DNA of 57,923 bases, counting the filler, from Acidimicrobiia bacterium (GTDB lineage: Bacteria; Actinomycetota; Acidimicrobiia; Spongiisociales; UBA11373), in the NCBI GenBank assembly GCA_040878325.1. It is 3 parts of 3 records of this genome, joined end to end, with 100 filler letters (N's around TTAATTAATTAA, not from the genome) between each part and the next. Parts side by side here need not be neighbours in the genome. Positions count along the whole stretch, not along the records: positions 21,784 to 51,189 come from JBBDMM010000006.1; 2 more parts are not named here. One strand, written 5' to 3'. Each line of letters starts with the position of its first letter. The stretch's first letter is position 1. Positions 1 through 57,923 of this stretch are shown here, piece after piece. The position numbers and the translations under genes were made by a program. The notes beneath the pieces were generated by a model that was not told the origin of the DNA, searched no databases, and was given only the letters and a program-made list of their open reading frames with translations.

Positions 1-52
1 AAGTGTCAAGGATCTCCCCGCACGATTGTCAACCATGTCCCCGGTCTTGACA

Positions 53-132
53 GGAGGCCGGGGGGAGACCTCGCAGGGTCAGCTGCCCCCCTCCCCCCTT
101 CGGGGTACTCCCCCCGGAGGCTGGGGGGAGAC
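53..132. repeat. REP-like GC-rich repeat/hairpin
   Basis: GGAGGC(C/T)GGGGGGAGAC occurs at 53-69 and 116-132; a C-run/G-run hairpin is possible at about 108-131. Confidence 0.45.
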
Positions 133-186
133 GTTACCAATCGCCAATTGCGGCCGAGCGCAGCGAGGCCCCCTTAGGCTTCTTCT

Positions 187-2115
187 ATGTCCATCCTGTG
201 GGAGCCGACGGCGGCGGAGGTCGCCGCTTCGAATATGACGCGGTTCATGAGGTCCGTGCCGGGGGCGCCGAAGACCTACGACGAGTTGTGGCGGTGGTCG
301 ATCGACGACCGGGCAGCCTTCTGGGAGGCAGTGTGGGACTTCGCCGACGTGGTCTCCTCGGCGCCTTACCAAGCCGTGCTGGGCCGCGAGGGCATGCCCG
401 GTACCGAGTGGTTTCCCGGAGCCCGGCTCAACTTTGCGGAGAACCTTCTGCGCGGCGACCCGGACGAGGCGGCCGTCGTGGCGATCACCGAGGAGGGCGG
501 GTTCGAGACCCTCAACCGGGGTGAACTCCGGGCGCGGGTTGCCAGGGCGCAGGCGGGGCTACGGCGGCTCGACGTGGGCCCGGGCGATCGGGTGGCCGGA
601 CTGGTCACCAACGGAACCGAGGCAGTCGTGGCGATGCTCGCCACCAGTTCGATCGGGGCGATCTGGTCGTCGTGCTCACCCGATTTCGGGCCGCTTGGCG
701 TCATCGACCGTTTTGGGCAGATCGAGCCGAAGGTGCTGATCGCAGTGGACGGCTACCCGTACAACGGCTCGGTCCACCGGGTCGACGCCACGGTCACCCA
801 GGCGCTCGCCTCCATCCCGTCGATCGAACACCTGGTTGTGATCGACCGGGTCGGCAGCGGGATCGACGCCCCGAACGCCGTCGCCTGGACCGCCCTGCTC
901 GCCGGTGACGCCTCCGAACCCGATTACGCCCAACTGCCGTTCGACCACCCGCTCTACATCATGTACTCGTCGGGGACGACCGGCCGACCCAAGAGCATCG
1001 TGCACGGCGCAGGCGGAACGCTCCTCAAGCACTTGTCCGAGCAGGTGCTCCACTGCGACCTCGGACCTGGGGACCGCCTCTTCTGGTTCACCACCTGCGG
1101 CTGGATGATGTGGAATTGGCTCGTGAGCGGCCTCGCCACGGGAGCCGCGATCGTCCTCTACGACGGCAGCCCGTCCCACCCGACGCTGACCCGCCTCTGG
1201 GAGATCGCCGAGCGGGCGGCAATCACGCATTTTGGGACGAGCCCCAAGTTCCTGGCGGCGAACGCCAACGCCCGCCAGACCCCCAAGGACGTCGCCGACC
1301 TGTCGTCGATCCGCTGGATCGGTTCGACCGGCGCCCCGCTGCTGCCCGAGCAGTTCGACTGGGTGTACGAGCATCTGCCTCCGCGGGTTCAGCTGGCCTC
1401 GGTCAGCGGCGGGACCGACATCATCGGTTGCTTCGCCGGCGGGGTGCCCATCCTTCCCGTCCGTCGTGGAGAGCTCCAGGCGCGCAACCTGGGGATGGCG
1501 GTGGAAGCCTGGGACGCGTCCGGCCATCCGGTGATCGGAGAGAAGGGCGAACTCGTGTGCACTCGACCCTTCGTATCCATGCCGGTCGGGTTCTGGAAGG
1601 ACCCCGACGGCAGCAGGTACCACGACGCCTACTTCGCCGAGTTCGAAGGGGTGTGGACCCATGGCGATTTCATCGAGATCCGGCCAGAGGGAGGCGTCAT
1701 CATCTACGGACGCAGCGACACGACGCTGAACCCTGGCGGCGTCCGCATCGGCACCGCCGAGATCTACCGGGCGATCGAGCCCATCGCCGAGGTCGTCGAC
1801 TCGATCGCGGTCGGACGAGATGCCGGGGGGGACGTCGAGGTGGTGCTGTTCGTCCTACTCGCCGAAGGGCACCTGCTCGACGAGGGCCTGCGGAAACGGA
1901 TCATCGACCGGATCCGCACGATGACGACGCCGCGCCACGTGCCCCGACAGATCATCCAGGTCGACGACATCCCCTACACGGTCAGCGGCAAAAAGGTCGA
2001 GAAGGCGGTGCGGCAGGTACTCGCCGGCGAGCCGACGACCAACCGTGACGCCCTGGCGAACCCGGAGGCCCTCGACGCGTTCGAAGTGATCCGGCGGAGG
2101 GAGTTTGGGGAGTAA
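187..2115 (+). CDS. Acetoacetate--CoA ligase (acetoacetyl-CoA synthetase)
   Basis: 642 aa; WFPGARLNFAENLL, YIMYSSGTTGRPKSIVH, FWFTTCGWMMWNWL, SVSGGTD, GRSDTTLNPGGVRIGTAEIY, SGKKVE; TAGGCT -10 box 6 nt before the ATG. Confidence 0.93.
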   Translation: MSILWEPTAAEVAASNMTRFMRSVPGAPKTYDELWRWSIDDRAAFWEAVWDFADVVSSAPYQAVLGREGMPGTEWFPGARLNFAENLLRGDPDEAAVVAITEEGGFETLNRGELRARVARAQAGLRRLDVGPGDRVAGLVTNGTEAVVAMLATSSIGAIWSSCSPDFGPLGVIDRFGQIEPKVLIAVDGYPYNGSVHRVDATVTQALASIPSIEHLVVIDRVGSGIDAPNAVAWTALLAGDASEPDYAQLPFDHPLYIMYSSGTTGRPKSIVHGAGGTLLKHLSEQVLHCDLGPGDRLFWFTTCGWMMWNWLVSGLATGAAIVLYDGSPSHPTLTRLWEIAERAAITHFGTSPKFLAANANARQTPKDVADLSSIRWIGSTGAPLLPEQFDWVYEHLPPRVQLASVSGGTDIIGCFAGGVPILPVRRGELQARNLGMAVEAWDASGHPVIGEKGELVCTRPFVSMPVGFWKDPDGSRYHDAYFAEFEGVWTHGDFIEIRPEGGVIIYGRSDTTLNPGGVRIGTAEIYRAIEPIAEVVDSIAVGRDAGGDVEVVLFVLLAEGHLLDEGLRKRIIDRIRTMTTPRHVPRQIIQVDDIPYTVSGKKVEKAVRQVLAGEPTTNRDALANPEALDAFEVIRRREFGE

Positions 2116-2200
2116 GCCTTCCGCCTTCCGCCTTCCGCAAGAGAGCGCCATCAGTGTTCTTCATTCGTGCGGGCAGCGGGCAGCGGGCAGCGGGTAGCGG
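2116..2200. repeat. Heptamer tandem arrays (CCTTCCG)x3 and (GCGGGCA)x4
   Basis: Read directly at 2116-2138 and 2169-2200. Confidence 0.85.
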
Positions 2201-2227
2201 CTCGCGGGCTCGCGATAGCATCGCCCC

Positions 2228-3883
2228 ATGAACGAACATCTCGACCAGCTTGCCCGCGACTATTGGGAATACACCCTCGAGACGAACCCGACCCAGGCGC
2301 TCATGCTCGGTGACCATCGTTTCGATGACAAGATCGAAGAGGTCTCTCTCGAGGCCGAAGACCGCAACATCCGCCGGTTACGTGAGTTCGCGGACAAGGC
2401 GGAGGCGATCGACCCGGATTCGTTGAGCAAGGACGAGCGGATCACCCGCGAGGTGATGATCTTCGATGCGCGCAGCAACGCCGACATGGATGAGACCCGG
2501 CTGGCCGAGTTGGCCGTCAACCATGCCGTCGGGATCCAGGCGATGCTCCCCGTCGTCATCCCCCAGCTGCCGCTGACCGCTCCCGAGCACGCCCAGGCGA
2601 TGCCGGCCAAGTTCCGGGCGATGGCGCAGACCTTCGACGACGGTGCCGAGCGGCTGCGGCAAGGTGTGGCGAGCGGCCGCACCCCTATGGCATCGACCGC
2701 GGCCAAGACCATAGAGCAGGTCGACCAAATGCTGGCGGTGCCACTGGCGGAGGACCGCCACCTGGCCCTGCGCGCCCCCGCCGGCTGGGATGGCGAAGCG
2801 GCCTGGCGGGACGAAATGGCCAAGGTCGTATCCGACGTGCTGCGGCCTGCGTACAGCCGCTGGCGCGACACCATCGCCAACGAGGTGATCCCCGCGGCCC
2901 GTCCCGACGACAAGCCGGGTCTGTGCTGGCTGCCGGACGGCGAGCAGACCTACGCCCGCACCCTCAACCGGTTCACCACGACGAGCCTGACGCCAGACGA
3001 GATCCACGAGATCGGGCTCGGCCAGATCGCCCGGCTCGCCGACGAGTACCGCGAGCTGGGCGCCGAAGTGCTGGGGACCAGCGATCTGAAGGAGATCTTC
3101 TCCCGACTACGCGACGACCCCAAGCTCCACTTCAAGGACGGCCCCACCATCGTGGCGGCCTCGGAGAAGGCGATGGCCAAGGCGAAGGCGGCGATGGGCG
3201 ACTGGTTCGGCCGGCTGCCGGTAGCCGATTGCATCGTGGCCGAGACCCCGAGCGGTCCGACGGCGTTCTACTTCCGGCCTGCCGTCGATGGCAGCCGTCC
3301 CGGAATGTTCTTCGTAAACACCTCCGACCCGACTCGATGGGGCAAGTTCGAGATCGAGTCGATGGCCTATCACGAGGGGATCCCGGGCCACCACCTCCAG
3401 CTGGCGATCGCCCAGGAACTCGAGAACATCCCAGAGTTCCGCAAGCACACCGCCAACAGCGCCTACGCCGAAGGCTGGGGCCTCTACACCGAGCGACTCG
3501 CCGACGAGATGGGGCTGTACTCCTCCGGGTTGGAGCGGATGGGGATGCTTTCGGCCGACTCGATGCGGGCCGGACGGCTCGTCATCGACACCGGTATCCA
3601 TGCCAAGGGGTGGTCACGCCAGCAGGCCATCGACTACTTCCTCGAGAACTCGCCGATGTCGCTGGGGACGATCGAGGGGGAGGTCGACCGGTACATCGGC
3701 ATGCCGGGACAGGCGTGCTCGTACATGATCGGCCGCCTCGAGATCCAGCGGATGCGCCGCGAGGCCGAAGAGTCGATGGGCGACCGCTTCGACATCAAGG
3801 GCTTCCACGACACCGTCCTCGGCTCCGGCCTGGTGCCCCTGACCACCCTCGACCGCATGGTCAAGGAGTGGGCGGCGGCCTGA
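2228..3883 (+). CDS. DUF885 family protein (putative metallopeptidase-like)
   Basis: AYHEGIPGHHLQ, AYAEGWGLYTERL, RLVIDTGIH, EVDRY..MPGQACSYMIG motifs typical of DUF885; TAGCAT -10 box 6 nt before the ATG. Confidence 0.9.
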   Translation: MNEHLDQLARDYWEYTLETNPTQALMLGDHRFDDKIEEVSLEAEDRNIRRLREFADKAEAIDPDSLSKDERITREVMIFDARSNADMDETRLAELAVNHAVGIQAMLPVVIPQLPLTAPEHAQAMPAKFRAMAQTFDDGAERLRQGVASGRTPMASTAAKTIEQVDQMLAVPLAEDRHLALRAPAGWDGEAAWRDEMAKVVSDVLRPAYSRWRDTIANEVIPAARPDDKPGLCWLPDGEQTYARTLNRFTTTSLTPDEIHEIGLGQIARLADEYRELGAEVLGTSDLKEIFSRLRDDPKLHFKDGPTIVAASEKAMAKAKAAMGDWFGRLPVADCIVAETPSGPTAFYFRPAVDGSRPGMFFVNTSDPTRWGKFEIESMAYHEGIPGHHLQLAIAQELENIPEFRKHTANSAYAEGWGLYTERLADEMGLYSSGLERMGMLSADSMRAGRLVIDTGIHAKGWSRQQAIDYFLENSPMSLGTIEGEVDRYIGMPGQACSYMIGRLEIQRMRREAEESMGDRFDIKGFHDTVLGSGLVPLTTLDRMVKEWAAA

Positions 3884-3892
3884 CGGCTTCGC

Positions 3893-4420
3893 TCAGCGTC
3901 CCCTGAGCCTGGTGAAGTCGTAGGGAATCTCGTCGGTGCCGAGCGGCAGCGTGTACTTGTCCGGGTCGGCGTGGTCGAACGGTTCTGTCTTGAAGTTGAT
4001 GCCCACGAAGTCACCTTTGCCGACACATGCCAACGCGTGCCAGACGCCGGCGGGAATCGAGACGAGCCGCCGATGAAACTCGCTGAGAGGAATCTCGGCT
4101 GTCAACCCCTCAGTCGGCGATCCCTCGCGCGAGTCGTGGAGAACGAGCACCGCTTCGCCGAACAGCACCGCATAGCGGTCTTCGGTGCGCGCATGGCGGC
4201 CCCAGCCCTTGATGACGCCCGGGCGCACGGTGAATGCATATGCGTGGGCGAGGGGGGCCGGGTGCCACTTCCACATCGGGTTGAACAACTCCACCAACCA
4301 CCCGCGCCCGTCCACATGCGTGGTCAGATTCCGGAAGGTGACGCCAGCGGGCACCGGCGCAACCCTCTCCCCCGCCGAATCGACGGTCTGTTGCTGCTTG
4401 GTGCCCCGTTTGTCAGCCAC
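3893..4420 (-). CDS. dTDP-4-dehydrorhamnose 3,5-epimerase-like (RmlC-like cupin)
   Basis: DGRGWLVELF, PGVIKGWGRH, IPAGVWHA; start reassigned to GTG 4420 (TACCGT -10 box 6 nt upstream) because the longer ORF overlaps the tRNA. Confidence 0.75.
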   Translation of the reverse strand: MADKRGTKQQQTVDSAGERVAPVPAGVTFRNLTTHVDGRGWLVELFNPMWKWHPAPLAHAYAFTVRPGVIKGWGRHARTEDRYAVLFGEAVLVLHDSREGSPTEGLTAEIPLSEFHRRLVSIPAGVWHALACVGKGDFVGINFKTEPFDHADPDKYTLPLGTDEIPYDFTRLRGR

Positions 4421-4446
4421 CGCATCACGGTACACAGGGCCTAAGG

Positions 4447-4582
4447 GCGTCTGTTCGCCGCCTCTTGGCGGCGAAGTCGGCCCGGGAATCAACACGGCCG
4501 CCATGGGGTTGGGGCCCCATCTGGCGGAGGAGGGCCGACCAGCGTCTGTTCGCCGCCGCAGGCGGCGAAGTCGGCCCGGGAA
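4447..4582. repeat. Two direct copies of a ~42-bp palindromic REP-like element downstream of the tRNA
   Basis: GCGTCTGTTCGCCGCC-(TCTT/GCA)-GGCGGCGAAGTCGGCCCGGGAA at 4447-4488 and 4542-4582. Confidence 0.8.
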
Positions 4583-4591
4583 GGAGCACAG

Positions 4592-4677
4592 TGCCCGGGG
4601 AGGGACTCGAACCCCCACGCCCCCTGAGGGACAGCGGATTTTAAGTCCGCCGCGGCTACCGATTTCGCCACCCGGGC
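4592..4677 (-). tRNA. tRNA-Leu (anticodon TAA)
   Basis: Acceptor stem GCCCGGG/CCCGGGC, D-loop TGGCGAAATCGGTAG, anticodon arm GCGGA-CTTAAAA-TCCGC, long variable arm, T-loop GGTTCGAGTCC; CCA not encoded. Confidence 0.95.
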
Positions 4678-4687
4678 AATGGTGTGG

Positions 4688-4699
4688 AGCATATAGCCT
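4688..4699. promoter_or_regulatory. Back-to-back -10 boxes (tRNA on minus strand, leaderless GNAT on plus strand)
   Basis: TATGCT on minus at 4688-4693; TAGCCT on plus at 4694-4699, 6 nt before GTG 4706. Confidence 0.5.
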
Positions 4700-4705
4700 G
4701 GGTGG

Positions 4706-5299
4706 GTGGCACTCGACCCTACCGAGCACATCGTTGCGCTCCACGACGGTTCGTCGGTGCTGATCCGCCCGATCCGGGCCGATGACAAGGACGCCCTCAT
4801 CCGGGGCCTGGCCCGACTGTCCCCAGAATCACGCTATCGCCGGTTCCTCCGTCCGGTCACGAGCCTCAATGCGAGGGAATTGAAATACCTCACCGAGGTC
4901 GACTACACCAGCCACTTCGCCTGGGTGGCGGTGAACCCCGACGACTCCAATGACGGCTGGGGCGTCGCCCGCTACGTCCGCGACCCCAAGGATCCCGAGG
5001 TCGCCGAGGCAGCGGTGGCGGTGGTCGACGACCAGCAGCATCGCGGAATCGGCGGGTACCTACTGCAGTTCCTCAGCGCCAGCGCCATCGCCAACGGGAT
5101 CCACACCTTCCGCGGCTGGGTTCTGGGCGACAACGTGGAGATCCTCCGCCCCCTCGAGCGGATCGGGGCCAGCCGGAAACCGGATCACGGCGTGCTCAAG
5201 ATCGAGGTCGAGTTGAGTGCCGACTTCGAGGGCTCGCCCGCCCAGGAGGTGCTCCGCGCGGTGGCGCGAGGCGAGTTCCTCCCCGAGCCCGGGGAGTAA
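4706..5299 (+). CDS. GNAT family N-acetyltransferase
   Basis: LxDGSSVLIRPI, LSPESRYRRF, AEAAVAVVDDQQHRGIG acetyl-CoA-binding motif. Confidence 0.85.
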   Translation: MALDPTEHIVALHDGSSVLIRPIRADDKDALIRGLARLSPESRYRRFLRPVTSLNARELKYLTEVDYTSHFAWVAVNPDDSNDGWGVARYVRDPKDPEVAEAAVAVVDDQQHRGIGGYLLQFLSASAIANGIHTFRGWVLGDNVEILRPLERIGASRKPDHGVLKIEVELSADFEGSPAQEVLRAVARGEFLPEPGE

Positions 5300-5356
5300 C
5301 TCGCCATTGAGCCTCTGTGGCACTCGCTAGCCTTCCGGCAACCCTTACAGGAGAAC

Positions 5357-6238
5357 ATGAAAGTGCGATGGAGACTGCTGAGCGTCCTGATGATCCTGGC
5401 GCTCGTTGCGGTGGCATGCGGAGACGACGACGCCACCACCTCGAGTACAGGACCCGCCGCCGCATCGTGTGAATTGGCCGACCTCGACCTGGTCAGCCCC
5501 GGCCAGTTGACGGTAGCCACCGGCGAACCCGCCTTCCCGCCCTGGGTAGGAACTCCCACCGGTGACAATTTCGACGAACCAGAGTCCGGTGTCGGATTCG
5601 AATCCGCCGTCGTTTACGCGGTGGCGGAGGAGATGGGGTTCAGTGCCGATCAGGTCGTCTGGGTCCGCGTGGGATTCGACGAGGCGATCGGAGTGGGCCC
5701 CAAGAACTTCGACTTCAACCTCCAGCAGTACACGATCACTGCAGAGCGGGATGAAGTCGTGGACTTCTCCGACCCGTATTACTCGAACGCCCAGGCCCTG
5801 GTGGCCTTCGCAGACAACCCCATCGCCAATGCCACCACGTTCGCCGATCTGGCGGACGCTCGTTTCGGTGTCCAGGTGGGAACAACCAGCCTCGACTACA
5901 TCGAGAACGTGATTCAGCCGAGCACCACGGTGTCGGTGTACGACTCCACTGTCGATGCCAAGTCGGCCCTCGAGGCCGATCAGATCGACGGCCTGGTGGT
6001 CGATGTCGCCACCGCCTACTACATCACCGCGGTCGAGATCCCGGGGAGTGTGGTAGTGGCGACGTTCGGCGCACCGGCCGATGCTCCGGATGAGTTCGGG
6101 ATGTTGTTCGAAGAGGGCAACCCGCTTCGCGACTGTGTCAACGTGGCGCTCTCCGCCCTCCGGGCGGACGGCACGCTGACCTCGCTCGAGGAGCAGTGGC
6201 TGGTGGACGCCGGTGGCGCCATCATCATCTCCGAGTAG
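5357..6238 (+). CDS. Polar amino-acid ABC transporter substrate-binding lipoprotein
   Basis: Lipobox VAVAC, AGGAG RBS, ITAERDEVVDFSDPYY, GVQVGTTS. Confidence 0.9.
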   Translation: MKVRWRLLSVLMILALVAVACGDDDATTSSTGPAAASCELADLDLVSPGQLTVATGEPAFPPWVGTPTGDNFDEPESGVGFESAVVYAVAEEMGFSADQVVWVRVGFDEAIGVGPKNFDFNLQQYTITAERDEVVDFSDPYYSNAQALVAFADNPIANATTFADLADARFGVQVGTTSLDYIENVIQPSTTVSVYDSTVDAKSALEADQIDGLVVDVATAYYITAVEIPGSVVVATFGAPADAPDEFGMLFEEGNPLRDCVNVALSALRADGTLTSLEEQWLVDAGGAIIISE

Positions 6239-7111
6239 GTGACCCAGAATCCACTCGAGCGTGTCGAGCGCCGGGGACCACAGATGTTGTGGCCCCGGCG
6301 CTCGCCGCGAGAGTCGGAGGAGAATGGTCGGGGTGCATGGATCGCCGTCATCTCGACGGTCGTGGTCTTCGGCCTACTGATCGCTCTTGCCCTCAATTCC
6401 CAGTACTGGCCCGCGGTGCAGCGCCAGTTCTTCAACTGGGGCCATTTCAAGACCAGCTTTCCGCTGGTCCTCGACGGCTTCTGGCTCGACGTGAAGATGT
6501 TCATCGTGGCCGAGATCCTGATCCTGGTGATCGGGCTGGCGGTAGCCATGGCCCGATCACTACGAGGCCCCGCCTACACGCCGCTGCGACTGCTGATGAT
6601 CGGTTACATCGACCTGGCGCGCGGCCTCCCCTTGCTGTTGCTGATCCTGCTCATGGGTTTCGGGATCCCGTCCCTCCGGCTGCCCGGAGTGCCCAACAGC
6701 GCCCTCTTCTGGGGCGTCGCGGCCCTGGTCTTTTCATACTCGGCCTACACCGCCGAGGTATATCGAGCAGGCATCGACTCGGTGCCCGAGAGCCAACGGA
6801 TGTCGGCACGCTCGATCGGCCTCACCCAGGGACAGGCGCTGTGGCATGTGATTGTGCCCCAGGCGGTCCGCAACGTGATCCCTGCGCTGCTGAACGGGTT
6901 CGTGAGTCTCCAGAAGGACGTCGCCCTCGTGTTCGTGCTCGGCGTCCGCGAGGGGCTCCGTGAAGCCGACATTTACAACGCCCGCACCTTCAACTACACC
7001 AGCTACATCGCGGCGGCGGTGCTGTTCCTGCTGGTGAGCATCCCGGTCGCCCGCTTCACCGACTGGTACTCCGATCGACAGCGGAAGCGAATGCAGGCGA
7101 TGAGCACATGA
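6239..7111 (+). CDS. Polar amino-acid ABC transporter permease
   Basis: Multiple TM segments; RGLPLL, SAYTAEVYRAGI, IVPQAVRNVIP; the exact start is uncertain. Confidence 0.9.
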   Translation: MTQNPLERVERRGPQMLWPRRSPRESEENGRGAWIAVISTVVVFGLLIALALNSQYWPAVQRQFFNWGHFKTSFPLVLDGFWLDVKMFIVAEILILVIGLAVAMARSLRGPAYTPLRLLMIGYIDLARGLPLLLLILLMGFGIPSLRLPGVPNSALFWGVAALVFSYSAYTAEVYRAGIDSVPESQRMSARSIGLTQGQALWHVIVPQAVRNVIPALLNGFVSLQKDVALVFVLGVREGLREADIYNARTFNYTSYIAAAVLFLLVSIPVARFTDWYSDRQRKRMQAMST

Positions 7112-7857
7112 GCGATCCCAAGCTCTCCATCCGTGGCGTGGGCAAGTCGTTCGACGGCAAAGAAGTGCTGCGCGAAGTCGACATCGATGTCGCCAACCAC
7201 GAGGTGGTGTGCCTCATCGGCTCATCGGGATCGGGCAAGTCGACGTTGCTCAAGTGCATCAACCTGCTGGTTCCCATCGACAAGGGCGAGATCCTGCTCG
7301 ACGGCACCAGGGTCACCGGCCCCGGAGTGAACAGCAACACCGTACGCCACACGATGGGGATCGTGTTCCAGGCGTTCAACCTGTTCCCCCACATGCGGGT
7401 GATCGACAACGTGACGCTCGGCCCGCGCAAGGCGCACAAGATCCCACGCGAAGAGGCCGAGCAGAACGCCTGGGTCTTGCTCGAACGGTTCGGCCTGGTC
7501 GACAAGGCACGGGAGTACCCGGACCGCCTCTCCGGCGGACAGCAGCAACGGGTGGCGATCGTGCGAGCGCTCGCCTCGAAGCCGAGCCTGATGCTGCTCG
7601 ACGAGGTCACCTCGGCACTCGACCCCGAGCTGGTGGGCGAGGTGCTGGCGGTGATCCAGGACCTGAAGACAGAAGGCATGACCATGCTCGTCGCCACCCA
7701 TGAGATGGGCTTCGCCCGCGACGTCGCCGACCGGGTGTGTTTCCTCGACGCCGGGGTGGTGCTCGAACAGGGGCCTCCCGCCGAGATCTTCACCCGGCCC
7801 CAGCACCCCCGCACCCAGCAGTTCCTGGAACGAATCGTCGAAGCCCGCCGGCTGTAG
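7108..7857 (+). CDS. Polar amino-acid ABC transporter ATP-binding protein (GlnQ family)
   Basis: GSSGSGKST, VFQAFNLFPH, LSGGQQQRVAI, LLDEVTSALDPE, THEMGFA. Confidence 0.93.
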   Translation: MSDPKLSIRGVGKSFDGKEVLREVDIDVANHEVVCLIGSSGSGKSTLLKCINLLVPIDKGEILLDGTRVTGPGVNSNTVRHTMGIVFQAFNLFPHMRVIDNVTLGPRKAHKIPREEAEQNAWVLLERFGLVDKAREYPDRLSGGQQQRVAIVRALASKPSLMLLDEVTSALDPELVGEVLAVIQDLKTEGMTMLVATHEMGFARDVADRVCFLDAGVVLEQGPPAEIFTRPQHPRTQQFLERIVEARRL

Positions 7858-7870
7858 ATAGCCTCAGGTC

Positions 7871-8491
7871 ATGATCTCGATCGATCACGTGATCTTCGTT
7901 GTGGAGGACCTCGACCGGGCCGCCGACGTGCTCTTCGAGACCCACGGCCTCGCTTCGGTCGCGGGCGGACGGCACCCCGGTCACGGCACCGGCAACCGCA
8001 TCGTCCCGCTCGGCACCGCCTACCTGGAACTGATGGCGGTGATCGACCCGGTGGAGGCGGCGCAGAGCCCGATGGGTCAGTGGGCGGCAGCCACCGAACG
8101 GCCGGGGTTGGTGCCGGCGGCGCTATGCCTCCGCACCGAGGATGCCGACGAGGAGGCCCGGCGCCTCCGCCTCGCCGCCATCCCGATGACCCGCACCCGC
8201 CCCGACGGCGAGGTGCTGTCGTGGCGGCTCGTCGGAGTGGACGACATGTTCGGACCCGAACGCCTGCCGTTCTTCATCGAGTGGGAGGTGGAGGCGGATT
8301 CCCATCCCGGGCGCGCCCTGGCCGAGCATCGGGTGATCCCCACCGGCATCGCCGCCGTGGACCTCAGCGGAAACCCCCGTCTCATCGAGGAGCGCCTCGG
8401 AGTCCACGTGCTCCCGATCACGGTCACCGCAGGCCCGCCCGGAGTGAATTCGGTGGTGGTTGCCACCGAGAAGGGAGAGGTGGCGCTGTGA
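7871..8491 (+). CDS. VOC/glyoxalase-like domain protein
   Basis: IDHVIFVVEDL, GGRHPGHGTGN, YLEL, LPFFIEW; TAGCCT -10 box 6 nt before the ATG. Confidence 0.85.
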   Translation: MISIDHVIFVVEDLDRAADVLFETHGLASVAGGRHPGHGTGNRIVPLGTAYLELMAVIDPVEAAQSPMGQWAAATERPGLVPAALCLRTEDADEEARRLRLAAIPMTRTRPDGEVLSWRLVGVDDMFGPERLPFFIEWEVEADSHPGRALAEHRVIPTGIAAVDLSGNPRLIEERLGVHVLPITVTAGPPGVNSVVVATEKGEVAL

Positions 8492-8500
8492 GGTTCGCTC

Positions 8501-9010
8501 TCAGCGGATGATCTCGCCTAGCGCAGCGAACCGCAGCATGTGCGCTTGGCCGCTGTGCAAGGCGTACTCATCGACCATCTTGATCAGCACCGCACCGAGC
8601 GGCCGGCCGTGGCCCTTTCCCACCGCGTCGAGGTCCGCAAGGGCGACGATGGCGACATCGGCCTTCGCAAGCTCGTCGAAATAGAGCCTGAGATCGGCGT
8701 CGATGGTGGCGACCGATCCTCCGGCGTAGTCGTCGTCGCCGTAGTGATCGACCCGGTCGCCGCCGCCCAGACCCCACGAGAGGTACACGTGCTCCATTTG
8801 CGCCATGTGCCGGAAGAGACCCAGAACGGAAAGTTCAACGGGCGGTACCGACCATTCGACCAACTGTGCCGGCGTCAGATCACGGAGCTTTCTCGTGAAC
8901 TCGTGCCGCTGGTAACCGAGCCACTCGGTGAGCTGCGTCCGCAGGTCGGTATCGGCAGCAGGTTGTTCTCGCTTGCCGAAGTCCAAGTTCGAGAGCACGT
9001 CGGAGCCCAT
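8501..9010 (-). CDS. DinB/DUF664 family protein
   Basis: LSVLGLFRHMAQME and MVDEYALHSGQAHMLR motifs. Confidence 0.75.
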   Translation of the reverse strand: MGSDVLSNLDFGKREQPAADTDLRTQLTEWLGYQRHEFTRKLRDLTPAQLVEWSVPPVELSVLGLFRHMAQMEHVYLSWGLGGGDRVDHYGDDDYAGGSVATIDADLRLYFDELAKADVAIVALADLDAVGKGHGRPLGAVLIKMVDEYALHSGQAHMLRFAALGEIIR

Positions 9011-9057
9011 GGCCGCCGATCATACGATCCCCGCCAGCCCAGCAGCTCAGGGAGCAT

Positions 9058-9267
9058 TCACCCGAACCCGACGCGATCGCGGCGCAAGTCCTCCAGGTCG
9101 CCCTCCCAGCCCATCCCCTCCATCTCGAGAAACTCCTCGGAGGTGAGCGCCTCGCCGGCGGCGAGGCGCAGGGCCAGGTCCACGGCGGCGCGCTTGGTGT
9201 TGACCCGGTAACGCCGCATAACCAGCGCGATCAGATCGTCGTCGATTTCGATGTTGGTGCGGGACAC
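9058..9267 (-). CDS. vapB: VapB family antitoxin (no adjacent toxin)
   Basis: [34 protein letters not shown] pattern of actinobacterial VapB; TACGGT -10 box 6 nt before the GTG. Confidence 0.85.
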
Positions 9268-9342
9268 CTCGTCACCGTACCCACTCGTACACCTGATGGC
9301 GTATCGACCGGGAGCGTCTACTCGGATTCGGCAAGTACGGGG

Positions 9343-10095
9343 CTATCCCTCGTCGTCCCACGCCACCTCTGCATCGAACTGCCGCCGCTCGGGTGCGAGG
9401 AAGGCCGTGCTGATCGGTCCGCCGAGTCCGGCGCCTTCGCGTAGCTCCTGAACCCAGGAGGTCAAGAGGGCGACCTCCTCGTTGGCGTGTCGAGACAGGT
9501 CCAAGTCGCCTGAGTCCATAGAGACGAGGTACCGACGTAGCGATGCAACTTCATCGGCATAGTGACCGGATCTCGCGGCGGCCCCGAAGAACTCGAGGCC
9601 ATCCGCAGTGTCCCTAGCCACCACATCGGGGTGCCACATGCCGATCAGTTCTGGGGCGAAGGAGTCCTCGCCGTGGTAGGTAACGAGCAGAACAACGTCG
9701 CCTTCGGGAACGGAGGTCAGGGAATGGGTGCCAAATTCAAGGCGATCTGCGATCGTGAGGACGTCTCCCGGCTGGAGGGTCGGGAATCGAGACCCCGACC
9801 CCCCGAACTGGTACGGAACCGATAGCACCGTGGCGTCCACCAGCCGATCTCCCTCTCGGGGACCGTCTCGGTGCTCACCTAGGTCCACAACGACAACGGC
9901 GTCGGTTGCACTGATGCGATCCATGAGTGCAATCGAGCCGTGGAACCCGCGCTGCGACGCACCCGACCCCTGCAGAACAACCAGGATCGCACCCACGACG
10001 ATGAGCGCAGAAGCGATCAGAACAAGGATGCGGAGCGCTCCACGCTTGTCGGATGCGAGCATGGTCAATTCTCGCTTGTCCATGCAATTGTGCAC
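9343..10095 (-). CDS. Hypothetical membrane-anchored protein
   Basis: 250-aa ORF with one N-terminal hydrophobic helix; no motif recognised; start uncertain. Confidence 0.5.
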   Translation of the reverse strand: MHNCMDKRELTMLASDKRGALRILVLIASALIVVGAILVVLQGSGASQRGFHGSIALMDRISATDAVVVVDLGEHRDGPREGDRLVDATVLSVPYQFGGSGSRFPTLQPGDVLTIADRLEFGTHSLTSVPEGDVVLLVTYHGEDSFAPELIGMWHPDVVARDTADGLEFFGAAARSGHYADEVASLRRYLVSMDSGDLDLSRHANEEVALLTSWVQELREGAGLGGPISTAFLAPERRQFDAEVAWDDEG

Positions 10096-10161
10096 TCTGC
10101 GCTGACGCCAAGAAGCCAGTCGGTGGGCGAGTCCGTCAAAGGCGATGTTGGTCGCTCCGGA

Positions 10162-11055
10162 TCAACCGAGTCCGCGGACTATCCCGTCGAGCAGGTCCGC
10201 TTCGGAAACGGTCACCGAGTCGCGGCCCGACGCCCGTACCGCTTCCCGGGCCACGATCGCTCCGCCCAAGAGCACCGGAGCGCGCTTCGGTTCGAGCGAC
10301 GGGATGGCTGCGGTCTCCTCCACGGTGAGTCCGGCCAAACGGTCGACCAGTCGGTCGAGGTCCGCCATGGTAAGGGTCGACCCGTGCACCGCCTCGCGGT
10401 CGTAGGCGTCGAGGCCGAGCGAGATGGCCGCGAGAGAAGTGAAGGTTCCCGCCACCCCGATGACCCGCGCCGGCACAGCCGGCAAGCGGACCAACCCGAA
10501 TATCTCGGCCACCTCCTCCGTCGCCGCCGTCACCCGGTCGGGCGACGCCGGTCGTTCCGGCAAGAGCCGCTCGGTGAGCCGGACCGAGCCGATGTCGAGG
10601 CTCACTGAATAGTCGGGGCCTCCAGCGCCGAGCACGAACTCGGTGCTTCCCCCGCCCGGGTCGATGACCAAAGTCGGGTGATCGCCCGGGAGGGCGGCGA
10701 CGGCACCGCGAAACGACAGGGCCGCCTCCTCGACGCCGTCGATCAGCTCCGGCTGGAACCCCAAGACCGCGGCAACTCGATCGAGGAATTCGGACCCGTC
10801 CTCGGCGTCACGGGTTGCCGAAGTGGCGACGGCCCGGACCTGCGACACGCCGTGGAAGCGCAGCCGCGCGGAATAGTTCGTGAGCACGGCGAGGGCATGC
10901 TCGACCCGGCCGGGGTCGAAGCGGCCGGTGGCGTCGACGCCGCGGCCGAGTCCGACGATCTCGGTGAGTCGTTCGACATCGACGAGCCTGCCACCAGCCA
11001 GGTCGGCCACGAGAAGGCGGACGGTGTTGGTACCGATATCGATCGCACCCTTCAC
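10162..11055 (-). CDS. ppx: Ppx/GppA family exopolyphosphatase
   Basis: AIDIGTNTVRL, VATSATRDA, IDPGGGSTE, IGSVRLTER, VSEADLLDG; GTG start overlaps the DUF501 stop. Confidence 0.92.
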   Translation of the reverse strand: MKGAIDIGTNTVRLLVADLAGGRLVDVERLTEIVGLGRGVDATGRFDPGRVEHALAVLTNYSARLRFHGVSQVRAVATSATRDAEDGSEFLDRVAAVLGFQPELIDGVEEAALSFRGAVAALPGDHPTLVIDPGGGSTEFVLGAGGPDYSVSLDIGSVRLTERLLPERPASPDRVTAATEEVAEIFGLVRLPAVPARVIGVAGTFTSLAAISLGLDAYDREAVHGSTLTMADLDRLVDRLAGLTVEETAAIPSLEPKRAPVLLGGAIVAREAVRASGRDSVTVSEADLLDGIVRGLG

Positions 11056-11576
11056 GCCGGCTCCCGCCACTCTGGATTGCGGACCGCCCCGCCGTCGGTG
11101 GCGACGACGCATGTGACGGTGCAGTCGAGAGGCTCGACCCAGGGCGTCGTCACCTCCCCAACCGGGTTCGGGTTGCCGGCAGCATGGTCGGCGTAGTGGG
11201 CGTGAAGGCATTTGACGCCCACCCGAGCACCTCCCACTCCCCCACTCGGTCTCGGGTTCGTGCCCTCGGGTACAAGTGCATCTCGTTCGGCGGCATATCG
11301 CTCGTGGGCCTCGTCGAGGCGCCTGCCGAATTCGGGAACCTGCGCCGCCCGGCGCTCCATCGCCGCCACCCCGCCGACGGATTCGATCCGCCCGATCCGC
11401 CGTAGAGCGAGCGGACAGGTCAGCCAGTAGCGAGTGGGAAACGGCGTCCCATCATCGAGAAACGGCGGCACCCCGATGACCACCGGCATCGCCAGATGGC
11501 ACCGCGCCACCACCTCGACCTCGGAACGCACCGAACGCTCGAGTTGGGCTTCAACGAAAGCGCGGTCCTGGTTCAC
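11052..11576 (-). CDS. DUF501 family protein
   Basis: DGTPFPTRYWLTCP, GVGG..VKCLHAH; conserved position after eno-ftsB; start set at GTG 11576. Confidence 0.9.
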   Translation of the reverse strand: MNQDRAFVEAQLERSVRSEVEVVARCHLAMPVVIGVPPFLDDGTPFPTRYWLTCPLALRRIGRIESVGGVAAMERRAAQVPEFGRRLDEAHERYAAERDALVPEGTNPRPSGGVGGARVGVKCLHAHYADHAAGNPNPVGEVTTPWVEPLDCTVTCVVATDGGAVRNPEWREPA

Positions 11577-11596
11577 GGAGACAACAGTAAGGCGGG

Positions 11597-11662
11597 AATC
11601 AAGAGCCAAGAGTCAAGAGAAGTACCGGCTTGCCCAATCGCCAATCGCCAATCGCCAATCGC
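11597..11662. repeat. Heptamer arrays (CAAGAGY)x3 and (CCAATCG)x4
   Basis: Read directly between ftsB and DUF501. Confidence 0.85.
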
Positions 11663-11675
11663 GGCCCCGCGAGGC

Positions 11676-13360
<1,685 letters not shown>

Positions 13361-13427
13361 TCAGATGAAGGTATCACGGGTCATGGGCAAATCGGAAGCA
13401 CCAACTGTTGATCCCGTCGGATGGGAA

Positions 13428-13519
13428 TCAAGAGTCAAGATTCAAGAGTCAAGAGTCAAGATTCAAGAGTCAAGAGTCGTGGGCTTGCCTCTGGTCTTGA
13501 TTCTTGACTCTTGACTCTT
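13428..13519. repeat. Inverted heptamer arrays (TCAAGAK)x7 and (TCTTGAY)x3-4
   Basis: 13428-13478 and 13495-13519 are reverse-complementary and overlap the mazG 3' end. Confidence 0.9.
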
Positions 13520-14938
13520 CTTCGCCTCTTCCCACTTGGCGTCCATCTCGTCCAACGACATCCCTTCCACATCGCCATCGGTCTCGATGGCTCGGAAACG
13601 GTGATCGAAGCGGGTGGTGGCGGCGCGGAGGGCTTGCTCGGGGTCGACGCCGAGACGGCGGGACAGGTTGACCACCGAGAACAAGAGGTCGCCGACTTCT
13701 GATGCGATCTCGTCGGCATCGGCCTGTCTCGCGGCTTCGATCACCTCGGCGATCTCCTCGTGCACCTTGGCGATGACCCCGTCGAGGTCGGGCCAGTCGA
13801 ACCCGACCCCTGCGGCCCGACTCTGGAACTCATAGGCCCGGGCCAGCGCCGGGAGCGCGACCGGGACCCCGTCGAGAAGCGACTCGCGCGCCTTCTCGTC
13901 CTGCTTGAGCCGCTGCCAGTTGGCCATCACGTGCTCGGCGGTGGTCGCGTCGACATCGCCGAACACGTGGGGATGACGGGCGACGAGTTTGCGGCGGATC
14001 GACTCGGCCACCTCCTCCACGCCGAAGATCCCCGCCTCCGACGCCAGCGTCGCGTGGAACACCACCTGCAGCAGCAGGTCGCCCAATTCCTCCTCGAGAT
14101 CGACGTAGCCGGGCACATCCACCTCGCCCCCCGGTGCGCCGGCAGGCAGGGCCTCGATCGCTTCGAGCGCCTCATAGGCCTCCTCGAGCAGATGCTTGGC
14201 CAGGCTGTGGTGGGTCTGCTCGCGATCCCACGGGCACTCCGCCCGCAGCCGAGCATTCGTCTGCACCAGACCCGGCCATCCTGGAGCGGCCACGTCGAGG
14301 AAGAGCGACACCCGCAGACCACAGTGTTCTTCGCGGAGATCCTCGACAGTGAGCACCGTCACCGATTCCTCGGATGCGCCGAGATCGGCCAGCCGGGTGA
14401 TCGGGGTGTCATGCGGCAGCAGCGCGAGCAGCGAGTCGCGCACCGCATCGATGGCACCCTGACCGTCGATCTGGGCGAACACCGTCGGCAGGTGGAGCAG
14501 CAGCGGCGCAGGCAGATCGTGAGCGTCGAGCACCTGCACGCCACGCGCCAGCGGATCCAACCCGACGCGGGCGAAGGTGAGGTCGAGGAACGATTCCCCC
14601 GGATGCAGCTCAATCGAGGGCGCCTCGGCCCGGAGGAGTGCCACCGCCCGCTCCCCCACCAGGGCGCTTCCGGGAACCGCGTAGGTGACCGGGCCTTGGG
14701 CGGCCGCGGCGAGAACCCGGTCGGCGATCGCCCGATAGACCCCTTCGAAGTCGGCTCCGGCTTCGTAGAGGTCGTCGCAGGCGATCACCGGGCGCCGCGC
14801 CGCCAGGTCGGCGGCGGCGGGATGGGCCACCGTCCGGAGAATCAGGGGTACCGCAGGGTCGAGAAGCACGTCGACGACCGACGGGGGAAGACGATCCAGC
14901 CCCGCCGGGCCGAGACCGACGATGCGAACGGTGCTCAC
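13463..14938 (-). CDS. mazG: YabN-like tetrapyrrole-methylase-like/MazG nucleoside triphosphate pyrophosphohydrolase
   Basis: N-terminal IVGLGP; ECPWDREQTH, EELGDLLLQVVFH, RHPHVFG, GFDW, EVGDLLF; GTG start overlaps the upstream stop. Confidence 0.92.
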   Translation of the reverse strand: MSTVRIVGLGPAGLDRLPPSVVDVLLDPAVPLILRTVAHPAAADLAARRPVIACDDLYEAGADFEGVYRAIADRVLAAAAQGPVTYAVPGSALVGERAVALLRAEAPSIELHPGESFLDLTFARVGLDPLARGVQVLDAHDLPAPLLLHLPTVFAQIDGQGAIDAVRDSLLALLPHDTPITRLADLGASEESVTVLTVEDLREEHCGLRVSLFLDVAAPGWPGLVQTNARLRAECPWDREQTHHSLAKHLLEEAYEALEAIEALPAGAPGGEVDVPGYVDLEEELGDLLLQVVFHATLASEAGIFGVEEVAESIRRKLVARHPHVFGDVDATTAEHVMANWQRLKQDEKARESLLDGVPVALPALARAYEFQSRAAGVGFDWPDLDGVIAKVHEEIAEVIEAARQADADEIASEVGDLLFSVVNLSRRLGVDPEQALRAATTRFDHRFRAIETDGDVEGMSLDEMDAKWEEAKKSQESRIKTRGKPTTLDS

Positions 14939-15822
14939 TCGCTTGGCGGCAGGATCCCGAAGGCGGTCCACGACCCGTACTTCGGGTCGAGCTCGACCAC
15001 CGCGTCCTGGAGGTGCTGGGAGAGCCAGGCGGTCCACAGTTCGTTCACGTCGGCCGCAGCCATGTAGTCACGCGGGTTGGCGGCCACCTCTTCGGGGGTC
15101 GCGGTGGTGCGTTCGCGGACCAGCATGATGTGGTACCCGAACTGCGACTGCGAGGGGCCCACCGGCTCACCCAATGGGGCTTCGAGTGTGGCCACCGCGA
15201 ACTCGGCAACATATTGGTTGGCGAGGCGACAACCCAGATCGCCTTCCGGCGACGAGTCGGTTGAGATCTCGGTAGCAAGGGCCCCGAAGTCCTCCCCGTC
15301 CTCGAGGCGATCGAGTGCTTCCTGTGCATCCTCGATCGTGGTCAAGAGGATATGGCTGACGCACACGGTCGTGATCGCCGCGGGGTCGGCGAGGATCGCC
15401 TCCGCAAGCGCAGGATCGGAGGTGAGGTTGCGCTGGGCGGCTTCGCGCAATACCGCCACCTCGGCGTTGTGGCGCAGCATCTCGGGCCCGGCGTTCGGCA
15501 CACCCAGATACTCGGCCGGTTGCAGGCCCTCGGCCTCCATCTGATCGACCATCGCCTGGTGGACGCCGTCGATCTCCGTCTCGTCCAACTCCTCGCCGAA
15601 CTCGGCTCGAAGGGCGTCGACCAGGACGACCTTGGCGATCATCCCGAACAGCGTGGAACGCACCCCGGCGTCAATCGTCAGTGAATCCGTGTTGTACAGG
15701 TCGCCGAGGTCGCCTTCGGCGATCACAGTGTCACCGACGACGGCGACCTGCGCTCCCGAGCCGCTCGAACAGGCGGCGGCGACGACAGCAAGGGCAATTA
15801 TGAAGGTCAGGGTGCGGCGCAA
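14935..15822 (-). CDS. Parvulin-type peptidylprolyl isomerase lipoprotein (PrsA/SurA-like)
   Basis: Lipobox AAAC; VSHILL, GEDFGALA, GDLG, SQFGYHI. Confidence 0.85.
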   Translation of the reverse strand: MRRTLTFIIALAVVAAACSSGSGAQVAVVGDTVIAEGDLGDLYNTDSLTIDAGVRSTLFGMIAKVVLVDALRAEFGEELDETEIDGVHQAMVDQMEAEGLQPAEYLGVPNAGPEMLRHNAEVAVLREAAQRNLTSDPALAEAILADPAAITTVCVSHILLTTIEDAQEALDRLEDGEDFGALATEISTDSSPEGDLGCRLANQYVAEFAVATLEAPLGEPVGPSQSQFGYHIMLVRERTTATPEEVAANPRDYMAAADVNELWTAWLSQHLQDAVVELDPKYGSWTAFGILPPSE

Positions 15823-15826
15823 GGGT

Positions 15827-18800
15827 TCATCCGTCTTCGGGGGGCCACATTGTACGAACGAAGTCGGCCAGCCGCGCCGCAGGCGCCTCGGGCGGCAGCG
15901 GAAGGAACAGCGACCGGTCCCGCATCACGGCCCGGCTCGAGACTCGCTCGAGTCGCACCTCCTGCGATGCCGTCAGCGTGATGGGGGCCAGGCGCACCTC
16001 GCGCCGCATCGCGACGATCTCGGTGATCCCCACCCGCAACGCCTCGACCCGGAGCCGGGCGATCTCGATGAGCACCCGCGCCCTTTCGGGAAGGGCTCCG
16101 TAGCGGTCCTCCCACTCGACCACCACATCGTCGATCAAGTCGTTGGTCGTCGCCGCGGCGAGGCGCCGGTAGGCCTCGAGGCGGGCGTCCTGGTCGGGCA
16201 CGTAATCGTCGGGGAGATGCGCCTCGACGGGTAACTCGATCCGAACCTCGGCCGTGGGCTTCTCGCGGCTCGCCCCGGTCTGGAGCTCCTCCACCGCCTC
16301 GGCGACCAGCTCGATGTAGAGATCGAAGCCGACCGCGCTGATGTGACCCGACTGAACGTTGCCGAGCACGCTGCCCGCACCGCGGATCTCGAGATCACGC
16401 AGCGCGAGCTGAAACCCCGAGCCGAGGTCGCTGAACTCTCCGATCGCCTCGAGACGCCGGTATGCCTCCTCGGTGAGCCGCTGCTCCTCCGGATGGAACA
16501 AGTAGGCGTATGCCCGCTGGGATGAACGGCCCACCCGACCGCGCAGCTGATACAACTGGGCGAGCCCCAGCAGGTCGGAGCGCTCCACGATGAGGGTGTT
16601 CACCTGGGGAAGGTCGAGTCCGGACTCGATGATCGTGGTGGCCACCAGCACGTCGTACTCCCCGTTCCAAAAGTCGAGCATCACCTGCTCCAACTGGCCC
16701 TCACTCATCTGCCCGTGAGCGATGGCGTATCGCGCCTCGGGCACCAGCGCCCGCAACCGGGTAAGCGCATGGTCGATCGACTGGATGCGGTTGTGCACGT
16801 AGAACACCTGCCCCTCACGCAGCATCTCGCGCCGGATGGCCGCCGACACCGTCAACTCGTCGTAGGCGCCGACGAAGGTGAGGATCGGGTGGCGGTCCTC
16901 GGGAGGTGTCGAGATGCGGCTCACGGTGCGGATGCCGGTGAGGGCCATCTCGAGGGTCCGCGGAATCGGGGTGGCGGTGAGGGTGAGCACGTCCACCGAA
17001 GACCGCAGCGCCTTGATCTGATCCTTGGCAGTCACCCCGAACCGCTGCTCCTCATCGACGACGAGCAGACCCAGGTCGCGAAAGGCGATGTCGTCGCTGA
17101 GGAGACGGTGGGTGCCGATGACGATGTCGACACTGCCATCCCGTATTGCCTGGACGACCGCCTTCTGCTGCTGGGGAGTCAGAAAGCGACTGAGCATCTC
17201 GACCCGCACCGGATAACCGGCGAGCCGCTCCGAGAACACCTGAAAGTGCTGCTGCGCCAGCAGGGTGGTGGGCACCAGCACCGCCACCTGCTTGGGTTCT
17301 TGCGCTGCCTTGAAGGCCGCCCGGATCGCCACCTCCGTCTTACCGAAGCCGACGTCGCCGAACACCAGGCGGTCCATCGGCGAATCCGACTCCATGTCGG
17401 CCTTCACATCGGCGATGGCCGTCAACTGGTCGGGAGTCTCCTCGAACGGGAAGGATGCCTCCACCTCGCGCTGCCACGGCGTGTCCGGCCCGAAGGCGAC
17501 CCCGGCGATGCTCGCCCGGCGGCGGTGGAGGGCGACCACTTCCTCGGCGACCGCCGCCACCGCCTTGCGCACCTTGCCCCGGGTGCGCTCCCAATCCGCC
17601 CCACCCATCCGGCTCAGCCGGGGCGACTCGCCCCCGGTGTACGGCCTCACTGCCGCCAACTGATCGGTCGGAACGTAGAGGCGGTCCTGGCCGGCGTAGG
17701 CGATCAGCAGATAGTCGCGTTCGATGCCGCCGAGCCGGTTGGTGACCAACCCTTCGAATCGACCGATCCCGTGGTGGTGGTGGACGACAAAGTCGCCGGG
17801 GCGCAGATCTCCGTAGGACGGGGAGACCTCTCGCGGGACGGCATGTGCCCGACGGTGGGACCGCCGGCGGCCGGCTATCTCCTGCTCGCCGAGCACCGCC
17901 ACCCCCAGGTCGGGGGAGACGAATCCCCGATGGATCCCGCGGGAGATGACGGCGGACCCCTTGCTCGAATCTCGGGGGAGCACCAGGCCCTCCTCCGCCA
18001 GGACCCGCGCCACCCGGTCGGCCGGTCCCTCCCCGTCCATCGCGACGACGACCCGAATCCCCTTGGCCACCAGGCGGCCGATCCCGGCGGCAACCGATTC
18101 CGGATTGCCCGGTTCGGCGTCGAACCCCCCGATCGTGAGCGCCTCCTCGCCGGGGCGAGCGGCGATCGCCGGGGCCTCGAGCAGTCGGTCGGGCGGAAGG
18201 GCGGCGTCCAGTGGAAGGAACAGATCGGGGTGTTCGCCCGCCTCGGGGGCGCCGGTGCCCCACGTCGGCGCCAGGACGACGGCGAGTTCCGTCTCTTCGC
18301 GGGTCAGGTCGAGAGCACGATCGTGTGCCCGCGGCGGCTCGAACAGCACCACGGTCGACCGGGCCTCATCGATCGCGGAGACCTCGTCCGCCAGCCACGG
18401 AAGCCACGACTCGATGCCAGGGAACGAGGCACCCTGGGCGATCCGATCCCAGGTGGAGGCGGCCCATGGCTCGCGGTCGACGAGGGCCCGGGCCCTCTCC
18501 GCCAGCTCGGGGCCGGGACGAACCTCACGGGCCGGGAAGGCCGTCACCCGCGGCAGCTTCTCTGCCGACCGCTGGGTCGTGACCGACACCGTGGTGATCT
18601 CCTCCACCCGATCGCCCCAGAAGTCGATCCGCACCGGTTCCCGACCCTGCGCCGGGTACAGATCGATGATCCCGCCGCGGACCGCGAACTCACCGCGAGT
18701 CTCCACCCGGTCGGTGCGGTCGTAGCCGGCTTCGGCGAGCCGGTTCACGAGCGAGTCGAAGTCGACCTCGTCGCCAACCGAGAGGACCACCGGGTCGGTC

Positions 18801-19174
18801 GGCGAGGGCGAGACACGCTGGATCGCCGCCCGCACCGAGGCGACCACCACCACCCCTGCCCCACCGGTCCGCAGCGCATGGCGCGCCGCCGCCCGGGCGG
18901 CCATGGTGCCGACGTTCGGCGACACGTGCTCGAAGGGCAGGGTCTCCCAGGCCGGCAGGAAAAGGGAGTCGGAGACGAAGAGCTCGACATCGTCGGCGAG
19001 ATCCTCGGCGTCACGCTCGCCGGGGACCAGGGCAAGCACCGGCCCGTCGGCCCGGGCGGCCAGTCCGGCAAGAAAGAGGGCGCGCAAGGGCGCCGGCACC
19101 ACCAGGTGCCCGGGGGTATCGATCGGTTGCCGGTCGCGCCAAACGGCGGCCAGCGCCTCGAGCGGGGCCGTCAC
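15827..19174 (-). CDS. mfd: Transcription-repair coupling factor
   Basis: [67 protein letters not shown]; start set at GTG 19174 (TACTCT -10 box upstream). Confidence 0.97.
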
Positions 19175-19194
19175 GCGAGCAAGAGTAGGGGGAC

Positions 19195-19331
19195 GCGCGA
19201 TGAGCCTGCGCGTGGCGGGGTTCCTCGCAATCCGCAATGCGCGGCGCGTGGCGGGGTTCCTCGCGATGGGCGATGCGCCGCGCGTGAAGGGTGTCTCGCG
19301 TTGCGCATTGCGCATCGCGGGACTGCGCATC
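19195..19331. repeat. 36-bp-period direct repeat plus ATGCGCG-type heptamers upstream of mfd
   Basis: GCGCGTGGCGGGGTTCCTCGCRAT at 19208 and 19244; TTGCGCATTGCGCATCGCG at 19301. Confidence 0.75.
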
Positions 19332-19356
19332 CCGCCTCGGGAGAGTCCCGAGAGTC

Positions 19357-20334
19357 TCACGACCGGGGCAGCAGTCCCTGGCTCCGATACCACTCCACCG
19401 TGCGTGCCAGCCACTCCTCCGGGGGGGTGTAGCGGAGGCCCAGGTCCCTTTCGGCCTTGCTGCCGTCGAAGACGTGGGCGTGGTGAACCTCGCGGGCCAT
19501 CGCCCGGCACACGGGTGGTTTCTTGCCCACGGCTCGCCACAGCACCTCGGTGACGGTCGCTGCGGCGGTCAGGGTCCATGCGGGGAGGTAGCGGATCCGT
19601 TGATCCACTCCTGCGACCCGGCCGAGCACCTCCACCGCCTCCTCGATGGTGGGCGACCAGCCGTTCACCAGGTACCGCTCACCGGGGACCCCGACCTGTT
19701 CAGCCAGCAGGTGCGCCGACACCGCATCGTCGACGAACACGAGCGGAAGGCGGGTGCGGACCGCCCAACGGAGCTTCCCGTTGAGGAACCCGATGAAGAG
19801 CCGGGCGGTCCCGTGGGTGCGACCCGGCCCCTGCACCGACGACGGGTTGACCGCCACCAGATCGATTCCCATGCTGGCGGCATCGGAAAACGCCACCTGT
19901 TCGGCCTCGCGCTTGGATCGGGCGTAGGCAGATTGGTGATGCCCCTGGTGCTCGGTGGCCTCGGTACCGACCGTCCCGCGTTCCTCTCCGATCGTGGCGG
20001 CCGAGGAGGTGTGCACGATGCGACCCACCCCCTCTCGCCCCGCCGCGGCGATCACCGTCCGGGTACCGGCGACATTGACCTCGAGGCGTTTCGGATCACA
20101 CATCGCCACCTCACCGGCGGTGTGATAGAGCGTGCTGCACCCACGCAGGCTTCGGGCCCAATCGCCCGGTTTCAGTAGATCGCCGCGTACTGCCTCCGCC
20201 CCGGCCGCGACCACGACCCCCTCCCCCTCGTCGGAGCGGACCAGAGCGCGCACATGCCGTCCGTCGGCGACGAGCCGGCGCAACACCGCCCCGCCGACGA
20301 AGCCCGAGCCACCGGTGATGAAAACGTCAGGCAC
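19357..20334 (-). CDS. NAD-dependent epimerase/dehydratase (extended SDR, dihydroflavonol reductase-like)
   Basis: TGGSGFVG, HTSSAA, YARSK, VNPSSVQGP. Confidence 0.88.
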   Translation of the reverse strand: MPDVFITGGSGFVGGAVLRRLVADGRHVRALVRSDEGEGVVVAAGAEAVRGDLLKPGDWARSLRGCSTLYHTAGEVAMCDPKRLEVNVAGTRTVIAAAGREGVGRIVHTSSAATIGEERGTVGTEATEHQGHHQSAYARSKREAEQVAFSDAASMGIDLVAVNPSSVQGPGRTHGTARLFIGFLNGKLRWAVRTRLPLVFVDDAVSAHLLAEQVGVPGERYLVNGWSPTIEEAVEVLGRVAGVDQRIRYLPAWTLTAAATVTEVLWRAVGKKPPVCRAMAREVHHAHVFDGSKAERDLGLRYTPPEEWLARTVEWYRSQGLLPRS

Positions 20335-20881
20335 TGACGCGGTTGGACCGCAGCACCCGGGCGAAGCGACTGAAGTACTCGAAACCCGACATGACCGTCA
20401 CCGCCACCGCGGCGAGCATTGCCCACTCATCCGGATGGAGCCCGCCGTAAGTCTCGGGCACCCGCAGCAGGGCGAGGAAGATCGCCATGAACTGGACGTT
20501 GACCTTGATCTTTCCCCAGATCGATGGAGGGACGGAGACCCCATCCATCGCGGCCACCCCGCGAAGGCCCGAGACCGCGATCTCCCGCCCGATGATGATG
20601 AACGCCGCCCACGCCCAGGCACGATCGGCGGCTACCAGGCCACACAACGCACCGGTCACCATCAGCTTGTCGGCGATCGAGTCGAGGAAGCCGCCAAGGG
20701 TGGTGGTGATCTTCCATCGGCGTGCCAGGTACCCGTCGAGGAAATCGGTGAGCGAAGCCACCGCGATCAGCACCGCGGCGATTCCGAACGCATGATCCAC
20801 CGAGTCGCGGGCGAGGATGATCCCAAGAATCCCCGGAACCAGGAGAATCCGCAGATACGCCAGGCGGTCGGGAACCGAAAT
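20327..20881 (-). CDS. pgsA: CDP-diacylglycerol--glycerol-3-phosphate 3-phosphatidyltransferase (probable ATT start)
   Basis: TDFLDGYLARR..TTLGGFLDSIADK CDP-alcohol phosphatidyltransferase motif; IIIGREIAVSGLR; GKIK. Confidence 0.88.
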   Translation of the reverse strand: MSVPDRLAYLRILLVPGILGIILARDSVDHAFGIAAVLIAVASLTDFLDGYLARRWKITTTLGGFLDSIADKLMVTGALCGLVAADRAWAWAAFIIIGREIAVSGLRGVAAMDGVSVPPSIWGKIKVNVQFMAIFLALLRVPETYGGLHPDEWAMLAAVAVTVMSGFEYFSRFARVLRSNRVSA

Positions 20882-20915
20882 GTGTGACCTCCGGGTGCGT
20901 GCGAGCGCAATGGTA

Positions 20916-21026
20916 GAGCCAAGAGCCAAGACGCCAAGAGCCAAGACGCGGCTCGGCCCGCCTTAAGGCGGGCCGAGCCTATGAGTGTCTTGAGTCTTGA
21001 ATCTTGATTCTCGACTCTTGACTCTC
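20916..21026. repeat. Heptamer-type arrays flanking a 30-bp perfect palindrome
   Basis: GCCAAGA-type units at 20916-20948; GGCTCGGCCCGCCTTAAGGCGGGCCGAGCC at 20950-20979; TCTTGAN units at 20987-21026. Confidence 0.85.
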
Positions 21027-21027
21027 T

Positions 21028-21483
21028 TTACGCTGCGAAGCGGTCGCGGAAAGTGCGCACCTCGTCGTGGGCCGCCTTGACCTCGGCGGCCTGCCGGGCG
21101 ACAACGGCGTTCGCGGCCTCTCCCAGCTCGGCACTGGTGAGTGCCTTCTCGAATTCGGCGACGGCGTGATCCTCGCCGGACTCTGCGGCCGACAGCACCG
21201 CCGAAGGGTCATCCCCGGTCAGGGCGTCGGCGAGGGTGAGCCATCCACGATGGAGCGCACCCGCCATCGAGCCGGCTTCCTTGATCTCGACGCCTTCGCG
21301 GGCAGCCAGGTCGCGGAGTTCCTGCGAGAAGCGCGCCCGCTCCTGCGAGAATTCGCGCATCCGGCCGGCGATATCGGTTCGCCCATCCTTCTCCAGGCGT
21401 TCCGCCGCCTTCTCGAAGCCCTTCTTGCCGTCTTCGAGGGTCTCGATCAGGTCCTCGAGCACGTTGACGTTCTCAGATTGCAT
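21028..21483 (-). CDS. PA2169/DUF2383 family ferritin-like four-helix-bundle protein
   Basis: LIETLEDGKKGF, GSMAGALHRGW, AESGEDHA; GGAGG RBS. Confidence 0.88.
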   Translation of the reverse strand: MQSENVNVLEDLIETLEDGKKGFEKAAERLEKDGRTDIAGRMREFSQERARFSQELRDLAAREGVEIKEAGSMAGALHRGWLTLADALTGDDPSAVLSAAESGEDHAVAEFEKALTSAELGEAANAVVARQAAEVKAAHDEVRTFRDRFAA

Positions 21484-21543
21484 GTGGTGCGACCTCCGGT
21501 AGTGAACCTGGGGTCTATCCGATCCGCCGCGGGACGAAACCGG

Positions 21544-21683
21544 GAGTCAAGAATCAAGAATCAAGACGCCCGTTCGCTCGGCCGCCGAAGCGTCTGCGGG
21601 GATTCGCCCTTCGCCCTTCGCCTTTCGCTGACTCTTGACTCTTGACTCTTGACTCTTGACTCTTGACTCTTGACTCTTGACTC
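21544..21683. repeat. Heptamer arrays (TCAAGAA)x3, (TTCGCCC)x3-4 and (TGACTCT)x~8 running into the contig end
   Basis: Read directly; the last array ends at the N-gap. Confidence 0.9.
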
Positions 21684-21783
21684 NNNNNNNNNNNNNNNNN
21701 NNNNNNNNNNNNNNNNNNNNNNNNNNNTTAATTAATTAANNNNNNNNNNNNNNNNNNNNNNNNNNNNNNNNNNNNNNNNNNNN
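21684..21783. other. Artificial contig join (N-run with TTAATTAATTAA linker)
   Basis: 100-nt gap with an all-frame-stop linker at 21728-21739. Confidence 0.97.
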
Positions 21784-22395
21784 ATCAGCCAGGCGGTCGC
21801 CCTTACCGGCACCGGTGACGCCGCCGCCTTCCGCCGCCGGCACGGCCTGAGCGGCCCGATCGTCCTCTTCGTGGGCCGCAAGATCGAATCGAAGGGATAC
21901 CAGGTAATGCTGGCGGCTGCCAGCCGCCTGGCCGAGACGCGCCCGGACGTGACGGTCTGCCTCCTGGGTTCGCGGGCCGGCGAGGGGCGCGGCGCGAGAT
22001 CCGGCAACGTGCTCGACCTCGACGACGTTACCGAGTCGGAGAAGAACGACGCATTCGCAGCGGCGGCGCTCTTCTGCCTCCCGAGCGTTGCCGATGTATA
22101 CCCTTTAACCGTGGTGGAGGCCCGACTCAGCGGCGTTCCCATCGTCGTCGGGCCCTTCCCCGGCGCCGAGGAGGTGGTGCGCCACCAGGTCGACGGCCTC
22201 ATCGTGCCGGCCAACCACGAGGCCGTTGCCGCCGCCGTTGACTCGTTGCTCGCCGATCCAGCGGCTGCCCGCGCCATGGCGGCGGCGGGACTCGCCCGGG
22301 CCAGGGAGGAGCACGCTCCCGAGCGGGTCGGTCGCGAGGTGCTGGCGGCCTACCAGGAGCTAGGCGGCCGGGCGCGCGAGTCAGCCGAGCCATGA
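21784..22395 (+). CDS. GT4-family glycosyltransferase, 5'-truncated by the gap
   Basis: VLFVGRK..KG, FCLPSVADVYPLTVVEARLSGVPIV, EVVRHQVDGL. Confidence 0.82.
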   Translation: MSQAVALTGTGDAAAFRRRHGLSGPIVLFVGRKIESKGYQVMLAAASRLAETRPDVTVCLLGSRAGEGRGARSGNVLDLDDVTESEKNDAFAAAALFCLPSVADVYPLTVVEARLSGVPIVVGPFPGAEEVVRHQVDGLIVPANHEAVAAAVDSLLADPAAARAMAAAGLARAREEHAPERVGREVLAAYQELGGRARESAEP

Positions 22396-23114
22396 GGGCC
22401 ATCATGCTTGCCGGCGGCCGCGCCACCCGGCTCGAATCGCTCTCTCCGACTGTCCCGAAGGCATTGACGCCGATTATCGGGCACCTACTTCTCGACATCC
22501 TGCTCTCCCAGCTGTGTGAGGCCGGATATGACCACGTCACCCTCTGCGTGGGCCATCTCGAGGAAGTGGTGCGTGCCCACGTCGGGGACGGGTCGAGGGC
22601 GGGCGTGGCCGTCGACTACGTAAACGACCACGGGAGGCTCGGCACGGCGGGTCCGCTCCAGCTGGTCGATGCCTGGGAGGAGCCCGCTCTGGTGCTTAAC
22701 GCCGATCTCCTCACCGACCTAGCATTCGGAGAAATGGCAGCCAGGCACGCGGCAAGCGGGGCCGCGATTACCCTGGCCGTGCGCGAGTACGTCACGCACC
22801 TTGACGTTGGCGTCGTCCAATGCGACGGCGACGGGGGGGTCGTCGCAATCGTGGAGAAGCCCGAGTTGCGCCAGCTCCTCACTTTGGGCATTTACATGAT
22901 CGACCCCGAGGTACGCTCCCACCTGCGCCCCGCCCAGCGAACGGACATGCCGGAGCTTGTCAATAGGGTGATCGAGTCTGGTGGCCACGTCCGGACCTTC
23001 GTCCATAGCGGCCGCTGGCATGACATCGGCACGCCCGCCGGCCTCGGCGCCGCGGAGGACACGCTGGGCGCTTGCCCGGCGGCGTTCGGCGTCACGGAGC
23101 GGACCGGGCCATGA
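22392..23114 (+). CDS. Sugar-phosphate nucleotidyltransferase
   Basis: MLAGGRATRL..PKAL, LGTAGPL, LNADL, EKP, WHDIG. Confidence 0.9.
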   Translation: MRAIMLAGGRATRLESLSPTVPKALTPIIGHLLLDILLSQLCEAGYDHVTLCVGHLEEVVRAHVGDGSRAGVAVDYVNDHGRLGTAGPLQLVDAWEEPALVLNADLLTDLAFGEMAARHAASGAAITLAVREYVTHLDVGVVQCDGDGGVVAIVEKPELRQLLTLGIYMIDPEVRSHLRPAQRTDMPELVNRVIESGGHVRTFVHSGRWHDIGTPAGLGAAEDTLGACPAAFGVTERTGP

Positions 23115-24880
23115 GCGACCTAGGCAGCGCAGCGCCCCCCCTGCTGGGTTTCAATTACCACCCGTCGTCTGGCGGTTGCCGCTATTGGACCCGGTTTCGC
23201 GCGGACGAGATCCGAGCCGACTTCGAGGCCATGGGCGCGGAGGGGTGGAACGTCGTTCGGTTCTTCGTCTTCTGGGCCGACTTCGAGCCGGAGGTGGGCC
23301 GCTACAACGAGGAGGCATTCGCCCATCTCGGCCAGATGGCCAGCATGGCGGCATCGGCCGGCCTACGGTGCATCCCTTCCATCCTCACGCTCTGGATGAA
23401 CGGCCAATTGCTCGACCTCCCGTGGCGCGGAGGCCGGGACTTGATCGCCGACCCAGAAGTGCGGACCCGTGCCCGGGAGCTCGCCCGTCGCGTAGCGGCG
23501 ACGCTCGGACCCGTCGGCAACGTAGCCTACTACGACCTCGGTGACGAGCTCCCTAACGTTCTGCCGGCACGGCGCGCTGAGCCGGACGCCGTCCGCGCCT
23601 GGTACGCGGAGATGGCCGACGCGATACGCTCGGCCGATCCAGGAGCTCTTGTCATCCAGGCGAACGAGGCGGCGGTGCTCGACGCGGCGCCGGCCTTCGG
23701 CCCGCCCACGCAGCAGGGCGTGCTCGACGCGGTGGCGCTGCACGGGTTCCCCCTCTGGTCGCGGCTTGGCATCACAGGCGCCGACGTCTACGCCGCCAGC
23801 GTCTACCCAGCATTCCTGGCCGCCGTCGCCTCTGCGTTCGGCCCCGCCCTCGTCGACGAGTTCGGCACATACGGAATGATGGCCGACGCGGCCGCCCGCC
23901 ATGTCGGCGCGGCGGCGGCGAGCGTTCTGGCAAGGGGCGTTCAGGGGCTGGTCTCTTGGTGTTGGAAGGACATCACGTCCGATGAGTGGCCTTACATCCG
24001 ACGGCCGGGGGAACGCGACGCCGGTTTCCGAACCGCTGACGGCGTTGCCAAGCCGGCATACGCAGCCCTGCGGCACGCTATCCAGTCAGCTGCTGCGCCG
24101 AGCTTCCACGCCGCCTCTCCGCAGGTCGGGATCGCCCTCGGGGCCGATGGCCGGTTGGCGAGCGCTCCCGCGTCGCTCTTCGGCTGCTATCTCGCTCTCC
24201 TCGCCTCGCATCACCGGCCGGCCTTTTTCACCGGCCTGGCGCACCTCGACCCTGAGCGATTCCCCTTCGTCGCGTGGCCCGGAGTTCGGTCGTTGCATCT
24301 GGATGAGTTGGAGGCTCTAGAGGCATATGCCGCGGCTGGCGGCGTGGCGCTTGTCTCTTCCCGCGCTCCCGCGCCCGGCACGGGGGGCGAGGGCCTTTTC
24401 GGGCTCGACGTGGACGGCTTCGGTACCGATCCAGATGCCCGGCCCATCATCGAGCTTCCGGGTGGAACGGTGCACCTCGGCCCCGTTCCCGAGGACGCCC
24501 TGCCCTATCCGATTGTTCGGGTCGACACCGCCGAGGTGCTTGGCCGGTTTGAGGCAGGTGATCCCGCGGTCACGGTGAAACGCCACGGCGACGGCTGCCT
24601 CTACTTCGTGAACGCGCCGTGCGAGGCGACGGCACCGGTGGGCGCCATCGGGGCGCCAGCGCCCGCCGAGCTGTACCGGCAGCTGCTGGCGTACGCAGGT
24701 TTCGACTCCGGGATTCGGGCGCCTGCTGGGGTGGAGGTGATCGTCGGGTGCGACGGCTCAGCCGTCGCCATCAACCACTTTCCGAAGCCGGTGGCCGGCG
24801 AGCTGAGCTTCTTGAGCACCTCCCTTCACGTATCCTTGGAGGCGAAGGAGGTCGCCCGGGTCGGAGGTGCTGTACCGTGA
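23111..24880 (+). CDS. Clan GH-A glycoside hydrolase (GH5/GH42-like) with a C-terminal trimerisation-like domain
   Basis: GFNY, NVVRFFVFWADFEP, DLGDEL (putative acid/base), LVDEFG (putative nucleophile); ATG 23111 overlaps the upstream stop. Confidence 0.75.
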   Translation: MSDLGSAAPPLLGFNYHPSSGGCRYWTRFRADEIRADFEAMGAEGWNVVRFFVFWADFEPEVGRYNEEAFAHLGQMASMAASAGLRCIPSILTLWMNGQLLDLPWRGGRDLIADPEVRTRARELARRVAATLGPVGNVAYYDLGDELPNVLPARRAEPDAVRAWYAEMADAIRSADPGALVIQANEAAVLDAAPAFGPPTQQGVLDAVALHGFPLWSRLGITGADVYAASVYPAFLAAVASAFGPALVDEFGTYGMMADAAARHVGAAAASVLARGVQGLVSWCWKDITSDEWPYIRRPGERDAGFRTADGVAKPAYAALRHAIQSAAAPSFHAASPQVGIALGADGRLASAPASLFGCYLALLASHHRPAFFTGLAHLDPERFPFVAWPGVRSLHLDELEALEAYAAAGGVALVSSRAPAPGTGGEGLFGLDVDGFGTDPDARPIIELPGGTVHLGPVPEDALPYPIVRVDTAEVLGRFEAGDPAVTVKRHGDGCLYFVNAPCEATAPVGAIGAPAPAELYRQLLAYAGFDSGIRAPAGVEVIVGCDGSAVAINHFPKPVAGELSFLSTSLHVSLEAKEVARVGGAVP

Positions 24881-25569
24881 CGGCAACGCAGCGCTCGCGG
24901 GTGGCCGAGGTGTGCAGGATGCGCGCTCTGGAGGCCGCTGGGTCCTCCGTCAGAGTGTGGTATCTGCCCGGAGCAGCGCAGCCCGCCTCCCTCCAGAAGG
25001 GTGCCGACCTTCGCCATGCCGCGATCGCAGCGGTCCTGGCGTCCGCTCTGGACCCTAACTCGGACGACACGGTGATCGACCATAGGTGCGCGTCGTGCGG
25101 AGGCTCCGACCACGGCCAACCCACCCTCCGAGGGCGCGGGGAGCTGGCGGTAAGCATCGCACGGGGAGGCGGCGACTTGGTCGTCGCCCTGGCCGAATCA
25201 CCCGTGGGCATCGACATGGAGCCGCCGAACTCAGCGGATGCCGTCCTCGAGGTGGCACCGCGGATCATGACCGATGTGGAGTGGCGGTCGCTCGAGGTTC
25301 TTCCCGCGGCGGACAGGGCACGCCGGGCGCTGGTGCTGTGGACGGCCAAGGAAGCGGCGCTTAAGGCGGCAGGCACCGGGCTGCCGGGAGGGCTGGCCAA
25401 CGTCGAGTGCGAAGTGGTCGAAGGACGGCTGGTGGCAGTTCGGTTGCTCGGGCCGCTGCGCCATCTCCAGCGAGAGCAGTGGCGGGCCCGCACTACCACG
25501 GGCTGCCGCGGGGTCGTGACCACGGTTGTGCTCGGCCAGGGGCCGCCACGCCGGGGAGATTGGCGATGA
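24877..25569 (+). CDS. Sfp-type 4'-phosphopantetheinyl transferase
   Basis: CASCGGSDHGQP, PVGIDME, WTAKEAALKAAGTGL; GTGA overlap with the upstream gene. Confidence 0.9.
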   Translation: MTATQRSRVAEVCRMRALEAAGSSVRVWYLPGAAQPASLQKGADLRHAAIAAVLASALDPNSDDTVIDHRCASCGGSDHGQPTLRGRGELAVSIARGGGDLVVALAESPVGIDMEPPNSADAVLEVAPRIMTDVEWRSLEVLPAADRARRALVLWTAKEAALKAAGTGLPGGLANVECEVVEGRLVAVRLLGPLRHLQREQWRARTTTGCRGVVTTVVLGQGPPRRGDWR

Positions 25570-26600
25570 GGGCGGTCCGGCTAATGGCGCCCGGCCACGT
25601 CGTTGTCGACCGCGATGCTCCGGAACCGGAGCTGCGCGACGCCGGCGACTGCATCATCGAGGTCGATGTCGCCGGCATATGTGGCACGGATCTTCACCCG
25701 TACCGCGGGCACATCGCCAACTTCACGCCCCGCACGATCATGGGTCACGAATTCGTCGGCCGGATCGTCGCCGCCGGGAGCGGCGTGGAGCGGCGGCGGC
25801 TCGGTGAGCTGGTCGTGGTGTCCGACCTGGTCGCTTGTGGCGCCTGCGCGTACTGTGCGGCCGACCAGCATTACCAGTGCCGCGAGGTGCAACTGTTCGG
25901 CTACGGCGACGTGGTCGGCGCCTACCTCCCGGGTGGTCAGGCGGAGCGGGTGCGGGTGCCCCGCGCCGACCTTGCCACGTTCCCCGTGCCCGAAGGCCTC
26001 TCGCCCCGGTCAGCCGTGTTCGCCGCCGATGTCCTCACGACCGCGTTCGCCGCGGTCGAATTTGCCGCGGGCGAGCGGAGCGGCAGCCTGGCGGTCGTTG
26101 GGTGCGGCCCCGTTGGCCTAGCCGTCGTGCTGTGTGGCCTGTGGAAGGGGTTCGAACGAATCGTGGCGATCGACACTGACGCGTCCCGTCGGGTTGCGGC
26201 ATCCCGTCTTGGCGCCACGGGGGTGGCCGCCGATGCCGACGAGGCCGCCGAGCTGCTGCCGACCCGCGGCGCCCACGCCGTCGTGGAGGCCGTGGGCGCG
26301 AGCCAGGCCCTGGCCACGGCTGTGGAGATCGCCGGGCCTCGAGCCTGGATCTCCAGCGTGGGCGCGCCGCACGGAACCGGGGCTTCGCTGCCCGCTGAGA
26401 CCGCCTTCGGACGGGAGCTGACCCTCCGGTTTATCGTCGGCAATCCCCTCGCCCTTGCTCCCCGCGTCCTCAGCCTGATGGCCAGCGGTGAGCTCGACCC
26501 CGCTCCGATCGTGAGCCACGTCTTGGCCCTCGACGACGCCCCTGCCGGCTACGCCGCGTTCGACCGACGGGGCGCTGTCAAGGTCTTGCTCGAGCCATGA
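25566..26600 (+). CDS. Zn-dependent alcohol dehydrogenase (MDR family)
   Basis: GICGTDLH, GHEFVG, CGACAYC..C structural Zn site, GGQAE, GCGPVG. Confidence 0.92.
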   Translation: MRAVRLMAPGHVVVDRDAPEPELRDAGDCIIEVDVAGICGTDLHPYRGHIANFTPRTIMGHEFVGRIVAAGSGVERRRLGELVVVSDLVACGACAYCAADQHYQCREVQLFGYGDVVGAYLPGGQAERVRVPRADLATFPVPEGLSPRSAVFAADVLTTAFAAVEFAAGERSGSLAVVGCGPVGLAVVLCGLWKGFERIVAIDTDASRRVAASRLGATGVAADADEAAELLPTRGAHAVVEAVGASQALATAVEIAGPRAWISSVGAPHGTGASLPAETAFGRELTLRFIVGNPLALAPRVLSLMASGELDPAPIVSHVLALDDAPAGYAAFDRRGAVKVLLEP

Positions 26601-29600
26601 CCGCCCTCGCCTCGGCAGAAGTCGCCTCGCTGATGGCCGAAGTGCTCAAGCTGAAAGACTTCGCCGTCGAGGATGACTTCCTCACCTCCGGCGGCGACTC
26701 ATTGCGAGTCGTCCAGCTCGCAGTACGGATTGCGGAGCGGCTCGGCGACCCGATCGACGCGCGGGGCTTCGCCGCCCTTGTCACCGGCATCTTCGACCGA
26801 CGCACTGCAGCGAGCATCGCACCGCTCACCGGCGAACTGACCGCCGCGCCGGTGGCCGCCGCGCCCCAGCCGTCCGAGCCGGCAACCCTCTCGGCCCAAC
26901 AGCACCAGATTTGGATCCACCGGCGCGCCAACCCGGACTCCGCCGCATACAACGTAGTCAACGTTTTCGACTTGGTTGGTCCGGTGGACTCCGGATCCCT
27001 TGAGACTGCCCTTCGGTCCGTTGCGGGGCGCCACCCGGCGCTGTTGACGGCGCTGGACACGCATGCCGGCCTGCCGGCGACGTCGCGTCACGACCCGGAG
27101 GGTATCTCCGTGGTCGTAGCGCCGCGGGCATCGGGCGAGGCTGCCGCGTTCGCCACAGTCGACACGATCGCCGCGACCCCGTTCTCCTTCGGGGAGCTGC
27201 CGATACGCTGCCACCTCGTGCCCTACGGATCGGGTGAGGCCCACCTGCTGATGTTTGTCATCGACCATGCGAGTTGCGACGGGTGGTCGATGCCGATCTT
27301 CTACCGCGAGCTCAGCGTCCTTTATGGCGGCGCCCGGCTTCCCGATCCTCCGCCGACCCCTGCCGCCGTCAGGCATGCCGGCGACGCCGCCGAATGGGCA
27401 GACCGGCTGCGACCCATCCCCCCGCCTCTGGATCTCGACCCGACTGTCAGCCGAGGGGTTCGCGACTTCGCGGGCGCCGTCCACTACACGATGCTGGCAC
27501 CGGATCTGGTCGACCAGCTGCGAGCGTGGCTAGCCGCGCGGTCGGCCACCCTCTTCATGGGGCTCATGACATGCTTCCAGCTCGCGCTCAGTGACCTCAC
27601 CGGTCGGTCCCGGTTCCTGCTCGGCGTGCCCGTAGCCAATCGCGGTGGCCAGCACTCCGAACGCGCCGTCGCTTACCTCGCCAACACGATGGTGCTGCAG
27701 GCCGTTGTCGAGGACAGCTCCAATTACGCGGGACTGCTGGGCACGGTCCGCGCCAACGTTATCGACGGCCTGGTCCACCAGTCCGCGCCCTTCATGGACC
27801 TAGTCGAGGAGCTACGCCCGCCGCGCGACCCGACCCGAACCCCGCTGATCGACGTATTGTTTGTCATGCAGAACTCGGCTCCCGTGGCCTTGGAACTTGC
27901 CGGATGCTCGGTTACGCAGCGGCGCTTCGACAACGGCACGGCCAAGTTCGACCTGACCCTTGAGGCTCATGAGACCGGGGGCGGCGTCGGTCTCCGCTGG
28001 GAGCGCGCCGCGGCGCTGTCACCAGCGATCGTAGATAGCGTCATCGCTCGCTTCGAGCGGCACGCCACGGCGATGGCGGCCGACCTACCTCGGCTGCGCC
28101 CGCCAAAACAACCGCCGCGCCCCGGGCCCCCGCAAGACCGTTCCATCGGAGCCGCCTTCGCCCGGGTCGCTAGCGAAAGGGCGGATCAGGCGGCGCTCGT
28201 GACCGACAACGGGACCACGACGTTCGCCGAGTTGCACCTTCAAGCGGCGGCCGTGGCGGAGAAGCTCCTGCAACAAGGGCTCGGACCCGGCAGCCGGATC
28301 GGGGTTCTCCACGAGCGAACCCCTGAATGGGTCGCCGCTGCGATCGGCACCTGGTTGGCCGGCGGCATCTACGTTCCGCTCGATCCTGCGCTGCCCGACG
28401 GCGCGCTGAAGCGGATGATTTCGGCCGGAGGGGTCGCCCATGTGGTCGCATCAGCGGCCGCCGCCGAGCGGGCGGCGGGACTCGGCCCACCCGTGAGCCT
28501 GACAGGCGAGATCCAGGCGCTTCCCCCCGGATCCAAGCTGATGCCACCGCTGGAAGCCGGTCCGGCCGGTCCCGCATATGTCGTGTTCACCTCCGGCTCC
28601 ACAGGGGCTGCGCGAGGCGTGATCGGTCACCATGCCGGCCTGCTCAACCGCATTGCCTGGATGCACAACGGATGGCCGGTCGCAGAAGGCGAGCTTGGAT
28701 GTCTGAGAACTGGGATCGGTTTCATTGATTCGCTCACCGAGCTGCTCGGCCCCATGCTCGCCGGCCGGCCCAGCCTGGTCGTCCCCGATTCGGCGGGTCG
28801 GGCCGCTACGGAGCTGCTTGAGCTGCTTCGCCGCCACAAAGTGTCCCGGCTCGTGATCACCCCAAGCTATCTGCGACTTCTGCTAGTCGAGTTCCCCGAG
28901 CGGTTTGCCGCCCTGACCGGGCTAAGCATCTGCGTGGTCAGCGGGGAGCGGCTGACCGCCGACGTGTGCATCCGCTTCTACCGGCTCCAGCCGGGCGCGG
29001 TGCTGCTCAACCTGTATGGGACCTCCGAAGTTGCCGGCGACGTGACTTGGTATGACACCCGCGCCCTCGCACCGCTTGCCGATCCCGTCCCAATCGGGAG
29101 GCCGTTACCCGGCTGCACGGTGAGCATTGAAGACGAGCAGGGCCAGCCCGTTCCGGGCGGGAGTGAAGGTGAGCTAGTCGTCAGCGGCGTCCAGGTGGCA
29201 CTCGGCTACACAGGTGCCCCGTCGCCGGGCCGGGCGAGCTTCGCTGAGCGCGCCGGTGTGCGTCGGTTCCGAACAGGCGATCTCGGGCGACAGCGTCCCG
29301 ACGGGGCCATCGAGTACGTAGGGCGGATCGACCGAGTCGTCAAGGTGCGTGGCATCGCGGTCGACCCCGACGGTGTCGAGGCGATGCTGCAGGAGCTGCC
29401 CGGCGTAACCGGAGCGGCGGTCATCCCCTGCCATGGATCCGACGGCTCTTGGCTGCACGCCTGGATCGAGCCGGAGGCGGACGTCGACGCGATCCGAGCT
29501 GGCCTGCTTCGCGATGCCCCAGCACACATGGTCCCAGCTGTGATCTCAGCGGTGCCGGTTCTGCCGCGGACTCCCTCGGGCAAGCTCGACTACGTAAGGC

Positions 29601-29938
29601 TGGGCGGTCCGGCGCACCAGGCGCCGGCGGCACCGGCCGCCAAGCTGGGGCCTCTTGAGGAAGCGGCCCGGGACGTGATCTGTGAGGTGCTGGGAGTCGC
29701 GACCGTAGGGATAACCGACAACTTCTTCAGCTCCGGCGGCGACTCGTTGCGGGCCAACAGGGTGCTCGCCCGCATAAGCGACCGCTTCAAGCTCGGCGAT
29801 CTTGACTTTGCGAGCTTCTATCGAGAGCCCACGGTCACGGGCCTGGCAACACTTGTCGCTGCCGAACTCATGCGGGGGACCGATCCCGAAGTGTCGGCAG
29901 TAGTGCGCGCTCGGTTGCGGGCGAGAGGGTCTCCGTGA
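26597..29938 (+). CDS. Non-ribosomal peptide synthetase, T-C-A-T
   Basis: Two GGDSL PCP motifs; C domain DHASCDG; A domain FTSGSTG, NLYGTSE, RTGDLG, PSGKLD. Confidence 0.93.
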   Translation: MTALASAEVASLMAEVLKLKDFAVEDDFLTSGGDSLRVVQLAVRIAERLGDPIDARGFAALVTGIFDRRTAASIAPLTGELTAAPVAAAPQPSEPATLSAQQHQIWIHRRANPDSAAYNVVNVFDLVGPVDSGSLETALRSVAGRHPALLTALDTHAGLPATSRHDPEGISVVVAPRASGEAAAFATVDTIAATPFSFGELPIRCHLVPYGSGEAHLLMFVIDHASCDGWSMPIFYRELSVLYGGARLPDPPPTPAAVRHAGDAAEWADRLRPIPPPLDLDPTVSRGVRDFAGAVHYTMLAPDLVDQLRAWLAARSATLFMGLMTCFQLALSDLTGRSRFLLGVPVANRGGQHSERAVAYLANTMVLQAVVEDSSNYAGLLGTVRANVIDGLVHQSAPFMDLVEELRPPRDPTRTPLIDVLFVMQNSAPVALELAGCSVTQRRFDNGTAKFDLTLEAHETGGGVGLRWERAAALSPAIVDSVIARFERHATAMAADLPRLRPPKQPPRPGPPQDRSIGAAFARVASERADQAALVTDNGTTTFAELHLQAAAVAEKLLQQGLGPGSRIGVLHERTPEWVAAAIGTWLAGGIYVPLDPALPDGALKRMISAGGVAHVVASAAAAERAAGLGPPVSLTGEIQALPPGSKLMPPLEAGPAGPAYVVFTSGSTGAARGVIGHHAGLLNRIAWMHNGWPVAEGELGCLRTGIGFIDSLTELLGPMLAGRPSLVVPDSAGRAATELLELLRRHKVSRLVITPSYLRLLLVEFPERFAALTGLSICVVSGERLTADVCIRFYRLQPGAVLLNLYGTSEVAGDVTWYDTRALAPLADPVPIGRPLPGCTVSIEDEQGQPVPGGSEGELVVSGVQVALGYTGAPSPGRASFAERAGVRRFRTGDLGRQRPDGAIEYVGRIDRVVKVRGIAVDPDGVEAMLQELPGVTGAAVIPCHGSDGSWLHAWIEPEADVDAIRAGLLRDAPAHMVPAVISAVPVLPRTPSGKLDYVRLGGPAHQAPAAPAAKLGPLEEAARDVICEVLGVATVGITDNFFSSGGDSLRANRVLARISDRFKLGDLDFASFYREPTVTGLATLVAAELMRGTDPEVSAVVRARLRARGSP

Positions 29939-32900
29939 TGAGACCCGATGCGGCGGGCGCCGCGGCCTCCGACGACATGACCGTCGATGCGGCCGCCCTG
30001 CTCGAGCTAGAGCCTGACGAGCAGCGTTATCTCCTCGACATGCTGCAACGCGCCTACCAACCCACACACGGGGTACCTTCCGGGGCCGTCCCGCCCGGAG
30101 TTCTGTCAGATGAGCAACGCCAAATCTGGCTCGTCGAGCGGACCGTCGACGCTGGCAGCGCCTACAACATCAGCGTCGCAGTTCGCCTTAAAGGCAGCTT
30201 TGACGAGGACCGGCTTGCTCGCGCCGTGGCCAGCACAATCGACCACCACCCGGCGTTGACTACGGTATTTGCGGCGGCCACCGACGGGGAGCCGGTCGCC
30301 CGAGCGGGCACACGCGCCGAGCGCACCATCGTGGCTGTTGAGATCTCGGCATCGGACGAACAAGCGGCCCTGGGCGAGGCCACCGCGTTCGTCGCCCAGT
30401 CATTCGACCTAGCGGTCGGTCCCCTGATACGCGCCCGCGTCTGGCGCATATCGACCGACCACGGGCTGCTCGTCATCGCCGCCCACCACATTGTCTGCGA
30501 CGGGGCCTCCTTTGAGGTGCTCCTGCACGATGTAGCGCGGCGCTACGAGGAACGGACCGAGTCCGCCTATCTCGACGGCAACTCCGGTCCGCGATCGGCC
30601 GACACCGCCGCCGTCGAGCGCATAGCGGCCGAACACGCGACCATCCCTCCGTTTCTTGACCTCCCGGGCGATGCCCAGCCCGGCGCCGATCGCACCTTCG
30701 AGGGCGGCGCTGTCCACCGCCGGTTCCCCGGCGACCTCGAACGCCGCCTCAGGCAGGTGGCAGAGGAGCTCGCCGTCACCCTGAGTTCCCTGGCCCTTGC
30801 CGGATTCGCGGCTCTCTTGTATCGGTACACCGGCCGGGAGCAGTTCGCCGTCGGTGTGCCGTTTTCAACTCGCCGAACTGCGGCCGACGCAGGGCGAGTT
30901 GGCCTTTACGTGAACTCGCTTCCAGTGCCGTTCGACTGCACTGTGGATATGTCATTCGCCGTGCTCGCGCGAACGGCCCACCGCAAGCTCGCAGAGCGCA
31001 TCGCGCTAGCTCCTACCGTCCCTTTCGCAGCCCTGGTCGAGCGAGTTAACCCTCCCCGCCACCCCACCAGGAACCCGCTATTCCAGGTCGAGTTTGCCTT
31101 TCAGTCGCGGCTGGGGCTGCCGACCACCATGGGCGGTGCTTCCCTCGACCCGGTGCCGATTCCGAGCGGGGCATCGAAGTTCGACCTGTCGCTCGACGTG
31201 ATTGAGACCTCCGACGGGCTCACGGCCTCCTTCGAATTCGCCACAAGCCTGTTCTCCGAGGACCGCATCGACCGGATGGTTGATCATTACCTGGGCCTGC
31301 TTCACCACTTCGCCGACGCGCCGGGCCAGACGCTGGGCACACCCCCCCTGCTCTCCGCTTCGGAGGCTGAATGGGCTGAGAAGGCAGGAGGGCTCACCGC
31401 GGCTGCCGCATACGATCGCCACGAGCCCCTCCTGGCGCGGCTTCGGCGCCATGTCCGAAGGACGCCGGACAGCGTCGCTGTGCTCGACGACCGCGAGTCA
31501 ATAACCTTCGGCGATCTCATATGCCGCGCCGAGGCGGCGGCCAGCGCCCTCGCCCGGGCAGGCGTCAGACAAGGGCAACGAGTGGCGCTCTTCCTCCCCC
31601 GCTCGGCACAGGCCGTCGTCTTCGTGCTCGGAGCCTGGCTGCGCGGTGCTGCCTTCGTGCCCATTGACGCCGACACTCCGCCGCGTCGGGTCGAACATAT
31701 CCTCGACCTCGCGCGGCCTGCGGCGATTGTGGTCGACGACGATACGGCGACCAGGATCGCGGCGCGCTCGGAGCCGCTCGTTCCGGTCAGCGGCTTGATG
31801 CTCGACTCGTACGGCAGCCCACCCTTTGGCAGCGTCGAATCCGGTGATGCTGCCTACTTGATATTCACTTCCGGCACGACCGGCGCGCCGAAAGGGGTCG
31901 AGGTGACTCACCGCGCCCTTGAGACCATGACTACCGCCTGGGCCTCAGAGTACGGGCTCGAAGCTCAACCAGCTCGTTACCTTCAGCTCGCCCGCATATC
32001 CTTCGACATCTTCGTTGGAGACCTTTGCAGGTCGTTCCTGTGCGGTGGGACGCTGGTGGTCTGCCCCGACGAGACCATCACCGACCCCGAACGGCTCCTC
32101 GCGCTGATCGAGTCAGCCCGAGTGGATACCGTTGAGTTCGTCCCCGCCCTACTCCGGTTCGTCCTGGACTACCTGGCTGCCAAGGGGCGGCGGCTACCTG
32201 CCCTGCAGCGCCTCGTGGTCGGCTCCGATATGTGGTCCGTGGACGACGCCCGGAGGATGCTGGAGGCTGTGCCGCCCGGCACACGCTGCTTTTGCTCGTA
32301 CGGGACCACAGAGGCTGCTATCGATAGCACCTACTCCGAACTCGACGGCGACGCCCTTCCCCGCCACGGCCCAGTGCCGATTGGGCGCCCCTTCCCAGGT
32401 GTCGGCATCCGCGTCCTAGACGTTGCCGGGCACGACTGCCCGATCGGCATACCCGGCGAGTTGGTCATCGCAGGGCCAACGGTCAGCGACGGCTACCTTT
32501 TTGGGGCCGGGGCCAGGGATCGCCGATTCCACACGAGCGAGGTCGTGCCCGGGTTCTCTGAGGTGCGGACCGGGGACCGCGCCTACTGGCTCAAGAGCGG
32601 CGAGCTCGTCTGCCTTGGTCGTGATGACGACCTCATAAAGATTCAAGGCGCCCGCGTCGATCCGGTTGAGGTAGAGCGGGTCCTCCGGGCGGTGCGCTCA
32701 GTCGCCGATGCCGCGGCCGTTGCAATCGGGCTACCCGGAGACCAGGAGCTTGTCGCGGTGCTCGTGGCGGCGGACGGCGCCATGGACCCTGTCGCCGAGA
32801 CCAAACGGGAGCTGTCCGAGACACTACCGAGGAGTGCTGTCCCCACCCGCTGGTTAGTGACCGAGAGGCTTCCCACAACCCCTAACGGGAAACTCGACCG

Positions 32901-35661
32901 GCCCGCCGTCCGTGCGCTCGCCGAGGCCGGGAACGAACCCGTCGGCACCGTAGCACCACGCACCGCACTAGAGCGCTCACTCCACGAGATTTGGAGCAGC
33001 GTGCTCCCAGGACGCTACTTCGGAGTGACCGAGAATTTCTTCGTCATCGGCGGGCGGTCGCTGCTGGCCGCACGGTGCGCGTGGCGTATCCGCGATACGC
33101 TGGGCCTTGACGCCTCGACGGCGGACATCTTCCACGCCCAAACGATCGAAGCCCTTGCCGAACGCCTCGTGCGGCCCGGCCGCGCCAAGGAGGTCGCGCT
33201 AGCTCGCCCGGTTCTGTCGCTCCCGGTCGAGATCGGCTTCTCGGGCTCGACGGTGCCCGTGAGGGAGCGGCGACGGGTGCTACTGACCGGCGCCACCGGC
33301 CTCGTTGGCTCGGCGATCGCCCGATCCCTGGGCGACGCCGGCATCGCGGTGACACACCTCGTTCGTGCCGACACGACGGAGGAAGCCGCCCGTCAACTCC
33401 GGGCCAGCGAGGCGGGCCGGCCGGGTCGGCTCGACATCGTGATCGGAGATCTGAGCCGACCACTTCTCGGCCTTGACTCGAACCGCTTCGGCGTACTCGC
33501 GGCGTCAGTCGACGGCGTGGTGAACGCCGCGGCGTGGGTCAGCTTCGTGCTCCCCTACGAGGAGCTGGCCCCGACTAACGTCGGGGGCGTAGTTGAGCTT
33601 CTCCGGCTCTGTGGCTCGGACCAGGGGCGGATCCTGCCTTTGGTCCAAGTGTCGACGGCGTCCGCGGCCCGAGCGGGCGACGCTGCACCGGCGGGGGGCT
33701 ACAACGCCACGAAGTGGGACGCCGACTTCCTCATCAAGCAAGCCGCAGCCTTGGGCCTGCCGGCCACGATCATCCAGCCGGGCTTCGTGGTAGACCCCGG
33801 CCGGCCGCGCACCACGGATCTGCTCTGGGCCTTCCTCGCAACTTGCTGCCAGACTGGTATGGCCCCGCGGATGAACGGGCGTCTCAACCTCGTGCCAGCC
33901 GGGCGTCTCGGCGATATGGCAGCGGCCGCAATTGGCGGAACTCTAGGTTCCGGCGTTTGGGTGGCGGCACACCCGCACCCCGCACGGTGGAGCGACGTCT
34001 ACCGCGCGCTCGCACGCGCCGGCTGGCCGCTCACCATCGTGGAGCCGGACACCTGGCGAGGCTCCGTGGAGGAGCCGGGCCTGCCCATCGAGCCGTTTCT
34101 CACCCTCCTTGATAAGGTTCCGATCGACGAGCTGCTCGAGGACGACGATCTGCACACACACCCGCTAGCCGCGCCGGCGGATGGCGTCTGGCAACCCGTC
34201 GTGGATTTGGTCGTTGATTCGGTGGCCGCCCTCCAGCCGATGGCGAGGGCTCCTGGGCAGCCGACGACGGCGACTAGGCCGCACACCGTGGTGGACGCGG
34301 TTGGTGCCCTGCTGGTCGACTTCGAGGAACGGAACCGGCCGGTCAACTCAATCGTGGTCCACGACCCTGTTCGGGTCATCGCCGAGGCCGCCGCGCTTGA
34401 TCGCATCCCGCTGGAGGATCGAGCGAGCATGCCTCTATTTGGTGTACCGATCACGGTGAAGGAGTCGATCGACGTGGTTGGCTACCCGAGCACGGCTGGC
34501 GACCCGCATGTCTGCGGCGATGCGACCGCGACCGATGCACCCTCCGTGCTCCGACTCAAGGCAGCAGGCGCCGTCATAATCGGCAAGACGAACGTTGCAT
34601 ATCTTCTGGAGGACTGGCAGGCGCGCAACCCACGGTACGGAGTGACTAGCAATCCATATGACCACCGACACACCGCCGGGGGGAGTTCCGGCGGCGCGGC
34701 GGCGGTGGCCCTGAGGTTGAGCGCGGGCGACCTCGGGAGCGACCTCATCGGGTCGCTGCGCGTGCCTGGCGCATTCTGCGGCGTCTTCGCTCACCGGGCG
34801 ACGGATGGTGCTTTGTCGCGGGCCGGCGAGGGGCGGATTGTCCCACGCGACCTTCCCGGTAGCGTCCTCGGGAGCCAGGGTTTCGCTGCGGCGTCTACAT
34901 CGATACTTACCACGCTCCTAGAGGTCGCCGGCGCTGGGTCGATCCACAAGCCTGACCCCGTCAGTTGGCTCAGTTCACGCGACCGCCTCTCCGGCCTACG
35001 CTTGGCCGTGCTCCCGGAGCTTGCCTGGCTCCCACTAAGCGCAGCAACGCGCGCCGCGGTGGAGCTTGCTGCGGCCCGTGCGGCCGACCTAGGCGCCCGA
35101 GTGGTCGAGGCCGCGCCGCCCCGTTGGGGCGAGGAACACATTGCAGTCACCTGCTCGCTGCTCGGCGCCCTCACCCTCGCTCGTCGTCCAGCCGCGGAGC
35201 GGAACGCCATGGTTGAGGCGCTAGCGGCACGCCGTGCCCCGTTCGACGCCGATTGGAGGCGGGGCATTACCGCCTCCGTCATGGACTACTTCGTCTGGCT
35301 GTCGCTGCGGGAGATCATCCGCGAGGGCTACGCCGAGTTTTTCGCCGAGCACGACCTGCTCCTCGCGCCGATCACATTGGGCACTGCTTTCGGTCACATG
35401 GCCGACACATCGCTGTGGCCCACGGGAGAGGCGTCCCAGCCCACCCTCTCAATCAACGGCACAGCAGTCCCCTACGGATGGCAGCTCATATACCCTTCGA
35501 TCGCCTCTCTTCCTGGGCTGCCCGCGACAGCTTTCCCTGTCATGATGGACAGCGGCCTTCCGGTCGGACTCCAGGTGATAGGCCCCGAGGGTGGCGACTT
35601 CGCGTCCATTGAGCTGGCAGGCCGTCTGTCCGACGCCGGTTCGCCTGCGGCGGCGGGCTGA
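29935..35661 (+). CDS. Non-ribosomal peptide synthetase, C-A-T-R fused to an amidase-signature domain
   Basis: HHIVCDG; FTSGTTGAPKG, YGTTE, RTGD, NGKLD; GGRSL; R domain TGATGLVG and YNATK; amidase GVPITVKE, GGSSGG, GSDLIGSLRVP. Confidence 0.92.
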   Translation: MMRPDAAGAAASDDMTVDAAALLELEPDEQRYLLDMLQRAYQPTHGVPSGAVPPGVLSDEQRQIWLVERTVDAGSAYNISVAVRLKGSFDEDRLARAVASTIDHHPALTTVFAAATDGEPVARAGTRAERTIVAVEISASDEQAALGEATAFVAQSFDLAVGPLIRARVWRISTDHGLLVIAAHHIVCDGASFEVLLHDVARRYEERTESAYLDGNSGPRSADTAAVERIAAEHATIPPFLDLPGDAQPGADRTFEGGAVHRRFPGDLERRLRQVAEELAVTLSSLALAGFAALLYRYTGREQFAVGVPFSTRRTAADAGRVGLYVNSLPVPFDCTVDMSFAVLARTAHRKLAERIALAPTVPFAALVERVNPPRHPTRNPLFQVEFAFQSRLGLPTTMGGASLDPVPIPSGASKFDLSLDVIETSDGLTASFEFATSLFSEDRIDRMVDHYLGLLHHFADAPGQTLGTPPLLSASEAEWAEKAGGLTAAAAYDRHEPLLARLRRHVRRTPDSVAVLDDRESITFGDLICRAEAAASALARAGVRQGQRVALFLPRSAQAVVFVLGAWLRGAAFVPIDADTPPRRVEHILDLARPAAIVVDDDTATRIAARSEPLVPVSGLMLDSYGSPPFGSVESGDAAYLIFTSGTTGAPKGVEVTHRALETMTTAWASEYGLEAQPARYLQLARISFDIFVGDLCRSFLCGGTLVVCPDETITDPERLLALIESARVDTVEFVPALLRFVLDYLAAKGRRLPALQRLVVGSDMWSVDDARRMLEAVPPGTRCFCSYGTTEAAIDSTYSELDGDALPRHGPVPIGRPFPGVGIRVLDVAGHDCPIGIPGELVIAGPTVSDGYLFGAGARDRRFHTSEVVPGFSEVRTGDRAYWLKSGELVCLGRDDDLIKIQGARVDPVEVERVLRAVRSVADAAAVAIGLPGDQELVAVLVAADGAMDPVAETKRELSETLPRSAVPTRWLVTERLPTTPNGKLDRPAVRALAEAGNEPVGTVAPRTALERSLHEIWSSVLPGRYFGVTENFFVIGGRSLLAARCAWRIRDTLGLDASTADIFHAQTIEALAERLVRPGRAKEVALARPVLSLPVEIGFSGSTVPVRERRRVLLTGATGLVGSAIARSLGDAGIAVTHLVRADTTEEAARQLRASEAGRPGRLDIVIGDLSRPLLGLDSNRFGVLAASVDGVVNAAAWVSFVLPYEELAPTNVGGVVELLRLCGSDQGRILPLVQVSTASAARAGDAAPAGGYNATKWDADFLIKQAAALGLPATIIQPGFVVDPGRPRTTDLLWAFLATCCQTGMAPRMNGRLNLVPAGRLGDMAAAAIGGTLGSGVWVAAHPHPARWSDVYRALARAGWPLTIVEPDTWRGSVEEPGLPIEPFLTLLDKVPIDELLEDDDLHTHPLAAPADGVWQPVVDLVVDSVAALQPMARAPGQPTTATRPHTVVDAVGALLVDFEERNRPVNSIVVHDPVRVIAEAAALDRIPLEDRASMPLFGVPITVKESIDVVGYPSTAGDPHVCGDATATDAPSVLRLKAAGAVIIGKTNVAYLLEDWQARNPRYGVTSNPYDHRHTAGGSSGGAAAVALRLSAGDLGSDLIGSLRVPGAFCGVFAHRATDGALSRAGEGRIVPRDLPGSVLGSQGFAAASTSILTTLLEVAGAGSIHKPDPVSWLSSRDRLSGLRLAVLPELAWLPLSAATRAAVELAAARAADLGARVVEAAPPRWGEEHIAVTCSLLGALTLARRPAAERNAMVEALAARRAPFDADWRRGITASVMDYFVWLSLREIIREGYAEFFAEHDLLLAPITLGTAFGHMADTSLWPTGEASQPTLSINGTAVPYGWQLIYPSIASLPGLPATAFPVMMDSGLPVGLQVIGPEGGDFASIELAGRLSDAGSPAAAG

Positions 35662-35668
35662 GGCTGCG

Positions 35669-38425
35669 ATGACCCACGGCGCCCCCGAACCCGGCACGTT
35701 GCGTCCCCCGATCGCGCAGGCTGGGTGGATTGTGGTGCGCGGCGCGGGCCAGCACAACCTCAAGTCGATCGACGTTACGATCCCGCGCGACGGCGTCACG
35801 GTGATTACAGGCGTGTCAGGGTGCGGAAAATCGTCGCTGGCCTTCGACACGATCTACGCCGAGGGGCATCGGCAGTATCTCGAAAGCTTGTCGCCCTACG
35901 CGCGCAGCTCCCTCTCCAAGCTCCCCAAGCCGGTGATCGAGTCGATCACCGGCCTCACGCCGACCATCGCTATCGAGCAACGCAAGCTCAGCCGAAACCC
36001 CCGCTCGAGTGTCGGCACCATCACGGAGGTATCAAATTACATGAGGCTGCTCTTCGCCAGGCTCGGTCGCCATGCATGCGCCGGATGCGGAGATGAGGTC
36101 TTCCCGCGAATCGCAGCGGAGCACGTCGATTGGCTCCGCAGCCATGGCGATCAGCATCCGCTGGTGGTCGCGCCGCTTGACAGCGACGAAGGCAGCCTGA
36201 CGCTCGAACCGGGATGGGCAAGCCGGACGACGTCGAAGGTAGAGCGGCTGCTCACCGGCGCGCTGCATGCCGGGCGCGTGATGGTGGTGCGCGACAGCAC
36301 CGGCGTCGTGAGGTACGTCGCCCCCGGCTGGATCTGTGCCACGTGTGGGACGGAATCCGTGGCTACATCGTCGGACTACTTCACCTCCAACTCGCCGCGG
36401 GGGATGTGCGAGGCGTGCGATGGACTCGGCTACACGGTCGCGGTCGACCAAAGGCTTTTGGTGCTTGACGACCGGGAGTCGGTCCGCTCCGGGGCGCTAG
36501 CGTTCTTCGGCGACAGGCGCCGTAGCAAGAAGACCTGGTGGCCGCTCCGGCGCATGCCAAGGCTGCTAGAACTTGCTGGCGCCAACCTCGACACCCCATG
36601 GCGCGAGATCCCCTCGAGCGTCAGGCGGTTGATCCTTACCGGCACCGCGGGGGCTGACCTGCCACCGCCTGTCGCGACCGACGTTACTCGCGAACCATTC
36701 ACGGGCCTGACGTCGGAGATCGAGCGGCTTTATCGAGATGCCAACTCGGCGAAGCGTAGGGACGCATATGCATCCCTAATGGCAACTGCGACCTGCCCGG
36801 CGTGCGGCGGGGCGGGCCATGCCCGGGCCGCCCTCACGGTCCGCCTCGGCGGTCTCAACATCGCCCAGGTCAATTCACTCACCATTGATGAGTTGCAGAA
36901 TTGGTTCACGGACGTGGAAACCGAGCTGGCTGGGTCGTTTCTCCATCAAATCGGCGCCGAACTGCTCGAGGAAGTCCGACTCCGGACGGAGTTCATGATC
37001 GACGTTGGTCTCGACTACCTCTCGCTCGATCGCAAGGCACCTTCGCTCTCGGTCGGCGAAGGTCAACGGCTAAGGCTTACTCGCCAGCTCGGGTGCGGCC
37101 TCGTAGGGATCACCTACATCCTCGACGAACCGTCGATCGGCCTCCATGCCCGTGACATGGGAAAGCTCATCGGGGTCCTGCGTCGGCTCCACACGGCAGG
37201 GAACACCGTTCTCGTGGTTGAGCACGACCGAGAGACGATCGAGGCGGCCGACTTCATCCTCGATCTCGGACCGGGCGCCGGTGTCCTCGGCGGCCGGCTG
37301 GTGGCGTCAGGCACCCGGGACCAGGTTGCCGCGACAGCCGACTCGCCCACCGGACAGTTCTTGCGCGGAACGCTCTCGGTCGAATCGGGGCGTTCGGGGA
37401 AGAGGAGGCCGCCGGATGCCTGGCTCACCGTCGAGGGTGCCAACCTTCATAACCTCGCCGACATCACCGTCCCGATCCCCATTGGGCGTCTCACCTGCGT
37501 CACCGGGGTCAGCGGCAGCGGCAAGACCTCGTTGACAAGTGGGTCGATCGGGCCGGCCGTCTCCGCTGCGATCCGCGACGGACAAGTGGGACCTGGGCCC
37601 TACCGAGGTATCACGGGCTGGGAGTCAATGACGCGAGTCGCGACCGTTACCCAACAGTCGATCGGCCGATCCGCCCGTTCGACCCCGGCGACATACATCG
37701 GAATATTCGACGAAGTACGAAAGACTTTCGCGAAGCTGCCCGAGGCCCGCGCCCGGCGCTACTCGACCGCTCAGTTCAGCTTCAACACCGACCGGGGAGG
37801 CCGATGCGGCCGCTGTCTCGGCACAGGGTCGATCTGGGTCCAGATGCACTTTCTCGCCGACGTCGCGGTCGACTGCCCGACTTGCGAAGGGCGGCGGTTC
37901 GCCCCCGAAACGCTCGAAATCCGTTACGGCGGCCTGAACATCGCCGATGTCCTCGACCTGGAGGTGGGCCAGGCCCTAGACCACTTTGCCGAACATACGC
38001 GAATCGTGGGGCCTTTGCAGGTCCTCGCCGACGTCGGCCTCGGCTACCTGCGCCTCGGTCAGGAAACGTCCACCCTCAGTGGCGGCGAGGCCCAGCGGCT
38101 GAAACTCGCCCGAGAGCTGACCCAGCCTGGCGAAGGGCGCACACTGTACCTGATCGACGAGCCGACCACAGGTCTCCACGCCTTCGACATCCAACTCCTC
38201 GTGGACGTCCTCGAGAGGCTCGTCGATCGGGGCGACACGGTCGTCGCCGTGGAACACGACATCGACTTCATCGCCACGGCGGACTGGATCGTTGACCTCG
38301 GACCCGGTGGCGGGCGCGCTGGCGGACAGCTCGTCGCGTCCGGGCCCCCGGCGGAGCTCGCCAATCATCCAGCCAGTGCGCTGGCGCCCTACCTGGCGAG
38401 GCGCCTTGCTGTCGCAGAGCGCTGA
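35669..38425 (+). CDS. UvrA-like protein (DrrC/UvrA2-type putative self-resistance)
   Basis: GAGQHNLK, GVSGCGKSS, LDEPSIGLH, second GVSGSGKTS and LSGGEAQRLKL, Zn-finger CxxC pairs; no uvrB or uvrC nearby; start set at ATG 35669. Confidence 0.9.
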   Translation: MTHGAPEPGTLRPPIAQAGWIVVRGAGQHNLKSIDVTIPRDGVTVITGVSGCGKSSLAFDTIYAEGHRQYLESLSPYARSSLSKLPKPVIESITGLTPTIAIEQRKLSRNPRSSVGTITEVSNYMRLLFARLGRHACAGCGDEVFPRIAAEHVDWLRSHGDQHPLVVAPLDSDEGSLTLEPGWASRTTSKVERLLTGALHAGRVMVVRDSTGVVRYVAPGWICATCGTESVATSSDYFTSNSPRGMCEACDGLGYTVAVDQRLLVLDDRESVRSGALAFFGDRRRSKKTWWPLRRMPRLLELAGANLDTPWREIPSSVRRLILTGTAGADLPPPVATDVTREPFTGLTSEIERLYRDANSAKRRDAYASLMATATCPACGGAGHARAALTVRLGGLNIAQVNSLTIDELQNWFTDVETELAGSFLHQIGAELLEEVRLRTEFMIDVGLDYLSLDRKAPSLSVGEGQRLRLTRQLGCGLVGITYILDEPSIGLHARDMGKLIGVLRRLHTAGNTVLVVEHDRETIEAADFILDLGPGAGVLGGRLVASGTRDQVAATADSPTGQFLRGTLSVESGRSGKRRPPDAWLTVEGANLHNLADITVPIPIGRLTCVTGVSGSGKTSLTSGSIGPAVSAAIRDGQVGPGPYRGITGWESMTRVATVTQQSIGRSARSTPATYIGIFDEVRKTFAKLPEARARRYSTAQFSFNTDRGGRCGRCLGTGSIWVQMHFLADVAVDCPTCEGRRFAPETLEIRYGGLNIADVLDLEVGQALDHFAEHTRIVGPLQVLADVGLGYLRLGQETSTLSGGEAQRLKLARELTQPGEGRTLYLIDEPTTGLHAFDIQLLVDVLERLVDRGDTVVAVEHDIDFIATADWIVDLGPGGGRAGGQLVASGPPAELANHPASALAPYLARRLAVAER

Positions 38426-38533
38426 CGTTCGCCCTTCCGTGCCCCGGCAGCGACCAAGGCCTCAACGCCAGCGAGTCCTTCAAGCAGTCGACGTCACCGA
38501 ACCTTCGCGGCGCATAGAGAACCCCGCCGCCCC

Positions 38534-39952
38534 TCACACCAACAACTGACACGTCCCCCGCTTGAGGAACCGCCCATCCCCCTTGGTCCCGTGATACGCC
38601 CCGTCTGAGATCAGGACCTTGCCGCGGGACATCACCAGGGTGATGTCGCCTTGGACCTTCTTGCCTTCGTAGGCGTTGTAGTCGACGTCCATGTGGCTCG
38701 ACTTCACCGACATGGTGTGCATGGCGTTGGGGTCGAAGATCACGATGTCGGCGTCGGTGCCGATGGCGATGGTTCCCTTCTGGGGGAACAGGCCGAACAT
38801 CTTCGCCGGCGCCGTTGCGGTCACCTCGACGAAGCGGTTGAGGTTGAGCCGGCCTTCGCCGACCGCCCCGTGGTAGATCATCCGCATCCGGTCCTCCACT
38901 CCAGGGAGGCCGTTGGGGATCTTGGTGAAGTCGCCCTCGCCCAACCGCTTCTGGGTTCCCAAGCGGGGATGGTCGTTCATGCAGAACGGGCAGTGGTCGG
39001 TCGAGACCACCTGCAGGTCGTTGGTGGCGAGGTACTTCCACAGCGCATCCTGGTGGCCCTGCTCGCGGTCGCGCACCGGGGTCGAGCACACGTACTTGGC
39101 GCCGCCGAAACCGGGCTCGCGCAGGTTGTCCCAGTCCAGGAACAGGTACTGGGGGCAGGTTTCCCCGAACGCGTTCTGGCCCCGGTTGCGGGCCATCGCC
39201 ACCTCGGCCACCGCCTGCTTCGCCGACATGTGCACCACATACACCGGGCATCCGGCCAACTCGGCGTAGGCGAGCACCCGGTGGGTAGCCTCGGCCTCGG
39301 TTACTGGGGGGCGGGTGATGGCGTGGTGGATCGGGTCGGTTTCCCCCCGCTGCAGCGCCTGCTCGCGCAGCACGTCGATGACCATGCCGTTCTCGGCGTG
39401 CATCATGATCGTCCCGCCGTTCTCGGCAGCCTTCTGCATCGCCCGGAACACCTTGCCGTCGTCCGAGTAGAGGACCCCCGGGTAGGCGGTGAACAGTTTG
39501 AAGGAGGTCACCCCCTCCCCCATGAGGATGTCCATCTCCTTCAGCGCCTGGTCGGTGACATCGCCGACGATCATGTGGAACCCGTAGTCGATGGCGCAGT
39601 TGCCCGCGGCCTTCTCCATCCACGCCTCGTAACCGTCCATCACCTGCTCGCCGACAACCTGGACGGCGAAGTCGATGATCGTGGTGGTGCCGCCCCAGGC
39701 GGCAGCGCGGGTACCCGACTCGAAGTCGTCGGAGGCGAGAGTGCCTCCGAAGGGCAACTCCATGTGGGTGTGAACATCAATCCCGCCGGGGAACAGGTAC
39801 TTGCCTTTGGCGTCGATCTCCTTGTCGGCCTTCCACCCGTGGGACTTGGGAGCGGCGATGCCGACGATCTTCTCGCCGTCGATCAGGACGTCGGCGGACA
39901 TGGTTTCGGTGGCGGTGATCACTGTTCCGTTGCGGATGAGGGTGGTGGGCAT
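38534..39952 (-). CDS. hydA: Dihydropyrimidinase
   Basis: PGGIDVHTH, GGTTTIIDF, GVTSFK, HAENG, ETCPQYL, STDHCPF, KIPNGLPG; GAGGAG RBS before ATG 39952. Confidence 0.95.
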   Translation of the reverse strand: MPTTLIRNGTVITATETMSADVLIDGEKIVGIAAPKSHGWKADKEIDAKGKYLFPGGIDVHTHMELPFGGTLASDDFESGTRAAAWGGTTTIIDFAVQVVGEQVMDGYEAWMEKAAGNCAIDYGFHMIVGDVTDQALKEMDILMGEGVTSFKLFTAYPGVLYSDDGKVFRAMQKAAENGGTIMMHAENGMVIDVLREQALQRGETDPIHHAITRPPVTEAEATHRVLAYAELAGCPVYVVHMSAKQAVAEVAMARNRGQNAFGETCPQYLFLDWDNLREPGFGGAKYVCSTPVRDREQGHQDALWKYLATNDLQVVSTDHCPFCMNDHPRLGTQKRLGEGDFTKIPNGLPGVEDRMRMIYHGAVGEGRLNLNRFVEVTATAPAKMFGLFPQKGTIAIGTDADIVIFDPNAMHTMSVKSSHMDVDYNAYEGKKVQGDITLVMSRGKVLISDGAYHGTKGDGRFLKRGTCQLLV

Positions 39953-39980
39953 TGCGGGCTCCTCTTGTGGCGGTGTTTCT

Positions 39981-40270
39981 GCAATGCGCGATGCGCGATG
40001 CGCAACGCGTTTCAAGGTCTGCTTGGGAATCTACTCAGGACCATCGACCTGGGGAGTGGCGACGCCCGTTCAGCCAGGAAGCGGCTGATCCTCGAAGTAG
40101 AGCTAGGCGCGTTTCTAGGACTCCGTGGGAATCCACTCAATTGGGCCTGAGGCATTCGCGATGCGCGGCGCGTTTCTAGGTCTCTGTGGGTATCCACTCA
40201 ATCGCGCCGGAGGCATCCGCGATGCGCGATGCGCGGCGCGTTCCAACGTCTGCTTGGTGATCGACCCGGT
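39981..40270. repeat. ATGCGCG heptamer arrays plus four degenerate ~33-bp repeats
   Basis: CGCGTTTC(A/T)AGG..TGGG(A/T)ATC(C/T)ACTCA-like units at 40006, 40108, 40169 and 40237. Confidence 0.8.
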
Positions 40271-40318
40271 CGGTTTGACGGGGTTCCCTCGCTGCGCTGA
40301 ACCTGATACATCGACTGG

Positions 40319-40675
40319 GTGCGCAACCTCTACAACAGCAAGGCACTCTCGAACGCCAAGCTTCTCGCGAAACAGGCGTACGCGTTCTGTCGTGGCATGC
40401 CCCGCGACGAACGGTTCGGGCTGACGAGCCAGATCCAGCGCGCCTCGATCTCGGTGCCAGCGAACATCGCCGAGGGGCTGGGTCGCGGCTCACCCGGCGA
40501 CCTGGAGCGGCACCTGAGAATCGCATCAGGGTCGCTCGCCGAGGTCACCGTCCTATTGGAGCTCGCCGCGGATATCCATTCGTTGCCCAAGTCCGAAGCG
40601 CACGAGACGATCGACCACCTACGTCGCCAACTCATCATCCTGACCCGACAAGTTCACCAGGACCGCTCAGCCTGA
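40319..40675 (+). CDS. Four-helix-bundle protein (23S rRNA IVS protein-like, TIGR02436-type)
   Basis: PRDERFGLTSQIQRASISVPANIAEG..IASGSLAE family motif. Confidence 0.9.
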   Translation: MRNLYNSKALSNAKLLAKQAYAFCRGMPRDERFGLTSQIQRASISVPANIAEGLGRGSPGDLERHLRIASGSLAEVTVLLELAADIHSLPKSEAHETIDHLRRQLIILTRQVHQDRSA

Positions 40676-40839
40676 CGCAATGCGCGATGCGCAATGCGCG
40701 ACGCGAGGGAACCAATCGGACACGGAGCGTTTGAGTCGTTGAACCGCTTTGACGCGCCGCGCATCGCGCATCGCGCATTGCGGAGCAAGCAACCGAACAG
40801 ATTCGGACTAACGCGCCGCCTTGCGCATCGCACATCGCG
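40676..40839. repeat. Inverted ATGCGCG/CGCATCG heptamer arrays
   Basis: 40676-40706 is reverse-complementary to 40753-40782; a further copy lies at 40812-40839. Confidence 0.85.
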
Positions 40840-40851
40840 GAGCCGGAGTCC

Positions 40852-42147
40852 TCACATCCCGGCGACCTCTTCGAACGCTCGCTCCATGATGGCGTAGCCC
40901 TCTTCGGCTTCGGCTTGGGTTAGGGAGAGGGGGGGTGCGAGGCGGAAGACGTTGCCGTAGAGGCCGCCTTTGCCGACCAGCAGGCCGTACTCGCGGGCCT
41001 TTTCCATCACTGCGTTGGTGGCTTCGGGGTTGGGTTCCTTGGTGCCGGGTTTGACCATCTCTACTCCCAGCATCAGGCCTTTGCCCCGCACCTCGCCGAT
41101 GAAGTCGATGCGTTCGCCCAGGTCCTGCAGGGAGGACTTGAGTTGCTGGCCGACCTTCTGGGTGTTGGTCTGCAGGTCCTCGGAGATCAGGTATTCGAGG
41201 TTGGCGAGGGCGCCGGCCATTGCCAGGGGGTTGCCGCCGAAAGTGGAGATCGAATTGGCGTCGAGCGAGTCCATGATCTCCGCCCGGGTCACCAGGCCGC
41301 CGATCGCCAGGCCGTTGCCTAGGCCCTTGGCGAAGGTCATGATGTCGGGGGTAAACCCGTGGGCCTCGATGCCCCAGAAGTGGTCGCCGGTGCGGCCCCA
41401 TCCGGTCTGAACCTCATCGGAGATGAAGAGGATTCCGTGGCGGTCGAGCACCTTCTTCATCTCCCCGAAGAAGCCGTCGGGAGGCGCCACGAACCCGCCC
41501 ACGCCCTGGATGGGCTCGGCGATCATGCACGCCACATTGCCCACGCTGGCCACCTGCAGCATGTCCTCGAGGTCGGCGACGCAGGCCGCGATGTAGTCCT
41601 TGTCCGACAGGTGGCCGAACGGGCTGCGGTACTTGTAGCCGCCGTGGACGTAGATCACTTGGAAGGGCGACAGTGGGGTCCCCGACCACGAGCGGATGCC
41701 GGTGATCGCCACCGCGCTGAACGAACGCCCGTGATAGGAGTTGCGCATCGCCAGCACCTGATTGGAACCCCGGTAGGCGGTGGCCAGCATCAAGGCGGTG
41801 TCGTTCGCCTCGCTCCCCGAGTTGGCGAAGAACACCTTGGCGTTGGGGATCTTCGAGAGGCCGGCGATCTTCTCGGCCAGTTGGACCTGCTGCTCGATCA
41901 GGTAGAGGGTCGAGGTGTGGAGCATCTTCGCCGCCTGCTCCTGGATGGCCTTGACCACGCTGGGGGTCTTGTAGCCGGTCATGGTGGTGAGGATCCCGCC
42001 AAAGAAGTCAAGGTACTCCTTGCCCTCGGCATCGACCACCCTCCGCCCGTCGCCGTCGACGATCGAGATCGGGTGCTCGTAGTAGAGGGCGATCCACGCC
42101 GGGAGGACCGCCTTGTGCCGCTTCAGAAGATCGTCGTGCTTGCCCAT
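40852..42147 (-). CDS. Class III PLP aminotransferase (pyrimidine catabolism, beta-alanine transaminase-like)
   Basis: YLDFFGG, NSGSEAND, SYHG, AEPIQGVGG, SDEVQTGWGRTG, FAKGLGNG, STFGGNP; start set at ATG 42147. Confidence 0.9.
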   Translation of the reverse strand: MGKHDDLLKRHKAVLPAWIALYYEHPISIVDGDGRRVVDAEGKEYLDFFGGILTTMTGYKTPSVVKAIQEQAAKMLHTSTLYLIEQQVQLAEKIAGLSKIPNAKVFFANSGSEANDTALMLATAYRGSNQVLAMRNSYHGRSFSAVAITGIRSWSGTPLSPFQVIYVHGGYKYRSPFGHLSDKDYIAACVADLEDMLQVASVGNVACMIAEPIQGVGGFVAPPDGFFGEMKKVLDRHGILFISDEVQTGWGRTGDHFWGIEAHGFTPDIMTFAKGLGNGLAIGGLVTRAEIMDSLDANSISTFGGNPLAMAGALANLEYLISEDLQTNTQKVGQQLKSSLQDLGERIDFIGEVRGKGLMLGVEMVKPGTKEPNPEATNAVMEKAREYGLLVGKGGLYGNVFRLAPPLSLTQAEAEEGYAIMERAFEEVAGM

Positions 42148-42208
42148 GTGAGTCCTGTGATCGGGGGGCGTGAAGGCTAGCGATGGGGACTGTGGCGAGC
42201 GGTGCGTC

Positions 42209-42625
42209 TCAGGTGAGCATCTCGACAGATGCTCCGAGGGCCCGATAGACATCGACGGCTCGTCGATCGCGGCTGGCGAGGGAGAGTCCATGGACGACTG
42301 CTGCCTGGGCCACCAGGGCGTCGTACACCGCGCCCCCCGACACCCCGATCTCGGCTAGCCGTCCCGTCAATTCCCTGGCCGCCTCCGCGGGAAGGAACCT
42401 CGACCCTGGGAAATTGTCGCCGAGAATGTCGACGATCTCGCGTGGCCGCCGGCGGGCAGGAGGCGGCAGCCGGGTGAGCACCGAGAGGGTCTCGAACCAG
42501 GCGTGGCCGGCCAATCCGAGAACGCGCCCTTCGAGCGCCTCGATCGTGCTGTCATGGGCCTCATGGCCCCCGACTATCAACGCGACTGCAACGCTGGTGT
42601 CGACGAGTACCTCTGGTTCGGTCAC
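42209..42625 (-). CDS. vapC: VapC PIN-domain toxin
   Basis: LVDTSV, ETLSVLTR, GGAVYDALV, SRDRRA acidic PIN residues. Confidence 0.88.
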   Translation of the reverse strand: MTEPEVLVDTSVAVALIVGGHEAHDSTIEALEGRVLGLAGHAWFETLSVLTRLPPPARRRPREIVDILGDNFPGSRFLPAEAARELTGRLAEIGVSGGAVYDALVAQAAVVHGLSLASRDRRAVDVYRALGASVEMLT

Positions 42626-42852
42626 CGCTGATCACCAAGGCGGAGCGAACGAACGTCGTCGTCGGTGATGGTGAGGCCGCCTTCGATAACTCGGCGTCCC
42701 CTCACTTCCGTGGTCCCCTCTCCGGCAACCGGCTCGATCCGGATCCCGGCGCCGTCGCGGCTAAGTTCGACGTCGCCGGGGACGAGTCCGACCGCATCCC
42801 GTAGCGGCTTGGGAATTACCAACCGACCAGCCTTGTCAATGGTTCCTCTCAT
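42622..42852 (-). CDS. vapB: AbrB/MazE/SpoVT-type antitoxin
   Basis: IDKAGRLVIPKPLRDAVGL; overlaps the vapC start; start set at ATG 42852. Confidence 0.88.
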   Translation of the reverse strand: MRGTIDKAGRLVIPKPLRDAVGLVPGDVELSRDGAGIRIEPVAGEGTTEVRGRRVIEGGLTITDDDVRSLRLGDQR

Positions 42853-43132
42853 ACCATTATCATGCCACACAGGTAGGAGATCTACCACGGCTTCCACGCC
42901 ACAGGGGCTGGGTTTCGATCTCAAGATTCAGCTCCCCGGGTTCCTTGGAACGCTCGAAAACCGTCCGAACCTGGCAGGCGGGCCTCCTCCGAGCACGCCC
43001 GAAAGACGCCGGTTTGGAGCTCGGTCCATCCAGTCGAGATCAGGACCTGAGCGCAGAACCCGCCCGTCTAACGGCTCCCGACAAGACGATCCCAGGCTCT
43101 CAGGCGGTGACTCAATCGCGATCCGCCGGCTT

Positions 43133-43225
43133 AGGACGTGCGCGGATAGGCTCGCCCCGGGATCAACTCTCGGCTTGCCGCAAGCCGAGAGTTGATGGGA
43201 TCCGCGACCCATCCGCGCACGTCCT
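43133..43225. repeat. Nested long inverted repeat
   Basis: AGGACGTGCGCGGAT (43133-43147) pairs with 43211-43225; ATCAACTCTCGGCTTG (43162-43177) pairs with 43181-43196. Confidence 0.85.
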
Positions 43226-43268
43226 TAGGGGCTTTTGGCACTACGGCCCAATCATGTACCTCCCTAGT

Positions 43269-43286
43269 TTGTGAAGCGATTCACTA
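43269..43286. promoter_or_regulatory. Rex-type operator (also CRP/FNR-family-like) upstream of nosZ
   Basis: TTGTGAA-GCGA-TTCACTA versus Rex consensus TTGTGAA-N4-TTCACAA (13 of 14 positions). Confidence 0.7.
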
Positions 43287-43337
43287 ATGGTTCCGTCTGC
43301 CCAGCAGGGCGGCGGGTTCTCAGGAGGTACAGCAGCC

Positions 43338-45329
43338 GTGAAGAGTCGCAACATTGCCTGGGGCGTAGGAGCCCTCATCCTCGGCCTCGTGGTGGGGGTC
43401 GCCGGCGCCCGGCTCGGATTCAGTACCGCATCGGGCGGCAACCTGGCGGATATCGCCGCGGACCGGGGCCTCACCGGAGCCGAGGCCGAGGCTGCCCTGG
43501 CGACGTTCGTCGCACCGGGCGACCACGACGATTACTTAATGTTCGCCTCGGGCGGTCACAGCGGGCAGATGCATGTGATCGGGGTTCCATCGATGCGGCT
43601 GTTGAAGACGATCCCGGTATTCGCCCCTGACTCATGGTCCGGGTACGGCTTCGGCGCCGACTGGAGCATGGAAATCCTCGCCGGGGGCTCCGATCCCGAC
43701 CAGAACGCACAGTTGACCTGGGGTGACACCCATCACCCGGCGCTCTCGGAGACCGATGGCGACTACGACGGGCGCTTCCTCTACATAAACGACCGGGCCA
43801 ACGGGCGGATCGCGATGGTCGACCTACGCGACTTCAAGACGAAGCAGATTCTCGATGTCCCCAACATCCAGAGTTCGCACGGCGGAGTCTTTGCCACCCC
43901 GAACACGGAGTACGTGCACATCTCAGCCAAGACGCCCGCGCCGATGTTCGTCGAAGGCGGTTACGCACCCCTGGAGGAGTACGCAGAGCACTATCGCGGT
44001 GCGTCGTCGTTCCTGGCGGTCGACCCGGTGACCGGGCACTTCGACCTGGAACGCAGTTTCCAGATAGAGCTTCCGCCCTACAACCAGGACCTCGCCGACG
44101 CCGGCAAACTCGCCAGCTTCGGCTGGGCCTTCATCAACTCGTACAACACGGAGATGGCGACCGGCGGAAACACGGAGGGCAATCCCTCGATCGAGACCGG
44201 AGCGATCGCCAACGACTTCGACTACTTGCACATCATCAACTGGGAATTGGCCGAGCAGGTTGTCGCCGCCGGCAACTACGAGATGGTGAACGGGGTTCGG
44301 ATGATCCGCCTCCAAACCGCCATCGACGAAGGGATCCTCTGGTTCGCCCCCGAGCCGCGGAATCCCCACGGCGTCGACGTCTCACCCGACGGCAATTACA
44401 TCGTCGTGTCAGGCAAACTCGACCCGAACGCCACCGTGTACTCGATCGACCGCATCGAAGCGGCGATCGCTGCTGGTGACATCGAGGGATACGACCCGTT
44501 CGGGGTACCCGTCCTGCGCTTTGACGCGGTCGTCGAAGCACAGGTCGAGCTGGGGGGCGGTCCGCTGCACACCCAGTTCGACAATCGGGGCAACGCCTAC
44601 ACCAGCCTGTTCGTCGAAACCGCAGTTGCACGATGGACCCTCGGCCCCGAGGCCGGCGTGGACGAGGCAGACGCGTTCCGCCTCGTGGACAAGATCCCGG
44701 TCCACTACAACATCGGCCACCTCGTCACCGCTCATGGGGACACCGTGAATCCCCACGGCAAATACCTGGTGGCGCTCAACAAGTGGTCGATCGACCGGTT
44801 CACGCCCGTGGGCACTCTGCATCCGCAGAACTTCCAACTGATCGACATCGACAGCCCGGAGCTGCGGATCCTCAGAGACATGCCCATCGGGTTCGGCGAA
44901 CCGCACTATGTGCAGATGATCGCGGTGGACCGACTCGCCGATGTCTGGACCGTCTACCCCGTTGGGACCGATCCGTTGACGATGGCGCCATCCGATGTAG
45001 CGATCGCGGCGGGCGAAGAGCGGGTCGAGCGCATCGGGGACACGCTGCACGTGTACATGACTGCGCGCCGCAGCACTTTCACCCCCGATGTAATTCGCGC
45101 CAAGCAAGGCGAAAAGGTCGTACTGCACATCACGAACATCGAGACGGCGGTGGACGCCACCCATGGCTTTGCGATCCCGGGCTACAACGTCCAGGCCAGT
45201 CTGGATCCGGGCGAGGTACTGACGGTGGAGATCGTCGCCGACCGCACCGGTTCATTCGCCTTCTACTGCACGGAGTTCTGCTCGGCCCTGCACCTCGAAA
45301 TGCAGGGTTGGCTGTTGATCGAGCCCTGA
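43338..45329 (+). CDS. nosZ: Nitrous-oxide reductase, clade II (Sec-dependent)
   Basis: FASGGHSGQ, DTHHP, SSHG, NPHG, PLHT, IGH, EPH CuZ histidines; CuA H..CTEFCSALHLEM; no twin-arginine motif; AGGAGG RBS before GTG 43338. Confidence 0.95.
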   Translation: MKSRNIAWGVGALILGLVVGVAGARLGFSTASGGNLADIAADRGLTGAEAEAALATFVAPGDHDDYLMFASGGHSGQMHVIGVPSMRLLKTIPVFAPDSWSGYGFGADWSMEILAGGSDPDQNAQLTWGDTHHPALSETDGDYDGRFLYINDRANGRIAMVDLRDFKTKQILDVPNIQSSHGGVFATPNTEYVHISAKTPAPMFVEGGYAPLEEYAEHYRGASSFLAVDPVTGHFDLERSFQIELPPYNQDLADAGKLASFGWAFINSYNTEMATGGNTEGNPSIETGAIANDFDYLHIINWELAEQVVAAGNYEMVNGVRMIRLQTAIDEGILWFAPEPRNPHGVDVSPDGNYIVVSGKLDPNATVYSIDRIEAAIAAGDIEGYDPFGVPVLRFDAVVEAQVELGGGPLHTQFDNRGNAYTSLFVETAVARWTLGPEAGVDEADAFRLVDKIPVHYNIGHLVTAHGDTVNPHGKYLVALNKWSIDRFTPVGTLHPQNFQLIDIDSPELRILRDMPIGFGEPHYVQMIAVDRLADVWTVYPVGTDPLTMAPSDVAIAAGEERVERIGDTLHVYMTARRSTFTPDVIRAKQGEKVVLHITNIETAVDATHGFAIPGYNVQASLDPGEVLTVEIVADRTGSFAFYCTEFCSALHLEMQGWLLIEP

Positions 45330-45400
45330 ACCACGAATGGTCCCGGGTGGCGCCACCGGCGCCACCCGGGACCCAACCCCTAGACAAGGAGAAATCGAAG

Positions 45401-45796
45401 ATGCGACAAGAACTTCGGGGCCTCGCAGCCCTCACCGCAGCCACACTGTTACTGGCTGCGTGCGGCGGCAGCGACAGCGGGGCGGGGACCACTACCAGCC
45501 AGCCCGACTCCACCACCTCCGCCGGAATCGAAATCACCGTTACGGCCACCGAATTCAAGTTCGAGCCGGACCCACTGATGGTGCCTGCCGACACCGAGGT
45601 GACGATCACCCTCGTCAACAACGGTGTCGTCGAGCACGACATCACCATCGATGAACTCGACTTCCACATGCTCGCCAATCCGGGGGAGACCGTCAGTGAG
45701 ACGATCACCATCCCCGCTGGCATCTACATGGTCTACTGCGCCGTCCCCGGTCATCACGAGGCCGGAATGATGGTCGAACTGATCGCGAGCGGCTAA
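45401..45796 (+). CDS. Cupredoxin (type-1 copper) lipoprotein
   Basis: Lipobox LAAC; H..YCAVPGHHEAGM copper ligands; AAGGAG RBS. Confidence 0.85.
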   Translation: MRQELRGLAALTAATLLLAACGGSDSGAGTTTSQPDSTTSAGIEITVTATEFKFEPDPLMVPADTEVTITLVNNGVVEHDITIDELDFHMLANPGETVSETITIPAGIYMVYCAVPGHHEAGMMVELIASG

Positions 45797-47859
45797 TGAA
45801 TTCCGCTGGCGCCCTGGTCGACGGGTCCACCGTGGCGGGGGGCGGGGAGCAAGGCTCCATCTCCGGGCCCCCGCCACCCGTCGACCGGGCCCATTGGGCA
45901 CTCGGGACCCTGGCTGCGCTTCTCGTGGTCGCCTCGGTGTTCCTTCCGATCTGGCGCTCCAACCTGGACGCTCCGCAGTACCCGAACGGACTCCACTTCC
46001 TCGCCTATGGCAACAGGGTCGAAGGGGATCTCGCCGAGATCGACAGCCTCAACCACTACGTCGGGATGCGGCCCTTCCGCACCGACGACCTGCCCGAGAT
46101 GGCCCTGTGGCCCCTTGGAATCGCCGCCGCTCTCGCCGCGGTCGTGGTTGCCACCGTGGCCCGCCGGCGCCGGCTCCTGGCGCGCCTCGCCCGCCTCTAC
46201 CTCTGGGTGCTGCCCATTTCGATCCTTGCCGTGATCCAGGTGCGCCTCTACCAGTTCGGGCACGATCTCGACCCGGCAGCGGCGTTCCGTATGGATGGGT
46301 TCACACCGCTGGTGATCGGCCGCACCAAGATATGGAACTTCACGGCGTTCTCGCGGCCCGGTTCGGCGATCCTGTGCATGCTCACCGCGGCTGCCGCGCT
46401 GTCGTTCGGGCCGCGCGTCGTGAGGAGGCGCAAAGGTCGAGGCACCCGCGCTTTTCCCACCCTGCTGGCGGTGATTCTCGCCGTCGGGGCGCTCGCCCCG
46501 ACGGCGAGAGCGAACGACGACTGGATCGACCTCGAGTCACTCATCGCCGCCGTACCCGAAGGGGGCACCCTCATCCTCAGCGACCAAACGTATCGCGGCA
46601 ACGTGACCATCGACCGGAGATTGACCATCGAGGGCGAGGGGATGCCCCTGGTGCAGGGCAACGGGTCCGGCACCGTGATAACGATCACCGCCACGGGCAC
46701 CGTATTACGCGGTCTCCGGGTGGCCGGCAGCGGGCCCGGGCCGAGCGGCAGCCCTGCCGGCATCCGGGTCGAGGCCGACGACGTTCACATCGAAGGGGTG
46801 ACGGTCGAGGATTCGTATGTCGGTATCGCCGTCCACGGCGCGGCACGCGTCCACCTCGTCGGCAACCATGTCATCGGTCGGAGCGGCGGGGTGGTGGGGG
46901 AAGACCACGCCCTCGGTGGCGATGAGACCCTCGGAGGAGGCCGTGGCGACGGGCTGTCGCTATGGGACGTCGACGGCGCGTTGATCCGGGGAAATGTCAT
47001 CGAGCGGGTACGCGACGGCGTCTTCGTGTCGTTCGGATCTGGCGCCCTCATCGATGGGAACGAACTGCGCCATAACCGATACGGGGTGCACTCGATGTTC
47101 GCCGCCCACCTGACCCTGGTCGAGAATCTGATCGAAGGGAACCTCTCCGCCGCCGTACTGATGTACGGGGGGCCTGCGCTCGTGTTGCGCAACCGACTCA
47201 CCGACAGCGGGTCGGCGTCGACCGGATTCGGGCTTCTGCTCAAGGACGTCGCCGATGTCCAGGTGGTCGAGAACGTGATCACCCGCAACCGGACCGGTCT
47301 CCACATCGACGGCCCGGCGGGCGGTGAAGAGCCGATCCGGATCACCGCCAATACCGTCATCCGCAACCAGATCGGCGTGGCGCTGTACCCCGCTTCAACC
47401 GCAGTGTTCCTCGCCAACTCGTTCGTCGGCAACGTGGTCCAGGTGCTTCAACAGGGCCGCGGCGCCTCGGACGGCGTCGCATGGCACGATCGGGGCCACG
47501 GCAACCACTGGGGTACCTACCGCGGATACGACAACGGCCGCGGGAAAGGAGCCACCCCGCATGTCGAGGGCAGCTCAGTGGAACGACTGCTCGTACGAGC
47601 ACCGGTGCTGCTGCCGCTGGCCTCGAGCCCGGCCTTCCGCATGATCCGGGCGGTCGAAGAGCGGTGGGCCCTCCAGCGCCCGGTTTTGGTCGACCCGCTA
47701 CCTCTCATCCGGCCGATCTCTCCCTCGCCGGATTCGCCACCGCCCGAGGCACGGGCCGGCTTGTTCCTCGGTGGTACCGGTGCGTCTGCCGCCCTGCTCG
47801 CCGCGATGGCGCTCATCTCGCTGGCGAAACGCCCCCGACTGACCAGGGCACGCCGATGA
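45796..47859 (+). CDS. nosD: NosB-NosD fusion protein
   Basis: N-terminal membrane domain PIW..LDAPQYPNGL..LNHYVGM (NosB-like); C-terminal beta-helix repeats with RYGVHSMF and GNHWGTYRGYD (NosD-like). Confidence 0.82.
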   Translation: MNSAGALVDGSTVAGGGEQGSISGPPPPVDRAHWALGTLAALLVVASVFLPIWRSNLDAPQYPNGLHFLAYGNRVEGDLAEIDSLNHYVGMRPFRTDDLPEMALWPLGIAAALAAVVVATVARRRRLLARLARLYLWVLPISILAVIQVRLYQFGHDLDPAAAFRMDGFTPLVIGRTKIWNFTAFSRPGSAILCMLTAAAALSFGPRVVRRRKGRGTRAFPTLLAVILAVGALAPTARANDDWIDLESLIAAVPEGGTLILSDQTYRGNVTIDRRLTIEGEGMPLVQGNGSGTVITITATGTVLRGLRVAGSGPGPSGSPAGIRVEADDVHIEGVTVEDSYVGIAVHGAARVHLVGNHVIGRSGGVVGEDHALGGDETLGGGRGDGLSLWDVDGALIRGNVIERVRDGVFVSFGSGALIDGNELRHNRYGVHSMFAAHLTLVENLIEGNLSAAVLMYGGPALVLRNRLTDSGSASTGFGLLLKDVADVQVVENVITRNRTGLHIDGPAGGEEPIRITANTVIRNQIGVALYPASTAVFLANSFVGNVVQVLQQGRGASDGVAWHDRGHGNHWGTYRGYDNGRGKGATPHVEGSSVERLLVRAPVLLPLASSPAFRMIRAVEERWALQRPVLVDPLPLIRPISPSPDSPPPEARAGLFLGGTGASAALLAAMALISLAKRPRLTRARR

Positions 47860-48560
47860 GCGCTTCCGGTCGGACCCCCAACGCCCTCACGGTCTGCAGT
47901 CTGAGCAAGGCCTACGGCCAACAGCCGGTGCTGACCGACATTGGGTTTACCGCGTCGGGGGGCACGATCTTCACGGTGACAGGCACCAACGGATCCGGCA
48001 AGAGCACACTGCTGCGCTGTATCGCCGGTCTGGCATCACACCGCGGCAGCGTCACTTTTCGGGGAGAACCGATCGCATCGATGCGCCAGCACGTCGGCTA
48101 CCTGCCACAGAGCGTGGGGCTCCCCCCATGGGCAACCGTCGGTGAGGTGGTGGCCTTCTTCGCCCGGCTGCGGAGAGTGGACCCGGCCGACTCACCCCTT
48201 CCCGCGGGCTTCGTTCCCGACTCCGATCGCCCGATCAAAGTGCTCTCGGGAGGGCAACGCCAAAGAGTTGCACTCGCCGTGGCCCTTCTCGGGGAGCCGT
48301 CGCTCGTTCTCCTCGACGAGCCGTTCGCCAATCTCGACGACCAGGGGCGCGCCGTTCTCACCGTCGTGCTCCGTGCCGCCGCAGACGATGGGCGAACTGT
48401 CGTGATAGCCACCCCGACCGAGTCCGACCTGGGAGGACTCGACCAAACCGTGATCAAGATCGTCGGAGGACGGATCGCGGGGGCGAAGCCAGATCACCCA
48501 ACCGGATGTGACTTCAACGGCAAGGCCCCGGCGGCGGCGGCGAGTCAGGTGAGCCGATGA
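47856..48560 (+). CDS. nosF: ABC ATPase NosF
   Basis: GTNGSGKST, GYLPQ, LSGGQRQR, LLDEP; ATGA overlap with nosD. Confidence 0.85.
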   Translation: MSASGRTPNALTVCSLSKAYGQQPVLTDIGFTASGGTIFTVTGTNGSGKSTLLRCIAGLASHRGSVTFRGEPIASMRQHVGYLPQSVGLPPWATVGEVVAFFARLRRVDPADSPLPAGFVPDSDRPIKVLSGGQRQRVALAVALLGEPSLVLLDEPFANLDDQGRAVLTVVLRAAADDGRTVVIATPTESDLGGLDQTVIKIVGGRIAGAKPDHPTGCDFNGKAPAAAASQVSR

Positions 48561-49387
48561 CGTCGCGCATGCTCGACATCCGTGCGATTGCATCATGGGA
48601 GATGCGAGGCGCCGCACGCACCCGCTGGGTGCTCGGCGCCGCCGTGCTCCACGGTGCCGGAGCAATCGCCCTGACTCTGGTCGGGCTGCGATCCCTGCGG
48701 GACCTGGGCCTGAGCGGAGTGGGGGCGGCGATCGATGGACTGGTGGCGCTTGGTCTCCTCCTCCCACCGCTGATCGGCCTTCTCCTCGGGGCGGCGTCGA
48801 TGGCAGGTGGACGCGAGCAGGGAACCCTCACCCTCGTCGCCGCGCAGCCGATTCGCCGATCGAGCATCCCGGTCGGGATCATCGCCGGGCTCACCACGAC
48901 GGTCTCGGTCGCCGTCCTGGTCGGACTCGGCGTCGCGGCCGTGCTCATCGCCCCGGTGGTCACCGGAGCCGACCTCGCCGGCTTCGGAGTCGCCACCATG
49001 GCCACTCTCGCCGCCGCCACCGTCGGCGTGACGGTCGGCGTCCTCATCTCGGCGCTCTCGACGAGCCGGAGCCAGGCTACGGCTATCGCCGCAGCCGTCT
49101 GGTTCGCTGCGGCACTTGGCATCGATCTACTGCTCGCCGCGGTAGGGCCAGGACTCCGCCTGGGTCCCGTCGGGTTCCTGTGGGCGGTGCTACTGAATCC
49201 CCTCGAGGCGATTCGGATCCTCGCTCTACTGGCAACCGACTCGAGTTCCCTCGGACCATTCGGCGTCTACATGTTCGACCGGTTCGGCACCGCCGGGACC
49301 GCGGCCATAATCGGCGGTGCCCTGGCGCTCTGGATCACCGTCCCCGCGCTTATCGCGGGATGGGTGTTCAAGCGCCGTGATGTGTGA
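48557..49387 (+). CDS. nosY: ABC permease NosY
   Basis: Multiple TM helices; REQGTL..AQPI.R, LLNP motifs; context after nosDF. Confidence 0.85.
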   Translation: MTSRMLDIRAIASWEMRGAARTRWVLGAAVLHGAGAIALTLVGLRSLRDLGLSGVGAAIDGLVALGLLLPPLIGLLLGAASMAGGREQGTLTLVAAQPIRRSSIPVGIIAGLTTTVSVAVLVGLGVAAVLIAPVVTGADLAGFGVATMATLAAATVGVTVGVLISALSTSRSQATAIAAAVWFAAALGIDLLLAAVGPGLRLGPVGFLWAVLLNPLEAIRILALLATDSSSLGPFGVYMFDRFGTAGTAAIIGGALALWITVPALIAGWVFKRRDV

Positions 49388-49402
49388 GGGGGTCTACGAG
49401 CA

Positions 49403-49846
49403 ATGCAACTGAAGCTCGGAAAGCGAGCCGACTACGCGATCCGAGCCGTCCTCAGTCTGGCGCGCCATGTCGAGGCAAACTCGCTCACCAAGTCGCGTGA
49501 TATCGCAGCGGAGATGGACATCCCGGCCAAGTACCTGCCGCAAGTGCTGGCGACCCTGGTGCGCGCCGGGTTGGTGAACTCGGTGCCTGGACCCGACGGT
49601 GGCTATCGGCTCACAAAGGCACCCGAGGAGGTGACCCTCCTGGACGTGATCGAGGGAGTCGAGGGACCCCTCCGGTCGGCTGAGTGCATCCTGCGCGGCG
49701 GGCCGTGTCACTGGGAGACGGCGTGTGCGTTGCACGAACCCTGGGCAAAAGCCAAGGAGGCCATGCTCACCAACCTCGCCTCGACCAACTTCGGCGACCT
49801 TGCCGCCGCCGACTCGACGCTCGCAACCCGGTACCGCAGTAGCTGA
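49403..49846 (+). CDS. Rrf2 family transcriptional regulator with three Cys (Fe-S type)
   Basis: ADYAIRA, YLPQVL, GPDGGYRL, ECILRGGPCHWETAC. Confidence 0.9.
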   Translation: MQLKLGKRADYAIRAVLSLARHVEANSLTKSRDIAAEMDIPAKYLPQVLATLVRAGLVNSVPGPDGGYRLTKAPEEVTLLDVIEGVEGPLRSAECILRGGPCHWETACALHEPWAKAKEAMLTNLASTNFGDLAAADSTLATRYRSS

Positions 49847-49852
49847 GCGAAC

Positions 49853-50156
49853 GCCATCCGCCTCCCGCCTCCCGCCTCCCGCAAGAAACGAGCTGACCGC
49901 CCCCCACCGGCCGGTCGCGTTCTCGCCAATCGCCCATCGCGGGAGGGCGGCGCAGCCGACCGACCTATCGCGGGAGGCTGGCGTCAGCCAGCCGACCTAT
50001 CGCGGGAGGGCGGCGCAGCCGACCGACCTATCGCGGGAGGCTGGCGTCAGCCAGCCGACCTATCGCGGGAGGGCGGCGCAGCCCACCGACCTATCGCGGG
50101 AGGCTGGCGTCAGCCAGCCGACCTATCGCGGGAGGCCGGCGTCAGCCAGCCGACTC
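49853..50156. repeat. (CCTCCCG)n heptamers plus an alternating 31/32-bp hairpin-unit tandem array
   Basis: A units at 49936, 49999, 50062; B units at 49967, 50030, 50093, 50125; 63-bp period. Confidence 0.92.
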
Positions 50157-50997
50157 ACGCCTCCACCAGCGGCCCGTAGGCGTCGGGGCGACGGTCCCGA
50201 TAGAAAGCCCACTGTTGGCGAACTTCTTCGATCTTGTCCATGTCGAGGTCGCGGACGATCACTTCGTCGTCGGTGTCGGAGGCGGGGTCGCCGACCTTCT
50301 GGCCGCGGGGGTCGACGAAGTATGAAGATCCGTAGAACTCGTTGTCGCCCAGCGGCTCTTTGCCCACCCGGTTGATGGCACCGATGTAGTACTCGTTGGC
50401 CACCGCCGCCGCCGGCTGCTCCAGGTTCCACAGGTACATCGACAGGCCGCGGCTGGTCGCAGACGGGTTGAACACGATCTTGGCCCCCGCCAGGCCCAGT
50501 GCCCGCCATCCCTCGGGGAAGTGGCGGTCGTAACAGATGTAGACCCCGATCCGACCCACTGCGGTGTCGAAGATCGGGTAGCCCATGTTCCCGGGGCGGA
50601 AGTAGTACTTCTCCCAGAAGCCCTTCACATGGGGGATGTGGGTCTTGCGGTACTTGCCGAGGTAGCTGCCGTCGGCGTCGATCACCGCGGCGGTGTTGTA
50701 GTAGAAGCCCTCCTGCTCGACCTCGAACATTGGCACCACCAACACCATCCCGGTCTCCTTGGCGAGGTCCTGCATCGCCCTCGTCGTGGGGCCGTCGGGG
50801 ATCGGTTCGGTGTACGAGAAGTACTCGTCGTCCTGCACCTGGCAGAAGTACGGCCCGTAGAAAAGCTCCTGGAAGCAGAGGACCTGGGCGCCGTCCTTCG
50901 CAGCCTTACGGGCCAATTCAATGTGCTTCTTCAGCATCGAATCCTTGTCGCCGGTCCATGCGGCCTGGATCAGGCCCGCTCGCACGATGTTGGCCAC
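50155..50997 (-). CDS. Carbon-nitrogen hydrolase (beta-ureidopropionase-like)
   Basis: CFQELF, YNTA, YRKTHIP, FWEKYYF, ICYDRHFPE (Glu-Lys-Cys triad); AAGGAG RBS before GTG 50997. Confidence 0.9.
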   Translation of the reverse strand: MANIVRAGLIQAAWTGDKDSMLKKHIELARKAAKDGAQVLCFQELFYGPYFCQVQDDEYFSYTEPIPDGPTTRAMQDLAKETGMVLVVPMFEVEQEGFYYNTAAVIDADGSYLGKYRKTHIPHVKGFWEKYYFRPGNMGYPIFDTAVGRIGVYICYDRHFPEGWRALGLAGAKIVFNPSATSRGLSMYLWNLEQPAAAVANEYYIGAINRVGKEPLGDNEFYGSSYFVDPRGQKVGDPASDTDDEVIVRDLDMDKIEEVRQQWAFYRDRRPDAYGPLVEA

Positions 50998-51057
50998 GCG
51001 GTCTCCTTGGAGGGGAGGGGAAGGATACGCGAACCTCGCTGTGATAATTGCGTCGAC

Positions 51058-51189
51058 ATGCGCATCGCCCTTGTCGCACCGAGCATCCCGGAAACCCCGG
51101 CCGACCTCGCATCGCATCGGCTGGCTGCTACCGGGGCGGCGCTGACCGCGGCCGGTGCCCACCCCGAACTCGTGCTCTACGACGACGAT
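51058..51189 (+). CDS. 5' fragment of an unknown gene truncated by the gap
   Basis: MRIALVAP... stays open to the gap; TGATAAT upstream. Confidence 0.4.
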
Positions 51190-51289
51190 NNNNNNNNNNN
51201 NNNNNNNNNNNNNNNNNNNNNNNNNNNNNNNNNTTAATTAATTAANNNNNNNNNNNNNNNNNNNNNNNNNNNNNNNNNNNNNNNNNNNN
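51190..51289. other. Artificial contig join (N-run with TTAATTAATTAA linker)
   Basis: 100-nt gap with linker at 51234-51245. Confidence 0.97.
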
Positions 51290-51367
51290 GCATGACTCCA
51301 TCCTCCCGTGGAATCAGAGCCGCTACCAAACCCGGGGTGCTTCAGTTTGTACGTACACGCGTGTCCG

Positions 51368-52393
51368 TCAGCTGGTGCGGCCGCTGGCTCCTAGCGGTCT
51401 CACGAGGTTGGCGAAGAATGTACCGTCGTACTCGCAGTCAGGCGGTGGGTTGTCAGGAGCGCTGTCGCTGGCATAACCAGAGAGCGCGACGGTGTCGCCT
51501 GATCTGATCACTATCTCGGTGAGTACCTCCCAGCGGCTCATGTGGATCGTGTGGTCGTCCAGAAGCGAGACGGTTCCTGCCGGCCAAACGACGAGCCGCT
51601 CGAGCTCTCCGTAGCTGATGGTGGTACAAGCGCCGGCGATGGTGATCGTGGTCGAGTTGATACCTACCGCGGGAACTCCTTCCATCACCTCGACCGGGCG
51701 AGTAGTCAGCCCGTGCCCAACCGGCGCATCAAGGGCACCGAGAAGAATCAGCTGCTCGTCGTAGACGCAGCTCGAGGGCATCGGCTCGGCCAGCTCTCCA
51801 TCGACTGCATCGAGCGGGATGCCTCGGAATTGGTAGCGGGCGCCAGATGACAAGACCTGAGTCGTGGTAGCCGGAACGACGTCTCCGAAGTGGACCTCGA
51901 CGCCTTGGACCCACACGTACCGCCCTCCCCCTGGCGGCGGCTCGACCGGGAGATCGAAGACCAGAAGAATCGCCGTGTCGCCCGTTTCGGCGGTCACGCA
52001 GGACCCGTCGACGCGGAGGACAGCGTCCTCGACGACTCGGATCGGCGGGTTAAATGGTTCGTTCACCGAACCGAGGAGCGGTGGGTCGACTGCCACGGAA
52101 GCGGAAGTCGTTGACGTCGGTGTCGATGACGTCGTGACGGCATTGGTGGACACCGTTGTCGGGGCGCTTCCGCCGAAAGGCTCAGAATCTCTTCGGGGTG
52201 CTCCCCCCCACAGCAGGACCAAAGGGAGCAGGACGGCGACGAGGACAGCGGCCCATGCGATTGGTATCCAAGCACGTGGGTGTCGGGTGACGCTCTTCGA
52301 CGTCACGAAACTGATCGGTGGTATTTCACTGTCAGCGACTGAAGCGCGCGCCTCGTCGGCGTGTCGGCGTCCAAGGTCGTCGATGTCACTCAT
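51368..52393 (-). CDS. Single-pass membrane protein, putative anti-sigma partner
   Basis: ATGA-coupled to the sigma gene; short cytoplasmic N-terminus, TM helix, Thr/Ser linker, two similar Cys-containing extracellular repeats. Confidence 0.6.
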   Translation of the reverse strand: MSDIDDLGRRHADEARASVADSEIPPISFVTSKSVTRHPRAWIPIAWAAVLVAVLLPLVLLWGGAPRRDSEPFGGSAPTTVSTNAVTTSSTPTSTTSASVAVDPPLLGSVNEPFNPPIRVVEDAVLRVDGSCVTAETGDTAILLVFDLPVEPPPGGGRYVWVQGVEVHFGDVVPATTTQVLSSGARYQFRGIPLDAVDGELAEPMPSSCVYDEQLILLGALDAPVGHGLTTRPVEVMEGVPAVGINSTTITIAGACTTISYGELERLVVWPAGTVSLLDDHTIHMSRWEVLTEIVIRSGDTVALSGYASDSAPDNPPPDCEYDGTFFANLVRPLGASGRTS

Positions 52394-52860
52394 TCGTTCA
52401 CCCCCAATGATTTGGCCAATCTCCTTCGCCCGCGCGTGAGGTGAACCCTGGCCGTGGACTCGCTGCATCCAAGAATGGTGGCGACATCATGGACCGGTCG
52501 GTCCTCCAGGTAGAAGAGAACCACCGCCTGGGCTTGCCTTGGCGGAAGCGAACGCACGTTGGCCCAGAACGCTTCCGTCTCCTTGGGCAGATCACCGCCA
52601 ACATGAACCTCATTCTCCAAATGTTTGAGCGCGTTCTTTTCGGCGTAGCGACGCCGCCATGCCGACCTTGCCTTATTGGCGACCACCCTCCTGATCCATC
52701 CCTCCGGGTTCTTCAAGCGGCCCCACGCATCCAATGCGGCGACGAAGGCGTCCTGTGTCACGTCCTCGGCTCGTATCCGGTCGCCCATCAAGACACGGGC
52801 GATCACCAATACGTGCCGGTACTCCTTCATGTAGAAGTCCTCGAACGACCTGTCATTCAC
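52390..52860 (-). CDS. ECF sigma-70 factor
   Basis: AEDVTQDAF, WIRRVVAN, LPPRQ..VVLFYLED..VATILGCSESTARVHLTRGR. Confidence 0.9.
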   Translation of the reverse strand: MNDRSFEDFYMKEYRHVLVIARVLMGDRIRAEDVTQDAFVAALDAWGRLKNPEGWIRRVVANKARSAWRRRYAEKNALKHLENEVHVGGDLPKETEAFWANVRSLPPRQAQAVVLFYLEDRPVHDVATILGCSESTARVHLTRGRRRLAKSLGVNE

Positions 52861-53312
52861 GGCCCCATAGTCCCCTCGCCAAGCACTCGGTGGTGGCGGT
52901 CACGCTTACTGTCGCACGAGCCGGCTGAAACGCTTACAGGATCTTTCCCACGCGGGCGAGGTCCGGCCTTCCATCGAACGCAGCGTCGCCGAGCGAACGG
53001 CCACAAGAAGCGTACGCCAACCTGCGGCAACGCTGTCGGAACGACAACGATTTGTGGGCCTAACAGGATGGAACGCGAACCACTGCAACGGCGAGATTAC
53101 AGGGCTACTGGAATTCCTTGACTCGCTGTAGGTGCTGTCGTGCGGCTATTCGCGGCCACGGTGTCGATACTCTCTGATGATGGCGGCAAGCCGTCGTTGC
53201 CAGCCCGTACGGTGTGGTAGTCGCACTATCAGCTACTGGCCGAGGCGGAGGAGAAGTATCGCAACCAGCAGAAGACTGAACGCGAATAGCCCAGAACCGG
53301 CCTCCGCTACCG

Positions 53313-53657
53313 CTAGTCCTCCCTTGAATCAGTGACGTAGACGATCGCCGCGAGTCCCGCGGCGTCGATCTGCAATCGGACATCTGACACAATGACATCC
53401 CGATTTGGTTCTGAGACCTGGATCACTGTCCCCTGAGGCGGCATAAACACGCCGGGGAACCGCATGACCACCGGCCCAGAGACATGCCCCGGTTCGTGGT
53501 TCAGGACATCGGCGGGGCCTCTGAAGTCGTGGATCGCTATCAAGGTCTGGACTTGATCGCTCTGGAGTACAACCGCACCGTCTGATTCGGGCAGGAGTAT
53601 TTCGTACCAAGGACCGTCATCTGTAGCCACGAGCTTGAAGGGATTACGGATCGTCAT
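53313..53657 (-). CDS. Hypothetical protein
   Basis: 114-aa ORF with AGAGGA RBS; no motif recognised. Confidence 0.45.
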   Translation of the reverse strand: MTIRNPFKLVATDDGPWYEILLPESDGAVVLQSDQVQTLIAIHDFRGPADVLNHEPGHVSGPVVMRFPGVFMPPQGTVIQVSEPNRDVIVSDVRLQIDAAGLAAIVYVTDSRED

Positions 53658-53817
53658 GACCGTCCTCTTGCTCGGCGAACCGCAAGACTAGACCACAGAA
53701 GCGACCCTTCCACGTACAAACAGACCCCGAACCGAGAGAGAGGTTCCCGGCTCGGCTCGCGAAATCCGTCTGAAGTCTTTAAAGGGCCTGACAGGACAGA
53801 CGCGAACCATCCGGCCC

Positions 53818-55509
53818 CTAGGTAACCTCGATAAACGGCACCGCTGTGTCCGTAAGGATGCGAATGACCTGGCCCCGTGCTGAGGCAGGAATTGCTAGTA
53901 CGAGTAGTTCCGCTGGCCGAGAAGCTCCGACGTAGAGAACTCGTCGCTCCTCGGTCGGGAGATCTTGCTCCCAGTGATCCAAGACGGTGAGGCCACTCTG
54001 ATCGGATCGAGGTCTCCTAATGGCTAAGAGCACGGCTCGAAACTCCTGGCCCTTCACACTGTGAACGGTTGTTGCACGAAGGGCCCCGCGGATCACGGGC
54101 CTTGCATCGACGGCCTGCCAGGACTTCGCTGATGGTTTTCTGATCCCGGCAGTGTCGATCTGATCACCACTTGGCCACGCCAGTCCGCCTAGCGAGTCCT
54201 TCAGAGTGCTTGCGAAGTCGCTTCGATCTCCCTTGCCCTTGAGTGAGGAAATGAGACGTGCGACAAGTCTCGCAAACCACCTCCGTTCGACACCAGCGAG
54301 TCTCAGTTGTTCATCCACGCTCCCCATTGGGCCAAAACCAAGGAGCGAGAGGAGCGCGGACTCGAAGCGGCGCTTCGCCCGGAGTTTCGTACGAGGCAAC
54401 GAAACGGGATCGAGAGAGTCTCGAAGACAGATCGCCATAGTGGCTACTCGATCGTTTGTGGTCGCTGATGATGTCCGCGTGCCCGCGACCACCTCAGCAT
54501 CCGAGAGTCTGTGCGAGAGAACGACAGCGTCGTGCTTCCCGATCTCGTGCTTCTGTAGAAGGCCGCAGAACAGGTCACGGACTCGGACTGGGTCGTCGGT
54601 TGCGAGAACGCAGACCGGGACCCCGCGCGAAGGGTTCATTGAGACTTCAACCTCACGCCCATGACGTAGGGAAGTATTGATTGCGGAGATCTCGGGCGTG
54701 CTCCGGTGGTTTTTCATTAGGCCCGGAAGGCTTGACAGAGTCCCAGCGAATTCGAGGACCTTGTCGGGGACTGCGTTACGAAACTCGTAGATAGCCTGAT
54801 CGATATCCGCAACCATGACGACTCCGACCTTCTTCTGGTGCGCAAGGGTCAAGATCGAAAGCTCGTCGGGTCCACAGTCCTGCATCTCATCGACGATGAT
54901 CTCGGAGAATCTCGATGCCAAGCGACTCCCGATCCGATCTCGTGAATCGGGTTCTTCGACTAGGCCCTTCGCAATCGCACGTGCCGCGGAACAGCTCACG
55001 AACCCGGCCTTCACCAGCCTTCGCCAGAGAGTGGCCGCCTCGGCACAAAGCGATGCGTTCTTGCTCACGGCATAACGCCGTTCGCCAGGGCGCATGCCGG
55101 GGCGTGTCACGTCCAAAGTGCACGTACCGTCAGCTGTGAAGTCGAACAGCTCCAGGGGGTATCGATAGTTGTACGCACCGGGAAGCGCCACGGTCGTGCG
55201 ATCCAGATCTCCCCACTGATCTCGGTACTCGGGTTGCACTCCGCGACCGGTCATGTAAGGAGTTGTCACGAACCTATGGATGAATGAGTCGAAGGTTCCT
55301 ACGAAATTCGGCGCACGCAGCACCTCGAGTCTGCCTCCGCAGCGGGAGGTCGCTTCATCGACTGCGCTGTTGCTGAAGGACAACAACGCGACTCCCTTGC
55401 GGGACACTTCAGATGTTCGCGCCAGGAATCGTTCAACTACTTGGCGAGTCTTGCCCGCCCCCGGGCATGCAGGGAGGTATACGTTCGATGGGGCTTCACT
55501 CAGCCGCAT
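53818..55509 (-). CDS. UvrD/REP-like SF1 helicase (Gabija GajB-like)
   Basis: ACPGAGKT, LSFSN, VGTFDSF, DEMQD, QAIYEFR, TVHSVKGQEF, RRVLYVGASR. Confidence 0.85.
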   Translation of the reverse strand: MRLSEAPSNVYLPACPGAGKTRQVVERFLARTSEVSRKGVALLSFSNSAVDEATSRCGGRLEVLRAPNFVGTFDSFIHRFVTTPYMTGRGVQPEYRDQWGDLDRTTVALPGAYNYRYPLELFDFTADGTCTLDVTRPGMRPGERRYAVSKNASLCAEAATLWRRLVKAGFVSCSAARAIAKGLVEEPDSRDRIGSRLASRFSEIIVDEMQDCGPDELSILTLAHQKKVGVVMVADIDQAIYEFRNAVPDKVLEFAGTLSSLPGLMKNHRSTPEISAINTSLRHGREVEVSMNPSRGVPVCVLATDDPVRVRDLFCGLLQKHEIGKHDAVVLSHRLSDAEVVAGTRTSSATTNDRVATMAICLRDSLDPVSLPRTKLRAKRRFESALLSLLGFGPMGSVDEQLRLAGVERRWFARLVARLISSLKGKGDRSDFASTLKDSLGGLAWPSGDQIDTAGIRKPSAKSWQAVDARPVIRGALRATTVHSVKGQEFRAVLLAIRRPRSDQSGLTVLDHWEQDLPTEERRVLYVGASRPAELLVLAIPASARGQVIRILTDTAVPFIEVT

Positions 55510-57392
55510 CGGGTGGCGTCTCCTCGCCCTCCGACTTCACCCAAGCTTGCCAAGGTCTGAATTGCCCTGCCGATATAGGGGGGCGGATTGAGTGAGCCGG
55601 ATACGAGAGCAAGGGAGGAGATAGATTGTGCGAGTTCTCCCTTGCGTATTCTGAGGCGATTACTTCGCATGGCGAGGTAGACCTGGTTCGCGGACCGAAC
55701 TGGATCACCGTCCACCATGAGCGAATCCCACTTCTCCTCCGATCGTGGGTGTTGATCTAGGAACGCCTGCCTAACAATGGCGGCGTTGCCCGCCTCGACA
55801 AGGTCGGCTTCGAGGGTCAAACGAGATTGGTGGATTGTCATTCGATCGGATGCACCAAGCTCCCCGACGAGAGTGCTGAGATCCCCGCTGCGGGACGTTG
55901 GTGACCCGATCGTCCCATCTTCAGCTACCTCAGGGTCTCCGTCGGTGAGAATTGCCACGTGCTCGGCAACCCTGACTCCGTCAACGGCGCTGAGCAGGAG
56001 CCTCACATACGGAGCGAAGTCAACGCTGCCAACGTTGATAACGGTCACGCCTCCCCATACAGCCTTGAACGCATCTGCCGAGAGAATGCTCGAAGCGAAT
56101 GCGCTAACTAGGAGGGCTTCCGAGATCCCTTCCACCAGGAGAAACCTCCTGCCAAAAAGCAACTCGGCTCGTGTGACATCGAGGTAGCGATCGATTTTTG
56201 CTCGATCCGGTGGGAGTAGATCCACACTTGCCAGAGCCACCGCGGCAGTCTCCGAGTAGCGAGGACTCGGTTCATCATTTCCCGGCGCCTCGGCCGCGTT
56301 ACCACACGCAAACCCGGTCCTGTCATCCCTGACCTGCGCACTGAGGAGAACGATACGATCAGTCCCGACGGCACTAGCAATATTCGGTGAGTGCGTCGTA
56401 ACAACAACTTGAATCCGTCCGGCCGGTCCTTTCGAGTCATCCTTCCCCGCCGAAGCTAGAGCCGAATCGAACAGGAAGTCCAGAAGCACTCGTTGAAGTT
56501 GCGGATGCAGGTGCGCCTCTGGTTCCTCGACCAGGAAGAGGGTCAACTCGTTTTGCGAGGCACGCTCAAGCTCCAGTACAACGCTCGATAGATACAGGAG
56601 GTTTGAGTAGCCGAGTCCAGAGTCTGCTAGATCGGCGGGACTCACACCCCTTTCTGACATCTTCATTCGGAGACTGCTTGTGAGCCTGCGAATGCTCTGG
56701 TTCGCAGGTTGTATGTCGAGAAGCTGCTCACGAATCGGTCGTGTCAATTTGCTCAACTGCTCACCCATGCCAGTGCGTACGTTCTTCACGGCTGGGTGGC
56801 GCGCTAGGTCCTCGAGACCCAGCTTGGCTTTGTCTCTGAAGTCTTGGAGGTCCTCCTTCGAAGCAAGTCGCTCAAGAATCTGGGCGAGCCTCGATCCCTG
56901 TGCTGAATCGAGAGCCCGGTGGGCGTCTCTTAGTGGTGGGGCGTAGACGTGACAGATCAGATTCCGATTCTCGGGCTCGGCATCGGGGCCATCCAGCGGT
57001 CCGGCTAGGCGGTCCACACGAGTGCCGCGAGGGGCAGTTGGTTCGAGCCGGAACCTCGTGGTGTAGATGATGTGTTCGGTTGTCTCGTCGAGGGCAGTTG
57101 TAAAGAGAGATGCTTGGGACGCCGTCAGCTCGTCGTACCGGGCACGCAAGACAATTGGTCCATCCAGCTGCCAGAACGAGAAGTCAGCCTCCTCGAAGTA
57201 TCGAGTAGGCCTCTCCGACGCCGGGCTGATCGCGAGACGCAGTGCATCGATCACGTTCGACTTCCCCGAGTTGTTTTCCCCGACCAGCACCGTCAATAAC
57301 GGGTCGAACGCAACGTTGACCCCCCCGCAGGACCGAAAGCCATCGATCTCCAGTTGAAAGAGGCGCATGCCATCGGGCTTTGACTTCGTCAT
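55500..57392 (-). CDS. OLD-family ATP-dependent nuclease (ABC ATPase + TOPRIM; Gabija GajA-like)
   Basis: GENNSGKS, GLGYSNL, EEPEAHLHP, TTHSP, LVEGISE, LTDGD, TLE. Confidence 0.9.
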   Translation of the reverse strand: MTKSKPDGMRLFQLEIDGFRSCGGVNVAFDPLLTVLVGENNSGKSNVIDALRLAISPASERPTRYFEEADFSFWQLDGPIVLRARYDELTASQASLFTTALDETTEHIIYTTRFRLEPTAPRGTRVDRLAGPLDGPDAEPENRNLICHVYAPPLRDAHRALDSAQGSRLAQILERLASKEDLQDFRDKAKLGLEDLARHPAVKNVRTGMGEQLSKLTRPIREQLLDIQPANQSIRRLTSSLRMKMSERGVSPADLADSGLGYSNLLYLSSVVLELERASQNELTLFLVEEPEAHLHPQLQRVLLDFLFDSALASAGKDDSKGPAGRIQVVVTTHSPNIASAVGTDRIVLLSAQVRDDRTGFACGNAAEAPGNDEPSPRYSETAAVALASVDLLPPDRAKIDRYLDVTRAELLFGRRFLLVEGISEALLVSAFASSILSADAFKAVWGGVTVINVGSVDFAPYVRLLLSAVDGVRVAEHVAILTDGDPEVAEDGTIGSPTSRSGDLSTLVGELGASDRMTIHQSRLTLEADLVEAGNAAIVRQAFLDQHPRSEEKWDSLMVDGDPVRSANQVYLAMRSNRLRIRKGELAQSISSLALVSGSLNPPPYIGRAIQTLASLGEVGGRGDATRCG

Positions 57393-57923
57393 GCCGCCTC
57401 CAACGCAAACAGCTCGGCTTGCTCCAGGACGAGCTCGATAGCGCGTTCTTCCTTGTCAGGGGGGTAGTCGTACTTAGCGAGCAGGCGCCGGACCTTGGCT
57501 CGCATGGCGGCCTTGACCGACTCTTTGAGGCTCCAGTCGATCGTGGCGCTCTCGCGGACGGTCTCCACGAGCTCATGGGCGATAGCCTTTAGAGCCTCGT
57601 CCCCGAGTTCGAGCACGGCAGAGTCGTTCTGGACAACGGCGTCGTAGAAGGCGACCTCAGCCTCGGACAGCCCGAGTTCCTTCTCCCGGGTGTCCATGTC
57701 GCGCATCTCCTTAGCAAGTTTGACCAGCTCGGCGATGATCTCGGCCGTCGTCAGCGCCCGATTCTGATAGCGGTTGATCGCTCCTTCGAGGAGTTCAGAG
57801 AATCGGCGGGACTGGACAAGGTTGGTTCGTTTCAGCGTACGGATGCGATCCTCGAGCAGTCGTCTCAGGAGTTCCGCCTGCAGGTTCGGCTTGTCGGACT
57901 GGGCGAGCTTGTCGAGGAACTCG
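57389..57923 (-). CDS. hsdR: Type I restriction enzyme R subunit, C-terminal part (partial)
   Basis: LGLSEAEVAFYDA, TIDW..ESVKAAMR..VRRLLAKYDYPPD..A...VLEQAE typical of HsdR C-termini; frame open to the window edge. Confidence 0.85.
   Translation of the reverse strand, partial: EFLDKLAQSDKPNLQAELLRRLLEDRIRTLKRTNLVQSRRFSELLEGAINRYQNRALTTAEIIAELVKLAKEMRDMDTREKELGLSEAEVAFYDAVVQNDSAVLELGDEALKAIAHELVETVRESATIDWSLKESVKAAMRAKVRRLLAKYDYPPDKEERAIELVLEQAELFALEAA

Follow-up and report, generated by a model that had tools for sequence, protein, structure and literature searches.

The gene cassette for 4-acetamidopyrrole-2-carboxylate (APC) is known and widespread, the functions of Man17, Man18 and Man15 have been shown in vitro, Man15 has been proposed as a marker, and many of the clusters that bear this marker have unknown products (PMC12983305). 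In the congocidine and distamycin systems (cgc of S. ambofaciens; pya of S. netropsis), an aldehyde dehydrogenase serves the last oxidation, a PCP is loaded in trans, and the gene set includes a Cgc18-type A-PCP-C protein, stand-alone C domains, a stand-alone PCP and the metal-dependent deacetylase Cgc14/Pya25. In contrast, the manlipyrrolamide (man) system of Bacillus manliponensis uses a xanthine-dehydrogenase-like complex to oxidize the aldehyde and has 59 stand-alone ORFs (PMC12983305).

The window analyzed here, 57,923 nucleotides at its full length, comes from an Acidimicrobiia bacterium and joins three pieces of its genome (1-21683 from contig C5, 21784-51189 from contig C6:99012-128417, and 51290 to the end from contig C7). 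The linker at 21,784 splits a cluster whose remainder lies upstream on contig C6. Taken whole, the cluster covers about 25 kb and 14 genes on a single contig (C6:90681-115653), carries its own phosphopantetheinyl transferase (PPTase) and a probable resistance gene, and occupies a 30-kb island in a 2.2-Mb genome that is 98.9% complete and in which our searches met no other NRPS cluster. The cluster was acquired as an island, within which no exporter gene is present.

ORF calling places four sugar-enzyme genes on the + strand directly upstream of the NRPS genes, and coordinates, Pfam and domain order bear out this arrangement as described in the first-pass annotation. The leftmost is the 3' part of a gene for a GT4-like GDP-sugar hydrolase (GT; Man18/Cgc10 orthologue; 21784..22395; PF00534, E 2.7e-18), which looks truncated because the window is a join cut at 21,784; the full gene (contig C6:98559-99623) encodes 354 aa and is the genome's best match to the B. 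manliponensis (29% identity) and S. netropsis (36%) proteins. It is followed by a sugar-1-phosphate nucleotidyltransferase (Man17/Cgc11 orthologue; 22392..23114; PF00483, E 2e-30; 36% and 42% to the same two species, best match in the genome), the pathway marker, a GH42-like pyrrole-forming dehydratase of the Man15/Cgc13 family (GH; 23111..24880; 33% and 38%, the genome's sole match), and a Zn alcohol dehydrogenase (ADH; Man14/Cgc17 orthologue; 25566..26600; 41% and 42%, best match in the genome). To this set we add a PPTase gene between GH and ADH (24877..25569; PF01648, E 1.7e-14, TIGR00556). The same strand then encodes NRPS1 (26597..29938; T0-C-A-T, with no A domain ahead of the first PCP), NRPS2 (29935..35661; C-A-T-thioester reductase-amidase) and, at the right end of the island, a second, UvrA-like ATPase (35669..38425). 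From the GT to NRPS2, each gene overlaps the next by 4 bases (ATGA/GTGA), and translational coupling is unbroken from the AMP ligase described below through NRPS2. The adjoining dihydropyrimidinase and class III aminotransferase genes (38534-42291) were rejected as cluster genes because the dihydropyrimidinase is conserved (94% identical) and syntenic in genome G002, where the cluster is absent at the same site; this neighbor could still supply beta-alanine.

The first-pass annotation had proposed that the sugar enzymes build a pyrrole starter rather than glycosylate the product, with a dehydrogenase, epimerase, aminotransferase and ligase still to be sought in the rest of the genome. All of these lie directly upstream on contig C6, outside the window, together with an aldehyde dehydrogenase: the aldehyde dehydrogenase (90681-92096, - strand), AMP ligase (about 92825-94297), DegT aminotransferase (94294-95451), a PF10014 2OG-Fe dioxygenase (95476-96282), NDP-sugar dehydrogenase (96279-97601) and epimerase/decarboxylase (97594-98562). 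The nucleotidyltransferase, NDP-sugar dehydrogenase, decarboxylase/epimerase, C4 aminotransferase and GT-like hydrolase are all adjacent on this contig, and the best genome matches of all seven man cassette genes (man14-20) and all eight S. netropsis cassette genes fall in the cluster, the marker dehydratase Man15/Cgc13 included (E<=6e-81). Identity to the characterized enzymes is only 29-50%, with 36-50% for the eight genes shared with the S. netropsis CECT 3265 locus (L020) and 29-41% for the seven shared with man (L011). The aldehyde dehydrogenase, a feature common to this cluster and the congocidine and distamycin systems, is 50% identical to the S. netropsis protein and scores 379 bits against 227 for the next paralogue. 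Nor is the grouping a matter of chance, because the same genes recur across 92 other loci retrieved via the GH (neighbors within at most 10 kb, E<=1e-5): aminotransferase in 84, dehydrogenase and epimerase in 80 each, GT in 78, nucleotidyltransferase in 74 and ADH in 69.

It is thus very probable that the cassette makes APC, and the four enzymes of the window are orthologues of pyrrolamide-cluster enzymes, as the starter proposal would have it. By transfer from the characterized orthologues, the nucleotidyltransferase would yield GDP-GlcNAc, which the dehydrogenase, decarboxylase/epimerase and aminotransferase would convert to a 4-amino-pentose nucleotide; the GT-like enzyme would hydrolyze this nucleotide, the GH-like enzyme would dehydrate the hydrolysis product to a pyrrole alcohol, and ADH and aldehyde dehydrogenase would oxidize the alcohol to APC.

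Downstream of the cassette, resemblance to congocidine and distamycin ends: the Cgc18-type A-PCP-C, stand-alone C domains, stand-alone PCP and Cgc14/Pya25 are absent here, whereas an AMP ligase, two modular NRPSs, a terminal reductase, a fused amidase, a PPTase, a dioxygenase and a UvrA-like gene are present. Sequence groupings of T0 and the ligase support the suggestion that the pyrrole is loaded in trans on the first PCP. T0 finds its six best matches in the free-standing PCPs of APC loci, in contrast to T1 and T2, which resemble ordinary NRPS PCPs. The AMP ligase groups with APC-locus ligases in a clade of 45 members (support 0.85), in which the man locus is represented but host ligases are not. 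The ligase and T0 are a putative APC activation and carrier pair, consistent with this grouping with cassette-linked ligases and PCPs; in man, too, a related AMP ligase has the dehydrogenase and a carrier protein as neighbors. We infer that the stand-alone ligase would load APC onto T0 of NRPS1, primed by the cluster's own PPTase.

The NRPS1 A pocket (IDTVVSLGDK) aligns without Asp235, a residue conserved in A domains for alpha-amino acids (PMC11355689), and its missing Asp235 points to a non-alpha-amino acid substrate. The same pocket occurs in P0217, which is 52% identical to NRPS1. The substrate is probably beta-alanine, an assignment presumed from pocket codes, and our literature search for a ten-letter beta-alanine code found no confirmation. 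The NRPS2 A pocket (DIGEVGSIDK) is identical at 8 of 10 positions to an ornithine signature (PMC3992020) and is thus predicted to be ornithine-like. Neither resembles the Cgc18-type pocket of S. netropsis (SVEQVGEVSK), and identity between the cluster's NRPSs and Cgc18-type NRPS is only 30-35%. Module 1 would accordingly add beta-alanine or another non-alpha amino acid like it, and module 2 ornithine (or lysine or arginine), perhaps hydroxylated beforehand by the PF10014 dioxygenase. The best PDB match of the dioxygenase is 9DQP (E 1.2e-44), and its family includes the lysine 4-hydroxylase GlbB (PMC9951290), which offers only a lead for the substrate.

The product is neither congocidine nor distamycin, since the cluster has no Cgc18-type pyrrole A domain, no amidine genes among its ORFs, and a terminal reductase. 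Among the island ORFs we found neither amidine or guanidinoacetate supply genes nor stand-alone C domains, and the S. netropsis C domain matches only the two NRPS C domains here. We found the C-A-T-reductase-amidase architecture three times, in NRPS2, in P0065 and, partially, in P0035. Among 400 genomes of the phylum there were four amidase-only matches and no reductase-amidase fusion; in a putative sister cluster the amidase is a separate protein, with no sister NRPS2-reductase among the matches listed, and none of the 92 other loci has a reductase domain within 10 kb. No earlier description of such an architecture turned up in the open-access literature searched, which excludes the primary reports on cgc, dst and ant. 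The T-C-A-T plus C-A-T-reductase-amidase line appears to be a new variant attached to a precursor cassette already known.

The fused amidase, which retains the Lys-Ser-Ser triad motifs in alignment, had been suggested to replace the deacetylase, and its distribution supports this as a candidate role. No Cgc14 homologue is present in the genome (no match below E 0.04; PF04909, 0 matches), and within 10 kb the 92 loci hold Cgc14 in 34 cases, an amidase in 12, both in none and neither in 46, a split that is not an independent test because the loci are mutually related. A Cgc14 orthologue is likewise absent from all five amidase genomes tested (best 135 bits). The amidase belongs to a six-member clade (support 0.96) that includes two proteins encoded inside APC cassettes (L087 and L089). 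Uncharacterized actinomycete APC clusters, for example those of Micromonospora carbonacea (L028), Lentzea (L055) and Nonomuraea (L048/L051), which probably correspond to clade III of PMC12983305, resemble ours in a same-clade AMP ligase, a T0-like PCP, an amidase-signature enzyme without Cgc14 and, often, a UvrA-like gene and aldehyde dehydrogenase, but their PCP and amidase are separate proteins and the amidase is of a clade apart from the fused one. Deacetylation itself is not obligatory, because half of the loci have neither enzyme within 10 kb and the man products stay N-acylated.

An unlikely but serious alternative is that APC is made and the amidase acts like ClbL, coupling a PCP-bound acyl group to an amine (further pyrroles or two half-molecules), with or without deacetylation. 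ClbL (PDB 8ES6), an enzyme with such a coupling role, ranks in the top six PDB matches of the amidase (E 5e-48), although hydrolytic urethanases reach equal or better scores. A position at the end of the line, recurring in P0065 and P0035, would suit release or coupling, and the cluster ORFs include no stand-alone C domain for pyrrole oligomerization; however, the reductase already provides release, and in related cassettes the amidase stands alone and never beside Cgc14. In the favored reading, the fused amidase would stand in for Cgc14 and strip the N-acetyl group to leave a free aminopyrrole.

Less likely still is a manlipyrrolamide-like product that stays N-acylated or becomes an alcohol and bears no electrophile, the amidase editing or detoxifying and the reductase being weakly active or catalyzing four-electron reduction. 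The manlipyrrolamides, mono-pyrrole and N-acylated with a three-carbon 3-aminopropenoyl second unit (PMC12983305), are much like the first two units predicted here. The reductase keeps GxxGxxG, Thr and YxxxK, but its C-terminal subdomain falls short of those in five of the six aligned relatives by about 40 residues; the shortening fits this alternative, and the sequence may accommodate release as aldehyde or as alcohol. Against it, the 21.7 kb of the man locus that we examined contain neither a modular NRPS nor a reductase, amidase or UvrA-like gene (the 10-kb comparison likewise shows no amidase or UvrA-like gene), the B. manliponensis genome has no such amidase at E<=1e-60, and the UvrA-like gene here argues for a DNA-targeting product. 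Such genes mark self-resistance to DNA-targeting products (PMC10413001) and occur in 17 of the 92 loci. Our protein is 50-58% identical to UvrA-like proteins of other APC loci and 41% to the genome's own UvrA (contig C12); its UvrB-binding region, between the zinc-finger pairs, is about 45 residues shorter but not absent, whereas class II UvrA proteins (DrrC/Ecm16) are defined by lacking the domain. A self-resistance role is probable, and the protein would protect the producer. Reads of sequencing run X1 over the locus are patchy outside this gene and carry no information on the fusion.

Very improbable is a cassette that makes a different sugar-derived ring, such as the 4-aminofuran-2-carboxylate unit of the proximicins. 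For the GH-like protein, Pfam gives only a weak GH35 match, and a fold search with its AlphaFold model (pLDDT 88) returns a GH5/GH42-type fold. It nests in the Man15/Cgc13 family tree, where it has a long branch and a single sister and is weakly sister to a Bacillus clade (0.90); members on nine Bacillus plasmids are no closer. This divergence would fit another ring, as would the cassette-internal PF10014 dioxygenase, absent within 10 kb from all 92 other loci, but the C4 aminotransferase that would supply the ring nitrogen is present, 39-45% identical to its man and S. netropsis counterparts. Ordinary glycosylation or polysaccharide genes beside an unrelated NRPS, a reading that generic family labels (GT4, NTP transferase, GH5/42 fold) might invite, can scarcely be credited given whole-cassette orthology and GH-locus co-occurrence, the marker GH, ligase-to-NRPS2 coupling, a matching ligase/PCP pair and best hits that were pyrrolamide-cluster orthologues rather than such enzymes, unless the GH hydrolyzes glycosides without forming pyrrole.

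We favor, with moderate confidence, a complete pyrrolamide-type cluster with the route given above as the best explanation, and place the whole line as drawn only slightly above an even prospect. Its reductase would release an aldehyde that, if ornithine is incorporated, would close to a cyclic imine. The product is likely to be an aminopyrrole-beta-alanyl-ornithinal or the cyclic imine derived from it. This compound is most likely a cationic DNA binder with a single pyrrole and probably an undescribed member of the netropsin-type family of DNA-binding antibiotics. Pyrrolobenzodiazepines and saframycins are DNA-alkylating NRPS products released by a reductase as aldehydes or imines, with an aromatic acid starter and a UvrA-like gene. 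Starter type, terminal reductase and UvrA-like gene are shared here as a working analogy, while the anthranilate, alkylproline and Pictet-Spengler genes are not in the cluster. A more speculative and rather doubtful extension is a pyrrolamide with a covalent warhead, in which an aminopyrrole-beta-alanyl minor-groove unit would carry a reductase-made cyclic imine of ornithine (or hydroxy-ornithine or lysine) that bonds DNA, and the amidase would provide built-in prodrug unmasking or ClbL-like coupling, joining pyrroles into a longer binder or two halves into a two-headed one. If this is true, C-A(Orn)-T-R-amidase would be a recurring, undescribed termination unit.

Because the cluster is compact and colinear enough for structure prediction, it lends itself to direct testing. 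It suggests that an amidase-signature enzyme offers a second way to deacetylate (or couple) pyrroles, that non-congocidine clusters load APC through an AMP-ligase/PCP pair, and that the product is a pyrrolamide released by a reductase and possibly reactive toward DNA.

The window joins contig C5, C6:99012-128417 and C7 of the 2.21-Mb, 98.9% complete genome, with artificial N/TTAATTAATTAA linkers at window 21684-21783 and 51190-51289. Because the N-TTAATTAA-N block preceding 21784 is such a join and the middle piece begins within contig C6, the start of the cluster lies off-window and genes cut at the linker are intact in the genome. The first-pass annotation had listed a glycosyltransferase (GT), nucleotidyltransferase, glycoside hydrolase-like gene (GH) and zinc alcohol dehydrogenase (Zn-ADH) ahead of an NRPS; all lie within 21784-26600 (+) in the order GT4 (3' part), nucleotidyltransferase, GH (589 aa), phosphopantetheinyl transferase (PPTase), which it overlooked, and Zn-ADH. 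Downstream of Zn-ADH come NRPS1, NRPS2 and a UvrA-like gene; the domain architecture read from sequence is T0-C-A1-T1 for NRPS1 and C-A2-T2-reductase-amidase for NRPS2. Dehydrogenase, epimerase, aminotransferase and a ligase, noted at first as missing, all reside directly upstream on C6, where a divergent aldehyde dehydrogenase is followed by the AMP ligase, DegT aminotransferase, PF10014 2OG-Fe dioxygenase, NDP-sugar dehydrogenase, NAD-dependent epimerase/decarboxylase and the 5' part of the GT. Nearly all genes from AMP ligase through NRPS2 overlap by a few bases.

Elsewhere the window holds a nitrous oxide reductase cluster at 43287-49846 (+; nosZ, cupredoxin, nosD, ABC ATPase, permease, Rrf2 regulator) and, following the 3' end of a type I restriction subunit, a Gabija pair at 53818-57392 (-; GajA, E 1.8e-186; GajB, E 2.6e-128). 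Intergenic tandem repeats typical of this genome occur at 49936-50154, 13428-13478, 21629-21683 and 40106-40228 (units of 63 bp x3.5, 7 bp and 61 bp x2), and C6 and C18 carry further copies of a 96-100 bp element situated near 43130-43229.

A scan using 26 aligned GH relatives yielded 75 genome and 17 metagenome loci. S. netropsis CECT 3265 (L020) is among them, as is B. manliponensis JCM 15802 (L011), which carries the manlipyrrolamide (man) cluster. Searched against the studied genome, cassette proteins for 4-acetamidopyrrole-2-carboxylate (APC) found their best match in the cluster for 7/7 man proteins (29-41% identity) and 8/8 from S. netropsis (36-50%), a comparison of the kind that the first-pass annotation had proposed, and one that bears out its view that the sugar enzymes build a pyrrole starter. 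Within at most 10 kb on each side, and less at some loci, relatives of the aminotransferase were present in 84 of the 92 loci, of the dehydrogenase and epimerase in 80 each, and of the GT, nucleotidyltransferase and ADH in 78, 74 and 69, respectively; relatives of the reductase, dioxygenase and PPTase were found in 0/92. In the man pathway, Man17 forms GDP-GlcNAc, Man18 hydrolyses a GDP-aminopentose and Man15 performs the dehydration to pyrrole; Man15 was proposed as a marker occurring in diverse clusters with unknown products (PMC12983305). By sequence the cluster carries the full cassette, and it belongs to the APC-cassette family.

A FastTree phylogeny with 92 rows (87 GHs from the loci, each 450 aa or longer, the studied GH, its relatives P0002 and P0004, and two outgroups; 5 locus GHs below 450 aa were left out) placed the studied GH and P0002 on a long branch within the family, with the Bacillus group as weak sister (support 0.90) and the Streptomyces group containing L020 excluding them. 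No full-strength GH match was detected in 40 relatives searched; 400 genomes of the class gave one strong and one weaker match. The marker GH also accompanies cassette genes in Acidobacteriota/Thermoanaerobaculia records and one metagenome contig (L068, L069, L091) and in Ktedonobacteria (L009, L013, L021), a range extending past Bacillota and Actinomycetota; the main text of PMC12983305 names Bacillus and actinomycete clades only. Nine large Bacillus mycoides/wiedmannii plasmids (H1-H9) carry a Man15-family gene.

The Cgc18-type enzyme of L020 has an A-domain pocket unlike either of the two here, which means that the pyrrole acid must reach the line by another route. The AMP ligase forms a clade of 45 with 44 APC-locus ligases, that of man included, from which host ligases fall apart (support 0.85), and at the thresholds used loci with such ligases (44/92) and Cgc18-type loci (17/92) do not overlap. 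The six best matches of T0, the first PCP, are stand-alone PCPs of APC loci that share an insertion with it, whereas the matches of T1 and T2 are PCPs of ordinary NRPSs. Ligase and T0 match each other's family context as a putative pair, and would together load APC, the PCP being fused here to the NRPS, in agreement with the proposal that this A-less PCP is loaded in trans.

The Cgc14-type protein, which in L020 belongs to PF04909, has been proposed to deacetylate the PCP-bound pyrrole (PMC4047045). No Cgc14-type gene was found in the 98.9% complete genome. Within at most 10 kb on each side, 34/92 loci carry Cgc14, 12/92 an amidase-signature gene, 0/92 both and 46/92 neither. None of 5/5 amidase genomes tested had a Cgc14 orthologue (best 135 bits vs 174-590 for locus copies), and 1/5 'neither' genomes had the amidase on one contig with the GH, at a distance of 17 kb. 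Among 1.84 billion representatives, the nearest amidase relatives were P0061 (59%) and P0062 (45%), the latter 65% identical to amidases that L087 and L089 encode within their APC cassettes; in a 159-row tree, these group with the studied amidase (support 0.96), the cassette amidases of actinomycetes form a separate clade and the L031 enzyme belongs to a third. P0061, P0002 and P0217 each derive from an ENA record of 4,239,454 bases, and probably belong to a single sister cluster whose amidase stands alone. A C-A-T-reductase-amidase fusion whose pocket is ornithine-like also occurs in P0065 and, in part, in P0035. Since PDB relatives of the amidase comprise urethanases as well as ClbL, hydrolysis is favoured over the coupling that kinship with ClbL could suggest. 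The idea that the fused amidase replaces the deacetylase gains from the lack of Cgc14 and of loci harboring both; that it performs the deacetylation itself is the part we infer.

The A1 pocket, IDTVVSLGDK, is shared by the 52% identical P0217 and has Asp235 replaced, with Asp at 236 instead, which may mark beta-alanine; a literature search gave no confirmation of this reading. Asp235 is conserved in alpha-amino-acid A domains (PMC11355689). The A2 pocket, DIGEVGSIDK, compares with the ornithine signature DVGEIGSIDK (PMC3992020). The motifs for nucleotide binding and catalysis are retained in the reductase, but its C-terminus is shortened. PF10014, the dioxygenase family, includes free-amino-acid hydroxylases such as GlbB (PMC9951290). 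The predicted product is aminopyrrole-beta-alanyl-ornithinal or the corresponding cyclic imine. A search of open-access literature found no account of this assembly line. Host pyrimidine degradation genes at window 38534-42291 and 50155-51162 (-), encoding a dihydropyrimidinase (syntenic in the same-genus genome G002), class III aminotransferase and nitrilase-family hydrolase, could supply beta-alanine.

The flanks C6:85673 and C6:115764 are only 4.2 kb apart in G002 and enclose there a different small NRPS-like gene (A-T type; L115 14268-18450, G002:C7), so the cluster, together with restriction-modification-like and phosphotransferase genes, forms an island of 30 kb that has inserted at a variable site. 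In its left part, a GHKL ATPase/restriction-like gene, a type II DNA methyltransferase and an APH-family phosphotransferase lie at L001 6789-11454 (C6:85800-90465), with about 60% GC. The UvrA-like gene has counterparts in 17/92 APC loci, with 50-58% identity to copies in 16 of these and 47% to the remaining one, vs 41% to the host UvrA. UvrA-like genes mark DNA-targeting products (PMC10413001), and DNA would be the target here. As far as APC, the cluster is predicted to follow the same route as the congocidine and man pathways, but it is not of the congocidine/distamycin type.

Follow-up and report, generated by a model that had tools for sequence, protein, structure and literature searches.

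An acquired operon in the streamlined 2.2-Mb genome of an uncultured sediment actinobacterium is predicted to make a glycosylated acyl-β-Ala-Orn peptide that is released reductively, and its last gene encodes an extra UvrA (UvrA2) that would protect the producer against the predicted DNA-directed action of this product. We give this reading about an even chance of being correct.

The window, that is, the whole stretch of DNA analysed (57,923 nucleotides), is composed of three contig pieces with joints at the N/TTAATTAATTAA blocks at 21684-21783 and 51190-51289, and its positions 21784-51189 correspond to G000:C6:99012-128417. The initial annotation considered the 5′ part of the cluster lost in a gap and proposed recovering it. 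This gap is one of the joints between window pieces, and contig C6 continues upstream of window position 21784 without any N, supplying the remainder of the first gene (GT4) and five further operon genes, namely a stand-alone AMP-ligase, a DegT-family gene, a PF10014 dioxygenase, an NDP-sugar dehydrogenase (TIGR03026, 239.5 bits, above the cut-off of 189.8) and an SDR gene. The resulting 13 genes cover about 23 kb within a 30-kb island, are all co-directional with overlaps of 1-8 nt at 10 of the 12 junctions, and form one predicted operon. The content and common direction of the eight genes in the window, all on the plus strand, had been called correctly, with Pfam and NCBIfam matches for each family, and the near-universal stop/start overlap also holds (ATGA or GTGA at six of seven junctions). 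The junction between NRPS2 and UvrA2, the final operon gene, is a 7-nt gap. No exporter gene was found in the island.

NRPS1 (26597..29938, + strand) is a T-C-A-T protein in which Pfam identifies two PP-binding stretches, Condensation and AMP-binding, with the domains located at about 26609-26821 (T), 26882-28003 (C), 28157-29584 (A) and 29669-29857 (T). NRPS2 (29935..35661, + strand) is a C-A-T-R-amidase protein by Pfam and NCBIfam: C 30103-31368, A 31441-32892, T 32980-33168, thioester reductase (R) 33277-34071 and amidase-signature domain 34300-35598. No other NRPS genes were found in the genome. Both contain the Condensation, AMP-binding and PP-binding domains of modular (type I) NRPSs, with ACPS matched in the PPTase, and the core motifs xHxxxDG (DHASCDG, HHIVCDG), GGDSL/GGRSL and A3 were read. 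The NRPS1 A-domain signature, IDTVVSLGDK from a MAFFT alignment, reads as β-Ala-like, matching what we take to be the signature for this residue; speaking against this reading, the domain as a whole is closest in the PDB to a Gly-activating LgrA module. The NRPS2 signature, DIGEVGSIDK, reads as Orn-like; an ornithine signature quoted in PMC3992020 is DVGEIGSIDK. These signatures agree with the proposed order of β-Ala followed by Orn or an Orn-like residue. A starter loaded in trans, also suggested earlier, gains support as well, because the upstream part of the operon encodes a stand-alone AMP-ligase and the first domain of NRPS1 is a T domain. The ligase signature, SYGFVSLLIK, has no Asp at the α-amine position, and the enzyme would therefore activate an acid that is not an α-amino acid.

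The release end of NRPS2 was examined domain by domain. The R domain (PF07993, 109.8 bits, cut-off 20.1; TIGR01746, 154.7 bits, below the cut-off of 213.35) carries TGATGLVG (TGxxGxxG) and YNATK (YxxxK), as a terminal R domain does. The amidase-signature domain (PF01425, 205 bits) has the GGSSGG signature and the expected K (within ITVKES) and S (within GSLRVP), the residues of the Ser-cisSer-Lys triad being assigned against the FAAH motif pattern. An independently assembled contig spans 33000-35863, including the R-amidase fusion region, with 0 differences, and the fusion is rare rather than unique, with two other cases found. MxcG of myxochelin biosynthesis, the best named NCBIfam model over the region from C to R, likewise has the order C-A-T-R and a reductive end module that carries a basic amino acid. 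NRPS2 was nevertheless rejected as an MxcG, with 469.1 bits against the equivalog cut-off of 2300 (NF038078); unlike NRPS2, MxcG has no amidase, and no catechol starter genes of the myxochelin type were seen here. ClbL of colibactin biosynthesis is one of the closest relatives of the fused amidase domain with a solved structure (8es6, 167 bits), with the best aligned stretch limited to residues 19-187 of the 463-aa query and metagenomic urethanases scoring higher (182 bits). ClbL is an amidase-signature protein serving an assembly line, and is described as coupling a thioester with an amine to give an amide, without hydrolysis. It is a separate protein, whereas the NRPS2 amidase is fused.

The remaining genes are mostly those of a nucleotide-sugar cassette. 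The GT4 glycosyltransferase is present in the window with its C-terminal 203 aa (21784..22395, + strand; Pfam Glycos_transf_1, 76.9 bits); the full gene of 354 aa, which also matched Glyco_transf_4, starts outside the window at L009:18560 (G000:C6:98559). It has an ATGA overlap with a sugar-1-phosphate nucleotidyltransferase (22392..23114, + strand; PF00483, 106.6 bits), which is followed by a glycoside-hydrolase-like protein (23111..24880, + strand) composed of a clan GH-A TIM barrel and a GH42M-like domain. This assignment comes from a weak PF01301 match, from Atlas clusters GH5/GH42M with a structural TM of 0.92, and from NE and DEFG motifs read by eye; a signal peptide was not seen in the protein. 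The family is rare (26 other proteins were found) and is a marker of the sugar cassette. An Sfp/HetI-type 4′-phosphopantetheinyl transferase (24877..25569, + strand; PF01648, 54.2 bits; HetI model, 27.9 bits, below cut-off) comes next, followed by a Zn-dependent polyol-type alcohol dehydrogenase (25566..26600, + strand; ADH_N and ADH_zinc_N). The nearest NCBIfam models of the latter, inosose, threonine and galactitol-1-P dehydrogenases, all score below cut-off. The protein shares 44-50% identity with the cassette ADHs of other loci and belongs to the conserved cassette. Upstream, the DegT gene matches the ArnB (230 bits) and PseC (270 bits) models, both below the equivalog cut-offs, and the SDR gives a weak match to a keto-pentose synthase model (53.9 bits). 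The Ugd/ArnA/ArnB route to UDP-4-amino-4-deoxy-L-arabinose and the aminopentose route of calicheamicin use the same enzyme set as is found here, that is, a nucleotidyltransferase, an NDP-sugar 6-dehydrogenase, an SDR and a DegT-family 4-aminotransferase. Unlike in these routes, the transferase here is a GT4, and the cassette includes the GH-like protein and the Zn-ADH. The first proposal of a peptide aldehyde had missed the logic of this nucleotide-sugar cassette, which points to a product that is glycosylated and not to an undecorated aldehyde; release by reduction stays plausible.

UvrA2 (35669..38425, + strand) is a cluster-bound UvrA paralogue with a truncated UvrB-binding segment, in line with the initial call of a UvrA-like gene; the housekeeping uvrA lies elsewhere. 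In this protein of 918 aa the two ABC ATPase sites are retained, as are the Zn fingers and the DNA-binding insertion domain, with the Walker A/B and signature motifs present in both halves in the alignment to the housekeeping UvrA1. It matches TIGR00630 with 936.3-936.7 bits (cut-off 729.8), leaving model positions 152-214 unmatched, and PRK00349 with 949.7 bits, below the cut-off of 1147. PF17760, the UvrB-interaction domain that class I UvrA has between its first pair of Zn-finger cysteines, has no match in UvrA2 at E ≤ 0.001 and scores 137 bits in UvrA1. The segment between the Zn-finger Cys pairs is 87 aa long in UvrA2 versus 130-137 aa in 21 reliable canonical UvrA rows (a 22nd row, hk_L018 with 127 aa, was set apart as a probably mis-picked frame), so that the UvrB-binding segment is about one third shorter, that is, shortened and not removed. 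UvrA2 falls within a clade of 22 proteins that is monophyletic (support 1.0), which is sister to class-II-like proteins in the tree (support 0.968). A housekeeping class I UvrA was ruled out as the identity of UvrA2 by the missing PF17760, by the better, complete uvrA on C12 (1445 bits; the two proteins are 43.6% identical) and by the lack of an orthologue in 40 relatives, where only housekeeping UvrA was found, the best long matches having 38-48% identity.

The class II proteins DrrC, Ecm16, MtrX and TmrX are described in PMC10413001 as cluster-encoded UvrA paralogues that keep their ATPase sites and have no functional-looking UvrB-binding domain, and UvrA-like proteins without this domain are described there as protecting producers of DNA-binding drugs. 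UvrA2 is likewise encoded inside a biosynthetic cluster. Its clade is, however, separate from class II, with a Zn-finger-flanked segment of 86-106 aa in 22 of 22 members versus 35-37 aa in three class-II-like proteins, and UvrA2 matches Ecm16 more weakly (435 bits) than its nearest solved relatives, the repair UvrAs (766 bits). A DNA-directed product is predicted because of the UvrA paralogue alone, and by this analogy the product may bind DNA.

It is possible, if less probable, that the glycosylated reduced peptide has a target other than DNA, as would a cationic compound acting on the membrane or envelope, or a metal chelator like myxochelin, and that UvrA2 is a general repair or stress paralogue travelling with the island. 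The closeness of UvrA2 to repair UvrAs rather than to Ecm16 points this way, as does the resemblance of NRPS2 to the Lys-loading MxcG, although its 469 bits are far below the cut-off of that model. The distribution of the cassette also favours such a target. At least three cassette genes occur in conserved order in five metagenome loci of 41-72% GC, with lipid- and NRPS-type genes alongside, and none of the five has a UvrA2 match (10-kb flanks in four of five); the cassette is therefore not tied to a DNA-directed product. On the other hand, UvrA2 ends the operon directly behind NRPS2, a complete uvrA is already present in the genome, and clade members recur in related clusters. A member of the UvrA2 clade is present in 3 of 401 Streptomyces genomes and lies inside an NRPS cluster in all three. 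These clusters share the NDP-sugar dehydrogenase (42%), the SDR (44-47%) and UvrA2 (57-59%), two of them also GT4 (36-37%), the GH-like gene (38-39%) and the ADH (44%), and one DegT (40%). A further clade member is found with an orthologous gene set on one contig of 4,239,454 bp, what is shared being the contig, with adjacency not implied. The set consists of P0310, which is in the 90%-identity cluster of P0002 (53% identical to NRPS2), P0162, an amidase encoded as a separate gene (59%), P0136, a GH-like protein (63%), and P0016, a UvrA2 orthologue (59%) and its sister in the tree.

The Orn-like C-A-T-R end module also recurs, with the signature DVGDAGSVDK in two Streptomyces C-A-T-R modules, and P0163 from another assembly is a C-A-T-R-amidase with the A signature DVGEIGSVDK. 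The description of an orphan NRPS cluster is borne out, with no characterised match among the libraries searched. In this sense the architecture is unrecognised, as first stated, but it is not unique, given the orthologous gene set and the C-A(Orn)-T-R-amidase of the other assembly.

We regard it as unlikely that chance brought together two unrelated functions here, with the sugar genes making a cell-surface or storage glycoconjugate and the NRPS a separate small peptide. Polysaccharide loci typically contain GT4, NDP-sugar dehydrogenase, SDR and DegT genes, the NCBIfam EpsE, TuaC and WecC-like models matched (all below cut-off), and the cassette loci L062 and L063 are without NRPS genes. The co-directional and mostly overlapping arrangement of all 13 genes argues against chance, as does the placement of the PPTase and ADH between the sugar genes and the NRPS. 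Moreover, NRPS clusters of the three Streptomyces genomes and of L067 also contain this cassette, which in L067 is adjoined by a ligase with a similar signature (SFGLLSVVIK vs SYGFVSLLIK here).

The island is absent from 40 relatives, three of them of the same genus, and none of these genomes gave a match to the R part of NRPS2. No NRPS match was seen in 12 genomes of the same family, and the best one in 400 genomes of the class has 33% identity. The right edge is a convergent intergenic spacer (38426..38533) before a conserved dihydropyrimidinase gene (38534-40015, minus strand), and from position 38536 onwards the DNA is again syntenic with G002 and G008. The flanking genes are about 4.2 kb apart in these two genomes versus 30 kb here. 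An independent contig bridges the right edge (37491-39013), and both edges are bridged by contigs from another assembler, with an equal depth of 46-49. The insertion site is variable and is occupied in a congener by another small gene pair, of the A-T-TE type. Horizontal acquisition, as initially annotated, is supported because of the absence from relatives and the synteny break, not because of codon usage. The claim that the codons are less GC3-biased than in core genes was not confirmed: the median GC3 is 0.786 in 13 island ORFs of at least 300 aa versus 0.809 in the 1035 ORFs of this length elsewhere in the genome (Mann-Whitney p = 0.068), the NRPS genes fall at the 33rd-39th percentile of the genome, and the codon-usage distance shows no difference (p = 0.80). 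The left end of the island carries REase-like and MTase genes (type II restriction-modification), and it is highly improbable that UvrA2 forms an anti-phage or restriction-linked defence with them, since its PADLOC mad3 match (212 bits) is outscored by that of UvrA1 (319 bits) and is therefore generic, and these genes lie beyond the opposite end of the operon, at a distance of about 20 kb.

Pyrrolobenzodiazepine (PBD) clusters use terminal-reductase release, and the imine is the DNA-reactive group of their products. The porothramycin cluster, according to PMC4194701, has a UvrA-family gene, por3 (743 aa), beside the NRPS genes por20 and por21, and the present operon resembles such clusters (porothramycin, anthramycin), whose PBD product is DNA-alkylating, in placing a small NRPS beside a UvrA-family gene. 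The PBD building blocks are anthranilate and a proline derivative, in contrast to the β-Ala-like and Orn-like signatures here; the PBD clusters are without the N-terminal T and trans ligase, the amidase and the present sugar cassette, and the UvrA-family gene they carry encodes a short-type protein, unlike UvrA2 with its half-kept UvrB segment. A PBD-type cluster was rejected, the anthranilate and branched-proline families (kynurenine pathway, L-DOPA dioxygenase and others listed in PMC4194701) being absent from the 13 genes and from the rest of the island.

A DNA-directed, glycosylated acyl-β-Ala-Orn product released by reduction is plausible from the genes encoded. In the proposed pathway, the stand-alone ligase would activate the non-α-amino acid and load it onto the N-terminal T of NRPS1, and the C domains would append β-Ala and then Orn. 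The aldehyde that the R domain would release might form a cyclic imine with the side-chain amine of Orn, or it might undergo further reduction. The nucleotidyltransferase, NDP-sugar 6-dehydrogenase, SDR, DegT-type 4-aminotransferase and GT4 would build and attach an amino or uronic sugar, and the amidase may remove an acyl cap or transfer an acyl group as ClbL does in colibactin biosynthesis. UvrA2 would then clear the drug or its lesions from DNA with ATP, without recruiting UvrB. A more far-reaching version, which we hold to be quite doubtful, is that a third class of UvrA paralogues, with half of the UvrB-binding domain deleted, marks a group of actinobacterial pathways to amino-sugar reduced-Orn peptides, in which the Orn C-A-T-R and the amidase perform a two-step release (an amino-aldehyde, then ClbL-like transfer of a second acyl chain), giving a dimeric or capped bis-electrophile that cross-links DNA.

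Genome mining at present queries with short DrrC/Ecm16-type proteins, according to PMC10413001. If the reading of a glycosylated, DNA-directed product holds, the UvrA clade with a shortened UvrB-binding segment would be a new resistance marker for mining DNA-directed natural products. The recurring Orn-R-amidase end module would represent a putative release chemistry, and the seven-gene sugar cassette would be a portable unit common to clusters in hosts of 41-72% GC. For the organism itself, it would mean that a streamlined, uncultured actinobacterium gained its only NRPS pathway at a variable site of its 2.2-Mb genome.

The biosynthetic operon at this locus is real and intact and was acquired horizontally; the window covers the part of it from a fragment of a GT4 gene (starting at 21784) to UvrA2, a second UvrA gene ending at 38425. 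The eight genes listed here by the initial annotation (GT4, nucleotidyltransferase, GH-like, PPTase, Zn-ADH, NRPS1 with domains T-C-A-T, NRPS2 with domains C-A-T-R-amidase, and UvrA2) are all present with the families as stated, and the stop/start overlaps it described are found at six of the seven in-window junctions (ATGA or GTGA), the exception being NRPS2/UvrA2 with a 7-nt spacing. The 5′ part of the cluster had been considered lost in a gap. This gap is a joint of the window construction, since contig C6 is uninterrupted at 99012, with no N nearby, and its sequence runs on upstream, where the 5′ part is readable. The window joins G000:C5 (1-21683), G000:C6:99012-128417 (21784-51189), and the start of G000 C7 (51290-57923) through N/TTAATTAATTAA/N linkers at 21684-21783 and 51190-51289, and features cannot be read across these linkers. 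At the C5 end, heptamer arrays of the GACTCTT type (complement AAGAGTC) at 20940-21030 and 21540-21683 lie on either side of a small gene. The source genome, G000, is 98.9% complete, with 2.21 Mb spread over 18 contigs. The locus is present in only one public DNA run, a sediment metagenome and possible source, and the public-run look-up listed no RNA run containing it.

Upstream on C6 (locus L009) are six further genes on the same strand as those in the window: a stand-alone AMP-ligase; a DegT-family aminotransferase, whose nearest models are the UDP-4-keto-sugar aminotransferases PseC and ArnB; a PF10014 2OG-Fe dioxygenase of the HilB/amino-acid hydroxylase type; an NDP-sugar dehydrogenase (TIGR03026 above cut-off); an SDR epimerase/dehydratase; and, as the last of the six, the complete GT4. 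The operon thus has 13 co-directional genes over ~23 kb. It probably starts, with the ligase, near L009:12830, because the first ~170 codons of the ligase ORF carry no coding signal. A 730-bp divergent region separates the operon from an aldehyde dehydrogenase gene on the opposite strand, and neither a sigma-70-like promoter nor an intrinsic terminator was found in this region 5′ of the ligase or 3′ of UvrA2.

The proposed horizontal acquisition is backed by absence from relatives and by a break in synteny. The R part of NRPS2 has no match in 40 relatives (three from its genus, 21 from its family and 16 from its order; 0 of 39 if the unpublished G039 is excluded), and what these genomes did yield were ordinary amidases only. 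NRPS matches occur in 36 of 400 genomes of the class, all at ≤33% identity and none in the 12 same-family genomes of that sample; G000 itself has no NRPS genes other than NRPS1 and NRPS2. A profile search of genome contigs with an alignment of NRPS2 and its relative P0002 gave only distant NRPS genes (27-31% identity, four loci). DNA synteny with the congener G002 and the closed genome G008 holds until a peptidoglycan-binding gene (L009:4342-5676) and returns at a dihydropyrimidinase gene (window 38534), these flanks being ~4.2 kb apart in both genomes vs 30 kb in G000. That the island is a chimeric join of the assembly is unlikely, since contigs from a second assembler, built from the same reads, bridge both edges at the depth of the flanks and with no differences. 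The lower GC3 that had been noted by eye is weak (median 0.786 for 13 island ORFs vs 0.809 for 1035 others, p = 0.068), and the codon-usage distance of the island is no different from that of the rest of the genome. Neither the island nor its immediate surroundings contain a tRNA gene.

At its left end the island carries a type II restriction-modification pair and an APH-like ORF (L009 5801-10463, that is, G000:C6:85800-90462). The pair consists of a HATPase_c_3 protein, which weakly matches type II REases, and a type II DNA methyltransferase; the APH-like ORF is overlapping and of low GC3. The same chromosomal site in G002 (L051, G002:C7:17000-23000, at 1324-5352) holds a different secondary-metabolite pair, an A-T-TE protein of 940 aa and a Lys/Orn N-monooxygenase-like flavoprotein, and this position looks like a hot spot for secondary-metabolite islands of this sort.

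Seven of the genes form a sugar cassette. Its GH-like protein belongs to a rare family (26 other proteins found), appears cytoplasmic from its N-terminal sequence, and has NE and DEFG motifs consistent with the acid/base and nucleophile of clan GH-A (by eye, with an Atlas fold match). Scanning metagenomes for this family yielded 10 loci, five of which (L061, L062, L063, L065, and L067; GC 41-72%) hold at least three cassette genes in one order, namely dehydrogenase, SDR, GT4, nucleotidyltransferase, DegT, GH, ADH. L061 and L067 match all seven, with the GH-like gene of L067 on the opposite strand; L062 has no DegT match and its ADH lies elsewhere, and L063 and L065 have no ADH match. Neighbors in the metagenome loci include AMP-ligases, an amidase (L062), an Amidohydro_2 protein (L067), aldehyde dehydrogenases (L064, L066), and an NRPS with thioesterase (L067), and none of the five cassette loci has a UvrA2 match. 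On this distribution the cassette is a portable module in its own right, and UvrA2 accompanies the subset of cassettes that also have an Orn-type reductive end module. The L062 amidase is no close relative of the domain fused in NRPS2 (no tblastn match of ≥70 bits).

Members of the UvrA2 clade occur in three of 401 Streptomyces genomes, in each case inside a large NRPS cluster. Of the island's genes, the NDP-sugar dehydrogenase, the SDR and a nucleotidyltransferase-family gene recur in all three clusters, the GT4, the GH-like gene and the Zn-ADH in two, and DegT in one. Identity to the island counterparts is 36-59% for these sugar and ADH genes and for UvrA. The Streptomyces clusters also have a C-A-T-R end module (seen as A-T-R in G873, where it meets the edge of the locus), and their other NRPS modules are non-orthologous to those of the island (~30% identity). 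The A signature of the end module, with positions taken from core motifs by eye and then transferred by MAFFT, is DIGEVGSIDK in the island vs DVGDAGSVDK in Streptomyces; an ornithine signature, DVGEIGSIDK, is quoted in PMC3992020. Additional genes in these clusters (L045-L058, from G859, G1167, and G873) encode a FAAL-T-C-T protein, a protein with a LanB-N-terminal-like dehydratase domain, free-standing C domains, a fatty-acid desaturase, an asparagine synthase, and a haem-oxygenase-like protein, and the clusters look like uncharacterized glycosylated lipopeptide pathways.

The nearest relative of NRPS2 is P0002 (C-A-T-R; 53% identity over 1425 residues, same signature). A member of the 90%-identity cluster of P0002, P0310, lies on a 4,239,454-bp contig. 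The same contig carries P0162, a separate amidase with 59% identity to the fused domain; P0136, which is the closest GH-like protein (63%); and P0016, the sister of UvrA2 (59%). A word-indexed search had made the R-amidase fusion look unique; this was overturned by exhaustive search, which among the best 150 of 40,687 matches found P0163 (2037 aa, C-A-T-R-amidase, signature DVGEIGSVDK) and P0165 (1242 aa with its N-terminus cut, A-T-R-amidase). Counting the island, these two proteins and the genes of the large contig, at least four gene sets combine an Orn-type reductive end module with an amidase-signature enzyme, three of them as a fusion and one with the amidase encoded separately on the same contig. 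Among 10 of the 41 papers matched by one full-text search, none describes a reductase-amidase fused NRPS, which does not prove its absence from print. The triad motifs of the fused amidase are intact. Among solved structures it is closest to metagenomic urethanases (182 bits) and, along part of its length, to ClbL (167 bits), a colibactin enzyme that couples a thioester with an aminoketone to give an amide.

The housekeeping gene for UvrA1 is complete on contig C12 (1445 bits; PF17760 137 bits), and UvrA2 is 43.6% identical to UvrA1. UvrA2 leaves positions 152-214 of the uvrA model unmatched and has no PF17760. Its residues 18-157 and 177-330 align to residues 23-162 and 229-378 of solved class I UvrAs, so that it lacks ~47 residues of the UvrB-binding domain. 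UvrA2 retains the Zn-finger cysteines, the insertion domain and, in each ATPase half, the Walker and signature motifs. Among solved structures it scores 766 bits with repair UvrAs, 588 with Deinococcus UvrA2, and 435 with Ecm16. There is no UvrA2 orthologue in the 40 relatives and no clade member in a 400-genome sample of the phylum. The nearest proteins among 5.8 billion clusters (52-54% identity over the N-terminal 420 residues; 901-964 aa, all without PF17760) carry the source names Streptomyces, Kitasatospora, Micromonospora, and Microbacterium. In a 47-sequence tree the UvrA2 clade comprises 22 proteins with support 1.0, and its sister is a group of three short class-II-like proteins (0.968); row hk_L018 was left out as probably in the wrong frame. 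Between the Zn-finger cysteine pairs, every one of the 22 clade members has 86-106 aa, whereas the 21 reliable canonical rows have 130-137 aa (the dropped hk_L018 has 127 aa) and the three short proteins 35-37 aa. A match of UvrA2 to the PADLOC defense protein mad3 is generic, as UvrA1 scores higher on it.

In the pathway we propose, the ligase, which has Ser and not Asp at the α-amine position and whose signature resembles that of the cassette-linked ligase in L067, would activate a carboxylic acid, one possibility being a sugar-derived uronic acid, and load it onto the N-terminal T domain of NRPS1. Module 1 of NRPS1 would then add a β-Ala-like unit: its A signature, IDTVVSLGDK, resembles what we take to be a β-alanine signature, which a literature search did not find, and the solved A domain nearest overall is Gly-specific. 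NRPS2, as module 2, would add Orn, and the R domain would release the chain as an aldehyde, or reduction may go further. The aldehyde could close onto the Orn δ-amine, giving a six-membered cyclic imine or carbinolamine, the electrophile type of PBDs and saframycins. The cassette would make and attach an amino or uronic sugar, and the amidase may serve in cap removal or acyl transfer. UvrA2 may shield the producer's DNA without UvrB, by analogy with class II UvrA-like proteins, for which such protection is described (PMC10413001).

Genes of reductive pyrimidine breakdown, among them a dihydropyrimidinase (TIGR02033, 576 bits, above cut-off) and a CN-hydrolase, adjoin the island; they belong to the core gene set, with 88-89% identity in G002, and lie outside it. 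Reductive pyrimidine breakdown yields β-alanine. Together with a class III aminotransferase, these genes (at 38534-42291 and 50155-51162, all conserved in the core of relatives) look like a route from pyrimidines to β-alanine, and this putative route adjoins the NRPS module predicted to use a β-Ala-like unit. Between the class III aminotransferase and the CN-hydrolase, which are ~0.4-2.3 kb apart in G002 and G008, sits a nosZ-type cluster (42300-50100; nos_propeller/cupredoxin protein, NosD, ABC ATPase, ABC-2 permease), a second insertion at the locus; nos-like DNA lies at other places in G005 and G008. Dispersed repeats at ~43127-43232 and 49849-50029 have dozens of 75-100% matches in genomes G001, G003, and G005.

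Operons of this general kind, in which a small NRPS that releases its product by reduction goes with a UvrA-type gene, are already known. Three features of this one are uncommon: a new UvrA clade in which the UvrB-binding segment is shortened, an Orn-R-amidase end module that recurs, and a portable sugar cassette. That the product targets DNA is a reasonable prediction, to which we give about even chances.
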